Below, one piece after another: positions 1-64,000 of a stretch of DNA of 64,000 nt. This stretch comes from Gammaproteobacteria bacterium. GTDB taxonomy: Bacteria > Pseudomonadota > Gammaproteobacteria > Eutrophobiales > Eutrophobiaceae. A program made the position numbers and the translations under genes. The stretch spans positions 1 through 64,000 of the forward strand of contig OZ244905.1 in NCBI GenBank assembly GCA_965221695.1, given 5' to 3'. Each line of letters starts with the position of its first letter. Within the stretch, counting starts at the first letter, position 1. The notes beneath the pieces were generated by a model. It had not been told where the DNA came from. It was given only the letters and a program-made list of their open reading frames with translations, and did no database searches.

Positions 1-1509
1 GGATTCTTCCTCGCTTTTGTCGTCAGCAAGGTTGCCCAGGTCCAGTTCGCCTTTGTTCACCGAGACCAAGGGTTTCTCCTGGTATTCGGTCAGGTGAGTC
101 ACCAGCCATTCATCGATCGGGTCGGTAAGCAATAGCGTTTCGATATCTTTTTTGCGGAATATCTCCAGGTGAGGGCTGTTCTTTGCAGTGGCATAATTTT
201 CCGCTGTCACGTAATAGATGGCCTTCTGGCCCTCCTTCATGCCGGCGATATAATCGTCCAGTGAAACGGTTTCTTGCTCCGTATCCTCCCTGGTGGACTT
301 GAAGCGGAACAGTTTTGCAAGATCCGCATGTTTGTCCGGCGCGTCGAGAATGCCCTCCTTCATGACCCGACCGAACGTTTGCCAGAACTCTTTGTACTTG
401 TCCGGTTCCTTCTTTGCCAGTTTTTTCAACAGGTCCAGTATCCTCTTCGTGCAGGCCGACCGGATGGTTTCGATGGTCTTGTTCTGCTGTAGTATCTCTC
501 TGGAGATGTTCAGAGGAAGGTCATCGGAATCTACCACGCCTTTAACAAAACGCAGGTATGGGGGCAGCAACTGTTTTGCGTCATCCATGATAAACACCCG
601 TTTCACGTATAGTTTGACGCCATGGCGCTGTTCCCGGTCCCACAAATCGAACGGCGCGCGCTTGGGGATAAACAACAGGCTGGTGTATTCCAGCTTGCCT
701 TCCACCTTGGTATGGACATGACAGAGCGGGTCCTCAAAATCGTGCGACACGGTCTTGTAGAACTCGTTATATTCCTCGTCCTTGACGTCTTTTTTGTTGC
801 GTGTCCACAATGCCTTGGCGGCGTTGACCGTCTCGTCGCCTTTTTCGTCTTTGCCTTCCTTCGGCATGACGATGGGCAGGGAGATATGATCCGAATATTT
901 GCTGATGATGTTGCGCAAGCGGTAGCCGTCCAGGAATTCCTTGGCTTCCTTGCGCAGGTACAGGATTACCTTGGTCCCCCGCCGTGGCCGGTCCACGGTT
1001 TCTACCGTGTATTCGCTCTTGCCATCGGAAACCCAGTGCACGCCCTGATCCCGCGGCAGGCCGGCGCGGCGGCTGAACACCTCCACCTTTTCAGCTACGA
1101 TAAAGGAAGAGTAAAACCCTACGCCGAACTGGCCTATCAGTTGTGAATCCTTGGTCTGGTCGCCGGTCAGGGACTCGAAAAACTGCTTGGAACCCGACTT
1201 GGCAATGGTGCCCAAGTGATCTACCACCTCTTGCCTGGACATCCCGATGCCGTTATCGATCACACTGACGGTTTTTTGTGTCTTGTTATACTCCACCCTG
1301 ATCTGCAGTTCCGGGTCATCCTCGAACAGGCTGTCGTCCTGCAAGCCCTCAAACCTCAGCCTGTCGGCGGCATCAGAGGCATTTGAAATAAGTTCGCGCA
1401 GGAAGATTTCCCGGTTGCTGTATAAAGAGTGGATCATCAGATCCAGTAACTGCCGGACCTCGGTCTGAAAACCTAACGCCTCTTTATTTTTCGTGTCTGC
1501 TGTCATCAT
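1..1509 (-). CDS. htpG: Hsp90 chaperone HtpG (5' part; runs off the window start)
   Basis: The minus strand from CAT at 1507-1509 reads [47 protein letters not shown], the Hsp90 N-terminal signature. GQFGVGFYS follows further in. It is absent from the ORF track because it is incomplete. Confidence 0.95.
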
Positions 1510-1542
1510 ATCCCCGTCAGTAACCAAATGTACAAGGGCCTA

Positions 1543-1571
1543 ATCTGGGGTTTGCAATGTGGATTTTCAAG
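1543..1571 (-). promoter_or_regulatory. sigma32 (RpoH) heat-shock promoter of htpG
   Basis: The minus strand reads CTTGAAA-N14-CCCCAGAT, matching the RpoH consensus CTTGAAA-N13/14-CCCCATNT, about 35 bp upstream of htpG. Confidence 0.8.
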
Positions 1572-1657
1572 GGGCTCGGCCTCCAGTCAAAAAATAATTC
1601 CTTATAATAGGGTATAACAAACAACAGGACACCCAAGCTGCCAGTAAAATAAACCAC

Positions 1658-4210
1658 ATGCCTTCAAACCACTCCGCGCATACCCCGGTGATGCAACAAT
1701 ATCTTGGCTTCAAGGCCGAATATCCCGATATTCTGCTGTTCTTTCGCATGGGTGATTTCTACGAGTTGTTTTTCGAGGACGCACGCAAGGCAGCGCGTCT
1801 GCTTGACATTGCCCTCACTTCCCGTGGCAAGTCAGATAACCAGGCCATCCCTATGGCGGGCGTGCCCTACCATTCTGTTGATGCCTACCTGGCAAAGCTG
1901 ATCCGGCAGGGCGAATCGGTCGCCATCTGCGAGCAGATAGGCGATCCGGCCCTGGCCAAGGGACCAGTGGAAAGAAAAGTAACGCGGGTGGTCACGCCCG
2001 GTACCGTAACCGACGAGTTACTGCTGGAAGAGAAGACTGACAACTTATTGGCATGCGTCCACATTATCGGCAATGAACATGGGATCGCCGTTTTGAACCT
2101 GGCAGATGGTCGCTTTACCCTCAGTCAGGTTCAGGACAGGCATTCGCTCCTGGACGAATTGGCGCGCCTGCAGCCCGCCGAGTTGTTAGTCTGTGAAGAT
2201 AGCGGGTTGGAGCATGCCCCGGGCGTTTCCGGCAAAAATGTAGCGCCCCGCGCAGCGTGGCATTTTGATTTGACCAGAGCTGAGGACGCCATCAAGCGGC
2301 AGTATCAGGTGAGAGAGCTTGAAGGACTGGGCCTCGGCGGGTTGGCGACCGCCACTGCCGCGGCGGGCGCGCTCCTGCAATACGTCAATGAAACCCAAAG
2401 CTCGGCCTTGCCGCACCTGCAACCGATCAAAGTCGAGAGTCGTTCAGACAGCCTCATGCTTGATGCCGTCACCCGCCGCAACCTCGAGCTTGAACAGGAT
2501 CTCAGGGGGAGCAAGGCGAACAGCTTGTTTGCCGTGTTGGATGCCACCGCAACAAGTATGGGCAGCCGGCTCCTGAAACGCTGGATGAACCGGCCGCTGC
2601 TCGATCATCAGGCGCTGCGCCTGCGCCATGATGCGGTCAAACGCCTGAGCGTCGGCAAAGCCTACCACGAGCTGCACGCATCCTTGAAGCATATCAATGA
2701 TCTTGAACGGATCTTGGCGCGGGTTGCCCTGAAGTCGGCGCGTCCCCGGGACCTGACACAATTGCTTCAATCGCTGCTACAACTGCCTGAGTTGAAAACC
2801 GCGTTGGCAAGCGTGAACAGTCCGCGCCTGATAGAGTTGAACGATTTAATCGGTAAATTTCCCAAGTTGAAAACCTACCTGGCAAGCGCGCTGCAGGACT
2901 CTCCGGCGGCAACGATCCGGGACGGAGGGGTGATCGCGGACGGCTTCGACAAGGAACTTGACCAGTTGCGGCAACTGGACAGGAATGCAGGCTCATTTCT
3001 GGACGAATTGGAACAACGCGAGCGGGAACAAACCGGCATCCCTACTCTAAAGGTGGGGTTTAACCGGGTGCACGGGTATTACATTGAAGTATCCCGATTG
3101 CACAGCGACGATGTGCCGGCGCGTTACCAGCGCCGGCAGACTCTGAAATCTACAGAACGTTTCATCAGCGCCGAATTAAAAGACTTTGAAGATAAGGCGC
3201 TGAGCGCCAGGGAGCGCGCGCTGGCTCGGGAAAAAGCGTTGTATGAGCTTATTTTGGAACGTATCTGCGAGGACCTGACGCCTCTGCAAACGGCCGCATC
3301 AGCATTGTGCGAGGTCGATGTGCTGGCCTGTTTTGCCGAGCGGGCAGACGCGCTGGGCTACTGCCGGCCCGAGCTCATCGAGACCCCGGGGTTGGAGATC
3401 CGGGCAGGGCGTCACGCTGTGATCGAACGTTTACAGGACAGCCCGTTTATCGCAAACGATATCCGTCTGGATGAGTCCGTCAGGATGCTTCTGATTACCG
3501 GACCGAACATGGGAGGCAAATCAACTTATATGCGCCAGATCGCGCTCATTACGCTGATGGCGCATATCGGGAGTTTCGTCCCGGCAGAGCGGGCCGTGCT
3601 CGGTCCGATTGACCGTATCTTTACCCGTATCGGCGCGGTTGATGACATCTCTTCCGGAAAGTCCACCTTCATGGCGGAAATGGTGGAAACCGCGACTATC
3701 CTGAACAACGCCACGGACAGGAGCCTGGTGTTGATCGACGAGATCGGCCGCGGTACCAGCACCTATGACGGCCTGGCACTCGCTTGGGCCTGCGCCGCTT
3801 ACCTGGCAAACAAGATACGGGCTTTTACCTTATTCGCGACCCATTATTTCGAGCTCACCGCGTTGCCGGAAATTATGAATACTGTGCAGAACGCGCACCT
3901 GGACGCAATCAAACACAAGAACGAGATCATCTTCCTGTACACTGTGAAACCTGGCGCCACTAACAGAAGTTATGGGATCCAGGTGGCGCAACTGGCGGGT
4001 ATTCCCCGTGAGGTCATCGACCAGGCGAATCTGCAGCTTGATATCATGGAAAAAAGCTCCGTTGACCTGCTCCCTGAGTTGCCGCAGCAAGACTTGTTTC
4101 AGCAGTCCGATCCATTACGGGAGTTAGTGAATGATATGGACCCGGACAGCGTCACGCCGAAACAGGCCTTGGATCTGCTGTATCGGTTGATCGAACTGGC
4201 GCGGAATTAA
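1658..4210 (+). CDS. mutS: DNA mismatch repair protein MutS
   Basis: [23 protein letters not shown], Walker [28 protein letters not shown]. Confidence 0.97.
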
Positions 4211-4362
4211 GTTGCGAGGGATGAGAGTAGACGTGATAGCGGGGCGGCACGCCCGCGCTCCGAGGGGGATCAAGCCTGTTGTCTTTCAGGTTTTCAAAGC
4301 GTTTAATTCAGGTATAATTACGTTTTACTGTTTTGTAACTCGAGCAATGGTGGGAAGCTTTT

Positions 4363-4686
4363 ATGCCTTTTATCGTCACAGAAAGTTGTATCAAGTGCAA
4401 GTATACTGATTGTGTTGAAGTTTGTCCGGTTGATTGCTTCCATGAAGGACCAAATATGCTGGTTATCGACCCTGATGAATGCATTGATTGCACCTTGTGT
4501 GAGCCGGAGTGTCCGGTGGAAGCCATAATGTCAGACGAAGATGTCGATGAGAGCATGCAGCATTTCATAGAGCTGAATGCGGAACTGTCCAGAGACTGGC
4601 CGGTTATCAACTCAATGAAAGACGCGCCTGCCGACGCGGATGACTGGAAAGAGGTAAAAGACAAGCTCAAATACTTGGAAAGATAG
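4363..4686 (+). CDS. fdxA: 7Fe ferredoxin (FdxA family)
   Basis: [17 protein letters not shown] and [12 protein letters not shown] motifs, 107 aa, directly downstream of mutS. Confidence 0.93.
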
Positions 4687-4799
4687 CGCTTTTCAGCCCG
4701 GCGCCCGGCCTCGAAAAGCGTAGTATTCCCCGACTGCGGGATTATAAAGCAAGCTCTGAATAAATCTGCGCTTTTTTAATTCTACCAACTCTATCCAGC

Positions 4800-6011
4800 A
4801 TGGAGACACAGGAAAAAACGTCACCCGTAGCTAATGCTCTGCGCGAGTTTCTGCAACTGGAGACCGCGAGTGGCGTCGTGCTGATCGCGTGCGTGTTTAT
4901 TGCCATGGTGATAGCCAACTCCGGGTTGTCAGACGCCTATGCTACCTTGCTCGATATGACCGTTGCGATCCAGGTTGGCACGCTGATCATAAACAAACCG
5001 CTTCTGCTCTGGGTCAATGACGGTCTCATGGCAGTGTTTTTCTTCCTGATTGGACTGGAAATCAAACGCGAAATCGTGGACGGTGAGTTGTCATCTTTTG
5101 ATCAGGTCATCCTGCCGGGAATGGGGGCGCTGGGTGGCATGATTGTGCCAGCCTCGATCTATGTTTGGTTCAACCTGGGTGATGCTATCGCGTTGGACGG
5201 CTGGGCGATCCCGGTTGCTACAGATATCGCTTTTGCGCTTGCTTTGCTGGGCTCGTTCGGCGCGCGCGCCCCCACTTCGCTGAAGGTGTTCCTGCTTACC
5301 CTGGCGATCCTGGATGATATCGGCGCTATCGCCATCATCGCGCTGTTCTATTCCGCGGATCTCTCTCCCACCATGCTGCTCATCGGGGCCATATTTCTTA
5401 TTATTGCAGTCCTTATGAATCGCATGGGCGTTACGCGCACTTCATATTATATATTGCTTGGTGTGGCGTTATGGGTGGCCGTATTGAAATCAGGAGTGCA
5501 TGCGACCCTGGCGGGTGTTCTGATCGCTTTTTGCATACCGATACGGGACCAGCATGGGGCCTGTCCTTTGCGCGAGTTGGAACACAACCTGCATGGTCCT
5601 GTCGCCTTTGTCATCCTGCCGGCTTTTGCCTTTGCGAATGCCGGGCTGCCACTCACCGACCTGTCGCTGGAAGCGCTAACGCATCCCGTTACACTCGGAG
5701 TGATAGCGGGCTTGGTACTGGGCAAACCGATTGGAATCCTGCTCTTCACAGGCCTCGCCGTTGTCCTGGGCCTAGCCCGCTTACCGAAAAACGTCACCTG
5801 GACTCAAGTTCTCGGCGTGGCCTGTGCCTGCGGCATCGGCTTCACCATGAGCCTGTTCATCGCCGGTCTCGCCTTTGAACACGGCGGCGGCGAGTATTAC
5901 AGCGGCGACCGCCTGGGTATCCTGGTGGGATCATTGCTGTCTGCGCTGGCGGCTTATGGTCTGCTTCGCTTCAGCTTGCCGAAGACTGCGGATACATCAC
6001 AAGAGGCGTAA
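4800..6011 (+). CDS. nhaA: Na+/H+ antiporter NhaA
   Basis: WVNDGLMAVFFFLIGLEIKRE, GWAIPVATDIAFAL, LAILDD, GIGFTMSLFI. Confidence 0.95.
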   Translation: METQEKTSPVANALREFLQLETASGVVLIACVFIAMVIANSGLSDAYATLLDMTVAIQVGTLIINKPLLLWVNDGLMAVFFFLIGLEIKREIVDGELSSFDQVILPGMGALGGMIVPASIYVWFNLGDAIALDGWAIPVATDIAFALALLGSFGARAPTSLKVFLLTLAILDDIGAIAIIALFYSADLSPTMLLIGAIFLIIAVLMNRMGVTRTSYYILLGVALWVAVLKSGVHATLAGVLIAFCIPIRDQHGACPLRELEHNLHGPVAFVILPAFAFANAGLPLTDLSLEALTHPVTLGVIAGLVLGKPIGILLFTGLAVVLGLARLPKNVTWTQVLGVACACGIGFTMSLFIAGLAFEHGGGEYYSGDRLGILVGSLLSALAAYGLLRFSLPKTADTSQEA

Positions 6012-6085
6012 ATCAACGGGCTTGAACCAGCGCCTACACCATTCCCGCGCTAACTGACATCCAGTGGGAAGGAAGCGCGTGCTCA

Positions 6086-6121
6086 ATTACACTATTGAGT
6101 AATTTTACTCAATAGTGTAAT
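6086..6121. promoter_or_regulatory. Perfect 17 bp inverted repeat, putative operator
   Basis: ATTACACTATTGAGTAA-TT-TTACTCAATAGTGTAAT, ending 8 bp before the ATG at 6130. Confidence 0.6.
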
Positions 6122-6129
6122 ATATATTT

Positions 6130-8649
6130 ATGCGCGAGCGACCACAGGCTCAAATCTTGCTCAACCGTCTCAATGAGCCGGTCAAGCGCATTATTGTCGT
6201 CACGGGGCCAAGACAGGTGGGTAAAACCACTCTTGTCCGAAAAACCCTGGAACGCCACTATTCACCCTCTCAATACGAGTATCTTGATTTGGATAAACCG
6301 GTATTGCCAACATCCGGTTTGTTCTCAGCGCCAGGCGCGCAGGACATTACCAGGAACGTTACCAGTCCGGATACTGCCTGGTTGGCTGAGCGTTGGGAAG
6401 CGGCGCGCAAAAAAACGGATGAACTCGCGCTACGGCAGGGTTATCAAAACCAAAAAACAGTTGAAGACAAACCGGTATTTGTGCTGGTTCTGGACGAGAT
6501 ACAAAAAATCTCGAATTGGTCCGAGACTGTAAAAGGTCTGTGGGATGCTGACCGGGTGGATGGCCGCCCCATGCACGTGGTTATCCTGGGGTCTGCGCCA
6601 TTATTGATGCAGCGCGGTCTTACCGAAAGCCTTGCCGGGCGGTTTGAACTGCTGCGCATGACACATTGGTCGTTTGCGGAGATGAACCAGGCCTTTGGTC
6701 TCAGTTTGCAACAGTATATTTATTTTGGTGGCTATCCCGGCAGCATGGAGTATGTGCACGATGAGCAGCGCTGGAGAGAATATGTCCGTGACGCATTGAT
6801 AGACCCGAATATCGAAAAAGATATTCTGATGATCACCCGGGTGGACAAACCGGCGCTGTTGAAAAACCTGTTTGAACTGGGCTGTCACTACTCCGGGCAG
6901 GAGCTGTCTTACAACAAGATGTTGGGACAACTGCAGACCGCGGGCAACACCACCACTTTGGCTCACTACCTTGACTTGCTGACCCGCGCCGGCCTGCTCG
7001 CCGGTCTGCAAAAATATGCGAAACAACAGCATCGACGGCGCGCATCAAGTCCCAAACTGAATGTGCTTAACACCGCATTGATGTCGTCGCTGTCGGGTTA
7101 TTCATTCCAGGAAGCCTGTTCTGACCGCAGCCATTGGGGCCGGTTACAGGAAAGCGCAATCGGCGCGCACCTTTTCAATGCAAGCGGGTCGGATTATAAA
7201 TTGCATTATTGGCGAGACGGACATGATGAAGTCGATTTCATCCTGGAGAAACACGATAAAACGATTGCTATCGAGGTTAAGAGCGGAGCTAAACGAAGCA
7301 ACCGGCGCGGCCTGGGCAGGTTTGCCAAGCAGTTTCGACCACTACACACACTGGAAGTTGGCGAACATGGCATTCCCCCGGACGAGTTTTTACTGACTGA
7401 TCCGAATGAATGGTTTGCAACGAGTTACGGCAAGCCGTTATCGAAATATTATTTCAACGAAAGCTCTCGCAGTGTTGGTTCGGAACTGGATAATGCGGGC
7501 CTTGTGCGCGGCCGAATTGAAGAGACGGCAAGCCAGCCGTATTTGAAAGGTCTCCAGGGTCATTTCAAGACATCTGTTATCTTGCCGGAAGACAGTTATG
7601 CGCAGAAGTTGGCAAGGCGAAATGAGCGCTTCAGGCAGGAAAAGCAAGCAGACATTCAATTCATCAGAAACCGTATCAAGGATATCAAGTCAGGCAGAGC
7701 GGAAACGGGAATATACCACCGAATAGGATTTGCTTATTTCGGGCATTTGAGTAGCGCAAAAGGGGATACGCCTTTGGAGAGGCTGAATGATTTGTTTGAT
7801 GGCGATGCCGACATAGTCCAGGCCGTCTTGACCGGCTTACGGCATTTTGTTGTGCGGGAAGATATCCCGGACATCACGGCAATCTTCCGGATGAGCCTGG
7901 ACAATAAACATTTTTTTCATTCTCATCCTTACCGGGCGGCGCTGGATGAGTTATATCAGGAAGACAGAAAAAAATTACTTGAATTGGACGAAGACAAACT
8001 GGAAAAAGCGCTGGCATTTTATTTCGCTGACGCTTCAGGACAAGAGACAGATTGGTTTAACCTATTGTTGGGCGAGCGCTTGGATATTGTCGCGAAAATA
8101 TATATCCGTTACGCGCAAACCAGGTTACGTGGCGGCAAACATCAGGTTAATTTGCTTTATCCTCTTGTCTACCAACAAGAAGACGAAAAACTGCAGCAGC
8201 AATACCGCAAACTGGCCCATCTTGTTGCTATCCCTCTGCTCAAGACCCTGCCGGTGCGTGGCACATCCAAACAGTTGGAAGCGCTCGATTACCTGTTGAA
8301 GGCGGCCATACAATTTGCTGACCGTGACTTATTGCGGGAATTGACCGATGAAAAACTGAGCCGCAAAAGTATGGATGCCACACAGACTGTCTATTGGCTG
8401 GCGACAGGGCTGATTCTTTCACCGGATGATTACGACAACAGGCTGTACAACCATGTTCTACAGAATGAAAGCCGTATCAATAAATTGAAACGTTTTTTAA
8501 CTTCCGACCGGGTCCCGGAACGGCTGTACTTTGAAGATGACCTGCCGGTAACAGCGCTTTCAATGAAGCTACTTATCTCCTTCCCGGCTCAGAGTTTGGA
8601 TTGCCTGGCGCGATGGCGTGATCGAACAGGCAAAGCATTGCATTTATAA
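6130..8649 (+). CDS. AAA_14/DUF4143-type ATPase with a PD-(D/E)xK-like motif, fused to a ~400 aa C-terminal helical region
   Basis: Walker A GPRQVGKTT, Walker B VLDEIQ, ILGS, ESLAGR, YFGGYP, and EVDFILE...IAIEVKSG ending near aa 430. The remaining ~400 aa are an extra domain. Confidence 0.8.
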   Translation: MRERPQAQILLNRLNEPVKRIIVVTGPRQVGKTTLVRKTLERHYSPSQYEYLDLDKPVLPTSGLFSAPGAQDITRNVTSPDTAWLAERWEAARKKTDELALRQGYQNQKTVEDKPVFVLVLDEIQKISNWSETVKGLWDADRVDGRPMHVVILGSAPLLMQRGLTESLAGRFELLRMTHWSFAEMNQAFGLSLQQYIYFGGYPGSMEYVHDEQRWREYVRDALIDPNIEKDILMITRVDKPALLKNLFELGCHYSGQELSYNKMLGQLQTAGNTTTLAHYLDLLTRAGLLAGLQKYAKQQHRRRASSPKLNVLNTALMSSLSGYSFQEACSDRSHWGRLQESAIGAHLFNASGSDYKLHYWRDGHDEVDFILEKHDKTIAIEVKSGAKRSNRRGLGRFAKQFRPLHTLEVGEHGIPPDEFLLTDPNEWFATSYGKPLSKYYFNESSRSVGSELDNAGLVRGRIEETASQPYLKGLQGHFKTSVILPEDSYAQKLARRNERFRQEKQADIQFIRNRIKDIKSGRAETGIYHRIGFAYFGHLSSAKGDTPLERLNDLFDGDADIVQAVLTGLRHFVVREDIPDITAIFRMSLDNKHFFHSHPYRAALDELYQEDRKKLLELDEDKLEKALAFYFADASGQETDWFNLLLGERLDIVAKIYIRYAQTRLRGGKHQVNLLYPLVYQQEDEKLQQQYRKLAHLVAIPLLKTLPVRGTSKQLEALDYLLKAAIQFADRDLLRELTDEKLSRKSMDATQTVYWLATGLILSPDDYDNRLYNHVLQNESRINKLKRFLTSDRVPERLYFEDDLPVTALSMKLLISFPAQSLDCLARWRDRTGKALHL

Positions 8650-8736
8650 CGCACAATCAAACCAGATGCCAGCTTCAGCTTTCTCAGTCCGGAGCAGGCG
8701 CGTAACGCTTTATTTTGAAAGGAATTTATTTCCTAA

Positions 8737-8887
8737 GGAACCTCTGATTAAGTCAGAGGTTCCTGCGATACAGGGATGTATCGACAAAATCAGTGACGAA
8801 AAGTCATTGATTTTGAGAGCAAAACAAAAATCGCATTTTTGTTTTGCGTGCTCTGACAAGTCCAGGATGGACTTGTTCAGAGCTTTC
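8737..8887. mobile_element. 151 bp IS5-type MITE, copy 1
   Basis: Ends GGAACCTCTGA...TTCAGAGCTTTC, CTAA on both flanks, closely similar to the copies at 40385, 47098 and 48357. Confidence 0.85.
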
Positions 8888-10301
8888 CTAATTCTGAAAA
8901 AGCAGCCAGCGCTTCCTGGCGGGATTGGCGGACATCGATAACAGGATAAGGATAATCCTGTCCCAAGGTAACCTTGGCTGCAGCCAGGACCTCGCTGGGC
9001 GCGTCCCAGGGTGCGGCCAGGTAAGCATCCGGCAGGTTGGCCAATTCCGGCACATAGCGGCGGATATATTGCCCGTCGGGATCGAATTTCCGCGCTTGGG
9101 TAACCGGGTTGAAGATGCGGAAATACGGCGCCGCGTCGGCGCCACACCCGGCTATCCATTGCCAACCGGCGCTGTTATTGGCCAGGTCTGCATCAAACAA
9201 GCAATCCCAAAACCAGCGCTCGCCGTGATGCCAATGCAACCGCAGGTTCTTGACCAGAAAAGAGCCGACGATCATACGTACCCGGTTATGCATATAACCT
9301 GTTTGATACAACTCCCGCATACCGGCATCGACGATGGGGATGCCAGTCGTCCCGCGCTGCCAGCAACGCAGGTCGTCAGCGCTTTCACGCCAGTTAAAAT
9401 CGGCAAATTTACTCTGCAACGGTTGGGTGCGGAGTTGCGGGTGATGGTAGAGCAGGGAGTAGGAGAATTCCCGCCAGGCCAGTTCTGACTGGAAGGTAGC
9501 CAGGTTGGGATCATCGTCAGGCCGGATATCCTGCGCCTGATGCCAGCATTGGCGTGGCGATATTTCCCCAAAATGCAGATGCGGTGAAAGACGCGAAACA
9601 GATGCCCTGGCAGGGAAATTGCGTCCTTGCTTATAGTCGCGTATGCCCGACTCCAGAAATTCCGACCAGCGCGCCTGCGCGCCCGCCTCCCCAATTTCCC
9701 AGCCGGCAACCAGTTGCCGATGCCAGTCAAGTTCGGGCAGCAAGCCCAAATCATCGATGCGCAAGCTGTTTACCGAACCCGGGTAACAATCAGTCCTGTC
9801 GGGTATTGGCAATGGCAACGCAGGCGGCGGGGCCATGCCCAGGCAGCCGCGCCGGTAAAACGGTGTAAACACCTTGTAGTGAGTCCCATCCGGCTTGAGA
9901 TTTTCCCAAGGCTCCCATAACAACGAACCGTTAAAACTCTCGACGGCATGACCGGCCGCAGTCAGCGCCGCTTTAATGCGCATCTCCCGGTCAATGCGCC
10001 AGGGTTCATAACAGCGATTCCAGTAGACGGCCGGCGCCGCCACCTGCTTGGCCAATGCTGTTAACAGCGGTTCTGCCGGTCCGGAAAAACAGCGCAGGCC
10101 ACCGCCGAGGCTATCATTCAATGCCCGCAGCGAATGATGCAACCAGACCCGACTGGCGCTTCCCATGCGCTCGTCGCCGGCATCCTCATCATCAAGAATA
10201 TAAACAGGCAACACCGTGCCTTTGCTGCAAGCGGAATGAAAAGCCGGGTTGTCAGCCAGGCGCAAATCCTGGCGAAACCAGCAGATTATCGGCGCATTCA
10301 T
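8877..10301 (-). CDS. phrB: Deoxyribodipyrimidine photolyase (class I/III CPD)
   Basis: WFRQDLRLADNPA, SRLSPHLHFGEIS, ELAWREF, GYMHNRVRMIVGSFL, DADLANN, WQW, YFRIFNP. Confidence 0.93.
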   Translation of the reverse strand: MNAPIICWFRQDLRLADNPAFHSACSKGTVLPVYILDDEDAGDERMGSASRVWLHHSLRALNDSLGGGLRCFSGPAEPLLTALAKQVAAPAVYWNRCYEPWRIDREMRIKAALTAAGHAVESFNGSLLWEPWENLKPDGTHYKVFTPFYRRGCLGMAPPPALPLPIPDRTDCYPGSVNSLRIDDLGLLPELDWHRQLVAGWEIGEAGAQARWSEFLESGIRDYKQGRNFPARASVSRLSPHLHFGEISPRQCWHQAQDIRPDDDPNLATFQSELAWREFSYSLLYHHPQLRTQPLQSKFADFNWRESADDLRCWQRGTTGIPIVDAGMRELYQTGYMHNRVRMIVGSFLVKNLRLHWHHGERWFWDCLFDADLANNSAGWQWIAGCGADAAPYFRIFNPVTQARKFDPDGQYIRRYVPELANLPDAYLAAPWDAPSEVLAAAKVTLGQDYPYPVIDVRQSRQEALAAFSELGKL

Positions 10302-10356
10302 AGTGGTTCCATATTCACTGGTTGGACATGCTTCATTAACGGGCAGAGCTTATACG

Positions 10357-10627
10357 ACTAGTACTCTTTCAACTTAATTTTGACATGTTCAGAGCCACAC
10401 AGCGACGCCAAGACAAGGCGCAGTCCGCCGGTAATGGCGCGCCCTTGCCAAGGGCTGCAACGCCGTATTGGCGTCGCTGTGTGGCTCCCTGCGGGCGGGC
10501 CGGGAAGCGGTCGCCCGCGTCGTTGCGCCGCTTGGGAAGGGCGCGCCATTCCCTGCGCGCCGCGCCTTGCGCTCAACCGCTTCCCGACCCGCTGAATATG
10601 TCAAAATTAAGTTGAAAGAGTACTAGT
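10357..10627. mobile_element. ~270 bp MITE with 36 bp terminal inverted repeats
   Basis: ACTAGTACTCTTTCAACTTAATTTTGACATGTTCAG at 10357-10392 pairs with 10592-10627 (one mismatch), with CTAG at both ends. The interior is GC-rich with nested inverted repeats. Confidence 0.8.
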
Positions 10628-10770
10628 TCCCGGACGATCACTCATAAACCGATACGCAAAAGGGACAAAGCGGTAGAGAGGACTATAAAAGAAACCGGGG
10701 CACAAGTCACATAATTGAACCCGTCTCTCGGACTGGCGCGTCTTCGGAAAGCCAAGGGGACGCAAAGTAA

Positions 10771-11004
10771 TTGGAATATTCAGACATTATACTGGCCTAC
10801 CTGACCAATCGCTACTTCGGGGTGGCCAATTTCGGCAGGATTTACGGTATCCTGTTTGCCTCTTTTCTTGTCGGCACGTTCCTGGGACCTTACGCGTTCG
10901 GCCTGGCATTTGAGAGTTATAGGTCATACCGGGAGGTATTGATGTATGCTGTGTTGGTTATCCTCGTTTCGTCTGCGGTAATCTCGGTTATGATAAGACT
11001 GTAA
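10771..11004 (+). pseudogene. C-terminal fragment of an MFS transporter
   Basis: AYLTNRYFGVANFGRIYG...GPYAFGLAFESYRSY resembles the last helices of OFA-type MFS proteins. No upstream part is present. Confidence 0.6.
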
Positions 11005-11010
11005 AATAAC

Positions 11011-14943
<3,933 letters not shown>

Positions 14944-14969
14944 GTCCTGCCGCTATCATTTCAGTGAAC

Positions 14970-14994
14970 ATCTGATTGGTTCAGAGTCTCCTTA
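14970..14994. repeat. Isolated end of the 151 bp MITE family
   Basis: TTCAGAGTCTCC-TTAG resembles the MITE terminus plus its YTAR target. Confidence 0.4.
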
Positions 14995-15134
14995 GATTCG
15001 CCCAAGTCCTCATTCATACGGGCAGGCAGGTCTATCTCGATATTGGAGATACCATACTGCTATAGAGATGATTTCCGTCAAATTAAGTCAACACTTCCAT
15101 TTTTTTTGTCCCGCTAACCAGGTATAATCACCTC

Positions 15135-15491
15135 ATGTTGGAAAATTACCTGCCAATACTCATATTTCTGGTTGTGGGACTCGTTTTCGGATGCATTCTG
15201 TTTGTCCTGGGCTATTTCCTGGGGCCTAATCGCCCTGACAGCGCCAAACAGTCTCCTTATGAATGCGGTTTTGACGCGTTTGAAGACGCCAGGATGCAGT
15301 TTGATGTCCGCTATTATCTGATCGCTATTCTATTCATCATTTTTGACCTGGAAATCGCTTTTTTCTTTCCTTGGGCGGTGGCCTTGCGCGATGTGGGAAT
15401 AGTCGGGTTCTGGGCTATGATGCTGTTTCTTGCGATATTAGTAGTCGGGTTTATCTATGAGTGGCGTAAAGGAGCGCTGGAATGGGAGTGA
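15135..15491 (+). CDS. nuoA: NADH-quinone oxidoreductase subunit A
   Basis: [25 protein letters not shown]. Confidence 0.96.
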
Positions 15492-15991
15492 CGCAGGAGC
15501 AGGAAATGCGCCCTGAAGAGAAAATTCATCACCAGGGCATTGTTACCACCACGGTGGATAATCTGGTGAACTGGGCGCGCACCGGCTCTTTGTGGCCGAT
15601 GACGTTCGGCCTTGCCTGTTGCGCGGTGGAGATGATGCACGCCGGCGCGGCCCGTTACGACCTGGACCGCTTCGGTGTGATTTTTCGTCCCAGCCCCAGG
15701 CAATCTGACGTAATGATCGTGGCTGGCACCCTGGTCAACAAGATGGCGCCGGCCCTGCGCCGGGTCTATGACCAGATGCCGGACCCCAAGTGGGTCATCT
15801 CCATGGGTTCTTGCGCGAACGGCGGCGGCTATTATCATTATTCTTACTCCGTTGTGCGCGGCTGTGATCGAATCGTTCCGGTGGATATCTATGTGCCGGG
15901 CTGTCCCCCTACGGCAGAGGCTCTGCTGTTCGGTGTGTTGCAATTACAGAAAAAGATCAAGCGTACCAGCGCCAATACGATAAGAAGATAG
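15482..15991 (+). CDS. nuoB: NADH-quinone oxidoreductase subunit B
   Basis: [30 protein letters not shown]. Confidence 0.96.
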
Positions 15992-16005
15992 GAACGTTTT
16001 TTCAC

Positions 16006-16677
16006 ATGGATACGCTTCTCAACGATCTGCGCGAACGTCTGGGCGCTAAAATCGTCAAAGACAAGGAGGAGGCGGGCCAACTTACCATAGAGGTCAACGC
16101 CGCCGATATTGCCGAAGTCTGCCTCATTCTCAGGGACGACAAAGCTCTTGCGTTCAACCAGTTGAGCGACTTATGCGGTGTGGATTACCTTTCCTATGGC
16201 AAGGCGGATTGGGAAACCCAGAACACGACTCAGACCGGTTTCAGCCGCGGTGTCAGCCAGGGCGTATATATCGATACCCAGGACCTTGAAGACCGTTTCG
16301 CGGTGGTTTATCACCTGTTGTCGCTGAAACATAACCGGCGTTTGAGAACGCGCTGTTTTGTTTCCGGCCAACCGCCCAAGATCGCTTCGGTCACTCCCAT
16401 CTGGGCCGGCGCCAACTGGTTCGAGCGGGAAGTATTCGACCTGTACGGCATCCTGTTCGACGAGCATCCGGACCTGCGGCGTATCCTCACCGATTACGGT
16501 TTCAGGGGGCATCCGTTCCGCAAGGATTTTCCATTGGAAGGCAATGTGGAAGTCCGTTACGACCCGGAACAAAAGCGAGTTGTCTACCAGCCGGTTAGCA
16601 TCAAAAACCGGGTGCTTGTGCCCAAGACAATTCGGCACGATAACCGCTATGCCAAAGGGGATGCAACAGATGCCTGA
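16006..16677 (+). CDS. nuoC: NADH-quinone oxidoreductase subunit C
   Basis: [33 protein letters not shown]. Confidence 0.96.
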
Positions 16678-17923
16678 AATTCGCAACATGACCATGAATT
16701 TCGGCCCCCAACATCCGGCTGCGCACGGTGTGTTGCGTCTGGTCCTGGAGATGGACGGCGAGGTGATTGAACGCGCCGACCCGCATATCGGGTTGTTGCA
16801 TCGGGCTACCGAAAAACTGGCTGAGAGCAAACCCTATAACCAGAGTATCGGGTACATGGACCGGCTCGATTACGTGTCCATGATGTGCAATGAGCATGCC
16901 TATGTGCTTGCAATTGAAAAACTTCTGGGCATCACTCCACCTATCCGCGCCCGTTATATCCGGGTCATGTTCGATGAGATCACTCGTGTGCTCAATCATC
17001 TTATGTGGTTGGGCGCGCACGGCCTTGATATCGGCGCGATGAGTATGTTCCTGTATTGCTTCCGGGAACGCGAGGACCTGATGGACTGCTACGAGGCAGT
17101 ATCAGGCACAAGAATGCACGCCACCTATTACCGTCCAGGCGGGGTATATCGCGATTTGCCTGCGACAATGCCGCGCTACCAGACGACTGTAAACCGATCA
17201 AAAGCTGAAGTGGACAGCATGAACGAGACGCGCCAGGGTTCGCTGCTTGATTTTATCGCGGCATTCATCGAACGATTTCCGGCTCGCATCGACGAATACG
17301 AAACCCTGCTGACCGATAACCGTATCTGGAAACAACGCACGGTAGGGATTGGCGTTGTCGCGCCGGAGCGAGCCATAGAACTCGGTTTTACCGGCCCCAT
17401 GTTGCGCGGTTCGGGAGTGGAATGGGACTTGCGCAGAAAACAGCCTTACGAGGTGTACGATCAACTGGAATTTGCCATCCCGGTCGGCGTCAACGGCGAT
17501 TGTTACGACCGTTACCTGGTACGTGTGGAAGAGATGCGTCAGTCGACTGTGATCATCAGGCAATGTGTGGATTGGTTGCGGAACAATCACGGACCAGTGA
17601 TCATCGATGACAATAAACTTGTCCCGCCGCGACGGGAGATCATGAAGGATGACATGGAGTCGTTAATCCATCACTTCAAACTGTTCACCGAAGGTTACTG
17701 CGTGCCGGAAGGGGAGGTATATGCAGCCGTAGAGCATCCGAAAGGAGAGTTTGGGATTTACCTGATCTCTGACGGCGCCAACAAACCTTATCGGCTGAAA
17801 GTGCGCGCGCCAGGATTTGTGCACTTGTCGTCCTTGGATGAGATGGTGCGGGGTCATATGCTGGCGGATGTGGTGGCGGTGATTGGGACGCAGGACATTG
17901 TTTTTGGCGAGGTCGATCGCTGA
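16670..17923 (+). CDS. nuoD: NADH-quinone oxidoreductase subunit D
   Basis: [23 protein letters not shown]-terminal DIVFGEVDR. The start is taken at MPEIRN. Confidence 0.96.
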
Positions 17924-18048
17924 TGAAAGCCAGCCAGTTGGCCGATTACTTCGTTGCTCCACGCTTTTTGAATGCTCATGTATTATTTATACACTGCGCT
18001 TCAAAAACCATGTCGCGCCTCGTTCTCGGCCAACTGGCTGGCTTTCAT
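17923..18048. repeat. 126 bp palindromic element between nuoD and nuoE
   Basis: Perfect 23 bp inverted repeat ATGAAAGCCAGCCAGTTGGCCGA (17923-17945 and 18026-18048), with an inner TTTTTGAA/TTCAAAAA stem. Confidence 0.75.
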
Positions 18049-18104
18049 AGGCAATTGAGCGATTACTTCGTTGCTAAATCTCAAGACCTTTGGGGCTGTG
18101 TGAA

Positions 18105-18590
18105 ATGAGCAAGAGTTTGTCAAGACAAACGCGTGCGCAGATCGATCGTTGGCTCGCGATCTTTCCGGCGGAGCGCAGGCAATCCGCCGTGCTCGCGGCT
18201 TTGCGCGAAACGCAGCATCAGAACGGTGGCTATCTTACCCGGGATTTGATGGATGCGGTGGCTGACTACCTGGGTATGCCGCGTATCGCCGTTTATGAAG
18301 TTGCCAGTTTTTATTCCATGCTGGAGACCGAACCCTGCGGCCGTCACAGCGTTTCGGTGTGCACCAATATTTCCTGCATGCTGCGCGGCGCGGATGAGAT
18401 CCTCGCTTATATTGAAAATAAACTGGGAATAAAAGTCGGAGAGAGCACTACAGACAACCGTATTTACCTGAAGCAGGAAGAGGAATGCCTGGCGGCCTGT
18501 TGTGGGGCGCCCATGATGATGGTGGATCACAAATACTACGAGAACCTGACTCCCGAACTGGTGGATCAGGCGCTGGACGGATTGGAATAA
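18105..18590 (+). CDS. nuoE: NADH-quinone oxidoreductase subunit E
   Basis: [20 protein letters not shown] [2Fe-2S] motifs. Confidence 0.95.
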
Positions 18591-19882
18591 TGCGGCGCAG
18601 AGACATCAATTCGGTCTGTTACGCTACCCTGAAATTCAGCCAGCCCTGGACTCTGGAAAATTACTACCAGGTGGACGGGTATGAAGCCTGGAAAAAGATC
18701 CTGCATGAAAAGATACCACCCCGACAGGTTACCGAAGAACTGAAGGGATCGGGCCTGCGCGGGCGCGGCGGCGCCGGCTTTCCCACCGGCCTGAAATGGA
18801 GCTTTATGAATCCCGATGCGCCGAACCCGAAATATGTGGTGTGCAATTCCGATGAAAGCGAACCCGGCACCTGCAAGGACAGGGATATTCTCCGTTTCAA
18901 CCCCCATTCCCTGGTTGAAGGTATGGCCATTGCCTGTTATGCCATGGGCGCGTCAGTGGCCTATAATTATATCCGCGGCGAATTCATGGATGAGCCGTAT
19001 CAGCGTTTTGAGACTGCTTTGCAGGAGGCATACGCTGCGGGTTATCTGGGCAAGGATATCCTGGGTTCCGGAGTGGATATCGATATCTATGCAACACTGG
19101 GCGCGGGCGCTTATATCTGCGGCGAAGAAATGGCATTGCTGGAATCCCTGGAAGGCAAGCCCGGCAAGCCGCGTTTCAAGCCGCCGTTTCCGGCGCAATA
19201 CGGCTTGTATGGCAAACCCACAACGGTGAACAATACGGAGAGTTTCAGCTCTGCGCCGGCAATCATACTGAAAGGCGCCAAGTGGTTTGCCAATCTTGGC
19301 GTGGAGAACAGCGGCGGGACCAAGTGCTTTTCTGTGAGCGGTCATGTGCAGAAACCGGGTAATTTTGAAGTCCCGCTGGGCACGCCGTTCCGCGAGCTGC
19401 TGCAAATGGCTGGCGGCGTATGGCGCGGTCGGCAGTTGAAAGCGGTCATACCGGGCGGTTCGTCAGTGCCGGTGGTGCCGGGTGAAATCATGCTAGATGC
19501 CAATATGGATTATGACTCCTTGCGCGCGCTAGGGTCTTCCGTCGGTTCCGGCGCGGTGGTAGTCATGGACGAGACCACTTGTATGGTGAGGATGCTGCAA
19601 CGCATCTCCCGATTTTATTTTGCTGAGTCCTGCGGGCAATGCACTCCTTGCCGGGAGGGCACAGGCTGGTTATACCGCATGTTGACTCGCATTGTAGACG
19701 GTCAGGGACGTATGGAAGACCTGGATAAGCTGGTCGATGTGGCCAACAAGATAGAAGGACGGACTATCTGCGCCTTGGGCGATGCCGCGGCGTGGCCGGT
19801 GCAGAGCTTCATGAAACACTACCGGCAGGAGTTTGAATATATGATTGAGAACGCAGGACAAAGCATGGTCAATGCAGGGTGA
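18590..19882 (+). CDS. nuoF: NADH-quinone oxidoreductase subunit F
   Basis: [43 protein letters not shown]. Confidence 0.96.
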
Positions 19883-19891
19883 CGAATACAG

Positions 19892-22267
19892 ATGTCTGAC
19901 AGTTCGCTGACAATAGAAATTGACGGTAAGCAGGTGGAAGCCAGCCCGGGCCAGATGCTTATTGAAGTGACGGACCGGGTCGGTAATTACGTGCCGCGTT
20001 TCTGTTACCACAACAAGCTGAGCGTTGCCGCGAATTGCCGTATGTGCCTGGTGGAAGTGGAGAAGGCGCCGAAACCATTGCCCGCCTGCGCCACGCCGGT
20101 AATGAATGGCATGAAAGTCCATACCCGATCGGAATTGGCCTTGGATGCGCAGAAATCGGTAATGGAATTTCTGCTCATCAACCATCCCCTGGATTGCCCC
20201 ATCTGTGACCAGGGCGGGGAATGCGAATTGCAGGATCTGGCTATGGGTTACGGCAGGGATGTGTCGCGCTACCAGGAAAAGAAACGGGTAGTGCAGGACA
20301 AGAATATCGGTCCCCTGGTGCAGACGGACATGACCCGCTGCATTCACTGTACCCGTTGTGTGCGTTTTGGAGAGGAGATCGCCGGTCTGAGGGAGCTGGG
20401 CGCAATCGGACGCAGTGAGTTCATGGAGATCAGCGCTTATGTTGAAGAAAGCATGGTCTCCGAGTTGTCCGGTAACGTGATTGACCTGTGCCCGGTGGGC
20501 GCGCTGACCTCCAAACCATTTCGATATACTGCCCGAGCCTGGGAGATGACCCAGCATAGCGGCATTGCAGTCCACGACGGTGTGGGCTCAAATATTCATT
20601 TTCATGTAAAAAACGACCGGGTCAAGCGTGTTGTCCCAGCAGAGAATGAGGCTGTCAACGAGGTCTGGTTATCCGACCGCGATCGTTTCAGTTATGAAGG
20701 GCTGAACAGCCGCAAACGGCTGATGTCCCCCATGATCAAGCAAGAGCAGGGCTGGCAGGAAGTAGACTGGCAAACCGCGCTGCAACATATCGCCGGCAGG
20801 CTACGCTCTGTTATTGCGCAGCGCGGCACCGACCAGGTCGGCGCGTTGGTTTCTCCTTCGTCCACTTGCGAGGAGTTATATCTGGCGCAGAAGTTTATGC
20901 GGGGCATCGGCTCCGGGAATATCGACCACCGCTTACGGCAAGCTGATTTCACCGATCAGGATGCCGCGCCGGCTTGCCCGGGACTGGGGATCTCCCTCTC
21001 CGAGGTTGAGCAGTTGGATGCCGTCCTGATCGTCGGCGGGTTTCCGCGCAAGGATCAGCCCTTGTTCAACCACCGCTTGCGCAAGGCCGCGCTGAATGGC
21101 GCGCAGGTGATGGCCATCAATCCGGTTGCCTTCAGTTTCAATTATGAAGTTGCTCATCAGCATATTGTGGCGCCGAATCAGCTTGCATTCGAACTGGCAG
21201 CGACGCTCAAGGCAACGTTTGCCGACGCGCATATGGATGCTGCGCTCGAAACCCTGTTGAGCGATATTCGGCCGACCGTCAGACACAGGAACATTGCCCA
21301 AACGCTTGCCGGAGCCGGCAAGGCGGCTGTGTTCATAGGCGGTTTGGGTATCTCCAACCCGCAACTATCCCAACTGCGTTTCCTGGCCGCGCGCCTGGCG
21401 CGACAGGTATCCGGCACATTGGGTTTCCTGGAGTACGGAGCGAACAGCGCCGGCGCCTGGCTGGCAGGCGCCGTGCCCCACCGGTTGCCTGGTGGCGCGC
21501 CAGCCGCTGCGCAAGGTCTGGACGCCTTATCCATGCTGACCAAGCAACTGGCGGCCTACCTGTTGCTGGACGTAGAGCCGGAATTGGATTTTTATGACGG
21601 GAAACTGGCTCGTGAGGCGCTGGCCAAAGCGGAGTGTGTCATCGCTGTCAGCGGCTATCGGCGCGCGGCAGAATATGCCGATGTGTTGTTGCCTATGGCC
21701 TTATATGCAGAAAATTCAGGCTCATATCTCAATATGGAAGGTCAGAAGCAATATTTAAACGCGGCGGTGTCCGCTCCGGGCCGCGCCCGCCCGGCCTGGC
21801 ACATCATAGACACACTAGCGCACGAGTTGGGTCTGTCAGACTTCGGTCACAAGGAATTCGGAGAAGTCCGCGCGCAGGTTGCCGCAGTCACGGGCATACC
21901 GGAGCGGGATAATGCAGGTAGCTGGAACATGCCGGAAGCGCTCATCCTGGACAAAGAGAGCGAGGCTCTTCAGCGTATCGGTTATGTGCCCATGAATTCC
22001 GTCGACTCGCTGGCGCGCCATGCGCCGGCGCTGCAACAGACCGAAGATGTTGCTGACGATTCTGTTCGCATAAATCAGAAAACTGCCAAAAAGATTGGAT
22101 TGGGCAAAGTGGAGCGGGTCAAGGTCGCTGGCCAGGATGCCGAGTTGCTGCTTCCCTTGATCATTGATGACGCGGTGGCGGACGATTCGGCGCTAATACA
22201 CGGCGGCCATGCCGGTAACGCCAGGCTGGGTCCATTATCGGGTCCGGTTTCACTGATTCCTGGCTAG
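19892..22267 (+). CDS. nuoG: NADH-quinone oxidoreductase subunit G
   Basis: PRFCYH...ANCRMC, NHPLDCPICDQGGEC, RCIHCTRC. Confidence 0.96.
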   Translation: MSDSSLTIEIDGKQVEASPGQMLIEVTDRVGNYVPRFCYHNKLSVAANCRMCLVEVEKAPKPLPACATPVMNGMKVHTRSELALDAQKSVMEFLLINHPLDCPICDQGGECELQDLAMGYGRDVSRYQEKKRVVQDKNIGPLVQTDMTRCIHCTRCVRFGEEIAGLRELGAIGRSEFMEISAYVEESMVSELSGNVIDLCPVGALTSKPFRYTARAWEMTQHSGIAVHDGVGSNIHFHVKNDRVKRVVPAENEAVNEVWLSDRDRFSYEGLNSRKRLMSPMIKQEQGWQEVDWQTALQHIAGRLRSVIAQRGTDQVGALVSPSSTCEELYLAQKFMRGIGSGNIDHRLRQADFTDQDAAPACPGLGISLSEVEQLDAVLIVGGFPRKDQPLFNHRLRKAALNGAQVMAINPVAFSFNYEVAHQHIVAPNQLAFELAATLKATFADAHMDAALETLLSDIRPTVRHRNIAQTLAGAGKAAVFIGGLGISNPQLSQLRFLAARLARQVSGTLGFLEYGANSAGAWLAGAVPHRLPGGAPAAAQGLDALSMLTKQLAAYLLLDVEPELDFYDGKLAREALAKAECVIAVSGYRRAAEYADVLLPMALYAENSGSYLNMEGQKQYLNAAVSAPGRARPAWHIIDTLAHELGLSDFGHKEFGEVRAQVAAVTGIPERDNAGSWNMPEALILDKESEALQRIGYVPMNSVDSLARHAPALQQTEDVADDSVRINQKTAKKIGLGKVERVKVAGQDAELLLPLIIDDAVADDSALIHGGHAGNARLGPLSGPVSLIPG

Positions 22268-22279
22268 GCGTTCGCAGCC

Positions 22280-23398
22280 ATGTTTGAGAAACTATTCAAC
22301 CTGCTCAGCGATTACCTGCTTGCCCCGGTGGTTACTCTGCTCGTTCCTGACAGCTATGTGTCGGATACGCTCTACACTTTGGAAGTCCTGGTCAAAATAA
22401 CCGCCATCTTGCTTCCCCTGCTGTTTTGCGTTGCTTACCTGACTTACGCTGAGCGCAAGATCATCGGTTATATCCAGTGCCGGCTCGGCCCGAACCGGGT
22501 TGGGTTTTTCGGCTTTCGCCTATGGGGCCTGGGTCAGCCTATTGCCGATGCAGTCAAGCTCATCTTCAAGGAAATCATTATTCCGGCCGGCGCCAACAAA
22601 CGCTTGTTTGTCAGTGCGCCGATACTTGCCATGGCGCCCTCCCTGGCTGCCTGGGCGGTGATACCCTTTGATGAAACTCTGGTGTTGGCTGATATTAATG
22701 CGGGGTTGTTGTACATCCTGGCGTTGACCTCGTTGGCCGTATACGGCGTGATCATCGCCGGCTGGGCTTCAAACTCCAAGTATGCGTTTCTGGGCGCGAT
22801 GCGTTCCGCTGCCCAGATAGTCTCGTACGAGATTGCCATGGGATTTGCGCTCGTGTGTGTGCTTATTGCCGCGGGCAGTTTAAATCTGGGTCGGATTACC
22901 GCGGCGCAAAGCGGCAGCTTCCTGCACTGGTACTGGCTGCCGTTGTTGCCCATCTTTCTGGTGTACTTTATTTCCGGTGTGGCCGAGACCAACAGGGCGC
23001 CGTTTGACGTGGCCGAGGGCGAATCGGAACTGGTGGCAGGCTTCCATGTTGAATACGGCGGTATGGCGTTTTCTATTTTCTTCATGGCGGAATATGCCAA
23101 TATGGTACTCATATCCGTTCTCACAGCCCTGCTGTTCTGTGGGGGCTGGCTGTCTCCCTTCCAGGGACTGCCGTTGCTGGGAGACATGCCTTTTCTAAGC
23201 GAACCGAACATCATCTGGCTCCTGATCAAAACATCGGTGTTCCTGTTCCTGTTCCTGTGGTTCAGAGCGACATTTCCCCGTTACCGTTATGACCAGATCA
23301 TGCGCCTGGGCTGGAAGGTATTCCTGCCCATTACCATCATATGGATTGTAGTGGTGTCCGGAATGGTCATCGCCGAAGTTCCTCCCTGGTTCAATTGA
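22280..23398 (+). CDS. nuoH: NADH-quinone oxidoreductase subunit H
   Basis: ERK...[33 protein letters not shown]. Confidence 0.96.
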
Positions 23399-23967
23399 TG
23401 AGTGTGAATGCCATGAACGTCAAGCTGAAAGCGCTGCCGGAATTAATCGGCAATATGTCCCGGCTCTCCGGCGGTTATCCGGCAAGAGTTAAAGAATATT
23501 TACGTAGCTTGTTGTTGTGGGAACTGTTGAAGGGACTGCGTTTGACCGGACGCTACCTGTTCAGGCGCAAGATCACTGTGCAGTATCCGGAGGAAAAAAC
23601 GCCTCAGTCGCCCCGTTTCCGCGGGCTTCATGCTTTGCGCCGATATCCGAACGGCGAGGAGCGCTGCATTGCCTGCAAATTGTGCGAGGCTGTCTGTCCG
23701 GCGGTTGCCATCACCATTGAATCCGAACAGCGGGATGACGGCACGCGCAGAACCACTCGCTACGACATAGATTTGGCAAAGTGTATTTTTTGCGGCTTCT
23801 GCGAGGAATCATGCCCGGTGGACTCCATCGTTGAGACGCGCATCTACGAATATCACGGAGAACAGCGCTCTGATCTGCTAATGACCAAGCAGAGGTTGTT
23901 GGAGATCGGCGACCTGGCGGAAGAACAGATAGCTCGGGACCGCGCTACCGAAGCGATCTACCGGTAA
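23398..23967 (+). CDS. nuoI: NADH-quinone oxidoreductase subunit I
   Basis: [12 protein letters not shown] and [12 protein letters not shown]. The start codon is uncertain. Confidence 0.94.
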
Positions 23968-24048
23968 CGAATGAACATCTTAAATCACAGAGCGTTGGGT
24001 CAGCAGATGAACAATTCTATAGCCATTTTGGCGAATAATTAGACAGCG

Positions 24049-24657
24049 ATGCTGGAACAGTCCGTATTTTACATCTTTGCGGCGATGCTGGTCGTCTCGG
24101 CCTGCATGGTGATTTTTGCGCGCAATCCGGTGCATGCCGCGTTATTCCTGATCCTGTCATTCTTCTGTAGCGCAGCGATCTGGTTGATACTTGAGGCAGA
24201 ATTTCTGGCCATTGTGCTGATCCTGGTTTACGTCGGAGCGGTAATGGTGTTGTTCCTGTTTGTCGTGATGATGCTGGACATCAATATCTCCACGTTGCGC
24301 GCGGGTTTCTCCCGTTTTTTGCCTGTCGGTCTGTTAGTCGCGACGCTTATGCTTGTCGCCATGGGATTGATCGTCGGTGGCGGGGACCTGCTGCCTGACG
24401 CAGGCGCAGGCGCTGGCGCCGGCCAGCTTGAAGCCGATGCCGGCAATACCTGGTTGCTCGGCAAGACATTGTTTACTGAATATATTTATCCTTTTGAGGT
24501 GGCCGGGGCAATACTGCTGGTTGCGATCATTGCGGCGATTGGCCTGACATTGCGCGCGCCGCGCACACAACGCACACCAAAACCGGGTAAACAAGTCAGC
24601 ATTCAACGCGAGCAACGGGTGAAGATCGTCAACATGAAGACGGAAACGGGCAAATAA
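24049..24657 (+). CDS. nuoJ: NADH-quinone oxidoreductase subunit J
   Basis: NPVHAAL, VYVGAVMVLFLFVVMML, PFE. Confidence 0.95.
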   Translation: MLEQSVFYIFAAMLVVSACMVIFARNPVHAALFLILSFFCSAAIWLILEAEFLAIVLILVYVGAVMVLFLFVVMMLDINISTLRAGFSRFLPVGLLVATLMLVAMGLIVGGGDLLPDAGAGAGAGQLEADAGNTWLLGKTLFTEYIYPFEVAGAILLVAIIAAIGLTLRAPRTQRTPKPGKQVSIQREQRVKIVNMKTETGK

Positions 24658-24660
24658 CAG

Positions 24661-24966
24661 ATGATCGAACTCAGCGAAATCCTGACACTGGCCGCCATGC
24701 TTTTTTGCATCAGCGTGGCAGGCATCTTCATCAATAGAAAAAATATCATCATTTTATTAATGTGCATTGAATTGATGCTGTTGTCGGTGAATTTGAACTT
24801 CATAGCGTTTTCCCATTTTCTGGGGGATATACACGGCCAGGTTTTCGTTTTCTTCATCCTAACGGTTGCCGCGGCGGAAGCCGCAATCGGCCTGGCGATA
24901 CTGGTTGTGCTGTTCCGCAATCGGAATACCATCAACGTGATTGATCTGGATACTCTCAAGGGCTGA
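24661..24966 (+). CDS. nuoK: NADH-quinone oxidoreductase subunit K
   Basis: [20 protein letters not shown]. Confidence 0.96.
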
Positions 24967-24967
24967 C

Positions 24968-26929
24968 ATGGAACAGATTTACCTTGCGATTGTGCTGGCG
25001 CCGTTGACCGGGGCGATTATCGCCGGCCTAGGCGGCAGCCTCATCGGCAGGCACGGCGCGCACCGGGTCGCCAATATCGGCGTTGGCATCTCCAGCGTCC
25101 TTTCCATGCTTGCCTATAAGCATCTCATGTTTGACGGAGGAGAGGTTTATAACGCGGATATTTACACCTGGCTGGAAGTTGGAGACTTGAGGTTTTCCGT
25201 GGGCTTCCTGGTGGACCGGCTGTCGGTGACGATGATGGTGGTGGTGAGTTTCGTCTCCTGGATGATCCATATCTATACTATCGGTTACATGCGGGATGAT
25301 CCGGGTTACCAGCGTTTTTTCAGTTATATATCCTTGTTCACCTTCGCGATGCTAATGCTGGTGATGTCGAATAACTTCGTCCAGTTATTTTTCGGCTGGG
25401 AAGCAGTCGGGCTGGTGTCATACCTGTTGATCGGTTTCTGGTTCAAGCGCGAATCCGCTATCTTTGCCGGCCTGAAAGCGTTCATCGTCAATCGGATAGG
25501 TGATTTCGGCTTTCTCATCGGGATAGCCGCGACGTTGATGTATTTCAATTCACTTGATTATATGCAGGTCTTCGGTCAGACCGGGGAGTTGAAAGACACG
25601 ACATTTTCCATGATTCCGGGAGTGGATTGGTCGGTATTGAGTTTCATCTGTATCTGCCTGTTTATCGGCGCTATGGGTAAATCCGCCCAGGTTCCGTTGC
25701 ATGTCTGGCTGCCAGACTCCATGGAAGGGCCGACGCCTATATCCGCGTTAATCCATGCGGCCACGATGGTGACGGCAGGAATCTTCATGGTCGCGCGCAT
25801 GTCGCCCTTATACGAGTTATCCGAAACTGCCCTCAGCCTGATTTTGCTGGTCGGCGCGCTCACTGCGTTTTTTATGGGTCTGTTAGGCCTGGCGCAGCAT
25901 GATATTAAACGAGTCATCGCTTATTCGACGCTGTCTCAGCTTGGATATATGACAGTGGCTCTAGGCGCGTCGGCCTACTCAATAGCAATCTTCCATCTGG
26001 TAACGCATGCTTTTTTCAAAGCGCTGCTGTTCCTGGCGGCGGGCTCAGTCATAATAGCGCTGCACCATGAGCAAGACATGCGCAAAATGGGTGGATTATA
26101 CCGATATATGCCGATCACCTGGTTTACCGCGTTGATTGGTTCGCTGGCCTTAGTCGGCTTTCCGCTTACTTCCGGATTTTTCTCCAAGGATGCCATCATC
26201 GAGGCTGTGCATTATTCGCAGCTTCCATTTTCCGATATAGCCTATCTGGCCGTGCTGGCTGGTGTGTTTATTACCGCGTTATATACTTTCCGCCTGTTTT
26301 TTATGACATTTCACGGCAAGGAGCGGATCGACCGGCATACCTGGCAGCAATTAAGTGAATCGCCGGGTGTGGTGACCTTTCCGCTGTTCATCCTGGCTAT
26401 TCCATCATTGGCAATCGGCGCCTACCTGGTGGAACCCATGGCGCTGGGCAATTACTATCAGGATGCGATATATGTGTCTGCCGAACATTCTGCCTGGTTC
26501 CATGAAATGACTTCCCATTATTCCGGCGCCCTCGATATTTTCCTGAATTCCTACAAGCACGCGCCGGTCTGGCTGATGTTGGCGGGGATTGTGGTTGCCT
26601 GGCTGTGTTACAGCCTCTGTCCACACTGGCCGGGCAGGGTTGCCAATTGGTTTGCTGTGGCTTACCGGCTGCTTGTCAGGAAGTATTATTTTGATGAAAT
26701 CTATCAGGTCGTATTTGTTGGCGGCGCACGCAACATCGGTAACGCGCTCTGGCAATGGGGTGACGCGCGCGTGATTGACAGTTTCCTGGTTAATGGCGCA
26801 GCCAGGGTGGTGCGCCGGTTATCCTCCTCGCTGCGGACGCTGCAAACCGGATACCTCTATCACTATGCGTTTGCGATGATTATCGGCTTGTTACTGCTGC
26901 TGGCAGTCTTTGCGCACCAGTTGATGTGA
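24968..26929 (+). CDS. nuoL: NADH-quinone oxidoreductase subunit L
   Basis: GWEAVGLVSYLLIGFW, GKSAQVPLHVWLPDSMEGPTP, HAFFKALLFL. Confidence 0.96.
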   Translation: MEQIYLAIVLAPLTGAIIAGLGGSLIGRHGAHRVANIGVGISSVLSMLAYKHLMFDGGEVYNADIYTWLEVGDLRFSVGFLVDRLSVTMMVVVSFVSWMIHIYTIGYMRDDPGYQRFFSYISLFTFAMLMLVMSNNFVQLFFGWEAVGLVSYLLIGFWFKRESAIFAGLKAFIVNRIGDFGFLIGIAATLMYFNSLDYMQVFGQTGELKDTTFSMIPGVDWSVLSFICICLFIGAMGKSAQVPLHVWLPDSMEGPTPISALIHAATMVTAGIFMVARMSPLYELSETALSLILLVGALTAFFMGLLGLAQHDIKRVIAYSTLSQLGYMTVALGASAYSIAIFHLVTHAFFKALLFLAAGSVIIALHHEQDMRKMGGLYRYMPITWFTALIGSLALVGFPLTSGFFSKDAIIEAVHYSQLPFSDIAYLAVLAGVFITALYTFRLFFMTFHGKERIDRHTWQQLSESPGVVTFPLFILAIPSLAIGAYLVEPMALGNYYQDAIYVSAEHSAWFHEMTSHYSGALDIFLNSYKHAPVWLMLAGIVVAWLCYSLCPHWPGRVANWFAVAYRLLVRKYYFDEIYQVVFVGGARNIGNALWQWGDARVIDSFLVNGAARVVRRLSSSLRTLQTGYLYHYAFAMIIGLLLLLAVFAHQLM

Positions 26930-26945
26930 ACCCGGATTGTCCAGT

Positions 26946-28463
26946 ATGTTTCAAACTCTTCCGGTTCTCAGCTTACTGATCTGGTCCCCCATACTGGGCG
27001 GCATGTTCGCATTGCTGATGGGTGACCGGCAGCGGGAGGCAGTCAAATTATTTGCGCTGATAATATCCTCTTTTGTTTTCCTGTTATCGACATTGCTGTA
27101 CTTTCGCTTCGATACGACTACTGTCCTGATGCAGTTTGTCGAATACTCCGGATGGATAGATACGTTCAATATCAATTATCACCTCGGCGTTGATGGCATC
27201 TCAGCGCCGCTGATTCTGTTGACCACGTTTACCACCGTGCTGGTGATCATCGCCTGCTGGGTGGTGATTGAAAAAAGGTTATCTCAGTACCTGGCCGCGT
27301 TCCTGATCCTTGAAGGTCTGATGAATGGGGTATTCGCATCTCTTGATGCGATCCTGTTCTACTTTTTTTGGGAGGCTATGCTGATACCCATGTTTTTGAT
27401 CATAGGAGTATGGGGCGGGCCGCGGCGCATCTATGCCACCATCAAGTTTTTCCTGTACACCTTTCTGGGGTCGGTATTCATGTTGGTGGCCTTGCTGTAC
27501 CTGTACTCGAAGATGGGAAGCTTCTACATCTTTGACCTGTACAAGCTGCCTTTATCGCTTGCCGAGCAGAAGTGGATATTCATTGCGTTCCTGCTCGCGT
27601 TCGCAGTGAAAATACCCATGTGGCCGGTCCACACTTGGTTGCCCGACGCGCATGTGGAGGCGCCTACCGGTGGCTCTGTGATTCTGGCAGCAATACTATT
27701 GAAGATGGGCGGATACGGATTTATTCGTTTCAGTCTTCCCATCACGCCGGATGCCGGCGCGGCAATGGCTGATTTCATGATCCTGTTGTCATTGATCGCG
27801 ATCGTCTATATCGGCTTTGTTGCCCTTGCTCAACAGGATATGAAAAAACTGATTGCCTACTCGTCCGTCTCCCATATGGGTTTTGTCACGCTGGGATTTT
27901 TTATCGTGTTTTCTATTATGGAACAGGCCGGGTCGAACGTGGATGCGGCGCTGGGTCTGGCTGGAGCGATGATGCAGATGATCTCCCATGGCCTGATATC
28001 AGCCGCTCTGTTCCTCTGCGTTGGCGTGATGTATGACCGGGTGCATAGCCGGATGATCACCGATTATGGTGGCGTCGCCAATACCATGCCTGTATTCGCG
28101 TCGTTTATGATGTTGTTTGCCATGGCCAACGCCGGTTTGCCCGGCACTTCCGGGTTTGTCGGTGAATTCCTGGTCATCCTGAGCAGTTTTCGCGCCAACG
28201 CCTGGATTGCCATAATCGCCGCGACTGTCCTGGTACTGGGCGCAGCTTACACCTTATGGATGTATAAACGCGTCATTTTCGGCGCTGTAGCCAATGAGAA
28301 AGTGGCCGGCTTGCAGGATATTTCACTGCGTGAGACTTCGTTCCTGTTATTACTCGCCATCGCAGTGTTGTTGCTGGGTCTGTGGCCGGCGCCGTTGTTC
28401 GAAGTAATGGATGCCACACTCAATCATCTCGTGGAGCAGATATCTCAATCCAGGATTAACTGA
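26946..28463 (+). CDS. nuoM: NADH-quinone oxidoreductase subunit M
   Basis: GVDGIS, FAVKIPMWPVHTWLPDAHVEAPT, AYSSVSHMG. Confidence 0.96.
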   Translation: MFQTLPVLSLLIWSPILGGMFALLMGDRQREAVKLFALIISSFVFLLSTLLYFRFDTTTVLMQFVEYSGWIDTFNINYHLGVDGISAPLILLTTFTTVLVIIACWVVIEKRLSQYLAAFLILEGLMNGVFASLDAILFYFFWEAMLIPMFLIIGVWGGPRRIYATIKFFLYTFLGSVFMLVALLYLYSKMGSFYIFDLYKLPLSLAEQKWIFIAFLLAFAVKIPMWPVHTWLPDAHVEAPTGGSVILAAILLKMGGYGFIRFSLPITPDAGAAMADFMILLSLIAIVYIGFVALAQQDMKKLIAYSSVSHMGFVTLGFFIVFSIMEQAGSNVDAALGLAGAMMQMISHGLISAALFLCVGVMYDRVHSRMITDYGGVANTMPVFASFMMLFAMANAGLPGTSGFVGEFLVILSSFRANAWIAIIAATVLVLGAAYTLWMYKRVIFGAVANEKVAGLQDISLRETSFLLLLAIAVLLLGLWPAPLFEVMDATLNHLVEQISQSRIN

Positions 28464-28465
28464 AT

Positions 28466-29914
28466 ATGTCCGTGACTGCCGAAATCCTGTTTGTATTGCC
28501 GGAGCTTGTCCTGTTGACGCTTGCCTGTCTGACCCTGGTTTGCGATGTGTTCTGGGGCAAGCAAAATAAACCTTGGACTTGCTTGCTGGCCCAGACCTCC
28601 CTGGCGATTGTCATGGTTCTCGTGATCTGGCAGTATCCCGATGCGCGCGTCGCGGTATTCAATCAGCATTTCATCCTTGATCCTTTGAGCGCCGTGCTCA
28701 AGGTCACTGTCTGCGCAGCTTCCATATTTGTGTTTATGTATTCATACCATTACTTTCGTCAGCGCGATCAGCTACAGGGAGAATATTTCGTAATCGGATT
28801 ATTTGCCGTGCTGGGGATGCTGGTCATGATCTCCGCGTACAGCATGCTGACCGTTTACCTGGGCCTTGAACTCATGTCGCTCTCCCTGTACGCAATGGTA
28901 GCGATGAACAAGGAGTCGGGAACCGCCTCCGAGGCGGCTATGAAATACTTTGTCCTGGGCGCTCTGGCGTCCGGTTTACTGTTATACGGAATTTCAATTT
29001 TATACGGTGTCTCCGGTACGCTCATACTTCCGGAACTTGCCGCGCATCTCGGTTCGCCTGTTGACAACAGGGTAGTGTTCTTGTTCGGGTTGGTGTTCGT
29101 GGTTGTCGGTATCGCATTCAAGCTGGGCGCGGCGCCGTTCCACTCCTGGCTGCCTGACGTGTATGAAGGCTCTCCTACGGCGGTAACCCTGTTCCTGGCT
29201 ACGGCGCCGAAAGTGGCCGCTTTTGCCCTAGCGGTACGTCTACTTATCGACGGCATGCAGCCACTGCACGTTGACTGGCAGGGAATGCTGATTATTCTAT
29301 CTCTGTTGTCTATGGCAGTCGGAAATATCATTGCCATCGCTCAGTCCAATATAAAACGGATGCTGGCTTATTCCGCCATCGCACACGCCGGTTTCCTGAT
29401 CCTCGGTATTTTGCCGGGCCTGCAGCCCGAACAGGGCGTGACATATGGCGGCGCTTTGTTCTATGTGATTGCTTATGTGATCATGAGCATGGGCGCTTTC
29501 GGTTTCATCATACTGGCAGGTCGCAAGGGGCATGAAGCTGATAACCTTGATGATTACAAGGGCCTTGCTGATGCCAGCCCCTGGTTTGCCTTGATCATGT
29601 TGCTGTTCATGTTCTCCCTGGCTGGTGTCCCCCCGTTTCTGGGGTTTTGGGCGAAGTGGCATGTGATCAAGGAAGTGGTTGCAATCGGACATACCTGGCT
29701 GGCAGTCTTGGCTGTTATCTTTTCTGTGATTGGCGCCTATTATTATTTGCGGGTGGTCAAGCTCATGTATTTTGATCAAGCGGAAACTGCGCATGATATT
29801 AGCGCAGACACCCAGGTTAAAGCGTTGATAAGCCTAAACGGTCTGGCAATCCTGGCGTTGGGTCTTGCGCCAGGTGGACTCTTGAATATCTGTGCTTACG
29901 TATCGGGATTTTGA
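28466..29914 (+). CDS. nuoN: NADH-quinone oxidoreductase subunit N
   Basis: EAAMKYFVLG, FKLGAAPFHSWLPDVYEG, KRMLAYSAIAH. Confidence 0.96.
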   Translation: MSVTAEILFVLPELVLLTLACLTLVCDVFWGKQNKPWTCLLAQTSLAIVMVLVIWQYPDARVAVFNQHFILDPLSAVLKVTVCAASIFVFMYSYHYFRQRDQLQGEYFVIGLFAVLGMLVMISAYSMLTVYLGLELMSLSLYAMVAMNKESGTASEAAMKYFVLGALASGLLLYGISILYGVSGTLILPELAAHLGSPVDNRVVFLFGLVFVVVGIAFKLGAAPFHSWLPDVYEGSPTAVTLFLATAPKVAAFALAVRLLIDGMQPLHVDWQGMLIILSLLSMAVGNIIAIAQSNIKRMLAYSAIAHAGFLILGILPGLQPEQGVTYGGALFYVIAYVIMSMGAFGFIILAGRKGHEADNLDDYKGLADASPWFALIMLLFMFSLAGVPPFLGFWAKWHVIKEVVAIGHTWLAVLAVIFSVIGAYYYLRVVKLMYFDQAETAHDISADTQVKALISLNGLAILALGLAPGGLLNICAYVSGF

Positions 29915-29955
29915 TCCTGCTGCTAAGAAATCCGGGCTGATCCGGCCAAAATCCA

Positions 29956-30249
29956 ATGTCTGCGGGCAATATTACCTGGCTGTTGATTATTTCTGCGGTT
30001 TTTCTGGCAAACTTTCCCTGGTTTTACCGAGGTTTCCTGCTGTTCATAAGGCCCGAGAAGAAGAAAATCTGGATGTGCCTGCTGGAATGGTTGTTGTTGT
30101 ATTTTCTGGCGGGTTTCCTGGCGCTGGGAGTTGAGAAGAAAATGCAAGGGGAAACCCATGCCCAGGACTGGGAATTTTATGCGGTCACCTTTTTTTTATT
30201 CCTGGTGTTTGCCTTTCCCGGTTTGATTTATCGGTCTGCCATACGTTAA
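29956..30249 (+). CDS. Small membrane protein downstream of nuoN (DUF2818-like)
   Basis: LANFPW...QDWEFYAVT...VFAFPG, in the usual position after nuoN. Confidence 0.8.
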   Translation: MSAGNITWLLIISAVFLANFPWFYRGFLLFIRPEKKKIWMCLLEWLLLYFLAGFLALGVEKKMQGETHAQDWEFYAVTFFLFLVFAFPGLIYRSAIR

Positions 30250-30280
30250 GGACACTCTGATTAAGTCAGAGTTTCCTTAA
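30246..30280. mobile_element. Minimal 27 bp derivative of the 151 bp MITE (two termini joined)
   Basis: TTAA-GGACACTCTGATTAAGTCAGAGTTTCC-TTAA. Confidence 0.7.
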
Positions 30281-31123
30281 AATACCCGGCGCCGGCGCTG
30301 CGATTTGCTGCCCCATCGCCACCTCTGCGCCGGGAGCGACCCAGTTGATTTTATTCGGTTCTGTCAGCAGGATGACCGTAGATCCCATATTGAAGCGTCC
30401 GATTTCATCTCCCTGTGCGAATGCCATGCCAGGCTCATAGCGCCAGCAGGCAAATTCCCGTTGTCCGGCAGGAGTCACCTGGCCATGCCATACCGTTTCC
30501 ACCGAACCTACAAATATCGCGCCAATGAAAATAACGGACATCATGCCGATAGCTGTGCGAAAAGTCGTTATCACGCGCTCATTGCGGGCAAACAATCTAT
30601 CCACCCGTTGCGTGTTGCGAAGGTTGACGGAGAATAATTGTCCGGGAATATAGGCCATGTAACGCAATTCTCCGTCGATAGGCATATGTGCCCGGTGGTA
30701 ATCACGGGGAGACAGGTAAAGTGTAATATAGTTGCCGTTCCGGTAATATCCGATATGTTCAGGATCTCCGTTCACCAGTTCGGCAAGTGAATAATCCTTA
30801 CCCTTGGCCTGCAACAGCCGTGTGTTTTTCAGCGCCCCTTTAGCGCTGATGGCTCCATCAACTGGCGAAATCAGGCCGCCTTCGGTTCGGGTTATGGTTA
30901 GCCGGGAGGGTTTAAGGGCACGAGTAAAAAACTCGTTAAAGCTCGCGTAACTATGAACTGAAGACTCCTCGGCCAAGCTCAGGTCGACCTTGTATTTCCA
31001 TATGAATAATCGGATCAAGGCATTTTTCCAGGGACGCCAGGGACAACGGGTTGCCTTATATATCAGCCTGGATAACTGAATCAAAAATCCCAGTTTCACG
31101 GATTCTCGGGTCATTATGGCCAC
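30266..31123 (-). CDS. psd: Phosphatidylserine decarboxylase proenzyme
   Basis: SFNEFFTRAL, SPVDG, YLSPRDYHR, LFARNERV, GRFNMGSTV self-cleavage motif. Confidence 0.93.
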   Translation of the reverse strand: MAIMTRESVKLGFLIQLSRLIYKATRCPWRPWKNALIRLFIWKYKVDLSLAEESSVHSYASFNEFFTRALKPSRLTITRTEGGLISPVDGAISAKGALKNTRLLQAKGKDYSLAELVNGDPEHIGYYRNGNYITLYLSPRDYHRAHMPIDGELRYMAYIPGQLFSVNLRNTQRVDRLFARNERVITTFRTAIGMMSVIFIGAIFVGSVETVWHGQVTPAGQREFACWRYEPGMAFAQGDEIGRFNMGSTVILLTEPNKINWVAPGAEVAMGQQIAAPAPGILRKL

Positions 31124-31130
31124 TTATTAT

Positions 31131-31370
31131 CTAGTACTCTTTCAACCAGGCATCGAGCTCGGTGGTTTTTAATTCCTCAATGGTGTATGCGTTAAAGGCT
31201 TTGTAGACCTTCCAGTTGTAGATCTTCATCTCGAGCTCCAGCTTATCCATGTCGCTTACCTTTGCCGATCGGTCTTGGTATTTTCTGATTTGGCCGTCGG
31301 CATAGTCATTGCATTGTCGGATGAATTTGCTGATGATTGCTTTCTTGTCAGCGATACTGGCGCTTTTCAT
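31131..31370 (-). CDS. Hypothetical small protein (79 aa)
   Basis: GGAGG ribosome-binding site upstream, ending 8 bp before the psd start, helical protein-like composition. Confidence 0.7.
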   Translation of the reverse strand: MKSASIADKKAIISKFIRQCNDYADGQIRKYQDRSAKVSDMDKLELEMKIYNWKVYKAFNAYTIEELKTTELDAWLKEY

Positions 31371-31564
31371 TTGCTCCTCCTGCCGGTGTTCGGTAATACT
31401 CCAGATCCTGCGTCAAAAATCCGGATGGGCACATTTTGCCTGTTTTCCGCTGGCCTGTCAGGCTTCACGATTTATTTCCGCAACAGCCGATATGATGTAT
31501 AGTAGAGAATCACTGAACAACTGCAAAATCATCACCGGGTAATTTTACCTTTTGGGGGGGAGTT

Positions 31565-32809
31565 ATGACTGATTATGTTGCACATAACCTGCCTGACGTG
31601 GATTTGACGGATCACTTGCGCGGGATTCTGGAGCAACTGGATGCGTCCAATGTTGAATTGAAGGACTGTCTTAGTATGCCGTCTGCGGTGTATACCTCCG
31701 AGGAGTGGTTCGAGTTCGAGAAGAGGGCTGTCTGGGATAGGGAGTGGATATGTGTCGGACATATCGGCGTTATCCCCCGGCCGGGTGACTATGTCTCCAT
31801 CACTATCAACGAAGATCCATTACTGGTACAACGGAAAGATGACGGCGGCGTACGCGTGATGTCTGCCGTGTGCCAGCACCGGGGCCATGTGCTGGGCGAG
31901 GAAAAAGGCAATACCCGAATGTTTACCTGCCCCTTCCATGGCTGGTCTTACGATGAAACGGGCAAACTGGTCAGCGCCCCGGAGATGGACACCCACGCCA
32001 GCCTGGCGGAATTACAACAGAAACATTGTTTGCCGACGTTGCGCACAGAAGTCTGGAACGGTTTTATATTCATTAATATGGATGGCCAGGCCAAGCCGCT
32101 GGCGCCGCGCTTGAAACGTCTTACCAAGGAAATTGAGAACCATAAGCTTGCTGAGATGGGTGGCGTGCCTACCGTGGACTGGGGGCCAAGCCCGTGGAAC
32201 TGGAAGTTCATGCACGAAAATGCGATAGAACCCCACCACACCTGGTACCTGCACAAGGGTCCCCATGATTTTGCCCCCTCCACGCTGGCCACGTTTGCCG
32301 AATGGGACGATTTTGATGATGGCGCTATCTACCATCCCACCGGATTCCTGGAATTGGACGGTAATTTTACCGCTGCATTTCATTGTCTGTTCCCGGTGAT
32401 CGAGGGATTAACCGAAAATGAACGCAAGCGGGTGATGTTTGCGTGTATTCTACCCAACCTGTTCTTCGGCTGTGTGCCCGACGGCTGTTTTTATTACTGC
32501 ATTTTACCTCAGGGCGCCAACGCCATGACCATACGGGTTGGTTTTATCTATCCCAAATCCACGTTGCGGATGGATAATTTCGATATTATCTTTGAGTCTG
32601 TTGTGCATGGTCTGACAACGCTGAATGATCAGGATACCGGGGCCAATACCAACACTCACAGAGGATTGCGTTCACGTTTTGCGCCACGCGGACGCTATGC
32701 GCCAAAAGAGGCGACATTGCCGCAATTCAACCGCTGGCTGATAACCCGCTACAAGGCTTATGCGGCGGAACTTCAAGGGCGCAAGCAAAGAGGGAGGCGG
32801 GTAGCCTGA
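31565..32809 (+). CDS. Rieske non-heme iron oxygenase, alpha subunit
   Basis: Rieske CQHRG...CPFHGW and mononuclear-iron NWK..HENAIEPHH..YLH...D motifs. Confidence 0.92.
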   Translation: MTDYVAHNLPDVDLTDHLRGILEQLDASNVELKDCLSMPSAVYTSEEWFEFEKRAVWDREWICVGHIGVIPRPGDYVSITINEDPLLVQRKDDGGVRVMSAVCQHRGHVLGEEKGNTRMFTCPFHGWSYDETGKLVSAPEMDTHASLAELQQKHCLPTLRTEVWNGFIFINMDGQAKPLAPRLKRLTKEIENHKLAEMGGVPTVDWGPSPWNWKFMHENAIEPHHTWYLHKGPHDFAPSTLATFAEWDDFDDGAIYHPTGFLELDGNFTAAFHCLFPVIEGLTENERKRVMFACILPNLFFGCVPDGCFYYCILPQGANAMTIRVGFIYPKSTLRMDNFDIIFESVVHGLTTLNDQDTGANTNTHRGLRSRFAPRGRYAPKEATLPQFNRWLITRYKAYAAELQGRKQRGRRVA

Positions 32810-32903
32810 TTCCCGTTGCTGTCCATTACACCTGATAATTCAGAGACTGTGAGGATTGATCAGAAACATTCGTATAGCGAGTCGACAAAAAGGTAATCAT
32901 TCG

Positions 32904-33650
32904 ATGAGTAATGAACTTCAGGAAATCAAGGGACTACTGGAAAAACTGGACGTCAAACTGGGCCGCCTGGAGGATGTGGATGCGATACGGCGGCTTATCG
33001 TCACATACGCCAGGGGGTGCGATCGTGGCAATGACCCGGAAATTATCGGTCCTTGTTTTGCAGAGGACGGTTCCTGGGAATGCAAGGGTTTCGGCAGATA
33101 CCAGGGCCGTGAGCGGTTGGCAAAAGGACTGCGCGGGATAGCCGGCGAGAAAATCTGGTGGTCGTTGCACTACATGATCTCCCCCCTGATAGATATTGCC
33201 CCGGATGGCAACAGCGCCACCGTCTTCTGGTATCTGTGGGAATCGGCAACAGCGCCCAACCCGCACACCGATGAAGCGGAGCCACACTGGATTGGCGGCA
33301 CCTATGACTGCGAGTGTGTAAAACAGGATGGGCGCTGGCTGTTCCAGTCCATGGAGTTGAAGCTGAACATGGTGAGCCCCTACGACGAAGGCTGGGTAAA
33401 AGCCAAATTTTTAGATGGCAGCCGCAACTCCCCATACCTGATGAACTTGGAGCAAGGCGAGTATTACTGGTGCGCCTGCGGTCGATCGAAAAAACAGCCG
33501 TTCTGCGACGGATCCCACACGCAAACAAAACGCGAGCCGGTTAAGTTTGAACTGGACGAGTCCCAACATGTGGCCTTGTGCGGTTGCAAATACTCTAAGA
33601 CCAAACCCTGGTGTGACGGGTCACATTTGAAACTCAACCTGGATAAATAA
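32904..33650 (+). CDS. SnoaL/NTF2-like domain fused to a tandem CDGSH [2Fe-2S] domain
   Basis: N-terminal LEDVDAIRRL..YARGCD...SLHY..SPLI...GTYDCE...DGRWLF. C-terminal CACGRSKKQPFCDGSH and CGCKYSKTKPWCDGSH. Confidence 0.85.
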   Translation: MSNELQEIKGLLEKLDVKLGRLEDVDAIRRLIVTYARGCDRGNDPEIIGPCFAEDGSWECKGFGRYQGRERLAKGLRGIAGEKIWWSLHYMISPLIDIAPDGNSATVFWYLWESATAPNPHTDEAEPHWIGGTYDCECVKQDGRWLFQSMELKLNMVSPYDEGWVKAKFLDGSRNSPYLMNLEQGEYYWCACGRSKKQPFCDGSHTQTKREPVKFELDESQHVALCGCKYSKTKPWCDGSHLKLNLDK

Positions 33651-33812
33651 TCATAATGCGTTTCAGACACGGAGAGCACAGAGGATTTTGCGCCACGAGG
33701 AACACAGAACCAGGGTCGCGCCGTTCCCACCCCCGTTCAGTGTCATTGGGGGCAGGCTGAAAAGTGGGCGCTCAGTCAAACCCTGTGTCGCCGGAGGCGA
33801 CACATCATAATT

Positions 33813-35468
33813 ATGGTAAGTAGAAGAGATTTCCTCAAGACTTCACTCCTGGCCACTGGCGCCCCCCTGGCCGCGCGCGGTGTCGCGACTCAAGATTTCC
33901 CTGCAAAACCTTTGCCTGGTACCCTGACGCTTACCGAGTTTAACCAGGCTGTCGCAGAATTGCGCAAAGCAGTTGGTGACCGTTGGGTGTTTACCGATGA
34001 TGAAACGGAACTGAGAACATACCGGGATGTTTATTCAACCACGCCTGATGAAGCGCACATGCCGGCTGCTGCGGTTGCGCCCAGGAGCGTCGAAGAGATA
34101 CAGGCCATCCTTAAGGTAGCCCGGGATTATCGCATCCCTCTCTGGACTATCTCCAGGGGCAAGAATTATGCTTATGGCGGGCCGGCGCCGATGAAACCCG
34201 GCTATTTTGTCCTCGATTTGAACCGCATGAAGCGTATCATTGAAGTGAATGAAGAGCATGGCTATGCGGTGGTTGAACCGGGAGTGAGTTATTTTGACCT
34301 GTATAACCATTTGCGGCAGCGAGGCAGCAAACTGTGGATAGATCCGGCGGCCCCCGGCTGGGGTAGCGTCCTGGGCAATCTATCCGAACACGGCGCGGGT
34401 TACACCCCTTATGGCGATCACCTGCTGATGAATTGCGGAATGCAGGTGATCCTGGCAGACGGCACGGTGGTTGACACCGGTATGGGCGCACTGACCGGAG
34501 CGGCGACATCCAGTCTGTACAAATATGGTTGTGGCCCATGGGTCGAGGGTATGTTTACCCAGTCAAATTTCGGCATCATAACCAAGGCGGGAATCTGGTT
34601 GATGCCGGAGCCACCCGGATACCGGCCGTACCTGGTGACTTTTCCTCGAGAGGAAGACCTCTACCAGATCACTGAGGTAGTAGGCCCGCTGCGACTCAAT
34701 ATGTTGATACCCAATGCCGCGACCACGGTAGGCCTGATCTGGGAAGCCGCGCCCCGGGTAACCCGGAAGCAGTATTACACCGGCGCCGGCCCCATGCCTA
34801 TGCGTCACCGTCAGAAGATGGCAGAGGATTTGAACATCGGTATGTGGAATTTCTACGGCGCCTTGTACGGACCGAAGCCGATTATGGATAACAACTGGAA
34901 AATCCTGGAAGAAGCTTTTCGCAGCATCCGCGGCGCCCGTTTTTTCTTTGAAGGAGACCGGCCTGGCGATCCGGCCTGGCGTTACCGGGCGCAGCTCATG
35001 CGCGGCACACCGAACATGACAGAGTTCAGCCTGATGAACTGGGTAGGCAGTGGCGCGCATATTGATTTTTCACCCCGCTCGCCGGTAACCGGCGAAGATT
35101 CAATGCGGCAGTTCACCCTGATCAAGGATCGGGCGAACGAATACGGTTTCGATTACATTGGTGAGTTCCTGGTAGGCTGGCGCGAACTTCTGAATATCTT
35201 TCAACTGGTGTTCGATCGTCTGAATGATGATGAGCGGCGGCGCGCGCATGACTGTTTTGGCCATCTAATCGACGATTTTGCCGAGCACGGTTATGGCGAG
35301 TATCGCACTCACCTTGACTTTATGGATCAGATCGCCGGAACCTACAACTGGAATGACGGCGCCCTGTGGAAATTGCATCACAGGCTGAAACAGGCGTTGG
35401 ATCCTATTGGCATTCTGTCTCCAGGCAAGAGCGGTATCTGGCCGGCGCCACAGAACAGACTTGGTTAG
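33813..35468 (+). CDS. Tat-exported VAO/PCMH-family flavoprotein (4-alkylphenol oxidising subgroup)
   Basis: Tat motif SRRDFLK, ISRGKNYAYGG, VEPGVSYFDLY, GYTPYGDH, QSNFGIITK, GEYRTH, DPIGILSPGKSGIWP. Confidence 0.9.
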   Translation: MVSRRDFLKTSLLATGAPLAARGVATQDFPAKPLPGTLTLTEFNQAVAELRKAVGDRWVFTDDETELRTYRDVYSTTPDEAHMPAAAVAPRSVEEIQAILKVARDYRIPLWTISRGKNYAYGGPAPMKPGYFVLDLNRMKRIIEVNEEHGYAVVEPGVSYFDLYNHLRQRGSKLWIDPAAPGWGSVLGNLSEHGAGYTPYGDHLLMNCGMQVILADGTVVDTGMGALTGAATSSLYKYGCGPWVEGMFTQSNFGIITKAGIWLMPEPPGYRPYLVTFPREEDLYQITEVVGPLRLNMLIPNAATTVGLIWEAAPRVTRKQYYTGAGPMPMRHRQKMAEDLNIGMWNFYGALYGPKPIMDNNWKILEEAFRSIRGARFFFEGDRPGDPAWRYRAQLMRGTPNMTEFSLMNWVGSGAHIDFSPRSPVTGEDSMRQFTLIKDRANEYGFDYIGEFLVGWRELLNIFQLVFDRLNDDERRRAHDCFGHLIDDFAEHGYGEYRTHLDFMDQIAGTYNWNDGALWKLHHRLKQALDPIGILSPGKSGIWPAPQNRLG

Positions 35469-35481
35469 TTACGGGAGGAAA

Positions 35482-35931
35482 ATGTTTGTTGTCAAAGAGA
35501 GACGGACGCTACAGCCCAGAGTAAAAATGATATTTTTTACTCTGGGCCGCAGTGTCTCACTACTCTTTGTGGCTTCTCTGTTAGCGCTGTCGTCCGGCTG
35601 CGGTAATGATGGACCTGCCAGTTCGGAAAAGCCGGCGCTGGCGAGCAACATTCCCGACACAATGGAGGATGTCCATGACGGCAGAACATTGTTCGAGTTG
35701 CACTGCATTGCTTGTCACGGCGCAGGGGCAGGCTATCCGGGAACCATGCGTTTGCAGGAAAGAGTGGGCGAGCAACAGGCTGCGCTATTGGACCGGGATA
35801 ACCTCCCGCCTGACTATATAAAACTTGTGGTGCGGGAAGGGTTTAAACTGATGCCGCCTTTTCGACCCAGTGAGTTGTCCGACGAGCAGTTGCATGAGCT
35901 GGCTGCTTATATAGCTGGAGAGGTTGACTGA
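35482..35931 (+). CDS. Monoheme cytochrome c (PchC-like), predicted lipoprotein
   Basis: CIACH, VVREGFKLMPPFRPSELSD (PchC-like), and a lipobox-like LSSGC after a hydrophobic stretch. Confidence 0.85.
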   Translation: MFVVKERRTLQPRVKMIFFTLGRSVSLLFVASLLALSSGCGNDGPASSEKPALASNIPDTMEDVHDGRTLFELHCIACHGAGAGYPGTMRLQERVGEQQAALLDRDNLPPDYIKLVVREGFKLMPPFRPSELSDEQLHELAAYIAGEVD

Positions 35932-37415
35932 TGGATATGGAAACGGTCACCCTGTCGGCGCAGGCACGCGCGATAGCCGAACGAGTGCGGAACTTGCGCG
36001 ATTATCTCGACTTGCTGGCCGAACACGGACAGTGTATCACCTGGCCGGAGACAGTCATGCCCGAGCCCGATATCCGCAAGGTCGTGGTTGCAGCGGGACG
36101 CGATGCATTGGCGGGGCCGGCCATACTGTTTGATCGGATACACGGTTATCCGGGTAAACGACTCGTTGTCGGCGTACACGGCAGTTTCTCCAATATTGCC
36201 CTGTTGCTGGGCAAACCAAAAGGCGCCGTTGTTAAAGAATTGTTCTACGAACTAGCTGGACGCTGGGGTTCAGCGCGGCCGCTGATCAACAGGGTGGAAC
36301 CCGAACATGCGCCGGCGCTTGAGAACCGGGTCGAAACAGGCATCAACTTGTATGACTTGTTGCCGCTATATCGCATCAATGCCATGGATGGCGGATTTTA
36401 CATTGCCAAGGCCAATGTGGTCAGCCGTGATCCTCGCGACCCGGACAATTTTGCCAAACAGAATGTGGGAATTTACCGGATACAAGTACACGGTCCGGAC
36501 AAAATAACCGTTTTATCCGTTGCGTCTCATGATTTGGCGCAACAGATCCGCATGGCTGAAACGGATGACGCGCCGCTGGATATTGCCGTGATGATTGGCA
36601 ACCATCCAGCCATGGCCATGTTTGCCGCGACTCCTGTCAACTACAACGAATCGGAGTATGCCTATGCCTCACAAATGATGGGAAGCGCTATTGAACTGAC
36701 CCGGTCCGGCAACGGGTTGGACATCCTGGCTGGCTCGGAGATGGTCATAGAGGCGCGCTTGATGAACAACCAGCGTAACCTGGAAGGGCCGTTTGGTGAA
36801 TTCCCGGGCAGCTACAGCGGCATCTGGCAAGTACCGCTGTTCCAGGTTACCGCAGTTTCATTTCGAACTAATCCCATCTTTGAGAACATCTATATCGGTA
36901 AAGGTTGGACTGAACACGACACCCTGATTGGCCTGAACACCAGCGCCCCCATTTATGCCCAGTTAAAGCAAAGTTTCCCGGAAGTCGTGGCAGTGAATGC
37001 CTTGTACCAGCATGGTCTCACCGGGATTATCTCAGTGAAGAACCGCTTTGCCGGGTTTGCAAAGTCGGTGGCTATGCGCGCCCTGGGCACGCCACACGGT
37101 TTGATGTACCTGAAAAATCTCATCCTGGTGGATGATGATGTTGACCCGTTCGACCTCAACCAGGTGATGTGGGCGCTGTCCACGCGCACCCGCGCCAACG
37201 ACATCATCGTGATTCCGAACATGCCCATGGTAATCATCGACCCGGCCGCGGAAATTCCGGGCAAGGGTCATCGTCTCATCATCGATGCTACCAGTTTTAT
37301 GCCGCCGGACCCGGCCGGCGCCGATGTGAAGATCGTGGCGCCGCCGAGGGGGCCTGAAATTGATGAATTGGCAAGCTTCATTCAACAACTGCAAAAAGAG
37401 GCGGAAAACCGATGA
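35931..37415 (+). CDS. UbiD-family non-oxidative hydroxyarylic acid decarboxylase subunit C (VdcC/BsdC-like)
   Basis: GVHGSFSN, LPLYRIN..DGGFY, QNVGIYR, EGPFGEFPGSYSG, GWTEHD, TPHGLMY, DPFDLNQVMWALSTR. Confidence 0.9.
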   Translation: MDMETVTLSAQARAIAERVRNLRDYLDLLAEHGQCITWPETVMPEPDIRKVVVAAGRDALAGPAILFDRIHGYPGKRLVVGVHGSFSNIALLLGKPKGAVVKELFYELAGRWGSARPLINRVEPEHAPALENRVETGINLYDLLPLYRINAMDGGFYIAKANVVSRDPRDPDNFAKQNVGIYRIQVHGPDKITVLSVASHDLAQQIRMAETDDAPLDIAVMIGNHPAMAMFAATPVNYNESEYAYASQMMGSAIELTRSGNGLDILAGSEMVIEARLMNNQRNLEGPFGEFPGSYSGIWQVPLFQVTAVSFRTNPIFENIYIGKGWTEHDTLIGLNTSAPIYAQLKQSFPEVVAVNALYQHGLTGIISVKNRFAGFAKSVAMRALGTPHGLMYLKNLILVDDDVDPFDLNQVMWALSTRTRANDIIVIPNMPMVIIDPAAEIPGKGHRLIIDATSFMPPDPAGADVKIVAPPRGPEIDELASFIQQLQKEAENR

Positions 37416-37654
37416 ATTGCCCGCGCTGCAATGCGGATGAGGCGAGCCGCCGCACCGAGTTCCAGGGCAGGGAAGGGGAGGAGATAGTCTGGACCATCTA
37501 TTATTGCCGGCGCTGCTGTTTTACCTGGCGCGACACAGAACCGACCGAATCCATAGATTATGCGCAACGTGACGTCTGGTTCCGTGCCGACCCGGACCAC
37601 CCGGAAAAGTATCGGCACAACATACCGCCGGCAAAACCAGACGAATGTCGTTGA
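37412..37654 (+). CDS. Decarboxylase subunit D (VdcD/BsdD-like zinc-ribbon)
   Basis: CPRC...WTIYYCRRCCFTWRDTEP, overlapping the UbiD gene by ATGA. Confidence 0.85.
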   Translation: MNCPRCNADEASRRTEFQGREGEEIVWTIYYCRRCCFTWRDTEPTESIDYAQRDVWFRADPDHPEKYRHNIPPAKPDECR

Positions 37655-37701
37655 AACACCGTATGTTACGAGGTAAAAAAAGCATAACTATATAACATCG
37701 C

Positions 37702-39147
37702 ATGTCATACCAACTGATCAAAAAATTAAGAAAAGAACTGGGTAGAGACGCGGTCTTGTCAGGCCCTGATGCGCTCACAGCGGGAGGATATTTGCAGGTG
37801 GTGGGTAAGACGCCGGTCGGCGTGGTGTTGCCGGCGGACATTGAACAGTTGCGGGCGATACTGGCCATAGCTTCTGAAAGTAATGTGTCGTTATGGGTTC
37901 TGCCCAATACCGCCGCAAATGGAGGTATAGTCAGTTCCGCAACGGATAAGGATATCCTGGTCATCGATCAATCCCGAATGAACAGGATCGTGGAGGTCAA
38001 CGCCAAGGGCGCTTTCGCGCTGGTTGAACCGGGCGTGAGTTATATTCAACTGTATGACTATCTGCAGGAGAACAATACAGGCCTGTGGGTGGACTGCGAC
38101 AGGAACGGGCTGAATTCGGTTTCCGGCAGCATCAGCGCAAGAGAGTTTGGCTACACTGCCTACGGTGACCATACCATGATGCAGTGCGGCATGGAAATCA
38201 TGCTGGCTGACGGCGAGCTGGTGCGCCTGGGCATGGGGGCCATGCCGAAAAGCAACACCTGGCAACTTGCTAAATATGCCTATGGCCCTTATCTCGATGG
38301 CTTGTTTACCCAATCCGGTCTGGGTATCGTAACCAAAATGGGTGTATGGCTGATGCCGGAACCGCCGGCATACCAGCCTTTTGCAGTAACCCTGAAGGGC
38401 GATAGTGATCTTGCCCAGGCCATTGAGATATTGCGTTCGCTCAAGGTCAACGTCATTATTCCGAACACAGTTGTAATCAGCAATACCATCCTGGATGCTG
38501 CGCCTTATGCCGCGCGGGAGGATTTTGTTGACGGCATGAAAGTCGACACCAGGCGGCTGGCTGCCTGGCATGGCTTGGGTCAGTGGACCCTGTACGGCGC
38601 CTTGTATAATACGCCGCCCAACATCGATGTTCTATGGCCGATGGCGCGCAGCGCATTCTCCGGCATTCAGGGCGCAACGGTACTCGATCTGAAAACCCAA
38701 GCCGGCAATTCGGTTCTTTCCGGCAGGGAGGCGATGATGCGCGGTCGCCCCTCTGCAGCATTCAATTACCTCAATAACTGGTCTGGTGAAGCGTACCTTT
38801 ATGCTGGATTTGTCTCCACTATTGACGGGCGGCAGGCTTTAAAGATGAATAAACTGGCCGGCGATACGGTACGCAGCAGCGGCTTCGATTATCTGACGGA
38901 ATACGCTGTTGGCTGGCGTTCCATTATTCAGCGGGTATATCTGCCCTATCAACGCGCCACAGCATCCAAGGCGGCTGCGTGTCTTGACGCGCTCATCGAA
39001 GCGATGGCGAAACGGGGATTCGGAGTCAGTCAGATCAGCGCTGGCTACCTGGATAATGCTCTGACTCGTTACGATAACGTCGGCATGGCTGAACTACGCA
39101 GCAGGCTCAAGCAGGCTCTGGACCCCAGCCACCTGTTTGCCGGATAG
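37702..39147 (+). CDS. Second VAO/PCMH-family flavoprotein, divergent, no signal peptide
   Basis: VEPGVSYIQLY, GYTAYGDH, YGPYLDGLFTQSGLGIVTKMGVWLMPEPP, LKQALDP. Confidence 0.85.
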   Translation: MSYQLIKKLRKELGRDAVLSGPDALTAGGYLQVVGKTPVGVVLPADIEQLRAILAIASESNVSLWVLPNTAANGGIVSSATDKDILVIDQSRMNRIVEVNAKGAFALVEPGVSYIQLYDYLQENNTGLWVDCDRNGLNSVSGSISAREFGYTAYGDHTMMQCGMEIMLADGELVRLGMGAMPKSNTWQLAKYAYGPYLDGLFTQSGLGIVTKMGVWLMPEPPAYQPFAVTLKGDSDLAQAIEILRSLKVNVIIPNTVVISNTILDAAPYAAREDFVDGMKVDTRRLAAWHGLGQWTLYGALYNTPPNIDVLWPMARSAFSGIQGATVLDLKTQAGNSVLSGREAMMRGRPSAAFNYLNNWSGEAYLYAGFVSTIDGRQALKMNKLAGDTVRSSGFDYLTEYAVGWRSIIQRVYLPYQRATASKAAACLDALIEAMAKRGFGVSQISAGYLDNALTRYDNVGMAELRSRLKQALDPSHLFAG

Positions 39148-39280
39148 TTATCATTTCCGTTTTCACGAGGTTAGCCCGAATATCTCACCGATTCGCTTGT
39201 CAGCATCAGATAGATGTTTGCTGTCAATAAGTTATGGTAATCTGTCGAGTATGTTGCCATTACACACTGCGCTTGATGCG

Positions 39281-39590
39281 TTCATTGCGTCCATCCCTGG
39301 ACGCAACCCTGCGGGCGACCTTCGTCGTGCAAATCGGCTGTCCTGCCGATTTGTCTCGCTGGTCTTTTTTGCGTTAGCGGGCACATGTTCATTGCACACA
39401 TCCCTGTGTGCAACCCTGCGGGCGGCCTTCGCCGTGCAAATCGTCTATCCTGACGATTTGTCCCTCAACCAGAAGAACCACTATGCTTTCGGTCGCGAGC
39501 GCCCGCGTACTGACGCACAAATCCGCCTGGAGCGGATTTGGACATCCGAAGGATGCCCGAAGGGGGCGCCCCACGGATGGGGCGCATCAA
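39281..39590. repeat. Three copies of a ~75 bp multi-hairpin unit with GGA loops
   Basis: Units at 39281-39355 and 39388-39462 (minus sense) and 39516-39590 (plus sense) share ACAAAT-stem-GGA-stem-ATTTG...GAAGG...CCCGNAGGG...CANGGATG. Confidence 0.8.
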
Positions 39591-39669
39591 AAAATCCTCA
39601 GCGATCATCACATCAATCGGTGAGATATTCGGGTTAGTTGTACGGCAAAAGCGTCAAGGATGGCTTTTT

Positions 39670-39700
39670 TAGGAACCTCTGAGCAAGTCTCAGCGGTTCC
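39670..39700. repeat. Degenerate minimal derivative of the 151 bp MITE
   Basis: GGAACCTCTGAGCAAGTCTCAGCGGTTCC hairpin at the 3' end of ubiX. Confidence 0.5.
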
Positions 39701-39708
39701 AATATGTT

Positions 39709-40299
39709 TTATTCGGATTGCCCGGCAGTTTCCTTATTCACGCCGGCCCAGCGCTTGACGATACCGGGATCGATGTCAAACAGGTCCAGTACCCGTCCGA
39801 TACTGGCATTGACGATATCATCAATGGTCTGCGGCTTGTTGTAGAATGCCGGGATAGGCGGCGCAATGATTGCCCCGAGCAGCGATACGTCGTAGAACAG
39901 TTTGCAGTGCCCCGTGTGCAGCGGGGTCTCGCGGGGCATGATCACCAGACGCCTGCGCTCTTTGAGCGCCACATCAGCAGCCCGTACCAGCAGGTTATCG
40001 GCATAGGAATGGGTGATTGCAGAAAGGGTGCGCATAGAACAGGGGGCAACGATCATGCCGTCGGTTTTGAAAGAGCCGCTGGAAATGCTGGCTGCAATGT
40101 CCTTGATATTGTGTGTCACGTTCGCCAGGCCCTCCACGCTGCCAATGGTATGTTCCGTTTCAATGCCGATATTGAGTTTGGCTGCGCCGGTCATCACCAG
40201 GTGGGTTTCGATATCCGGCATAGCCGCCAGTACCTCAACCAGGCGGATGCCGTAAGGCAAACCGCTGGCGCCGGACATGCCGATGATTATGCGTTTCAT
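39709..40299 (-). CDS. ubiX: Flavin prenyltransferase UbiX (VdcB-like)
   Basis: IIGMSGASG, ASISSGSF, APCSMRTL, RAADVALKERRRL, PRETPLH, PAFYNKP. Confidence 0.93.
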   Translation of the reverse strand: MKRIIIGMSGASGLPYGIRLVEVLAAMPDIETHLVMTGAAKLNIGIETEHTIGSVEGLANVTHNIKDIAASISSGSFKTDGMIVAPCSMRTLSAITHSYADNLLVRAADVALKERRRLVIMPRETPLHTGHCKLFYDVSLLGAIIAPPIPAFYNKPQTIDDIVNASIGRVLDLFDIDPGIVKRWAGVNKETAGQSE

Positions 40300-40384
40300 G
40301 CGGGGCTCAGGTCAGATAGCAATATTTACACAGCAAATAATATTTATATACTATACTTATTCGCTGAAAAGATATATTTTTTAT

Positions 40385-40535
40385 GGAAACTCTGAACAAG
40401 TCCATCCTGGACTTGTCAGAGTACGGAAAACAAAAATGCGATTTTTGTTTTCCTCACAAAATCAATGCCATAGAGTCATTGATATTGACGATACATCCTT
40501 GTATCGTAGGAACCTCTGACTTAATCAGAGGTTCC
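40385..40535. mobile_element. 151 bp IS5-type MITE, copy 2 (opposite orientation to copy 1)
   Basis: GGAAACTCTGAACAAG...TCAGAGGTTCC, flanks TTAT and TTAG. Confidence 0.85.
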
Positions 40536-40611
40536 TTAGATAAAAGCTCTGTTTATATCAGACTTTCCGTAGGTAAAACATAACCGGCCTGTACAAAAGG
40601 GGAGACATTTA

Positions 40612-42747
40612 ATGGCTGCACAACTTAAAGAAACCTATTACGGCGGTTGCCCGCATGATTGTCCTGATACCTGTTCCATGGTATTCGAAGTTGAGGACGG
40701 CAAGCTCACCGGTGTGCACGGCAATCCCGAGCATCCGATGACCCGCGGAGGACTGTGCGTAAAACTTGATGATTATGAGAAACGTCACTACCATCCTGAC
40801 CGCGTGCTTTATCCGCTGCGCCGGACCGGACCCAAGGGCAGCAAACAATTTGAACGTATCTCCTGGGATGAGGCGCTGGATGAAGTCGTAAGTCGCTGGA
40901 AAGACATTATCGATAAATACGGCGCGCAGGCGATTGCCCCGTACAGTTACCTGGGACACCAGGGCTTGATTCATGGTCTGAACGGTGGCGACGCGTTTTT
41001 TAACAAGATGGGCGCCACGGTATGTGAACGTACCTTCTGTGGTGAAGGGTCGGCAACGGCCTGGGTGTTGACCAACGGTCCCACCAGCGGCGTAGACCCG
41101 GAAAGTTTCGCCTATTCCAAGTACATCATCATCTGGGGTTGCAACAGTGTCAGCACCAACCTGCACGCCTGGCATTATGTCAAGGACGCGAAGGATAACG
41201 GGGCCAAACTGGTGGTGATAGATCCCTACCGTTCGCGCACCGCCAGGCAGGCCGACTGGCATCTTGCCATCCGGCCCGGGACCGACGGCGCACTGGCGAT
41301 GGCGATGATCAATGTCATCATTGAAGAGAACCTGATCGACCAGGATTACGTGGACAACTATACCCTCGGCTTTGAGCAACTGGCTGCGCGGGCCAAGGAC
41401 CGCACACCGGAGTGGGCTGCCGGAGTTACCGGCCTCAGCGCTGAGGATATCCGCACCCTGGCACGTGAATATGCGGCCAATAACCCGGCCGCAATCCGCA
41501 TCGGCGTCGCCGTAGAGAGAAACTGGGGTGGTGGCCAGGCGATTCGCGCGATCAGTTGCCTGCCGTCCCTGACCGGCGCCTGGCGCGGGGTAGGGGGCGG
41601 AATTTACCAGATGACATTCTGGGAACATCCGTACAAGCTGGACGTGATTTCACAACCCCAGCTTATTCCGGAAGGCACGCGGGTCATGAACAACCTGCAG
41701 CTCGGCCGGGCGCTGACCGGCGAGTTGGACCTGGACCCGCCCATCATGTCCCTGATGTGCTGGAATTCCAACCCGGTTACCCAGGCGCCCGAAGGCGACA
41801 AGATTATCAAGGGCCTGGAGCGGGAAGACCTGTTCACGGTGTCGGCTGAACACTTTATCTCCGATACCGCGGCCTATGCGGATATCGTGCTGCCGGCCGC
41901 GATGGGCGCTGAGATGGAGGATATCATCCTGTCCTGGGGACACAACTACCTGACCTACAATACCCGCTGCGCCGAACCGCCGGGCGAGGTGTTGTCCAAT
42001 AACGAGATATTCAACCGCCTGGCGCAACGCATGGGCTATGAGGAAGACCGTTTCAAATGGTCCGACAGCGAGTGTCTGGAGCATTTCGTCGATTGGGATT
42101 CACCGGCCTGTGAAGGTCTCAGTGTGGACTACCTGCGCGAAAACGGCTTTGCGCGTATCAAGATTGGCGAGCCCCATGAGCGTGCGCCGCACAAGGAAGG
42201 CAACTTTCCCACGCCTTCTGGCAAGTGCGAGTTTTTCTCGGAAGCCGCAAGCAACGGCAACTTTGTTATTGCGCCGTTCCGGCAGATGTACGAGGAGATG
42301 CAACCCGGCAACAGCGAACCGCTGGACAGCCTGCCGGATTATGTCCCGTCGAAGGAGGCGCCGGAAACCAACCCGGAACTGGCGAAGAAATATCCGCTGA
42401 ATATCATCGCTCCCAAGAGCCATGGGTTCCTCAATTCCTGTTATGCCAACATGGACCACAAGATCAAGCGGCAGGGTGAGCAATTCGTGATGATCAGCGA
42501 GACGGACGCCGAAGCGCGCGGTATCGGCGAGGGCGACCCTGTGCGCGTCTTCAATGATCGTGGCGCGTTCGAGGTAATGGCCAAGGTCACCGACGACGTT
42601 AACCCAGGATTGGTGGTGTCATCCCTGGGCTATTGGCGGCAACTGAACAACGGCACCGCCAATGTGGTGTCGTCCGCGGACTTCGCCGACATGGGACATG
42701 CCCCCAGGGTATTCGACAGCCTGGTACAGGTAGAACGTATCGCCTGA
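40612..42747 (+). CDS. Molybdopterin (bis-MGD, DMSO reductase superfamily) oxidoreductase
   Basis: N-terminal CPHDCPDTC...GLCVK Fe-S motif, RISWDEAL, IRPGTDGAL, TAAYADIVLPA, C-terminal molybdopterin dinucleotide domain. No Tat signal. Confidence 0.9.
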   Translation: MAAQLKETYYGGCPHDCPDTCSMVFEVEDGKLTGVHGNPEHPMTRGGLCVKLDDYEKRHYHPDRVLYPLRRTGPKGSKQFERISWDEALDEVVSRWKDIIDKYGAQAIAPYSYLGHQGLIHGLNGGDAFFNKMGATVCERTFCGEGSATAWVLTNGPTSGVDPESFAYSKYIIIWGCNSVSTNLHAWHYVKDAKDNGAKLVVIDPYRSRTARQADWHLAIRPGTDGALAMAMINVIIEENLIDQDYVDNYTLGFEQLAARAKDRTPEWAAGVTGLSAEDIRTLAREYAANNPAAIRIGVAVERNWGGGQAIRAISCLPSLTGAWRGVGGGIYQMTFWEHPYKLDVISQPQLIPEGTRVMNNLQLGRALTGELDLDPPIMSLMCWNSNPVTQAPEGDKIIKGLEREDLFTVSAEHFISDTAAYADIVLPAAMGAEMEDIILSWGHNYLTYNTRCAEPPGEVLSNNEIFNRLAQRMGYEEDRFKWSDSECLEHFVDWDSPACEGLSVDYLRENGFARIKIGEPHERAPHKEGNFPTPSGKCEFFSEAASNGNFVIAPFRQMYEEMQPGNSEPLDSLPDYVPSKEAPETNPELAKKYPLNIIAPKSHGFLNSCYANMDHKIKRQGEQFVMISETDAEARGIGEGDPVRVFNDRGAFEVMAKVTDDVNPGLVVSSLGYWRQLNNGTANVVSSADFADMGHAPRVFDSLVQVERIA

Positions 42748-42786
42748 GCGGAAGAGTTGCCAACTACCTAAAATGCGGGCCTTGAA

Positions 42787-42819
42787 CCGGGTTCATTGCT
42801 ACATCAGCAATGAACCCGG
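42787..42819. terminator. 14 bp stem hairpin between convergent genes
   Basis: CCGGGTTCATTGCT-ACATC-AGCAATGAACCCGG, with no strong U-tract. Confidence 0.5.
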
Positions 42820-43021
42820 ATCGTTGTATCTGACGGTGCCGAGCTTAGATTGCACTTTTTATATACCAATAGTAACACGCATGGGGATATTACCACCACG
42901 ATTCTGATAGCAAAACAGGGGTTTTAAGGGAAAATAACAGGCGTATATCACAAATTAACCCAAATGGAACAAATAGTTAGGGAGGTTCGAACCCCTGGAA
43001 CCTCGCTTGGAGCCCTGGAAT

Positions 43022-44740
43022 CTAGAAGTTTGCATAGGGCGCGCTGTAATCCGGCAGTACCACATTGTTGTCACGCGCATAATATACCCACTCCTGCACC
43101 AGCTCTTTCAGCTTGTGCTGGTGAACACCGGATAGGTTTCGCAGTTCCCCGGGGTCTTCCTCAATATTGTAAAGGCGCCATTCAGCCACTGGAATATCCG
43201 TTTCCCTGGGTTCCCACGGTATCCCCGCCGGTTCCCAGATGATTTTCCAGTCGCCCTTTCGAATGGCTCGGCGACCGAACAGTTCCCAACCCATCACATA
43301 GTCCTGGTTGTGGGTTGTGTCCCGCTCTCCCTTTAACATAGCAAGCATGGATGCGCCTTGAACCGACAGAACCTCGCGTCCACTGAAGGTGGGAGCCGGA
43401 TGATCAACGCCGGCCAACTCCAGGATAGTAGGCAAAACGTCCTTGACCGTTACAAATTCATCAATCACTGCGTTTTTCTGGATTTGTTGCGGAAAATACG
43501 CGATGGCCGGCACGCGGATTCCGCCTTCAGTAGTGAACTGTTTATACATCCGGTAACCTGCGCTGCTCGCCCAGGTCCAGTTGGGGCCGTACCAGCTATA
43601 GGAATTGCCATTTCCCAAATTTTCTAGGCTGTTGTCACAGCATTGCTCTGCCCACTGCTCCAGCGCCTCCCAGCCGATATTCAGATGCGCGCCCTCGGCG
43701 CCGTTGTCGGACATAAAGAAGATGAACGTGTTTTCAATCTGTCCCGAGGACTTGAGATAGTCGATGACTTCTCCCGTGTATCTGTCCATGTCATCCACCA
43801 TCGCCGCGAATATTTCCATCTTTTTTGCTTCAATCCGTTTCTCGTCATCCTGTAAGTCCTGCCAGGCGGGTTCCGAGGCCAATCGGGGGGACGGAATCGC
43901 TTTCTTGTCAATCAATCCCAGTTTCTTCATGTTTTCAAACCGCTTGCTTTGCAGCGCGTCCCAACCCGCATCGTAACTGCCGGCATACTTGTTGACAGAC
44001 TCCTTCGGCGCTTGCAGCGGCCAGTGCGGCGCGGTAAACGCCAGGTATGCGAAAAAGGGCTGCCCATCCGCCTCGGCATTGTCGAGGTATTCAATCAGCT
44101 TGCGGGCATAAAAACGGCTTGAGTAGAAGTCCTTCGGAACATTCACGAGCTTATCGTCTTCCCTGTAGATGGAAGGGTACGCGCCGATCAGCGGCATGTC
44201 TCCAAGATGTCCTGCGCCACCCTGCGCCAGGGTAAATGAGCGCTCAAACCCGCGCGCGTAGGGGCTGGTCTCCCCGGTCAGTCCAAGGTGCCATTTGCCG
44301 GTCATATAGGTGTGGTAACCGGCATCACGCATAATTTCAGCTAGTGAAGCAACACGAAAATTGAGGTGTCCTTCATAACCCGGATAGCCGACCTGGTTTG
44401 CCCTCATCTCCTCGTACATATGACCCAAGCCGGCAAGGTGATTATCGGTGCCGGAGAGCAACATGGAACGCGTAGGCGAACAGGTGGACGCGGAATAGAA
44501 TTGCGTAAGTCGCACCCCGGCATACCCGAGAGCGTCCAGGTTAGGGGTGTTTATTTCACCCCCGAACACTCCCAGGTCGGAATACCCCAGGTCGTCCGCC
44601 ACGATCAACAGCACATTAGGTTGATCGCCCCGGCGCGCCGTTTGACTGGCTCCTGTCTCTTGATTACTGCTGCTATCCAGGCTGCAGGAACACAAGTATG
44701 GAAAAATAAGAATGCTCGTCAAAACAAGTGAATATCGCAT
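43022..44740 (-). CDS. Arylsulfatase (Cys-type, AtsA-like), probably a lipoprotein
   Basis: PNVLLIVADDLGYSD, formylglycine motif CSPTR, GKWHLG, APHWPLQAP, SDNG, and N-terminal LCSC. Confidence 0.92.
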   Translation of the reverse strand: MRYSLVLTSILIFPYLCSCSLDSSSNQETGASQTARRGDQPNVLLIVADDLGYSDLGVFGGEINTPNLDALGYAGVRLTQFYSASTCSPTRSMLLSGTDNHLAGLGHMYEEMRANQVGYPGYEGHLNFRVASLAEIMRDAGYHTYMTGKWHLGLTGETSPYARGFERSFTLAQGGAGHLGDMPLIGAYPSIYREDDKLVNVPKDFYSSRFYARKLIEYLDNAEADGQPFFAYLAFTAPHWPLQAPKESVNKYAGSYDAGWDALQSKRFENMKKLGLIDKKAIPSPRLASEPAWQDLQDDEKRIEAKKMEIFAAMVDDMDRYTGEVIDYLKSSGQIENTFIFFMSDNGAEGAHLNIGWEALEQWAEQCCDNSLENLGNGNSYSWYGPNWTWASSAGYRMYKQFTTEGGIRVPAIAYFPQQIQKNAVIDEFVTVKDVLPTILELAGVDHPAPTFSGREVLSVQGASMLAMLKGERDTTHNQDYVMGWELFGRRAIRKGDWKIIWEPAGIPWEPRETDIPVAEWRLYNIEEDPGELRNLSGVHQHKLKELVQEWVYYARDNNVVLPDYSAPYANF

Positions 44741-44864
44741 GGCAAGTGTTTTACACGTAAACTGTTTCCAGCTTATGATAGCTGAATTGTATCAGGAAGA
44801 GTCAGTCCGGTTCATCTGGCATGTAGCCAGTTATCGCTGAGGCATAATAAAGAAATCACGACAA

Positions 44865-45734
44865 ATGAAGACCATTGAATGCGGCATTAAGGCTTTTGAC
44901 GTCCATGAACTGCTGTGCCATCTCGTTGCCAGGCGCGGCGGGTTCTACGAGTCGGCGCGCCTGGACATAAGGTTGGTGGACACCAACTTCATTCCCGACG
45001 ACAGGTTGCCCGAGGCGAATTATTTCCAGGTTGCCTGCGGCGCGGCGCTGCTGTCCCGAAACGAGCGTTTTAGGGTTTTTCTGGCTGCCGTCACCAGGCC
45101 GATGTTCTGGTTGTATGGCGCTGCCGGTATCGGTAGTATTGAACAACTTGCCGGCAAACGTATAGCGACCTTCCCGCCGCCGGCCCCGCCTTATTGGTTC
45201 AACCGTATCGTTTTGCGTAAACACGGGCTTGACCCTGATGTGGACATTGAGTTGAAACCCACCCGGGATGATGCAATCCGACTGGGTCTGCTACGTGAAG
45301 GCGAGGTGGACGCGGCGCTGATCAGTTCCGTGTTCTCGCCGATTACAATACAACGGTTGGGATTGAATGCCCTCGCCATACCGGGAGATGGGCTTACGGT
45401 TGTGACCAGTGGTATTGCAACTACCGAAAAGATTACTGCGGAAGATCCCGAACTCGTCGAAGCGCTGGCCAATGTCTACCGGCGAAGTCTGGTGGCAATT
45501 CATGATACCCCGGATGAAATCCATTCCATTCTTGCAGAGCTAATGAATATCTCCCATGAGGACGCGCAAGCAACCTATGAGTTGATCGTGTCCTGTTATA
45601 CGCGGGATGGTTATATCAATGTGGAGAGTTTGCAAGCAGGTCTTGCTGACCTGGACGCGGAATTGGGCGCGGATGTCCCATTTAATGCCGAGAGAATCTA
45701 TACTATGCAGCGCCCAGGTGTCGATGCAGGATAA
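44865..45734 (+). CDS. NMT1/SsuA-like substrate-binding-fold protein, no signal peptide
   Basis: IGSIEQLAGKRIA, LRKHGLDPDVD, LREGEVDAAL, DPELVEAL pattern. Confidence 0.7.
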   Translation: MKTIECGIKAFDVHELLCHLVARRGGFYESARLDIRLVDTNFIPDDRLPEANYFQVACGAALLSRNERFRVFLAAVTRPMFWLYGAAGIGSIEQLAGKRIATFPPPAPPYWFNRIVLRKHGLDPDVDIELKPTRDDAIRLGLLREGEVDAALISSVFSPITIQRLGLNALAIPGDGLTVVTSGIATTEKITAEDPELVEALANVYRRSLVAIHDTPDEIHSILAELMNISHEDAQATYELIVSCYTRDGYINVESLQAGLADLDAELGADVPFNAERIYTMQRPGVDAG

Positions 45735-45789
45735 AGTATATAAGACCAGGACAGCTCATCAATGCACAACATGACGATAGGCACACAAA

Positions 45790-47082
45790 ATGACCGCTGA
45801 AACAATACTCGTAACAAACGCGCACATCTTTGACGGCCATAACCCGGAACTGTCGGATCGTTCCAATATCCTGCTCGCCGATGGCGAGATTAAGGAGATA
45901 TCCACCAGTAAGACCAGCGTCGGGAGCGACCATGTGGTCGATGCCGGAGGGCGCACCGTAATGCCGGGTTTGATCGACAACCATATCCATGTCTATATCC
46001 CTACCCTGGATACCACGGCGCTGTCCAGGATGCCGGATACTTATATTGCTCAGTACGCAAATGTTTTTTTGAACTCGACCCTGGACCGGGGGTTTACCAC
46101 TTTGCGCGATATCGGTGGCGGCGATGTCGGCGTCGCGCGCGCCATCGACCATGGACTGGTGCGCGCCCCCCGGTTTTATTATGCCGGCAAGATCATGTCG
46201 CAGACCGGCGGGCATGGCGACATGCGGCCTGGCTGGGAAATCAATCCCTGGGAGCAACTCTGCGCCTGTGGCAGTTATTCGACCAACCTGACCCGTGTTG
46301 TCGATGATCCGTTTGAGATGCGGCGCGCGGTGCGGGAAGAGCTGAGAAAAGGCTCTCATTGCATAAAGATTATGGCGTCGGGCGGCGTGGCCAGCCCCAA
46401 CGATCCGTTGCACCATACACAATTTACCGAAGAAGAAATCCGCGCCGCAGTGGATGAATGCACGCGCCAGGAAACCTATGTATCTGCGCATTGCCATCCG
46501 ACCGAGGCGGTCAGACGCTGTGTCGAGTTCGGCGTGCGCTGTATTGAGCATGCGACCTTGATTGACGAGGACACCGCGCAATATGTGGCCGCTGAGGGCG
46601 CTTACGTGGTGCCTACGTTTGCGGTGATACACGCATTGCACGAGGAAGGCGCGAAGTACGGCCTGCCGCCGGCCAGCCAGGAAAAGATCGACATGATCTA
46701 TGACCAAGCCCTGGGGGGGCTGGAAATCATGCGCAATGCCGGTGTCAAAATGGGACTGGGCACGGACTTGTTGGGTCCGCAACATGTGCGGCAATGCACC
46801 GAGTTCACTATTCGGAAAGAGGTGTTCACACCGTTCGAGATACTCCATCAGGCCACCGCAATGAATGCCGAGATCCTGATGGAACCCGACCGCCTTGGCT
46901 GTATCAGGGAGGGCGCGTTCGCCGACCTGCTGGTTGTGGATGGCAATCCCCTGGAAGACATTTCCCTGCTGGAACAGAATGGCGCAGCGTTGCCGGTAAT
47001 CATTCGCAAGGGCGAGTTGGTGAAATGCGAACTTGACGTTGCCAAAGGTGCAGTAAGAACGTTCAGTTGGCCTGCGACCTGA
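45790..47082 (+). CDS. Amidohydrolase (prolidase/Xaa-Pro dipeptidase-like subgroup)
   Basis: MPGLIDNHIH, GFTTLRDIGG, QTGGHGD, IKIMASGGV, AHCH, IEHA, GTD, GAFADLLVVDGNP. Confidence 0.9.
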   Translation: MTAETILVTNAHIFDGHNPELSDRSNILLADGEIKEISTSKTSVGSDHVVDAGGRTVMPGLIDNHIHVYIPTLDTTALSRMPDTYIAQYANVFLNSTLDRGFTTLRDIGGGDVGVARAIDHGLVRAPRFYYAGKIMSQTGGHGDMRPGWEINPWEQLCACGSYSTNLTRVVDDPFEMRRAVREELRKGSHCIKIMASGGVASPNDPLHHTQFTEEEIRAAVDECTRQETYVSAHCHPTEAVRRCVEFGVRCIEHATLIDEDTAQYVAAEGAYVVPTFAVIHALHEEGAKYGLPPASQEKIDMIYDQALGGLEIMRNAGVKMGLGTDLLGPQHVRQCTEFTIRKEVFTPFEILHQATAMNAEILMEPDRLGCIREGAFADLLVVDGNPLEDISLLEQNGAALPVIIRKGELVKCELDVAKGAVRTFSWPAT

Positions 47083-47097
47083 TTGAGGATAAACTAA

Positions 47098-47248
47098 GGA
47101 AACTCTGAACAAGTCCATCCTGGACTTGTCAGAGTACGGAAAACAAAAATGTGATTTTTGTTTCCCTCACAAAATCAATGCCTTACAGACATTGATTTTG
47201 ACGATACATCCTTGTATCGTAGGAACCTCTAACTTAATCAGAGTTTCC
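47098..47248. mobile_element. 151 bp IS5-type MITE, copy 3
   Basis: Near-identical to copy 2, flanks CTAA and CCAA. Confidence 0.85.
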
Positions 47249-47303
47249 CCAAGAGATACAATGCTTGATGCGGAAGTTCGGCGCCTCCCTTACTGAGCAA
47301 ACC

Positions 47304-48356
47304 ATGCCGTGCCTATGGTTACGCGCTGAATCCAGGCCGCTCGAACGCAGGGTTGCGCTGACGCCTGCCAACGCGCAGGAGTTGATTGCAGCCGGGTTCA
47401 GCGTATCCGTTGAAGAATGCGATAACAGGATATTCGGGATTGGGCAATACCTGGAAGCAGGTTGTCGGGTTGTACCCCGCGCGTCCTGGCAGGATGCGCC
47501 CCGCGACTGTTATGTGATTGGCCTGAAAGAATTGCCGGAACCGTTGCCGGCGCTACGCCACAGGCATATCTATTTTGCCCATGCTTATAAACAGCAAAAA
47601 GGCTGGAAGGAACTGTTGGGTAATTTTGCTGAAGACGGCGGCTACCTGCTTGATCTGGAATATTTGCTGGACGATAACGGCCGGCGTATCGCCGCATTCG
47701 GTTACTGGGCTGGCTTTGCCGGCGCAGCGTTGGGCGTCAAGGCCTGGCTGAGACAACCGGGCCGGCTTGGGCCTGTCGGCAGTTACCGGAACAAAGACCA
47801 ATTGCTGGCCGAATTGTCAGCGACACTGGAAAAATCGGCGCTGAGGCCCAAAGTTATGATCATTGGGGCCAACGGGCGCTGCGGCAGCGGCGCCATGGAC
47901 TTCTACCGAACCCTGGGTATTGAAACGACATTATGGGACCTGGAGGAAACCAGTCATGGCGGGCCTTTCCATGAAATTCTGGATCACGACATTTTTCTGA
48001 ATTGTGTATTTGTCCGGTCAGTCATTCCGCCGTTCCTGACCTGGCAATTCCTGGAGCAGGCGCGCAGGCTGTCCGTAATCGTCGATATCAGTTGCGATCC
48101 AAATGGCGATTACAACCCGTTGCCGGTATATAATAAATGCACGACATTTTCCCGACCAACGATGCGCATTATCGCCAAACCCGCGCTGGACCTGGTAGCC
48201 ATTGATAATTTGCCATCCTTGCTGCCGCAAGAGAGCAGCGAAGACTTTTCATCCCAGTTGTTGGATGCCCTGACGCAGTTGCCCGACGGCAGGATATGGC
48301 AACGCGCCCTGAAAATATTTGAAGAGAAGAAAGCGGCGGCCCTCGCGATAAATTAA
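47304..48356 (+). CDS. Saccharopine dehydrogenase, lysine-forming (LYS1-like / lysine-ketoglutarate reductase)
   Basis: LWLRAESRPLERR..LTP, GLKELP, HIYFAHAYK, LDLEYL, AAFGYWAGFAG, GANGRCGSGA, IDNLPSLLPQESS. Confidence 0.88.
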   Translation: MPCLWLRAESRPLERRVALTPANAQELIAAGFSVSVEECDNRIFGIGQYLEAGCRVVPRASWQDAPRDCYVIGLKELPEPLPALRHRHIYFAHAYKQQKGWKELLGNFAEDGGYLLDLEYLLDDNGRRIAAFGYWAGFAGAALGVKAWLRQPGRLGPVGSYRNKDQLLAELSATLEKSALRPKVMIIGANGRCGSGAMDFYRTLGIETTLWDLEETSHGGPFHEILDHDIFLNCVFVRSVIPPFLTWQFLEQARRLSVIVDISCDPNGDYNPLPVYNKCTTFSRPTMRIIAKPALDLVAIDNLPSLLPQESSEDFSSQLLDALTQLPDGRIWQRALKIFEEKKAAALAIN

Positions 48357-48507
48357 TGAACCTCTGATTAAGTCAGAGGTTCCTACGATACAAGGATGTA
48401 TCGTCAATATCAATGACTGTAAGGCATTGATATTGTGAGGAAAACAAAAATCGCATTTTTGTTTTCCGTACTCTGACAAGTCCAGGATGGACTTGTTCAG
48501 AGTTTCC
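48357..48507. mobile_element. 151 bp IS5-type MITE, copy 4
   Basis: Same orientation as copy 1, with a perfect TTAA duplication on both flanks. Confidence 0.88.
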
Positions 48508-48530
48508 TTAATAAACAGGAGCCATAATAC

Positions 48531-49676
48531 GTGCAACGCATACACTGGCTAGGAGCAGGTTTGTCATCAATACCAGGGATACGCCGGTTGGCGCGTTCCG
48601 ATTGCCCGCTAATCGTCTGGAACAGGACTCTTGCCAAAGCGCAGGCTGCTATCGCGGACTCCGACAGCGGCGGCAACGATGCCCGGACACTGGATTGGAT
48701 GCAGCTTGCTTCCAATGTCATGCCTGGCGATATACTCGTATCCATGCTGCCTGCTGACATGCACTTGTCGGCGGCCCGGCTTTGCCTGGAGAAGCGCGCC
48801 CATTTCGTATCCTCGAGTTACATATCTGAAGACATAGCAGGGCTGAGTGAGCAGGTGAGCGCGGCAGGCTTATGCTTCGTCAACGAATGCGGGCTTGACC
48901 CGGGTCTGGATCACCTGTTTGCTCATGCTCTGTTGTATGAGTACCGTCACAGTGATGTGTTCAACGTGGAAAACTCGCTATCGTTCCAATCCTACTGCGG
49001 TGGTTTTCCGCTTGAGGCGGGCAGTTTCACTTACAAATTTTCCTGGTCACCCCTGGGTGTGTTGAAGGCGCTGGATACACCTGCCCGGTGGATAGCAAAC
49101 GGGCAAGAGCATTATACTGCCGCGCCTTACAGGAAGGTCGAAACCTACCGGGTAAACGGCGAACCTTTTGAAGCCTATCCCAACCGGGATTCGCTGCCGT
49201 TCATCAAACAGTATCAGATAGAGGATAACTGGAAAATCGAGAATTTCGTACGCGGCACTTTGCGCCTTCCCGGTTGGGCCAAAGCCTGGGAAGATATATT
49301 TCAAACGGTTGAGCAAGCAAGTGGCGAGGTAGGTACGCGGGCGTTGGCTGAATTGAGTGAGCAGTTATGGCAGCGCTATCAATATGCTGCGGGGGAACCG
49401 GATCGGGTCGTATTATGCGTCAGGGTAAGCGCCGCCGGCGCAAACGGCGGCAGGATATGGGGTCGGGAGTATCTTCTCGACAGCATCGGCAACGAGCGCG
49501 GCTCAGCTATGGCAAGACTGGTATCAATACCGGTTTCATTGGTGGTTGAAGCCATCCTTGACGGTGAAGTTAAGTCCGGCGTAGCGCCCGTGCCATCTGA
49601 CCAAGAACATATTGACAAGTGGATTGAGTTGCTGCGGGAAACCGGGGAAAATATCATACTGAGAGACTGGTTCTGA
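48531..49676 (+). CDS. Saccharopine dehydrogenase/reductase, glutamate-forming (LYS9-like)
   Basis: IHWLGAGLSS, VWNRT, NECGLDPGLDH, SYCGG, YKFSWSPLGVL, EAYPNRDS, RGTLR, SAMARLVS. Confidence 0.88.
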   Translation: MQRIHWLGAGLSSIPGIRRLARSDCPLIVWNRTLAKAQAAIADSDSGGNDARTLDWMQLASNVMPGDILVSMLPADMHLSAARLCLEKRAHFVSSSYISEDIAGLSEQVSAAGLCFVNECGLDPGLDHLFAHALLYEYRHSDVFNVENSLSFQSYCGGFPLEAGSFTYKFSWSPLGVLKALDTPARWIANGQEHYTAAPYRKVETYRVNGEPFEAYPNRDSLPFIKQYQIEDNWKIENFVRGTLRLPGWAKAWEDIFQTVEQASGEVGTRALAELSEQLWQRYQYAAGEPDRVVLCVRVSAAGANGGRIWGREYLLDSIGNERGSAMARLVSIPVSLVVEAILDGEVKSGVAPVPSDQEHIDKWIELLRETGENIILRDWF

Positions 49677-49699
49677 GATTTCTGTCCACTACTTGAACT

Positions 49700-49822
49700 A
49701 AGAGCAATAATGATCTGAGAGTAGTACGCGAAATTTCAGAATACGAAGTATGGAATAAAGAGAAAATAGAGGACCGTGAGTTACGGATAGCCGAGTGGGC
49801 TGAAGAAATACTGGAAAATTGA
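49700..49822 (+). pseudogene. Possible C-terminal remnant of a DUF1524/GmrSD-like protein
   Basis: Start-less reading KSNNDLRVVREISEYEVWNKEKIEDRELRIAEWAEE in an AT-rich spacer. The resemblance is from memory only. Confidence 0.3.
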
Positions 49823-49893
49823 AGGAATGGAAGATGTATAGCAGATTATCTGCGTATTCCGGCTAACGTGAACACTGACCAATTAACGCGTAC

Positions 49894-50226
49894 TCATTCT
49901 TCCGGCTCGATCCTTATGAACTTTCTACCGGGGTCATCTTCCAGAAATAAAACTACTTGTGGGATAAGAGGCTGTAGATATTCTATAGTGCTACGTAGCG
50001 CTGACAATACAATAACCGCGATTGGAAGCGTATCCAAATTCTGTTGATATTGAATATTTTTATCAACGGTAATGATTGCATTAAATCCATCAGCGGCCGC
50101 CATTCTAAGCAACTCCCCATTATCGGTCCCGGCCCATCCCATTTCGCTGACGGTTCTGATGTAATATCTGTCTGGAAAACAGCCGGCCAATGCGCGGTCT
50201 ACAGACTCGTCAAGGAGTAGATTCAC
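49894..50226 (-). CDS. PIN-like toxin (DUF5615/VapC45-type)
   Basis: LLLDESV, GWAGTDNGELL, ITVDKNIQYQQN. Confidence 0.85.
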   Translation of the reverse strand: MNLLLDESVDRALAGCFPDRYYIRTVSEMGWAGTDNGELLRMAAADGFNAIITVDKNIQYQQNLDTLPIAVIVLSALRSTIEYLQPLIPQVVLFLEDDPGRKFIRIEPEE

Positions 50227-50277
50227 GAATTGTGACCGTCGTCAGCCTCTCTGTGCCATTTCGAGAAACTGAGCAGT

Positions 50278-50511
50278 CTACTCGTGAGGAGCAACTGTGG
50301 GTTCGGCATCTGTCGTCAGCTTTTCTGAGGCCAGTTTGATTAAATCAACTGCCTGTCCACGACTGACAGTAGGGAAATGATCGAGGAAGTAATCCAAGCT
50401 ATACCCATCTTCCAAGTGCTCCATCAGAATACGTATCGGCACGCGGGTGCCCTGAAAAACAGGCGTGCCGCCCAGAATATTCGGGTTTCTGTTAATTACA
50501 GCATTATTCAT
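50278..50511 (-). CDS. DUF433 antitoxin
   Basis: NPNILGGTPVFQGTRVPI...G.SLD.FLDHFPTV. Confidence 0.9.
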   Translation of the reverse strand: MNNAVINRNPNILGGTPVFQGTRVPIRILMEHLEDGYSLDYFLDHFPTVSRGQAVDLIKLASEKLTTDAEPTVAPHE

Positions 50512-50618
50512 ATATGTTACCTCGTCCCCAAGTGTAGCAATCGCATCCTGTTCTTTCCAGTATTATCAGGCCAAGCCAATTTAACAGGTCAAAGAGTCGC
50601 TGCAGTTAACCGAAACCT

Positions 50619-51623
50619 CTATTTCCACACTGCGCGGGCTACACGCAGCAGGTTGCCGCCCAGTATCTTCGCAATATCATCGTCCCGGTAGCCCATTCCA
50701 AGCAACGCGTCTACTATTTCCGGCGCTTGTTCGGGCTGCACGAATTTTATGCCGTCGGTGTAACCGCCATCCGCCGGAAAGGTCTGCGGATTCTGCCTGA
50801 CGTAGTCGTTCAACTCTTCCATGTCGAAGACATAATCGAGGCCGATGCCGGCATGGTCTATACCAGCTTGCTGCACGACGTAATCGATATGCCTGGCAAT
50901 GGTCTCTGAACGGGCGTCGTTCTCTCCAAGAAAAATACCGACGCCATTAACACAAACCACCCCGCCGGTGGCGGCACAGGCGCGGATGGCGTCATCGGTG
51001 ATATTGCGCTTGTGATCTCGCAAGGCAAGCGGGTTTGAATGGGAAAAAATGACCGGGTTCGAAGAATACTCCATCACATCCATCGTGGTGCGATAGCCGG
51101 TATGGCTGCAACAGACCACCATGCCTACCCGCGCCATTTCATCGAGTACTGCGCGGCCGAAGGCGGTCAGTCCTTTATCGTCATCCTGGCAACCGCCCCC
51201 AAGAGAGTTGTTCCGGTTGTATGCAATCAGCATCCAGCGGGCGCCGAGGTCGTAATACATTTGCACCATGCTGAGCTGATCGGCCAGGACACTACCGCCT
51301 TCAAGGTCGAAGAATACTCCGAGTTTGCCGTCGCTGACGGCCCGTTCTATATCATCGGTGGTTTCGATCAGCATGTAATCGTCAGAGTGTTGCAGGATCC
51401 AACACCGGAAAGCAGCCATGACCAGCAAGGTGTTTTCCCATGGAACGGCATCGAAACCCACATTCAATGAAACAACGTTAAAGCCGGAATCCCGGTAGCG
51501 CGCCAACTGCGGAAGAAATTCGGTATCATTGCCGCGCAGGGGCATGCAACCGTGGTTGTCCCATGCCAGGTTGCCGGCGAGAATTTGTTGTGCTTCAAGG
51601 CTTATCGCGTTTGTGGTCGTCAT
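50619..51623 (-). CDS. Membrane (renal-type) dipeptidase family, peptidase M19
   Basis: WDNHGC, DLEGG, YNRNN, GLTAFGR, CSHTG, FSHSN, HKRN, HIDY, GLDY, GGNLLRV. Confidence 0.88.
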   Translation of the reverse strand: MTTTNAISLEAQQILAGNLAWDNHGCMPLRGNDTEFLPQLARYRDSGFNVVSLNVGFDAVPWENTLLVMAAFRCWILQHSDDYMLIETTDDIERAVSDGKLGVFFDLEGGSVLADQLSMVQMYYDLGARWMLIAYNRNNSLGGGCQDDDKGLTAFGRAVLDEMARVGMVVCCSHTGYRTTMDVMEYSSNPVIFSHSNPLALRDHKRNITDDAIRACAATGGVVCVNGVGIFLGENDARSETIARHIDYVVQQAGIDHAGIGLDYVFDMEELNDYVRQNPQTFPADGGYTDGIKFVQPEQAPEIVDALLGMGYRDDDIAKILGGNLLRVARAVWK

Positions 51624-51718
51624 GGTGTCAGCATTCGACGTATGCTAGACTTTTTCCGATCTCTTTTCAGATAGTATAGAACTCCAAAAAATAAATATCG
51701 ACACGAGCGAACCCGAAA

Positions 51719-53743
51719 ATGCGGATTGCAGTTGATGTGGGTGGGACATTTACTGATGTCGTCGTGCTGGATGAACAAACCGGTGCGTTGCATTATGACA
51801 AGGTCGAAACAACGCCCGGTGACCCCTGCGCCGGTGTTGTTGGCGGTATCGGGAAGGCCGGCTCTGATCTCTCCAGGGTGGATATTTTCGTGCATGGCAC
51901 AACCCTGGGTCTCAATGCATTACTGACCCGTAGCGGCGCCGAACTGGCGATCATTACAACAAAGGGATTTCGCGATGTTTACCTGCTGGGACGCACCGAT
52001 CGGGAGCCGCTGTACAACCTGACATACCGAAAACCCGACCCGCTGGTCCCGCGCTACCGTATCTTTGAAGTCACGGAGCGGATGAATTACAAGGGAGAAG
52101 TATTGGTCGAACTTGACCGGCGGGAAGCAGCTTCACTGGGCACAAGGTTGAAGCAACAAGGAGTTCGCTCCGTGGCGGTTTGCCTGTTGCATTCCTATAT
52201 CAATCCTGCCCATGAACTGGTCCTGGCAGAGATACTGGCCGATGTATACCCAGGACTTTCCATTACTTTGTCGCACCGGTTAACCCGGGAGTATCGTGAG
52301 TACGAACGTACCAGTACGGCAGTCATAGATGCCTACATCAAACCATTGACGCGGACATACCTGGAAAAACTGGATTATGAACTGGACAGTCGGGGATTTG
52401 CCGGCTCTTTTCTGCTTACCCGGTCCGGCGGGGGCGCGATCACCGTTAATGCGGCAAAAGATGAGCCGGCCCACCTGATTCTGTCCGGTCCTGCAGGCGG
52501 AGTCATCGGGGCGACAGCCTTTGGCGCGCTGGTCAACGAACCGAACCTTGTCACTATCGACATGGGCGGCACCAGCCTTGATGCCTCGCTGATTGTTGCC
52601 GGCGAGCCCAGGGTGGAGACGCAGCAGCGTTTTCAGGGCTTGCCGATCGCAATCCCGGCCCTGGATATACATACCATAGGCGCCGGTGGAGGCAGCATAG
52701 CCTGGGTTGATGATGGCGGACACCTGCAGGTGGGTCCGCAAAGCGCGGGCGCCGTGCCGGGCCCTGCCTGTTATGCAAAGGGGGGTGAGGATGCAACCTT
52801 TACCGATGCCGCATTGGTGATGGGCTACCTGGATCCTGATAATTTTCTCGGTGGTGAGCTTGCGCTTAATGGTGCACGCGCACATCAGGCCGTTTCGAAG
52901 GTTGCCGGTGCGGTGCAACTTTCCGTGCAAGAGACAGCCGCAGGGATAATGCGCATCAGCGAGGCCAAGATTGCAGGCGCCGTCCGGGTCATTTCAATCG
53001 AGCAGGGACATCACCCAAAAGATTTCGCGCTGCTTGCCTTTGGAGGCGGAGGCGCTTTCGTTGCCACCAATATAGCCCGGGAGCTCGGTATCCCAAGGGT
53101 AATTATTCCGCCGGCGCCGGCTAATTTTTCCGCATTGGGCATGCTGATGGTAGACGTTACCCATGACTTGTCCCAGACATGTGTCATGGACCTGGATCAA
53201 CTCAAGGTAGAATCAATCAACGCTATTTTCGCCGAACTGGGCAGAAAAGGGCACGAAGCCCTGGAAAAAGACCAGGTGGACCCCGCAAACAGGCGCCTGG
53301 TTCCCATGGCTGAATTGCGTTATCAGGGACAGGAACACACCGTTAACCTGGTCTTTCCCACAGCGGAACTCGGCGTCCGGGATCGGGGGAAAATAGAAGC
53401 GTTATTTAATGTTGCCCATGAAAAACAGTACGGGCATGCGATGCAAGACCCTATCCAGATAGTGACCTTGCGCTTGCGCGCCCTGGGAATGCTGAGCCGT
53501 CCGGACCTGCCGAAACTCGATCGGACTATGGAACAGCCGATAAGCAATGGAAACAGACAAATTTACCGCGCCGGGAGCGGCGCCAGGCAAACCTATTGCA
53601 TATATCAGAGGGAAGATCTCAGGGCAGACCAGCAAATTCAGGGACCGGCCATCATAGAAGAGTCCACTTCGACTACAATACTACACACTGGTGATAGCCT
53701 GATTGTGGGCTTATATGGCGAACTGCTGGTGAATATCGGATAA
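51719..53743 (+). CDS. Hydantoinase/oxoprolinase subunit A, copy 1
   Basis: VDVGGTFTD, HGTT, EYERTST, SGPAGG, DMGGTS, IGAGGGSI, GPQSAGA.PGPACY. Confidence 0.92.
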   Translation: MRIAVDVGGTFTDVVVLDEQTGALHYDKVETTPGDPCAGVVGGIGKAGSDLSRVDIFVHGTTLGLNALLTRSGAELAIITTKGFRDVYLLGRTDREPLYNLTYRKPDPLVPRYRIFEVTERMNYKGEVLVELDRREAASLGTRLKQQGVRSVAVCLLHSYINPAHELVLAEILADVYPGLSITLSHRLTREYREYERTSTAVIDAYIKPLTRTYLEKLDYELDSRGFAGSFLLTRSGGGAITVNAAKDEPAHLILSGPAGGVIGATAFGALVNEPNLVTIDMGGTSLDASLIVAGEPRVETQQRFQGLPIAIPALDIHTIGAGGGSIAWVDDGGHLQVGPQSAGAVPGPACYAKGGEDATFTDAALVMGYLDPDNFLGGELALNGARAHQAVSKVAGAVQLSVQETAAGIMRISEAKIAGAVRVISIEQGHHPKDFALLAFGGGGAFVATNIARELGIPRVIIPPAPANFSALGMLMVDVTHDLSQTCVMDLDQLKVESINAIFAELGRKGHEALEKDQVDPANRRLVPMAELRYQGQEHTVNLVFPTAELGVRDRGKIEALFNVAHEKQYGHAMQDPIQIVTLRLRALGMLSRPDLPKLDRTMEQPISNGNRQIYRAGSGARQTYCIYQREDLRADQQIQGPAIIEESTSTTILHTGDSLIVGLYGELLVNIG

Positions 53744-53778
53744 TCCGTACCGGATGAAAAACTTGGGAGATCACAGAG

Positions 53779-55512
53779 ATGGCTGATGTCGACTCCATAA
53801 CCGTACAGGTTATACATAACTATTTGTTGTCGGCAGCGCGGGAAATGAACCGGAATCTCATGCGCACTGCCTACAGTACCCTGATATACGAAGTACATGA
53901 TTTTGGTCTCGGGCTTTATGACAGGGAATGCCGGTTGCTGGCCGAGGCGCCGGGGCTGGCTGTTTTTACCCGCAGCAATGACTATGGCCTGAATAAAATG
54001 GTCGAATTTCTAGGTCATGACGATATTCACCCCGGTGATGTGATCCTGCTCAATTACCCGTACTGGAGTTCAACCCACACCCTGGATGTGATGGCGGCAT
54101 CTCCTGTGTTTTACCGGGACGAGCTCGTGGGCTTTACTGCCGTGAAGGAGCATTGGCTGGACCTTGGGCAAAAAGATCCCGGTTACTGCCTTGATACCCT
54201 GGAACTTGCCCAGGAAGGGCTGGTCTTCCCCTGTTCCAAGATATATTCGAAGGGGGTGCTGAACAGGGAACTGGAGCAATTGATACGTTTTAACAGCCGC
54301 ATCCCGGACCGGGTCATCGGCGACATGAATGCGCAGGTTTCCGCCTGCCGGACCGGGGAACGGCGGGTCCGGGAACTGGTGGAAAAGTTTGGTGTAGATG
54401 TCTATACCGAAGCGGTCAGCGAGATTCTGGACCATGGCGAACGCCTGGCGCGCAAGCGGTTGGCGGCGTTGCCGGACGGCGTCTGGACTGCGGAGGATTA
54501 TGTTGATGATGACGGAGTAGAGCGGGACAAAAAAATGCGCTTGCAGGCCACGGTAACCATTGCCGGTGATGAAATGACGATAGACTGGACCGGGTCGGAT
54601 GATAAATGCAAAGGCCCGATGAACGTGCCGATAGGAACGACCGAAGGCGTATGCGCGCTGGTCTTCAAGTCGATTACCACCCCGGATACTCCCGCAAATG
54701 AAGGCAACTTTCGACCATTGCGGGTAATCGCCCCGGAAGGCTGCATTATGAACGCACAACCGCCGTCACCGACGTTCACCCTGTGGACGGCCCTGATCGC
54801 GCCCGAAGTGGTGACCAAGGCCTTGGCCAAGGGCATGCCCGACCGTATCCCGGCATGCAGTGGCGGTGATATCTTTTCCCTGATGGGAGTAGGCGCCCAT
54901 CCTGAGACCGGCAAGCTCTGGATTGAAAGCACCAATGAAGGCATCGGGTTTGGCGGGCATGCCGCCGATGATGGTGAGAGCGGCATTATGCACATGACCG
55001 AACCCGGTTGCCGCAACAACCCGGTTGAGGTGCTGGAAACCAAGGCCCCCTGGCTCATAGAAAACTACGGCTTGCGGGCCGATTCGGGAGGAGCCGGAAA
55101 ACATCGCGGGGGGCTTGGAATTACCCGCACCTACCGTTTTCTGTCAGATGCGTCTGCATTGACCCTGGTAAAAAAAACCAAGACCTCGCCGTGGGGCATG
55201 GCTGACGGCGAGGATGGGCAGGCGGGGGCTGTGATCGTGCGGCCCGGCACGGATCGGGAACAGGTGACCGGCGCCATATACGAGCAGGTGTCGGCGGGTG
55301 ACGTGATTATCAACCGGTCCGGCGGCGGTGGCGGTTGGGGTAATCCGCTGGAGCGGGATCCGTCACGGGTGCTTGACGATGTCAGGAATGAATTTGTGTC
55401 GGTTATTGCCGCCCGGGAGAAATATGGCGTCATTATCGATCCCAAGACCATGACTGTTGATGACATGGCGACAGATGCGTTGCGCGCCTCCATGTCATCG
55501 GCGCCGAATTAA
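53779..55512 (+). CDS. Hydantoinase/oxoprolinase subunit B, copy 1
   Basis: RTAYS..IYE..DF, NYPY..THTLD, HWLDLG, EG, DSGGAGKHRGG, GGGGWGNPLER. Confidence 0.92.
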   Translation: MADVDSITVQVIHNYLLSAAREMNRNLMRTAYSTLIYEVHDFGLGLYDRECRLLAEAPGLAVFTRSNDYGLNKMVEFLGHDDIHPGDVILLNYPYWSSTHTLDVMAASPVFYRDELVGFTAVKEHWLDLGQKDPGYCLDTLELAQEGLVFPCSKIYSKGVLNRELEQLIRFNSRIPDRVIGDMNAQVSACRTGERRVRELVEKFGVDVYTEAVSEILDHGERLARKRLAALPDGVWTAEDYVDDDGVERDKKMRLQATVTIAGDEMTIDWTGSDDKCKGPMNVPIGTTEGVCALVFKSITTPDTPANEGNFRPLRVIAPEGCIMNAQPPSPTFTLWTALIAPEVVTKALAKGMPDRIPACSGGDIFSLMGVGAHPETGKLWIESTNEGIGFGGHAADDGESGIMHMTEPGCRNNPVEVLETKAPWLIENYGLRADSGGAGKHRGGLGITRTYRFLSDASALTLVKKTKTSPWGMADGEDGQAGAVIVRPGTDREQVTGAIYEQVSAGDVIINRSGGGGGWGNPLERDPSRVLDDVRNEFVSVIAAREKYGVIIDPKTMTVDDMATDALRASMSSAPN

Positions 55513-55519
55513 AGCTATA

Positions 55520-55591
55520 GAGAGCAAAACAACAATCGCATTTTTGTTTTGTGTGCCCTGAAAAGTCCAGGATTGACTTGTCAGAGCTTCC
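55520..55591. mobile_element. Half copy of the 151 bp MITE
   Basis: GAGAGCAAAACAACAATCGCATTTTTGTTTTG...AAGTCCAGGATTGACTTGTCAGAGCTTCC-TTAA. Confidence 0.7.
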
Positions 55592-55608
55592 TTAAGAGGA
55601 GAAGGTTA

Positions 55609-57648
55609 TTGAGCAGCCGTATCGGTGTCGATATAGGTGGTACTTTTACCGACCTCATTTTTTTCAATGAGGATGACGGTTCCGTGCTGGTGGACAAGAC
55701 GCCGACCACGCCGGCAGCGCCTGAAGTCGGCTGTGTCGATGCCGTAAATTCTGCTGTCGCGCCGGATTTACTGCGATCATCTTCGTATTTTCTTCACGGT
55801 ACAACAGTGGGATTGAATGCCCTGCTGGAGCGTAAAGGTTCTGTCGTCGGTCTGTTGACTACCATGGGATTTCGTGATGTGCTGGAAATCCGCAAGGGTT
55901 CAAGAGAAGAATGGTACAACGTATTCTGGATTCCCGATGAACCCCTTGTGCCCCGCCGGCGCAGGCTTGAGGTCAGGGAACGAGTGCTGGCCTCCGGCGA
56001 TGTGCTGGAACCACTGCTTGCAGACGATGTCGCCGATGCGGTGAAAGTATTCCGGCAACAGGGTGTGACCGCGATAGCAGTGGCCTACCTGAATGCATAC
56101 AGGAATCCGTGCCATGAAGTTGAAACCGAAAAGTTAATCCGTGCTGCCGGTTTTGACGGGGCCGTTTCCCTGTCCCATCGCGTATCCGGCGAATACCGCG
56201 ACTATGAACGTTCCTCAACTACCGTGATTGACGCGTACGTGCGCGGGCGCCTGGCAAATTATATGGACCACATCGAATCCAGGCTGCGCGCGGACGGATT
56301 TACGGGCACATGCCTGATTACCCGTTCCGGAAGCGGTTCCATGACGTTTACCGAAGCGGCGGAGCGGCCATTTGAAACCATCATGTCAGGACCTGTTGCC
56401 GGGGTTGAAGGCGCGGCGCAACTGGCGCGAACCCTGGAGCTGGGGGATATCATCTCTGCCGACGTTGGCGGCACCAGTTTTGATACGGCATTGATTCGGG
56501 ATGGTCGTCCGCAATTGCTGTACGAAGGATCCGTGTTGGGCATGCCGTTACAGACACCATGGGTGGATGTGCGCTCCATTGGCGCAGGCGGCGGTTCCAT
56601 CGCTTACGTTGATGTGGGAGGCCTGCTACAGGTCGGCCCGCAAAGCGCCGGCGCTGATCCCGGTCCTGCGTGTTACGGGCGCGGCGGCGCACGCGCCACG
56701 GTGACGGATGCCGCGTTTTACCTGGGCATGCTGGCGTCAGGGAATCTCGCTTCCGGTATCAGGCTGGATCGCAGCAAGTCGGAAGTGGCGCTTAAACCGC
56801 TGGCTGACGAGCTTGGCTATGACCTGACTCAAACGGCGGAAGGTATTATTACCATTGCAGTCGCCGCCATGGCCAATGCCATCCGTGAGATTACCGTAGA
56901 ACAGGGTTTCGACCCCAGGGAAATGAAACTGCTGCCGTTTGGCGGCGCCGGTCCTATGCTGGCAACCGAACTGGCGCGGGAACTGGCTATGCGCGAGATC
57001 ATTATTCCACCTTGTGCCGGTAATTTTTCCGCAATGGGATTGCTGACGTCAGACCTGTTACAAAGCGCGGCGCTGACCCGGCCCATGCCGCTCAATGACG
57101 AGTCGTTAAACCTGGCAAACGAAATGCTCGAAGGCCTTTTCAGGGATTTGAAATCCAGGGGTTCGAGCGGGATAAACGAAACGGAGACTCAATTGGAGGT
57201 TGCGCTGGACCTGCGTTATACCGGACAGGAGCATTCAATTAATGTTAAACCTGCGGCGGCTGACGGTACGATTACGGCTGCGGCTGAAGATGTGCAAAGC
57301 CGGTTTGAGACCGCCTACCATGAAGCATACGGCGGGATTCTTGATACCCTGATTGAAATTGTTTCTGTGCGCGCCGCGGTGCGGCAGCCTTTGTCCGGCA
57401 CAATGAAATTTGCCGGGTCCGGTAGTATTGCAACAAGCGCTTCCGCCGATCAGGTTCGGGCCTATAGCTTCATGCGCCGGGAATACTCGGAGTTTGCCGT
57501 GATTGAACGGAGCCGGCTCTCTGTTGATGAACAGCGCAAGGGTCCTGCGATTATCATCGAACCTACCACTACCACCTACATTGATGCAGGTTGCCGGTAT
57601 GGCGTTGATGCCGGCGGTTGTTTACACATTCACCTTGAGGAAACCTGA
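55609..57648 (+). CDS. Hydantoinase/oxoprolinase subunit A, copy 2
   Basis: TTG start after GAGGAG, RIGVDIGGTFTD, HGTT, SGPVAG, DVGGTS. Confidence 0.92.
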   Translation: MSSRIGVDIGGTFTDLIFFNEDDGSVLVDKTPTTPAAPEVGCVDAVNSAVAPDLLRSSSYFLHGTTVGLNALLERKGSVVGLLTTMGFRDVLEIRKGSREEWYNVFWIPDEPLVPRRRRLEVRERVLASGDVLEPLLADDVADAVKVFRQQGVTAIAVAYLNAYRNPCHEVETEKLIRAAGFDGAVSLSHRVSGEYRDYERSSTTVIDAYVRGRLANYMDHIESRLRADGFTGTCLITRSGSGSMTFTEAAERPFETIMSGPVAGVEGAAQLARTLELGDIISADVGGTSFDTALIRDGRPQLLYEGSVLGMPLQTPWVDVRSIGAGGGSIAYVDVGGLLQVGPQSAGADPGPACYGRGGARATVTDAAFYLGMLASGNLASGIRLDRSKSEVALKPLADELGYDLTQTAEGIITIAVAAMANAIREITVEQGFDPREMKLLPFGGAGPMLATELARELAMREIIIPPCAGNFSAMGLLTSDLLQSAALTRPMPLNDESLNLANEMLEGLFRDLKSRGSSGINETETQLEVALDLRYTGQEHSINVKPAAADGTITAAAEDVQSRFETAYHEAYGGILDTLIEIVSVRAAVRQPLSGTMKFAGSGSIATSASADQVRAYSFMRREYSEFAVIERSRLSVDEQRKGPAIIIEPTTTTYIDAGCRYGVDAGGCLHIHLEET

Positions 57649-59375
57649 TGATGGACATGGAAACCAAAACTTATACCTATGTTGCCGGCAAGAATACTGA
57701 TGTGGACAGTTCCGCCGCAGACCCCGTCACTACCCAACTGGTGCGGAACTCACTTAACTCCATTGCCAACCAGATGCGCAATACGCTGACCCGCGCCTCG
57801 TTTTCTCCCATCGTCTATGAGGCAAACGATTTTTGCGTGGCGCTGTATGATCACAATATCTGTCTGTTGTCCCAGGCGCCGACATTGCCGGTGTTCCTGG
57901 GCACAATGAATTTCTGTATTGAGGCCGCTGTTGAAGGTGTGGGCGGTATCGAAGCGCTGGAACCCGGCGATATCCTGCTCTATAACATGCCTTACGGCAC
58001 CGGTTCCCATGCCCAGGATGCCGCAGTCGTGATGCCGATATTTATGCAGGATGGTGAACTGGCGGGTTATGCCTGCAACAAGGCGCATTGGTATGACATC
58101 GGCGCCAAGAACCCGTATTGCACTGATACTGAAGACCTGTTCCAGGAAGGCGTAATCTTCCCCGGTGTGAAAATATACAAACGGGGCGAGAAAAACGACG
58201 ATATATTCCGCATGGTAGAAGCCAACACGCGCACGCCGGATTATGTACTGGGTGACATCCATGCCCAGTGCGCATCGGCGCGTGCCGGGGCTGAGGCGCT
58301 GGTCAAATTGATAGGCCGTTTCGGGCGCGATACATTCCGCTTATGCGTACAGCGCATGTTCGACCATGGTGAGGCGCTGGTGCGGGATTTTTTCGCGAAA
58401 TTGCCTGACGGCCGTTATACCGCGACCAGTACCATGGATAATGACGGTCTTACCGATGATGCTATCGATTTTGAAATCACGGTGGAAATCGAGGGCAGTA
58501 CTATCCGGATCGATTATTCAAAAGTACCTGATGCCGTTGCCGGACCCATGAACTGCCCGTTCCCGTCAACAGTGTCCGGTAGCCGCGTGGCCATCGGCAT
58601 GATGCTGGGGGAAGGGGGGTCTCCGGCGGAAGGGCATTTTCGCCCGCTGGAGGTGGTCACCCGCACCGGGTCCATGTTCCACCCGGTTGCTCCGCAGCCC
58701 TGTTACTTATATGGCTGGCCGCTAATGCATGCGATGGAAGCGATTTATCAAGCCTTTTCAAAAGCTGCGGCAGACCTGGTGCCTTCAGGCAGCGCCGGCG
58801 ATATCTGTGCCGTACAGGCCTACGGCTACCACTCCGAGACCGGCGAGTTTTTCTTTAACGGCTATGCGCTGCCGGTGGGACACGGCGCTTGCGCTCACGC
58901 TGACGGCGCAACATTGTATGTGCCGGCCCTGGCAAAATCCACGTTACCTTCGGCGGAAATTCAGGAAGCCAAGTTTCCGTTAATATTCAGAAAATGGAAG
59001 CTGGCGCCGGATTCTTGCGGGCCGGGAAAATACCGGGGTGGGCTGGGCGTAGACTACGAATGGCAGTTGGCGCATGATGCCCGCTTGATTTCCACCATTG
59101 AGAACACCAAGACGCCCGCTTGGGCACAACAGGGCGGGCGTTCCGGAACCTGCAACAGTTTAACCATTGAATACCCTGACGGTCGCGTCGAAAAACGCAA
59201 CAAGGTTACCGGTTTGCCCGTGCCGGAAGGGACGATCATCAAAATCCATTGCGGCGGAGGCGGCGGCTATGGCTCGCCGGCAGATCGGGACCCTGAAGCC
59301 GTGCGGCGGGACCTGGAAGAAGGCTATATCAGCGAACGGTATGCCAAACAGAATTATCCTCAGGCATTTGCCTGA
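57648..59375 (+). CDS. Hydantoinase/oxoprolinase subunit B, copy 2
   Basis: DPVT, RASFSPIVYE..DF, NMPYGTGSHAQD, HWYDIG, DSCGPGKYRGG, GGGGYGSPADR. Confidence 0.92.
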   Translation: MMDMETKTYTYVAGKNTDVDSSAADPVTTQLVRNSLNSIANQMRNTLTRASFSPIVYEANDFCVALYDHNICLLSQAPTLPVFLGTMNFCIEAAVEGVGGIEALEPGDILLYNMPYGTGSHAQDAAVVMPIFMQDGELAGYACNKAHWYDIGAKNPYCTDTEDLFQEGVIFPGVKIYKRGEKNDDIFRMVEANTRTPDYVLGDIHAQCASARAGAEALVKLIGRFGRDTFRLCVQRMFDHGEALVRDFFAKLPDGRYTATSTMDNDGLTDDAIDFEITVEIEGSTIRIDYSKVPDAVAGPMNCPFPSTVSGSRVAIGMMLGEGGSPAEGHFRPLEVVTRTGSMFHPVAPQPCYLYGWPLMHAMEAIYQAFSKAAADLVPSGSAGDICAVQAYGYHSETGEFFFNGYALPVGHGACAHADGATLYVPALAKSTLPSAEIQEAKFPLIFRKWKLAPDSCGPGKYRGGLGVDYEWQLAHDARLISTIENTKTPAWAQQGGRSGTCNSLTIEYPDGRVEKRNKVTGLPVPEGTIIKIHCGGGGGYGSPADRDPEAVRRDLEEGYISERYAKQNYPQAFA

Positions 59376-59438
59376 TAAGGAGAAAATTATTACAATCATC
59401 CGAAATTTATACAAAATGAATTGCTAAAGGGGGAGAGC

Positions 59439-61580
59439 ATGAAATTCCATAATTCCTGTCTGACGGCTTTTGTGATCAGTTCCATAATCAACCTGCCTGT
59501 GTTTGCACAGGGCACCGGGTTACTTGAAGAAATCGTGGTAACCGCCACCAAGCGGGAAACCAACCTGCAGGATACCGCCATGTCAGTTTCCGCATTCACC
59601 GGAGAACAACTGGAGCAGGCCGGGGCCATGGACCTCAGGGAAATGCAGTTATTTACGCCGGGGCTGTGGGTAGGCGGGAATGCCGGTTTCGGTACTAATC
59701 CCGTGGTAATCCGCGGTATGGGTTCGCTGATTACCGGTATCGGCGCCGATGAGGCGGTTGGCGTGTATGTGGACGGTATCTACCAGGGGCGTACCGCCGG
59801 CACAGTGTTCGAATTTGTCGATATTGATCGGGTGGAAGTACTGCGCGGCCCCCAGGGCACGTTATATGGCCGTAATGCTACTGGCGGCGCCATTAATGTT
59901 ATCACCAAGACGCCCGGTGATGAATTTGAAGGCCGTTTGGAAGGCGAGGTTACGTCCTTCGACGGTTGGGGGGCACGCGGCTATTTTCTGGCGCCTGTCT
60001 CCGATAATGTTGGGATAAAACTTTCCGGCGGCAAATACGACCGTGACGGCTGGATGCATAATCCGACAACCGGCGTTGACGGCAATTCCGTGGACAAGGA
60101 GTATTTTTCAGCAGGCCTGCATTGGACGCCCTCAGACAGAACCACGGTGGATGTGCGCGGTTATTCGGGCGTATCCAAGCTTCCTACCTCCTATAAAGAC
60201 ATTAACGACGGCATTGATAGCATAACTGTTTATACGGCTGATCACACCAATGCATCCCGACGCGAGTTTACTTCCGTCAGCGGAACTATCACCCATGAAT
60301 TTGACTGGTTTACCGCAAAGGCGATAGTTGGTTATCTCGAAACGGAGGTGGCGGATTTGGTCGATTCCGACGGCCAGGCGACCAATAACGTGCAATACCG
60401 CGGATACAATGAATCCGACCAGGTCAGCGTGGAGTTGCAGTTCGCATCCACGGGGGACGGCCCGTTCACCTGGCTGGTGGGCGCATTTTACTTCGACGAG
60501 TTTGCTGATGACCACACACCGTTCAACTTCTTCCGGGACCCCATGTCCATTTTCGGCGTGCCTCCGGGGGGCGCTTTGGGGCCATTCGGATTGCTGTTTG
60601 CGGCCGAAGTGGAAACCGAGGCCTGGGCCGGCTTTGGCGAGGTGACTTTCCAGCCAATTGAAAGAATAAAATTAACAGCCGGCGTGCGTTACAGCTCCGA
60701 GTCCAAGGATTGGCTGGGTTGCATCGGCAACTTTACCGAGTATGAAGTCGATTACCAGCCCGGAATTTGCGATAACAGCTTCGTGCCGGATGATGATTCG
60801 TGGAATGCGTGGACGCCCCATTTCGTTATCGATTTTCAGTTGAGCGACGATATGCTGTTCTACGCCAGCGCCACCCGGGGATTCCGCAGCGGCGGCTGGA
60901 ACTGGACTGCGCCCACGTTTCCCAACACCGATAACGGCTTCAACCCGGAATATGTCTGGACTTTCGAGGGCGGCATGAAGGCCGATTTGCTCGATCGGCG
61001 CGCGCGTTTCAATATCGCCGGCTTTTATTCTGATTACACCAATGTGCAGGTGCGCACCACGGATGCCAACGCGCTGATTACCATCGTCAATGCGGCCACC
61101 GCCGATATTTATGGCGTGGAAATGGAATTGAGCGCAACGCCGGTCGATAATTTCAATATCGCCGGTACCGCAGCCTGGCTGGACGCCACCTATAATACGT
61201 TTGTCGGCGCAGGTGGCGTTGACTTATCCGGCAACAGGCTGAACCGCGCGCCGGAGTGGCAGTTATCACTGATGGCGCAATATACCTTCCCGATCGCGGA
61301 CTTCGGCACACTCACTCCCCGCATCGAGTGGCAGTATGTCGATGACATGTTCCACGATGAGAACAACACCCAGCCGCAGGGATCGGAGAGTTTTGATATC
61401 GTCAACGTAAAACTGCGTTTTGAGGCAAATAATGAACGCTGGGGCGCAGAGTTGTACGCAAAAAATGCGGACGATACCCAGTACCGGACACACTCATTCC
61501 AGGGGATTCTGCCTACTATTCTGCCCAGCCAGTACAGCGATCCGCGCATATTCGGGGGCAAGGTGTTTTTCAATTTTTAA
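59439..61580 (+). CDS. TonB-dependent receptor
   Basis: Signal peptide, LEEIVVTATKR, DIDRVEVLRGPQGTLYGRNATGGAIN, C-terminal Phe. Confidence 0.95.
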   Translation: MKFHNSCLTAFVISSIINLPVFAQGTGLLEEIVVTATKRETNLQDTAMSVSAFTGEQLEQAGAMDLREMQLFTPGLWVGGNAGFGTNPVVIRGMGSLITGIGADEAVGVYVDGIYQGRTAGTVFEFVDIDRVEVLRGPQGTLYGRNATGGAINVITKTPGDEFEGRLEGEVTSFDGWGARGYFLAPVSDNVGIKLSGGKYDRDGWMHNPTTGVDGNSVDKEYFSAGLHWTPSDRTTVDVRGYSGVSKLPTSYKDINDGIDSITVYTADHTNASRREFTSVSGTITHEFDWFTAKAIVGYLETEVADLVDSDGQATNNVQYRGYNESDQVSVELQFASTGDGPFTWLVGAFYFDEFADDHTPFNFFRDPMSIFGVPPGGALGPFGLLFAAEVETEAWAGFGEVTFQPIERIKLTAGVRYSSESKDWLGCIGNFTEYEVDYQPGICDNSFVPDDDSWNAWTPHFVIDFQLSDDMLFYASATRGFRSGGWNWTAPTFPNTDNGFNPEYVWTFEGGMKADLLDRRARFNIAGFYSDYTNVQVRTTDANALITIVNAATADIYGVEMELSATPVDNFNIAGTAAWLDATYNTFVGAGGVDLSGNRLNRAPEWQLSLMAQYTFPIADFGTLTPRIEWQYVDDMFHDENNTQPQGSESFDIVNVKLRFEANNERWGAELYAKNADDTQYRTHSFQGILPTILPSQYSDPRIFGGKVFFNF

Positions 61581-61641
61581 TCGGGTCGGACGCACATCGG
61601 CGCTCACAAGTGTAATATCAACGCACGCGCGGAAACGGGTC

Positions 61642-63672
61642 ATGGCTACCAGAATCGGCGTTGACATAGGCGGCACGTTTACCGACCTGCTGTTCTATGA
61701 CGATCAGACTTCAGATACGCTGGTGGCCAAGGTGCCAACCACGCCTGCATCACCTGAGCAGGGTTGTGTCCGGGCGGTAACTGATTCCATTGGCGCTGAC
61801 CAGTTGCGGCAGACGCAGTACTTCCTGCACGGGACTACTGTCGGTCTCAACGCGTTACTGGAACGCAAGGGCGCCAGGGTCGGCATGCTGGCTACCCGAG
61901 GGTTTCGCGATATTCTGGAAATCCGCCGCGGCGACCGCGATGAGATGTATAACCTGTTCTGGCAGTTGCCGGAGCCATTGGTTCCCAGGCGCTTGCGCCT
62001 GCCTGTGACCGGGCGGATACGGTCTGACGGCACGGTTCACATACCCTTTGAAATACAGGATGTCCTGGATGCGTTGGTGACTTTCACCAATGAGGGGGTG
62101 GACAGTATCGCGGTGGCATTTATGAATGCCTACGCCAACCCGACCCATGAACTGGCTGCGGAAGCAGCGCTCAGGGAGGCCGGTTTTTCAGGAGAAATCT
62201 CCCTGTCCCATAAGATATCCCGCGAATACCGGGAGTATGAGCGCACTTCCACAACCGTCATTGATGCCTTCGTGCGCGGGCGCATGTCGAATTATCTGCG
62301 GCGGCTGGAATCCGACCTGGGCGGCGCCGGGTTCAACGGCGCTTGCCTGATCACCCGGTCAGGCAGTGGTTCCATGACCTTCTCGGAAGCTGAAGACCGG
62401 CCGTTCGAGACGATTATGTCGGGGCCGGTTGCAGGCGCTGAGGGTGGCGGCGAACTGTCCAGGCAACTGGAGCTGGGAGACCTGATCACGGCAGATGTCG
62501 GCGGCACCAGTTTTGATACCTGTATGATCACCCAGGGTCGGCCAACCTTGTTGTTCGAGGGCAAGATAGTCGGCATGCCCTTGCAGACTCCTTGGGTGGA
62601 TGTGCGATCCATCGGAGCGGGAGGCGGGTCCATTGCCCATGTCGACGTGGGTGGCTTGCTTCGAGTCGGCCCAGAGAGCGGTGGCGCCGACCCGGGTCCC
62701 GCCTGCTACGGCAAAGGCGGTGAAAATGCCTGTATGACCGATGCAGCTTATTATCTTGGCATGCTGGGAGAAGGGAAACTGGCATCGGGACTGCAACTTG
62801 ACCTGTCACTGGCGGAGCAGGCATTGCAACCACTGGCGGATAAATTGGGTTACGATCTGGATGCAACCGCCATTGGAATTATGGATATCGCCTCGGCATC
62901 CATGGCCGATGCGATCCGTGAAATCACTGTGGAACAGGGTATTGATCCGAGAAAGCTCAAGCTGCTGGCTTTCGGGGGCGCCGGCCCTTTGATGAGTACC
63001 CTGCTGGCGCGCGACCTGGATATTACCGAGATAATCATCCCTCTCCATGCCGGCAATTTCTCTGCCTGGGGGCTGCTGGGGGCCGATCTGACACGGGCGA
63101 CTGCGCGCACACGCATCATGCGGCTTGATGAGGACAGCCTGGCAATTGCCAATGATATGCTGGAAGAGATGTATTCGGACCTGGCCGCCCGTGCAGGTGG
63201 CGCTAGCGCCGGAGTTGCATGGGCGCGGGAGATTGGCCTGGACATGCGTTACAAGGGACAGGAACATACGCTGAATATCAATGTGCCCGGCGAAGACGGC
63301 CGGGTGACAATCACAACAGAACAGGTTCGCGATATCTTTACCCGTAATTACGATAGGACCTTCGGTAATACCATGGATGAGCCGGTGGAGATAGTATCGA
63401 TCCGCGCCACGGTGAGACATGCCTTGCCAAGGAGGTCGGAAAGACTCTCGGCGCCGAACGGCGCGGACGGCATATATCAGGAGCGGAACGCATATTCTTT
63501 TACCGAAAAGAAACAAATGGACTTCCGGATTCTTGAGCGCTCATCCATACAGGTCGGCGATACCCTGGCTGGACCTGCTATAATTAATGAACCGACGGCG
63601 ACGACTTACCTTGATGCGAACTGGGACTGTAATGTCCATGCTTCAGGGTGTCTGTTCATCTCGCGCCGTTAA
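61642..63672 (+). CDS. Hydantoinase/oxoprolinase subunit A, copy 3
   Basis: MATRIGVDIGGTFTD, closely similar to copy 2 (shared CLITRSGSGSMTF, RPFETIMSGPVAG, GMPLQTPWVDVRSIG). Confidence 0.92.
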   Translation: MATRIGVDIGGTFTDLLFYDDQTSDTLVAKVPTTPASPEQGCVRAVTDSIGADQLRQTQYFLHGTTVGLNALLERKGARVGMLATRGFRDILEIRRGDRDEMYNLFWQLPEPLVPRRLRLPVTGRIRSDGTVHIPFEIQDVLDALVTFTNEGVDSIAVAFMNAYANPTHELAAEAALREAGFSGEISLSHKISREYREYERTSTTVIDAFVRGRMSNYLRRLESDLGGAGFNGACLITRSGSGSMTFSEAEDRPFETIMSGPVAGAEGGGELSRQLELGDLITADVGGTSFDTCMITQGRPTLLFEGKIVGMPLQTPWVDVRSIGAGGGSIAHVDVGGLLRVGPESGGADPGPACYGKGGENACMTDAAYYLGMLGEGKLASGLQLDLSLAEQALQPLADKLGYDLDATAIGIMDIASASMADAIREITVEQGIDPRKLKLLAFGGAGPLMSTLLARDLDITEIIIPLHAGNFSAWGLLGADLTRATARTRIMRLDEDSLAIANDMLEEMYSDLAARAGGASAGVAWAREIGLDMRYKGQEHTLNINVPGEDGRVTITTEQVRDIFTRNYDRTFGNTMDEPVEIVSIRATVRHALPRRSERLSAPNGADGIYQERNAYSFTEKKQMDFRILERSSIQVGDTLAGPAIINEPTATTYLDANWDCNVHASGCLFISRR

Positions 63673-63684
63673 CCGGAGACAATT

Positions 63685-64000
63685 ATGGATACACTTGCTG
63701 ATAGCGAAATCAGGATTTATCGGGCCTTGCCCGGTAACGATACCGGCATCGATGCCGATCCGATACAGACCGAAATCATCCGGCATTCACTCAATTCAGC
63801 CGCCAACCAGATGAAACGAACCCTTATTCGAACTTCGTTCTCACCGGTTATCTACGAGGTGTTGGATTTTGCCGCCGCCCTGTACGATTCACAGGTACGG
63901 TTGCTCGCCCAGGCGCCGTCCATCCCGCTGTTCATGGGGACACTGAATTTTTGCGTCGAAGCGGCGGTTGCGGGAGCCGGCGGTGTCGAGAACCTCGAAC
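63685..64000 (+). CDS. Hydantoinase/oxoprolinase subunit B, copy 3 (5' part; runs off the window)
   Basis: Translated by hand: MDTLADSEIRIYRALPGNDTGIDADPIQTEIIRHSLNSAANQMKRTLIRTSFSPVIYEVLDF. Confidence 0.88.
   Translation, partial: MDTLADSEIRIYRALPGNDTGIDADPIQTEIIRHSLNSAANQMKRTLIRTSFSPVIYEVLDFAAALYDSQVRLLAQAPSIPLFMGTLNFCVEAAVAGAGGVENLE

Follow-up and report, generated by a model that had tools for sequence, protein, structure and literature searches.

The window, meaning the whole 64,000-nucleotide stretch of gammaproteobacterial DNA analysed here, contains four full copies of a MITE of approximately 151 nt (pairwise identity 89-94%; nhmmer E 1e-52 to 1e-54), as well as one 3' partial copy and two or three solo terminal hairpins (Table 1). 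All four full copies were found where a preliminary description, made from the sequence alone, had placed them, and the termini and CTAA and TTAA duplications that it reported are likewise present. The fragments that it listed fared unevenly, the partial copy at 55.5 kb and the solo hairpin at 30250 being recovered, that near 39670 being probable and that near 14970 possible only. The solo hairpin at 30250 is consistent with loss of the sequence separating the right end of the MITE from the 3' arm of hairpin 1, two segments that are near-identical direct repeats. The start of the partial copy differs with the model used, lying at 55514 when the HMM is built from all sub-families, and its loop is mutated to GGATTG.

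Table 1. Position and strand of the MITE copies, their fragments and the GGA-loop hairpins of copy 4 in the window
Feature	Position	Strand	Remarks
Full copy 1	8737-8887	+	CTAA duplicated on both sides; between convergent genes
Possible degenerate solo terminal hairpin	14965-14991		Followed by TTAG; very weak match (E 0.95)
Solo terminal hairpin, 27 nt	30250-30276		TTAA on both sides; 3' arm matches the right terminus of the MITE
Probable degenerate solo terminal hairpin	39671-39699		Weak match (nhmmer E 0.4)
Full copy 2	40385-40535	-	GGA strand on minus; duplication with one mismatch
Full copy 3	47098-47248	-	Duplication with one mismatch
Full copy 4	48357-48507	+	TTAA duplicated on both sides
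Hairpin 2 of copy 4	48386-48403	+	GGA in loop; matches RUACARGGAUGU and CANGGANG
Hairpin 5 of copy 4	48476-48496	+	GGA (48485-48487) in loop; 3' arm formed by the inner portion of the IS5-like terminal repeat
3' partial copy	55497-55591	+	Model positions 56-151; hairpins 4 and 5; TTAA on both sides

The last codons and the stop codon of a photolyase gene (8877-10301, minus strand) come from the right end of copy 1. Copy 2 is flanked by a divergent pair, a ubiX-like gene (39709-40299, minus strand) and a molybdopterin oxidoreductase gene (40612-42747, plus strand). The strand of the MITE that carries GGA in its hairpin loops, the GGA strand, is antisense to the two co-directional neighbours of copy 3 (45790-47082 and 47265-48356, both plus strand). 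It is sense in copy 4, which lies between an AlaDH/PNT-like gene (47265-48356), whose stop codon falls within the duplicated TTAA, and a saccharopine-dehydrogenase-like gene (48531-49676). The 3' partial copy is also sense, has a hydantoinase/caprolactamase-type gene on each side and stops 5 nt short of the Shine-Dalgarno of the downstream gene. The sense orientation previously proposed for copy 4 and the partial copy is thus borne out, and it does not extend to the antisense copy 3, the convergent copy 1 or the divergent copy 2.

An IS5-type element with many insertions

The left end of the MITE is GGAACCTCTGA and the reverse complement of its right end is GGAAACTCTGA, with terminal inverted repeats occurring in all sub-families. 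Compared with the two distinct ends of IS5 from E. coli K-12, the MITE ends are identical at 11-12 of 16 positions and at 15 of 19, and they differ from one another as the IS5 ends do, one containing GA(A/T)TAAG and the other GAACAAGTCC. Perfect 4-bp duplications flank 55 of 90 copies, most of the other 35 differing at one base, and 42 of the 55 have the form YTAR (TTAA 13, CTAG 11, CTAA 9, TTAG 9), which is given as the IS5 target in PMC5009759. The repeat shares with IS5 and IS5-group MITEs terminal repeats starting with GGAA, duplications at YTAR, a lack of coding capacity and a high copy number, and its earlier designation as an IS5-type MITE, that is, a non-autonomous element of the IS5 group, is supported by the sequence of its ends and target sites. 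Unlike in those MITEs, the interior is not merely a deleted insertion sequence, comprising instead a conserved, covarying chain of hairpins with fixed loop bases.

A DDE transposase of IS5-like type, encoded elsewhere, would recognise the 16-19-bp terminal repeats, insert the element at YTAR and duplicate 4 bp; a tblastn search with E. coli InsH gave no transposase match in the window and 88 listed loci (305 kb). Because the stop codons TAA and TAG form part of YTAR, and a genome of 54% G+C offers few sites of this kind, copies land just past stop codons or in short spacers, and 32 of 92 copies lie within 12 nt of a gene 3' end. If the parent element were organised as IS5, the GGA strand would be antisense to the transposase gene.

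Genome contigs were scanned with a pattern that relied solely on hairpin 1 and the right terminus, so that hairpin 1 and TTCAGAG are fixed in all copies selected outside the window. At least 88 further loci from at least 33 assemblies of uncultured Gammaproteobacteria were retrieved, and nhmmer identified 92 full copies of 147-153 nt in the window and the listed loci. None of the loci among the matches listed has flanks in common with the window, and the left flank is different at every insertion. No gene with a family match is encoded inside any copy, flanking genes overlapping the ends by at most 36 nt. The copy density in the window implies hundreds of MITE copies. A plasmid collection searched with the MITE yielded no match. 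Rfam searches of the window and of 10 loci gave no match reaching the gathering score, and no family matches any copy, the sole trace among models of CsrA/RsmA-binding RNAs being a 19-nt sub-match to RsmV (12 bits, E 0.2). In the literature searched, no paper was found on a MITE with CsrA/RsmA hairpins or naming both Pseudohongiella and CsrA, and the exact core string occurs in no full text searched. The repeat is a real, structured MITE family that is apparently undescribed.

A conserved fold on the GGA strand

Both strands of copy 4 fold into five hairpins (z -9.6 and -11.1 against 200 shuffles), with hairpins 1 and 5 each arising from the pairing of a terminal repeat with its own internal copy, and hairpin 3 mostly ending in a GNRA-type loop. 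The two compensatory stem changes first noticed between copies 1 and 4 are present as described, and the covariation proves strong across the family, RNAalifold on 89 copies returning five hairpins with double compensatory changes in 24 of 44 pairs. Paired cells amount to 96.6%, a share that drops to 85.6% in shuffles and to 36-47% if partners are displaced by 1-3 columns, and none of 500 shuffles reached the observed pairing or covariation value by any measure, cells in these statistics not being independent events, since copies share ancestry. The consensus energy is -45.6 kcal/mol for the GGA strand versus -28.2 for the reverse strand, with structure conservation indices of 0.59 and 0.39, respectively. 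With hairpin 1 set aside, G.U cells are more numerous than A.C cells, 155 to 19 in 85 distinct copies and 33 to 9 in 15 cluster representatives, and the ratio is 29:14 on pairs predicted for both strands. These data support selection on the GGA strand to fold when single-stranded, compensatory changes and G.U asymmetry being features that do not tell RNA from single-stranded DNA; the folded molecule is most probably RNA.

GGA loops and their match to the CsrA/RsmA consensus

The loops of hairpins 2 and 5 have the form A-N-G-G-A-N, closed by a C-G pair. GGA is retained in 84 of 89 copies in hairpin 2 and in 86 of 89 in hairpin 5, while the flanking loop bases vary, and single-copy folds of 85 distinct copies place it in both loops in nearly all cases. 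The consensus RUACARGGAUGU has invariant ACA and GGA, the latter in hairpin loops (PMC4347634), and (A/U)CANGGANG(U/A) is the RsmE consensus (PMC6849547). The SELEX consensus that had been read in one hairpin is present as the core ACARGGATGT in all four full copies of the window, which account for four of the five occurrences in its 64 kb, against 0.2 expected and with 0 of 100 shuffles reaching five. The CAGGATG hairpin was also found as described. Of the 92 copies, 82 have CANGGANG at hairpin 2 and 37 have it at hairpin 5, and all 23 matches on the reverse strand fall in the terminal-repeat stem and none in a loop. An unrelated second repeat in the window carries the same core, ACAGGGATGT, in a hairpin loop.

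It had been suggested that the GGA loops be compared with other positions across many copies. Among 15 cluster representatives the pairwise identity is 0.87 for GGA columns, 0.67 for stems and 0.70 for unpaired columns, and within clusters 7 of 456 GGA cells deviate, compared to 271 of 3730 other unpaired cells (Fisher p 1.3e-7) and 210 of 5472 stem cells (p 0.009). GGA thus exceeds stems and unpaired columns overall, but it is equalled or surpassed in conservation by TTGA in hairpin 3 and by the runs of A and of T in hairpin 4. As the terminal repeat includes the 3' arm of hairpin 5, part of this hairpin is constrained by transposase binding, and terminal-repeat constraint may contribute to the conservation of the GGA hairpins. 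Judged by their sequence, the loops of hairpins 2 and 5 are of the optimal site type of CsrA/RsmA-family proteins and represent putative binding sites.

Orientation and transcription

A codon model trained on the window provided the gene calls around the copies; of 40 calls picked at random, 30 had a Pfam match at E <=1e-8. Among the 92 copies, the GGA strand is sense to co-directional neighbours in 23 and antisense in 24, while 15 copies are located between convergent and 9 between divergent genes and the gene context of 21 is undetermined; stricter thresholds gave 17 versus 21 and 11 versus 12. Orientation accordingly offers no indication that the sense strand is selected in transcripts, and it has no link to local GC skew (41 versus 41). 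This random orientation counts against a role in host mRNAs. No sigma-70-like promoter was found on the GGA strand of the window copies or of the copy at locus L058, the only promoter-like match being a weak one (9/12) on the opposite strand in the window sub-family alone, and no terminator (U-run) was found in the MITE. Neither csrA nor rsmA was matched by tblastn in the window and the 88 listed loci, which together span 305 kb.

Candidate functions of the MITE

Binding of the GGA-strand RNA by CsrA/RsmA is the best-supported, but unproven, reading of the sequence data, and we put it forward tentatively. A copy read through in the GGA orientation would bind a CsrA/RsmA dimer at hairpins 2 and 5, coupling the adjacent cistron in cis to the Csr/Rsm system, and, summed over copies, the pool of CsrA-binding RNA would grow. 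Like CsrB, CsrC, RsmX/Y/Z and McaS, the MITE has GGA in hairpin loops and matches both consensus sequences, and it resembles McaS in having two sites per molecule, unlike CsrB with 18 and CsrC with 9 (PMC4347634). It further differs from these RNAs in being mobile, with terminal repeats and duplications, and in lacking a dedicated gene, promoter and terminator. A Csr/Rsm sponge small RNA of the CsrB or RsmY/Z type was rejected on the grounds of no GGA-strand promoter in the copies inspected, no terminator, only two sites and no Rfam match. Titration of CsrA by an mRNA leader was reportedly described by Sterzenbach et al. in 2013, for one mRNA and not for a mobile repeat family; the likeness is that ordinary transcripts with good CsrA sites can compete for the protein. 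A regulatory effect of the MITE copies would be conceivable, and a titrating, sponge-like one is speculative.

A rather unlikely alternative is that the MITE is purely selfish, its hairpins and loops being kept for mobilisation or persistence at the DNA level, as single-stranded DNA hairpins or as sites for host or transposase factors, with the CsrA match a coincidence. Random orientation relative to both genes and GC skew is expected of neutral insertions, the terminal repeats themselves build hairpins 1 and 5, and the equal conservation of blocks other than GGA is also in keeping with it, as is the tolerance of DNA hairpins for G.T wobbles and GNA/GNRA-type loops. IS5 family DDE transposases, however, act on double-stranded ends, and to our knowledge they have no requirement for internal hairpins. 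The stems covary freely, so that their arms do not serve as half-sites of a DNA-binding dimer. Both GGA loops lie on one strand, direct rather than inverted relative to the MITE ends, and so are without the inverted symmetry expected of transposase sites. Coincidence would also have to account for an eight-position match to CANGGANG in an optimal hexaloop context twice per element.

The hairpin chain could also act in read-through transcripts without CsrA, as an RNase barrier or processing signal comparable to REP, ERIC and bcr1, its loops being kept for stability or for another RNA-binding factor; we consider this improbable. The MITE resembles ERIC, bcr1, Correia and REP in being a small intergenic repeat able to fold in transcripts. 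The strong covarying fold, the GNRA tetraloop in hairpin 3 of 43 of the 85 distinct copies and the frequent location close to gene 3' ends agree with such a role, for which there is precedent in the location of ERIC at gene ends and its effect on RNase E cleavage and in the maintenance of the bcr1 fold by compensatory changes at the RNA level (PMC3184786). The MITE differs from these four repeats in having no sequence or model similarity to them, in forming five separate hairpins versus one long hairpin and in carrying a known protein-binding consensus in its loops; the main text of a 2011 review of structured bacterial repeats mentions neither CsrA nor RsmA (PMC3184786). A CsrA-independent role leaves unexplained the fixed GGA and closing C-G amid variable loop bases, as well as the ACAGGGATGT core in the hairpin loop of the unrelated repeat, while the missing orientation bias weighs equally against it and against the CsrA reading. 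Dispersed small-RNA genes, in which the copies or a few masters with their own promoter produce an RNA of ~150 nt that antagonises CsrA through two sites, are very improbable: a hairpin at each end would shield a processed RNA, autonomous transcription would make random orientation irrelevant and at least two sites are involved in the action of McaS on CsrA (PMC4347634), but the GGA strand of the copies inspected has no promoter-like site, a U-run terminator is lacking and the left flank differs at each insertion.

Returning to CsrA/RsmA binding, a broader and more doubtful proposal drawn from the same sequences is that a MITE lineage moving between gammaproteobacterial lineages evolved, and keeps by selection, two optimal CsrA/RsmA hairpins, that its suitably oriented insertions wire neighbouring genes into the Csr/Rsm regulon, that the copies jointly buffer free CsrA and that the unrelated core-bearing repeat is part of the same phenomenon. 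If true, the MITE would constitute a mobile module, acting both in cis and as a sponge, of a global post-transcriptional regulator, with a buffer that is genome-wide and expression-dependent.

Significance

MITEs are usually dismissed as junk undergoing decay, or seen as crude hairpins with a stabilising or cleaving effect on mRNAs. The family described here stands out by its occurrence in at least 33 species-level genomes of little-known Gammaproteobacteria, by a fold maintained through compensatory changes and by fixed loop bases, on one strand, that spell the best-known CsrA/RsmA site. Should the binding not be real, the question becomes what selective force acts on the loop bases of one strand in a DNA transposon whose insertions lack orientation preference. 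Should it be real, transposition would spread membership of a global post-transcriptional regulon and alter the titration of its master protein.

MITE copies and their gene surroundings in the window

The five-hairpin MITE is present in four full copies of ~151 nt each in the window, sharing 89-94% pairwise identity, and repeat finding, alignment and HMM search place all four where the preliminary description had located them. The motifs, the target duplications and the two stem covariations between copies 1 and 4 that it had reported are likewise present. Among the fragments it had listed, the 3' partial copy at ~55.5 kb and one solo (a lone terminal hairpin) are upheld, while the other two are only weaker look-alikes of the solo hairpin. 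No additional MITE sequence in the window was recovered with a later HMM built from all sub-families, and the window contains five occurrences of the ACARGGATGT core, the expected number being 0.2. The solo hairpins are explainable by deletion, since the right terminus is repeated, almost identically and in direct orientation, as the 3' arm of hairpin 1; the 3' arm of the solo is the right-terminus version. Further deletion derivatives, retaining hairpins 1, 4 and 5 (L074) or hairpins 2 and 5 (L038, L046), occur among the genomic loci outside the window (numbered with the prefix L). Extra internal sequence, replacing or lying inside hairpin 4, is found in L048 and L067, representing nested insertions or replacements, and L031 keeps hairpins 1 and 2 and the right terminus around an unrelated, G+C-rich interior.

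Repeat elements and associated features (positions in the window unless a locus is named)
Feature	Position	Strand	Remarks
MITE copy 1	8737-8887	+	Repeat finding, alignment, HMM search
MITE copy 2	40385-40535	-	Repeat finding, alignment, HMM search
MITE copy 3	47098-47248	-	Repeat finding, alignment, HMM search
MITE copy 4	48357-48507	+	Repeat finding, alignment, HMM search
MITE 3' partial	55497-55591		Model positions 56-151; HMM search
Solo terminal hairpin	30250-30276		27 nt; TTAA flanking both sides
Weaker look-alike of solo	39671-39699
Weaker look-alike of solo	14965-14991
Second element	39172-39640		Inverted repeats 39172-39193 and 39615-39636
76-nt modules of second element	39280-39355 and 39387-39462
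76-nt module, unrelated genome	L045:2841-2918
Plus strand beside second element	39540-39670	+	CANGGANG at 39572-39579 and 39655-39662
Palindromic MITE-like element	10345-10632		288 bp
AAA ATPase	6130-8649		839 aa
Photolyase ORF	8877-10301	-	Overlap with copy 1 8877-8887
AlaDH/PNT-like gene	47265-48356		Bracketed by copies 3 and 4 (47098-48507)
MITE with extra internal sequence	L048:1496-1657
MITE with extra internal sequence	L067:1496-1657

The window has a G+C content of 53.8% and encodes htpG, mutS, nhaA, a large AAA/NACHT-type ATPase, a photolyase, a nuo operon of 14 genes, psd, UbiD/UbiX-type decarboxylase genes, a molybdopterin oxidoreductase, a sulfatase, several hydantoinase/caprolactamase pairs and a TonB receptor; no transposase gene is present among the window genes. 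All MITE copies in the window are intergenic, and the photolyase ORF extends 11 nt into copy 1, which supplies its stop codon. Copy 4 and the partial copy lie between co-directional genes with the GGA strand (showing GGA in the loops of hairpins 2 and 5) as sense strand, as had been proposed for both. Copy 3 also lies between co-directional genes, with the GGA strand antisense, and copy 2 lies between divergent genes. Copies 3 and 4 bracket an AlaDH/PNT-like gene in inverted orientation, with their hairpin-1 ends toward the gene; their outer duplications are unlike (CTAA vs TTAA), and they seem to have been inserted independently, not as parts of a composite transposon. Copy 1 is located directly downstream of the AAA ATPase, which contains DUF4143, shows a partial match to the NACHT antiphage protein EruA (120 bits, cut-off 1000) and may be a defence-type NTPase. 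A parent IS beside the look-alike at 14965 was rejected, the adjoining ORF coding for an amidohydrolase and not a transposase.

Other repeats in the window

A second element is bounded by ~20-bp inverted repeats and contains two tandem 76-nt modules (107-nt spacing, 86% identity). On its minus strand the module folds into hairpins whose loops contain GGA, and one of these has ACAGGGATGT, a core common to MITE hairpin 2. The module recurs in an unrelated genome at 90% identity and has no Rfam match; it may belong to a further repeat family with GGA hairpins, or be a small RNA of the Csr/Rsm type. On the adjacent plus strand, the second of two CANGGANG matches lies in a weak hairpin followed by a T run; a terminator scan and Rfam returned nothing for this stretch. 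The photolyase gene and the gene after it are separated by a palindromic MITE-like element; this has long inverted repeats at its termini and halves that are 72% complementary over 280 nt, and a 56-nt piece of it matches L078 at 80%.

IS5-type origin and distribution of the MITE

The repeat is certainly an IS5-type MITE, and the original assignment is borne out by both its termini and its target sites. The two ends of the E. coli K-12 IS5 are unlike each other; the MITE left end shares 11-12 of 16 positions with one of them, and the right end (reverse complement) 15 of 19 with the other, GAACAAGTCC included. Perfect 4-bp duplications flank 55 of 90 copies, 42 of them being TTAA, CTAG, CTAA or TTAG, which equal the YTAR target reported for IS5 (PMC5009759). 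The stop codon of a flanking gene lies in or abuts the duplicated target in 19 of the 92 full copies, and 32 of the 92 lie within 12 nt of the 3' end of a gene. A single-strand element of the IS200/IS605 or REP/RAYT type was rejected, because the copies end in inverted repeats and are flanked by true, variable duplications. It is also unlikely that the hairpins are the 5' leader of the parental transposase, since an arrangement like that of IS5 would place the GGA strand antisense to that gene. The tblastn searches with E. coli InsH and CsrA gave no match in the window and 88 loci (305 kb), a search space uninformative on whole genomes. In the Pseudohongiella/Pseudomonadales sub-family (e.g. 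L017, L022, L032, L034, L058, L061) many copies split a recurring 20-nt palindrome into two halves by insertion at its central CTAG (flanks at ~1484-1495 and ~1647-1658), and this suggests that a REP-like repeat is a preferred target.

A scan of genome contigs anchored on the hairpin 1 core and TTCAGAG at the right end, with no constraint on either GGA loop or on the three inner hairpins, yielded at least 88 stretches from at least 33 assemblies. Among the matches listed, the assemblies are labelled Pseudohongiella, Pseudomonadales, Acidiferrobacterales, Methylothermaceae, Chromatiales or plain Gammaproteobacteria, the nearest relatives of the window copies are in assembly CBDCSC01, and none of the 88 loci has flanks in common with the window that would give an empty or shared insertion site. 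The nhmmer search of the window and loci gave 92 full copies and 10 partial hits among the matches listed. The alignment comprises 89 copies, omitting L048 and L067 (internal insertions) and L064 (cut by a contig end); the copies form 15 clusters at 88% identity.

No earlier description of the family could be found in Rfam, a plasmid collection or the literature. Rfam gave no matches for the whole window at gathering score, for window positions 38900-40700 at E up to 1 or for ten loci from other sub-families, and only noise for one MITE copy at E up to 10 (best STnc250, 22.5 bits vs a gathering score of 42), and distant-mode blastn with one copy found no match in the plasmid collection. A literature search for MITE combined with CsrA gave the Rfam 12 paper alone, which is not relevant, and those for the exact 17-nt core, for MITE, RsmA, stem-loop and GGA jointly, and for Pseudohongiella with CsrA produced no occurrence.

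A strand-specific covarying fold

A single copy folds into five hairpins on either strand (z -9.6 and -11.1). RNAalifold also predicts five hairpins, with compensatory double changes in 24 of 44 pairs, and on this structure 96.6% of cells are paired vs 85.6% when shuffled. None of 500 shuffles attained the observed value on any measure, in agreement with the covariation claimed for the hairpin chain, and pairing falls to 36-47% when partners are slid by 1-3 columns. As the stems covary, their interpretation as half-sites of a DNA-binding dimer was rejected. With hairpin 1 left aside, 85 distinct copies contain 155 G.U and 19 A.C cells, and the 15 cluster representatives 33 and 9. Because the structure used for this count came from the GGA strand, prediction was repeated on the reverse complement, where the consensus energy is -28.2 kcal/mol (vs -45.6 on the GGA strand) and the structure conservation index 0.39 (vs 0.59); for pairs predicted on both strands, the G.U to A.C ratio is 29:14. 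Hairpin 3 is capped by GUAA, GCAA, GAAA or GGAA in 43 of the 85 distinct copies. Taken together, these findings point to selection acting on the folded GGA strand, RNA and single-stranded DNA being indistinguishable from these data.

GGA loops and candidate CsrA/RsmA binding

The stem of hairpin 2 is wholly changed between sub-families, with one version each in the window, Chromatiales, Acidiferrobacterales and Pseudohongiella types, and its loop stays A-N-G-G-A-N, closed by C-G. GGA is retained at hairpin 2 in 84 and at hairpin 5 in 86 of the 89 aligned copies, and in 12 and 15 of the 15 representatives, respectively. Of 92 copies, 82 carry the motif CANGGANG at hairpin 2 and 37 carry it at hairpin 5, where most of the others have CCAGGATGG; the 23 reverse-strand matches of the motif all lie inside the terminal-repeat stem. 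This loop motif equals the RsmE consensus, (A/U)CANGGANG(U/A) (PMC6849547), and the core of RUACARGGAUGU, the SELEX consensus for CsrA, where ACA and GGA are reported to be invariant and GGA to lie in hairpin loops (PMC4347634).

Conservation of the GGA above other positions holds in part. Pairwise identity among representatives is 0.87 in GGA columns, against means of 0.67 in stems and 0.70 in unpaired columns, and 0.37-0.74 at loop positions adjoining GGA. GGA is not uniquely conserved, being equalled or exceeded by TTGA in hairpin 3 and by the runs of A and of T in hairpin 4. Deviations from the cluster consensus affect 7 of 456 GGA cells, 210 of 5472 stem cells and 271 of 3730 other unpaired cells (Fisher p 0.009 vs stems and 1.3e-7 vs other unpaired columns, the cells not being independent).

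Flanking genes were called by codon log-odds, the annotated genes of the window serving as the training set; in a random sample of 40 calls, 30 matched a Pfam family at E 1e-8 or better. Between co-directional genes the GGA strand is sense in 23 and antisense in 24 of the 92 copies (17 vs 21 and 11 vs 12 at stricter thresholds), so that there is no orientation bias relative to genes; 15 copies lie between convergent and nine between divergent genes, and 21 have no assignable gene context. Orientation has no relation to local GC skew (41 vs 41).

The covarying fold is real, as are its strand specificity and its fixed loop bases. Two loops with optimal sites on one strand would be explained most economically by binding of CsrA/RsmA to GGA-strand RNA, a reading that is tentatively favoured. 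It is somewhat unlikely that the hairpins are kept for a DNA-level need of the mobile lineage. An RNA hairpin role independent of CsrA is less probable still. That the copies are autonomous small-RNA genes is highly improbable: the GGA strand has no promoter-like site and no terminator, and the sole promoter-like match is weak, on the opposite strand and restricted to the window sub-family.

The MITE works like the structured MITEs ERIC and bcr1, with which it has no sequence in common; CsrA and RsmA are unmentioned in the main text of a review of such elements (PMC3184786). It is like the Csr/Rsm antagonist RNAs in its putative binding hairpins only and lacks the features of a dedicated sponge gene. 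CsrB and CsrC are reported to have 18 and 9 sites (PMC4347634), against two candidate sites per MITE copy, and McaS, with at least two, is the closest in site number.

The main obstacle to CsrA/RsmA binding as the explanation is the random orientation of the copies, which implies that individual insertions are without visible selection for sense transcription. Either selection would then operate at the level of the active-copy lineage, or each copy would have an effect too weak to influence orientation in a sample of 47.

Follow-up and report, generated by a model that had tools for sequence, protein, structure and literature searches.

Within the 64,000-nt stretch of gammaproteobacterial DNA analysed here (the window), a gene cluster occupies positions 31565-40299 and is wider than first described. 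A previous reading made from the sequence alone had listed six genes, all of which were found at the positions it had given. On the forward strand, FP1 (33813..35468; 551 aa; FAD_binding_4 and FAD-oxidase_C), a Tat-exported 4-phenol dehydrogenase of the VAO/PCMH family, is followed by a lipoprotein mono-haem c-type cytochrome (35482..35931; 149 aa; Pfam Cytochrome_CBB3), a VdcC-type UbiD, i.e. a prFMN-dependent hydroxyarylic acid decarboxylase (35931..37415; 494 aa; NF041204), the small Cys-rich decarboxylase subunit VdcD (37412..37654; 80 aa; NF041205) and FP2 (37702..39147; 481 aa), a degenerate VAO/PCMH paralogue without a signal peptide that matches Pfam FAD_binding_4 only. The flavin prenyltransferase UbiX (39709..40299; 196 aa; NF004685) is encoded convergently on the reverse strand. 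The tight coupling described for the run from FP1 to FP2 is borne out by spacings of 13, -1, -4 and 47 nt, with a 4-nt overlap between the VdcC stop and the VdcD start, and inspection of this run revealed no convincing internal terminator. The true start of the cytochrome gene lies at 35482, behind the ribosome-binding site GGGAGGA, and replaces the ORF start at 35407. An ORF at 39137-39637 has no family match and finds no room in loci L023, L024 and L041, and is therefore probably not a gene. Two co-conserved forward-strand genes upstream of FP1 had been overlooked: one encodes the alpha subunit of a Rieske non-haem-iron oxygenase (31565..32809; 414 aa; Pfam Rieske and Ring_hydroxyl_A), the other a 264-aa protein combining a SnoaL_4 (NTF2-like) domain with two CDGSH 2Fe-2S domains (32856..33650; Pfam). 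The degenerate character of FP2 had likewise escaped notice.

FP1 carries a twin-arginine motif (SRRDFLK) at its N-terminus, kept in 13 of 13 genus copies examined. The cytochrome combines an LSSGC lipobox with a CIACH haem motif, and the lipobox Cys and CIACH are conserved across five genus orthologues. VdcC, VdcD and UbiX bear no signal, in agreement with the topology assigned previously. The dN/dS values are 0.05-0.07 for FP1 and 0.15-0.29 for the cytochrome in four of the five orthologues, the fifth (L027) giving no valid dS. Judging from sequence, the cytochrome is the predicted electron acceptor of FP1.

The best PDB match of FP1 is vanillyl-alcohol dehydrogenase (VAD; 8s7p, E 1.7e-194, residues 31-545), and the VAD of Marinicaulis flavus (PDB 8S7N-8S7W; PMC7617285), with ~60% identity, is its nearest solved relative. 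In the alignment to the family, FP1 retains the phenolate-binding Tyr/Tyr/Arg and the flavin-linking His (signature residues Tyr121, Ala180-Pro181, His416 and Tyr497-Arg498), and shares these and the Pro on the N5 side of the flavin with VAD. However, FP1 has Ala at the position of VAD Asp150 (Ala-Pro instead of Asp-Pro), so that the substrate range of VAD may not transfer to it. According to the main text of PMC7617285, vanillyl alcohol, eugenol and 4-hydroxybenzyl alcohol are all oxidised by VAD when a dye serves as acceptor, and O2 is not used; neither a decarboxylase partner nor an operon or gene cluster is mentioned in this main text. FP1 further differs from VAD in bearing its own Tat signal and in being accompanied by FP2 and VdcCD: the VAD-type genes in the examined loci (Marinicaulis, Hyphococcus and the second copy in the genome of the window) also precede a cytochrome c gene, but FP2 and VdcCD are absent there. 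The p-cresol methylhydroxylase (PCMH) PchF/PchC of Pseudomonas putida (PDB 1DII; E 1.4e-136 to FP1) is a periplasmic flavocytochrome c of the same family, and shares with FP1 the Ala-Pro beside flavin N5 (Table 1 of PMC7617285). In PCMH, however, the FAD is bound via Tyr384, where FP1 has Met, and FP1 instead bears the His that serves this purpose in VAD and the oxidases. PCMH is an alpha2-beta2 assembly without a second flavoprotein gene, and its PchF lacks a signal peptide, as stated in the accessible text of a preprint (10.1101/2025.09.08.674859).

The three decarboxylase-related proteins meet or sit at the NCBI thresholds: VdcC scores 649.8 bits (cut-off 650), VdcD 56.1 bits (cut-off 30) and UbiX 258 bits (cut-off 188). 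VdcC, with a dN/dS of 0.05-0.07, is 68% identical to plasmid genes named VdcC by NCBI and matches the 'phenolic acid decarboxylase' 7ae4 over nearly its full length (E 9.4e-135, residues 18-477). Thus, the C, D and B (UbiX) subunits of VdcBCD/BsdBCD are all present in the window. The known systems of this type are stand-alone B-C-D operons; here, by contrast, C and D sit between the cytochrome c and flavoprotein genes, and the convergent B is common to six other UbiD paralogues. UbiX adjoins the module in most loci of the genus and lies within the operon in Cycloclasticus, Porticoccaceae and three plasmids. Yet the genome holds a single UbiX-type match for its seven UbiD paralogues, and the idea of UbiX as a dedicated gene of the module is therefore not supported; a second PF02441 match, in a 416-aa frame, is taken to be a putative CoaBC-like protein.

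The order FP1-cytochrome c-VdcC-VdcD-FP2 recurs throughout the genus, in distant lineages and on plasmids of cultured degraders, so it is not peculiar to this genome. An FP1 orthologue (at least 82% identity) is present in 18 of the 22 other genus genomes, and in 16 of those 18 the contig concerned also bears an FP2-type match 3.6-4.1 kb downstream. A wider survey covered 32 loci (the window included) in which an FP2-type gene is preceded by 4.2 kb or more of DNA, among them Cycloclasticus, Piscirickettsiaceae, Porticoccaceae and one MAG labelled Planctomycetota. FP1 and the cytochrome accompany FP2 in all 32, always upstream of it, and VdcC lies between cytochrome and FP2 in 29; VdcD was found in all of these, 27 times among the ORFs and twice through tblastn. 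Across loci, VdcC identity tracks FP1 identity. Flavocytochrome and decarboxylase modules are thus a conserved unit. The same families occur on Novosphingobium aromaticivorans pNL1, Paraburkholderia aromaticivorans pBN2 (strain BN5) and Sphingobium fuliginis p1 (strain KK22), with FP1 58-62% identical (signature YAPMHYR), VdcC 68% identical, and VdcD, FP2, cytochrome c and UbiX. These plasmid operons additionally encode an aldehyde dehydrogenase as well as a Tat-signal protein of ~190 aa upstream of an FP1 that has no signal itself, and they lack the Rieske and SnoaL/CDGSH genes right upstream of FP1; in pBN2, a conventional Rieske alpha/beta/ferredoxin set occurs on that side at a distance of several kb. 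The NCBI product names of the plasmid genes are generic only.

The absence of an aldehyde dehydrogenase from the operon of the window, pointed out in the sequence-only reading, is confirmed, and the genome offers no closer match to the operon-type enzyme than one of 38% identity. This absence characterises the lineage and not the module overall, since orthologous enzymes (54-59% identity among them) lie inside the operon in four other lineages, including Porticoccaceae and Cycloclasticus.

Orthologues of the Rieske alpha subunit (60-92% identity; dN/dS 0.05-0.06) are neighbours of FP1-type modules within the genus as well as in L033, L036, L075 and L089. Among solved structures, only its N-terminal Rieske half matches dioxygenase and monooxygenase alpha subunits (E ~1e-29). 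The gene for the SnoaL_4/CDGSH protein (SnoaL_4, Pfam 1.9e-23; zf-CDGSH in two stretches; 3.2e-20 to the CDGSH protein 3tbn) is co-conserved with it, and its product is probably a beta-subunit-like partner with an iron-sulfur module of its own. The genome also encodes pobA and two catechol 2,3-dioxygenases above curated cut-offs. Together with the c-type cytochrome as acceptor, these genes speak against the 'oxygen-independent' pathway suggested previously. The presence of pobA implies another route for plain 4-hydroxybenzoate, so that the substrate of the decarboxylase may be a substituted acid or unrelated.

A role of FP2 as a second phenol oxidase is not supported, as its alignment to the family showed the phenolate-binding Tyr, the flavin-linking His and the Tyr-Arg positions all to be missing. 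FP2 forms its own clade with a branching that mirrors FP1, and its dN/dS is 0.09-0.14; by sequence comparison it is an old, co-inherited paralogue of FP1 under purifying selection. An FP1/FP2 heterodimer model scored 0.94 (best control 0.00), although this may just echo the solved homodimers of the family (VAD, PCMH, VAO), an effect of which the modelling tool itself warns. Of 80 solved complexes, 58 attained this mark, as did 2 of 110 mismatched pairs; this calibration is only approximate here because custom alignments were fed to the model. Three runs share at least 98% of contacts, with a partner pLDDT of at least 89, and 23 of the 69 invariant FP2 residues fall into the modelled interface of 86 residues (odds ratio 2.75, p 0.001). 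On this modelling, we propose FP2 as an alpha-prime dimer partner of FP1. Johannes and colleagues reportedly described in 2008 that the PCMH of Geobacter metallireducens (PcmI/PcmJ/PcmG) is alpha-alpha-prime-beta2, with two flavoprotein paralogues, one of them catalytically inactive, and a cytochrome c. The accessible texts of two preprints (one being 10.1101/2025.09.08.674859) cite PcmI, PcmJ and an 'alpha-prime subunit'. The Geobacter enzyme differs in its Tyr-linked FAD, its membrane complex, its strictly anaerobic host and the lack of VdcCD.

Gene content, order, signals, signature residues and synteny were observed directly. With a probability of roughly 0.55, we propose that the operon serves to oxidise a phenol of the p-hydroxybenzyl type in the periplasm and then to decarboxylate, in the cytoplasm, the 4-hydroxyaryl acid so formed; substrate identity, decarboxylase direction and the roles of FP2 and the Rieske pair are what we infer. 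FP1, with covalent FAD and Tat-exported, probably as a heterodimer with the signal-less FP2 (alpha/alpha-prime), would abstract a benzylic hydride from 4-hydroxybenzyl alcohol, a 4-alkylphenol or a vanillyl-type substrate and yield a 4-hydroxy-aryl aldehyde via a quinone methide. Electrons would pass through the membrane-anchored cytochrome to the respiratory chain. Oxidation of the aldehyde to the acid would fall to the operon-encoded dehydrogenase in other lineages and to an unlinked enzyme in the genome of the window, where this step is assumed for want of an orthologue. VdcC/VdcD, with prenylated FMN made by UbiX, would convert the acid to the corresponding phenol, guaiacol or catechol. 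In the lineage of the window, the Rieske oxygenase with its SnoaL/CDGSH partner would probably act through hydroxylation or O-demethylation, either readying the substrate or transforming the product, and the product would then feed the catechol cleavage enzymes of the genome. Of the single pathway drawn previously from both modules, the conserved unit stands and the chemical logic (benzyl, aldehyde, acid, decarboxylation) is plausible, with the dehydrogenase lying inside the operon in four other lineages, but oxygen-independence is not supported.

FP2 might instead be a cytoplasmic FAD enzyme working with VdcCD, oxidising new reduced prFMN to the iminium or acting on the substrate or product of the decarboxylase, with FP1 and the cytochrome alone forming the flavocytochrome. 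We consider this doubtful. A signal peptide is absent from all FP2 rows seen; the FAD-domain motifs are invariant family-wide and, with the many invariant residues, leave FP2 possibly catalytic rather than silent; its dN/dS indicates function; and most copies have Arg/Lys-Asn, a basic residue and then Asn, in place of the usual pair beside flavin N5. FP2 also directly follows VdcD in every arrangement containing VdcCD, even where the cytochrome or dehydrogenase has moved, as on pBN2 (VdcC-VdcD-FP2-UbiX) and pNL1, a position that fits a link to the decarboxylase as well as one to FP1. However, in four loci without VdcCD (L035 from Maricurvus nonylphenolicus, L040, L047 and L088) FP2 comes right after FP1 and the cytochrome, its start codon overlapping the preceding stop codon in L035, and both pNL1 and the Sphingobium plasmid have the cytochrome gene behind FP2 and not behind FP1. 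The constant company of FP1 and cytochrome, the mirrored trees and, with its caveats of homodimer likeness and calibration, the heterodimer model also favour the alpha-prime role.

It is unlikely that regulation or history accounts for the adjacency of the two modules and that they have no common intermediate, the flavocytochrome oxidising one class of phenols and VdcCD independently detoxifying free hydroxybenzoic acids. VdcBCD-type genes do serve as lone detoxification systems in other bacteria, the seven UbiD paralogues and many aromatic-catabolic genes make clustering of aromatic genes common in this genome, and no aldehyde dehydrogenase bridges the modules in the window. Against this, Alpha-, Beta- and Gammaproteobacteria alike preserve the interleaving of the genes and their translational coupling despite several rearrangements, four other lineages have the dehydrogenase that chemistry would predict as the link within their operons, and the identities of VdcC and FP1 run in parallel. 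Operation of the decarboxylase as a carboxylase, in an oxygen-independent route from phenol to a 4-hydroxyaryl acid with water as side-chain oxygen donor, is highly improbable. In its favour, enzymes of the VdcBCD class are reversible in vitro. Side-chain hydroxylation in the VAO/PCMH family takes water, not O2, as described in the main text of PMC7617285. Yet the Rieske pair is co-conserved with the module, the genome encodes ring-cleavage enzymes and hydroxylases that depend on O2, the module of L038 is followed within a few kb by a cytochrome c oxidase operon, and in L089 the module adjoins an HpaB-type hydroxylase and an extradiol dioxygenase. Nor did the genes inspected for other purposes give any hint of anaerobic aromatic metabolism.

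In the literature searched, we found no study of a flavocytochrome-VdcCD-FP2 cluster. Taken together, the individual parts are known and their combination is uncharacterised in that literature, and the cluster is present in oil- and aromatic-degrading bacteria.

Genes were established by ORF listing combined with family scans, which confirmed every gene that the sequence-only reading had named in the cluster. On the forward strand, the predicted operon opens with FP1 (33813-35468), a flavoprotein of the VAO/PCMH family, i.e. of the oxidase VAO and p-cresol methylhydroxylase, that carries an N-terminal SRRDFLK twin-arginine motif. It is followed by a mono-haem cytochrome c (35482-35931) with an LSSGC lipobox and a CIACH haem motif, whose start we placed at 35482, as judged by a GGGAGGA ribosome site, and not at the ORF start 35407. 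The UbiD-type decarboxylase VdcC (35931-37415; 649.8 bits with NF041204, the NCBI VdcC model, at a cut-off of 650) is directly followed, with a 4-nt overlap, by its small subunit VdcD (37412-37654; NF041205, 56.1 bits, cut-off 30). The second VAO/PCMH flavoprotein, FP2 (37702-39147), has no signal peptide, and the gaps from FP1 to FP2 are 13, -1, -4 and 47 nt. UbiX, the flavin prenyltransferase that makes prenyl-FMN (prFMN), lies on the reverse strand (39709-40299; NF004685, 258 bits, cut-off 188). The public FP2 protein has 449 aa and uses a later Met start (93% coverage); the longer start at 37702 is better supported, with orthologues aligning from residue 1. A 166-aa ORF after FP2 (39137-39637) has no family match and was not counted as a gene because several loci of the genus have no space for it. 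In scans of the cluster, terminator-like consensus sites were no more frequent than in shuffled sequence, and promoter counts were likewise at shuffle level. Of five sequencing runs listed, four contain all or part of the stretch, and none is registered as RNA.

The same conserved block extends upstream to two genes that the sequence-only reading had not named, a Rieske oxygenase alpha subunit (31565-32809) and a fusion of a SnoaL_4 (NTF2-like) domain with two CDGSH 2Fe-2S iron-sulfur domains (32856-33650). This fusion is always paired with the Rieske alpha gene and resembles the beta subunit of an oxygenase into which an iron-sulfur carrier has been built, a type of subunit that we have not seen described. 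By tblastn, the 3.5-Mb host genome contains ~18 Rieske alpha-like stretches. Further upstream (26937-31123) lie the end of a complex I operon, with two Proton_antipo_M genes that we take to be nuoM and nuoN, a DUF2818 gene and a divergent phosphatidylserine decarboxylase gene. The catabolic block starts ~440 nt past the latter; other genus members have 2-3 kb more in between. On the far side of UbiX, a gene at 40612-42747 encodes a molybdopterin oxidoreductase of 711 aa that has a 4Fe-4S domain at its N terminus, lacks a Tat signal and reaches no NCBIfam cut-off. Across the genus this gene stays beside UbiX; elsewhere it is absent from the module.

Conserved synteny had been proposed as a check on the cluster, and the gene order indeed recurs within the genus, beyond it and on plasmids of cultured degraders. 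An FP1 orthologue with 82-92% identity was present in 18 of 22 other genus genomes, 16 of which had an FP2-type match 3.6-4.1 kb downstream on the same contig. As judged from tblastn on fetched stretches, the order in the genus is Rieske, SnoaL/CDGSH, FP1, cytochrome c, VdcC, VdcD and FP2, usually followed by convergent UbiX and the molybdoenzyme gene. Beyond the genus, we scanned one-genome-per-species contigs with an FP2 alignment and considered the best 80 of 574 confirmed relatives, a selection biased to FP2-like genes. Among these, 32 loci (window included) had an FP2-type gene preceded by at least 4.2 kb of sequence. FP1 and cytochrome c preceded FP2 in all 32, VdcC lay between cytochrome c and FP2 in 29, and VdcD was seen at ORF level in 27 and by tblastn in two more (L034 and L049). 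VdcCD were absent from L035 (Maricurvus nonylphenolicus), L040, L047 and the shorter locus L088. The five-gene block was found in Cycloclasticus, Piscirickettsiaceae, Porticoccaceae and one MAG labelled Planctomycetota. The module is rare: when 400 evenly sampled genomes of the class were scored, FP2-type matches above 700 bits came from just two, that of the window and a second one.

Searching plasmids at the protein level revealed the same gene set in three cultured strains. On pBN2 of Paraburkholderia aromaticivorans BN5 the order is small ORF, FP1, cytochrome c, aldehyde dehydrogenase, VdcC, VdcD, FP2 and UbiX, and on pNL1 of Novosphingobium aromaticivorans and p1 of Sphingobium fuliginis KK22 it is UbiX, small ORF, FP1, aldehyde dehydrogenase, VdcC, VdcD, FP2 and cytochrome c. 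Relative to the window, the plasmid copies are 68% identical for VdcC and 58-62% for FP1. RefSeq gives the plasmid operon genes only generic product names, the VdcC name standing on the 68%-identical orthologues.

FP1 consists of FAD_binding_4 (3.2e-32) and FAD-oxidase_C (1.3e-10) domains (Pfam), and its closest solved relative is PDB 8S7P (E 1.7e-194), the vanillyl-alcohol dehydrogenase (VAD) of Marinicaulis flavus (PMC7617285). According to that paper, VAD oxidises vanillyl alcohol, eugenol, 4-hydroxybenzyl alcohol and 4-(methoxymethyl)phenol with a dye acceptor, but neither accepts p-cresol nor works with O2; His387 links its FAD, Asp150-Pro151 lie at flavin N5, and a legend names an 'oxidative decarboxylase' clade. 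We aligned 122 flavoproteins from the fetched loci and read seven signature columns. The phenolate-binding residues Tyr121, Tyr497 and Arg498 of FP1, corresponding to Tyr108, Tyr503 and Arg504 of VAO, are kept in all FP1-type rows beside FP2, and every such FP1 reads Tyr, Ala (once Ser), Pro, Met/Leu, His, Tyr, Arg. FP1 has His416 and Pro181 in common with VAD, whereas Ala180 replaces the VAD Asp and yields a PCMH-like Ala-Pro pair. In contrast to PCMH proper (PchF), it has Met at the Tyr384 column and thus lacks the mark of an 8-alpha-O-tyrosyl FAD. VAD-type copies, including a second copy in the host genome (~2.407 Mb), read Tyr-Asp-Pro-x-His-Tyr-Arg, and Nitrosomonas copies have Tyr at the Tyr384 column and thus the pattern of PCMH proper. 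A quick-search maximum-likelihood tree of 64 rows, with SH-aLRT as its only support measure, puts FP1 in the sister group of the Asp-Pro copies. From the signature columns and the tree, we class FP1 as a predicted 4-phenol dehydrogenase rather than PchF proper, sister to VAD and outside the Asp-Pro group. With the cytochrome c gene 13 nt downstream and Pro181 rather than Leu at the N5 site, FP1 and cytochrome c have the features of a flavocytochrome c, predicted to act as a dehydrogenase rather than an oxidase. The lipobox Cys of the cytochrome is conserved in five genus orthologues; of the five pairs compared for dN/dS of this gene, the one with L027 yielded no valid dS. The second, VAD-type (Asp-Pro) flavocytochrome of the host (G000:C1:2407054-2408592 and downstream; L015:9043-11561) comprises a flavoprotein without signal, a cytochrome with a Sec signal and no lipobox, and then a small Tat-signal protein of the family described below; it has neither FP2 nor VdcCD.

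The SRRDFLK motif of FP1 occupies residues 3-9 and precedes a hydrophobic stretch; Pfam TAT_signal scores 20.5 bits, under its cut-off of 22.7, and all 13 genus copies have the twin-arginine motif, making FP1 a predicted Tat substrate. FP1 proteins outside the genus have no signal; directly upstream of them lies an ORF of ~190 aa that has a twin-arginine motif and matches no Pfam family. This small protein adjoins signal-less VAD/PCMH-type flavoprotein genes in many lineages; examples are L015:11007-11561 (~2.409 Mb in the host genome), L054:5576-6160, L036:5778-6341, L035:7373-7960 and L099:8366-8995. It is missing exactly where FP1 has a Tat signal of its own, as in the window's genus. Its role may be that of a Tat 'escort' in the export of flavoproteins, and it might correspond to PchX. 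The clusters among which the ESM Atlas places it are labelled 'hypothetical protein'; in one of them, 22% of the members are annotated with a Tat signal. A tblastn of the small protein against the plasmids gave no matches, yet their operons still have an ORF of that size and place. Past its signal, FP1 resumes at KPLP, which is the start of the signal-less FP1 in sister loci; a presumed in-frame deletion fusing the signal of the small protein to FP1 would account for this.

VdcC aligns over nearly its whole length to PDB 7AE4 'Phenolic acid decarboxylase' (E 9.4e-135). Since the host genome has seven UbiD-family genes (contig C1) and a single UbiX, the one beside the cluster, the latter is shared rather than dedicated. 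UbiX is part of the operon itself in the plasmids, Cycloclasticus and Porticoccaceae. The reported absence of a PchA aldehyde dehydrogenase holds for this lineage but not for the wider family, in which a dehydrogenase is built into the operon. The operon enzymes of Paraburkholderia, pNL1 and Cycloclasticus are 54-59% identical to each other; in Porticoccaceae the same enzyme is encoded between cytochrome c and VdcC, and in Cycloclasticus its gene comes after FP2. It is the expected link of the two modules. The host genome holds no orthologue of it (best match 38%, among at least eight aldehyde dehydrogenase matches), nor was it found in the loci with Rieske and SnoaL/CDGSH genes (the genus, L032, L033, L036 and L089).

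The pathway had also been read as oxygen-independent. This is not supported, as the Rieske pair is co-conserved with the module and the host genome carries O2-dependent genes: pobA (572.9 bits, cut-off 538.7), two catechol 2,3-dioxygenases over cut-off, one intradiol dioxygenase and five LigB-type dioxygenases. In other lineages, a cytochrome c oxidase operon lies near the module (L038), and HpaB-type hydroxylase and extradiol dioxygenase genes lie next to it (L089). Because pobA is present, plain 4-hydroxybenzoate is probably not what the decarboxylase is there for; our guess is that a substituted acid (methoxy, methyl or halogen) is the more likely substrate.

FP2 is a degenerate paralogue. 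At the seven signature columns the window copy reads Ile/Arg-Asn/Asn/Tyr/Ser-Gln, i.e. without the first Tyr and the Tyr-Arg pair, and the His is gone in most copies as well. In the alignment, no FP2 row has Tyr-Arg or the full signature set, and His stands at its column in two genus copies; most copies have Arg/Lys-Asn beside N5. The interpretation of the sequence-only reading is supported as to the conserved unit and its topology; besides oxygen independence and a dedicated UbiX, the role given to FP2, which is without phenolate-binding residues, is not supported. The FAD-domain motifs are kept, with 69 invariant columns in 13 sequences down to 39% identity to the window copy. Within the genus, FP2 has a dN/dS of 0.09-0.14, roughly double the 0.05-0.07 of both FP1 and VdcC. 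All FP2 copies, plasmid ones included, form one group in the tree (support 93), whose internal branching mirrors that of FP1 on branches several times longer.

We read FP2 as an alpha-prime-type partner that would reach the periplasm on the Tat signal of FP1. The gene-level pattern fits such a subunit, since FP2 occurs with FP1 and cytochrome c in all 32 loci and the two trees mirror each other. As a precedent, the PCMH of Geobacter is reportedly an alpha-alpha-prime-beta2 enzyme; a subunit of that type would be a second flavoprotein paralogue that lacks FAD and binds the catalytic one. Two preprints mention PcmI, PcmJ and a subunit named alpha-prime. When mature FP1 was modelled as a heterodimer with FP2, the score was 0.94 (best control 0.00); of 80 solved complexes 58 reach this mark, and of 110 mismatched pairs 2 do. 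Since the model was run on our own alignments, this calibration applies only roughly. Three runs agreed in at least 98% of contacts, with a partner pLDDT of at least 89. Because homodimers of the family have been solved, this pass may reflect mere family likeness; of the 86 residues at the modelled interface, 23 belong to the 69 that are invariant in FP2 (odds ratio 2.75, p 0.001). The main rival, that FP2 stays in the cytoplasm and serves VdcCD, draws on gene order, since wherever VdcCD are present FP2 comes directly after VdcD. A degenerate second flavoprotein of different derivation, independently positioned, also follows FP1-cytochrome c in Binatia and one Proteobacteria MAG (L075:3037-4572; L083:1329-3521; L085:1033-2613; L089:9965-11506). 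Second subunits that are silent or altered may therefore have more than one origin.

As judged by sequence, the component parts belong to known families. For their combination, the FP2 family and the small Tat-signal protein, we found no description in the literature searched, which did not cover the 1999 pNL1 paper. Searches for UbiD together with p-cresol methylhydroxylase and for UbiX together with pchF found no literature, and those for 4-cresol dehydrogenase with 4-hydroxybenzoate decarboxylase matched only an unrelated preprint. Among the matches listed, Cycloclasticus with UbiD and cresol gave nothing relevant and the name pchX only unrelated uses. None of the papers matched for pNL1, pchF, p-cresol and decarboxylase, PMC13416013 and PMC3946609 among them, is on this cluster. 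We give a probability of roughly one in five to the reading that the cluster is an undescribed aerobic funnel, converting p-hydroxybenzyl compounds to phenols via prFMN-dependent decarboxylation instead of ring hydroxylation, with FP2 as a new kind of VAO-family protein that has its own job. This job could be that of an obligatory alpha-prime subunit, riding the Tat signal of FP1 to the periplasm and tuning half-of-sites reactivity, or, more boldly, FP2 could be a flavin oxidase activating or serving the prFMN decarboxylase.

The cluster sits in model degraders of aromatics and PAHs, i.e. the pNL1 host, BN5, KK22 and Cycloclasticus. If the pathway reading is true, it would provide an unrecognised route from lignin- and oil-derived p-substituted phenols to simple phenols and, for biocatalysis, a cytochrome-linked 4-phenol dehydrogenase and a prFMN decarboxylase that nature has already paired. 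Comparing the Tat-signal FP1 with the signal-less FP1 and its small protein could explain how the family reaches the periplasm, and FP2 offers a widespread and testable case of a degenerate flavoprotein paralogue maintained by selection.
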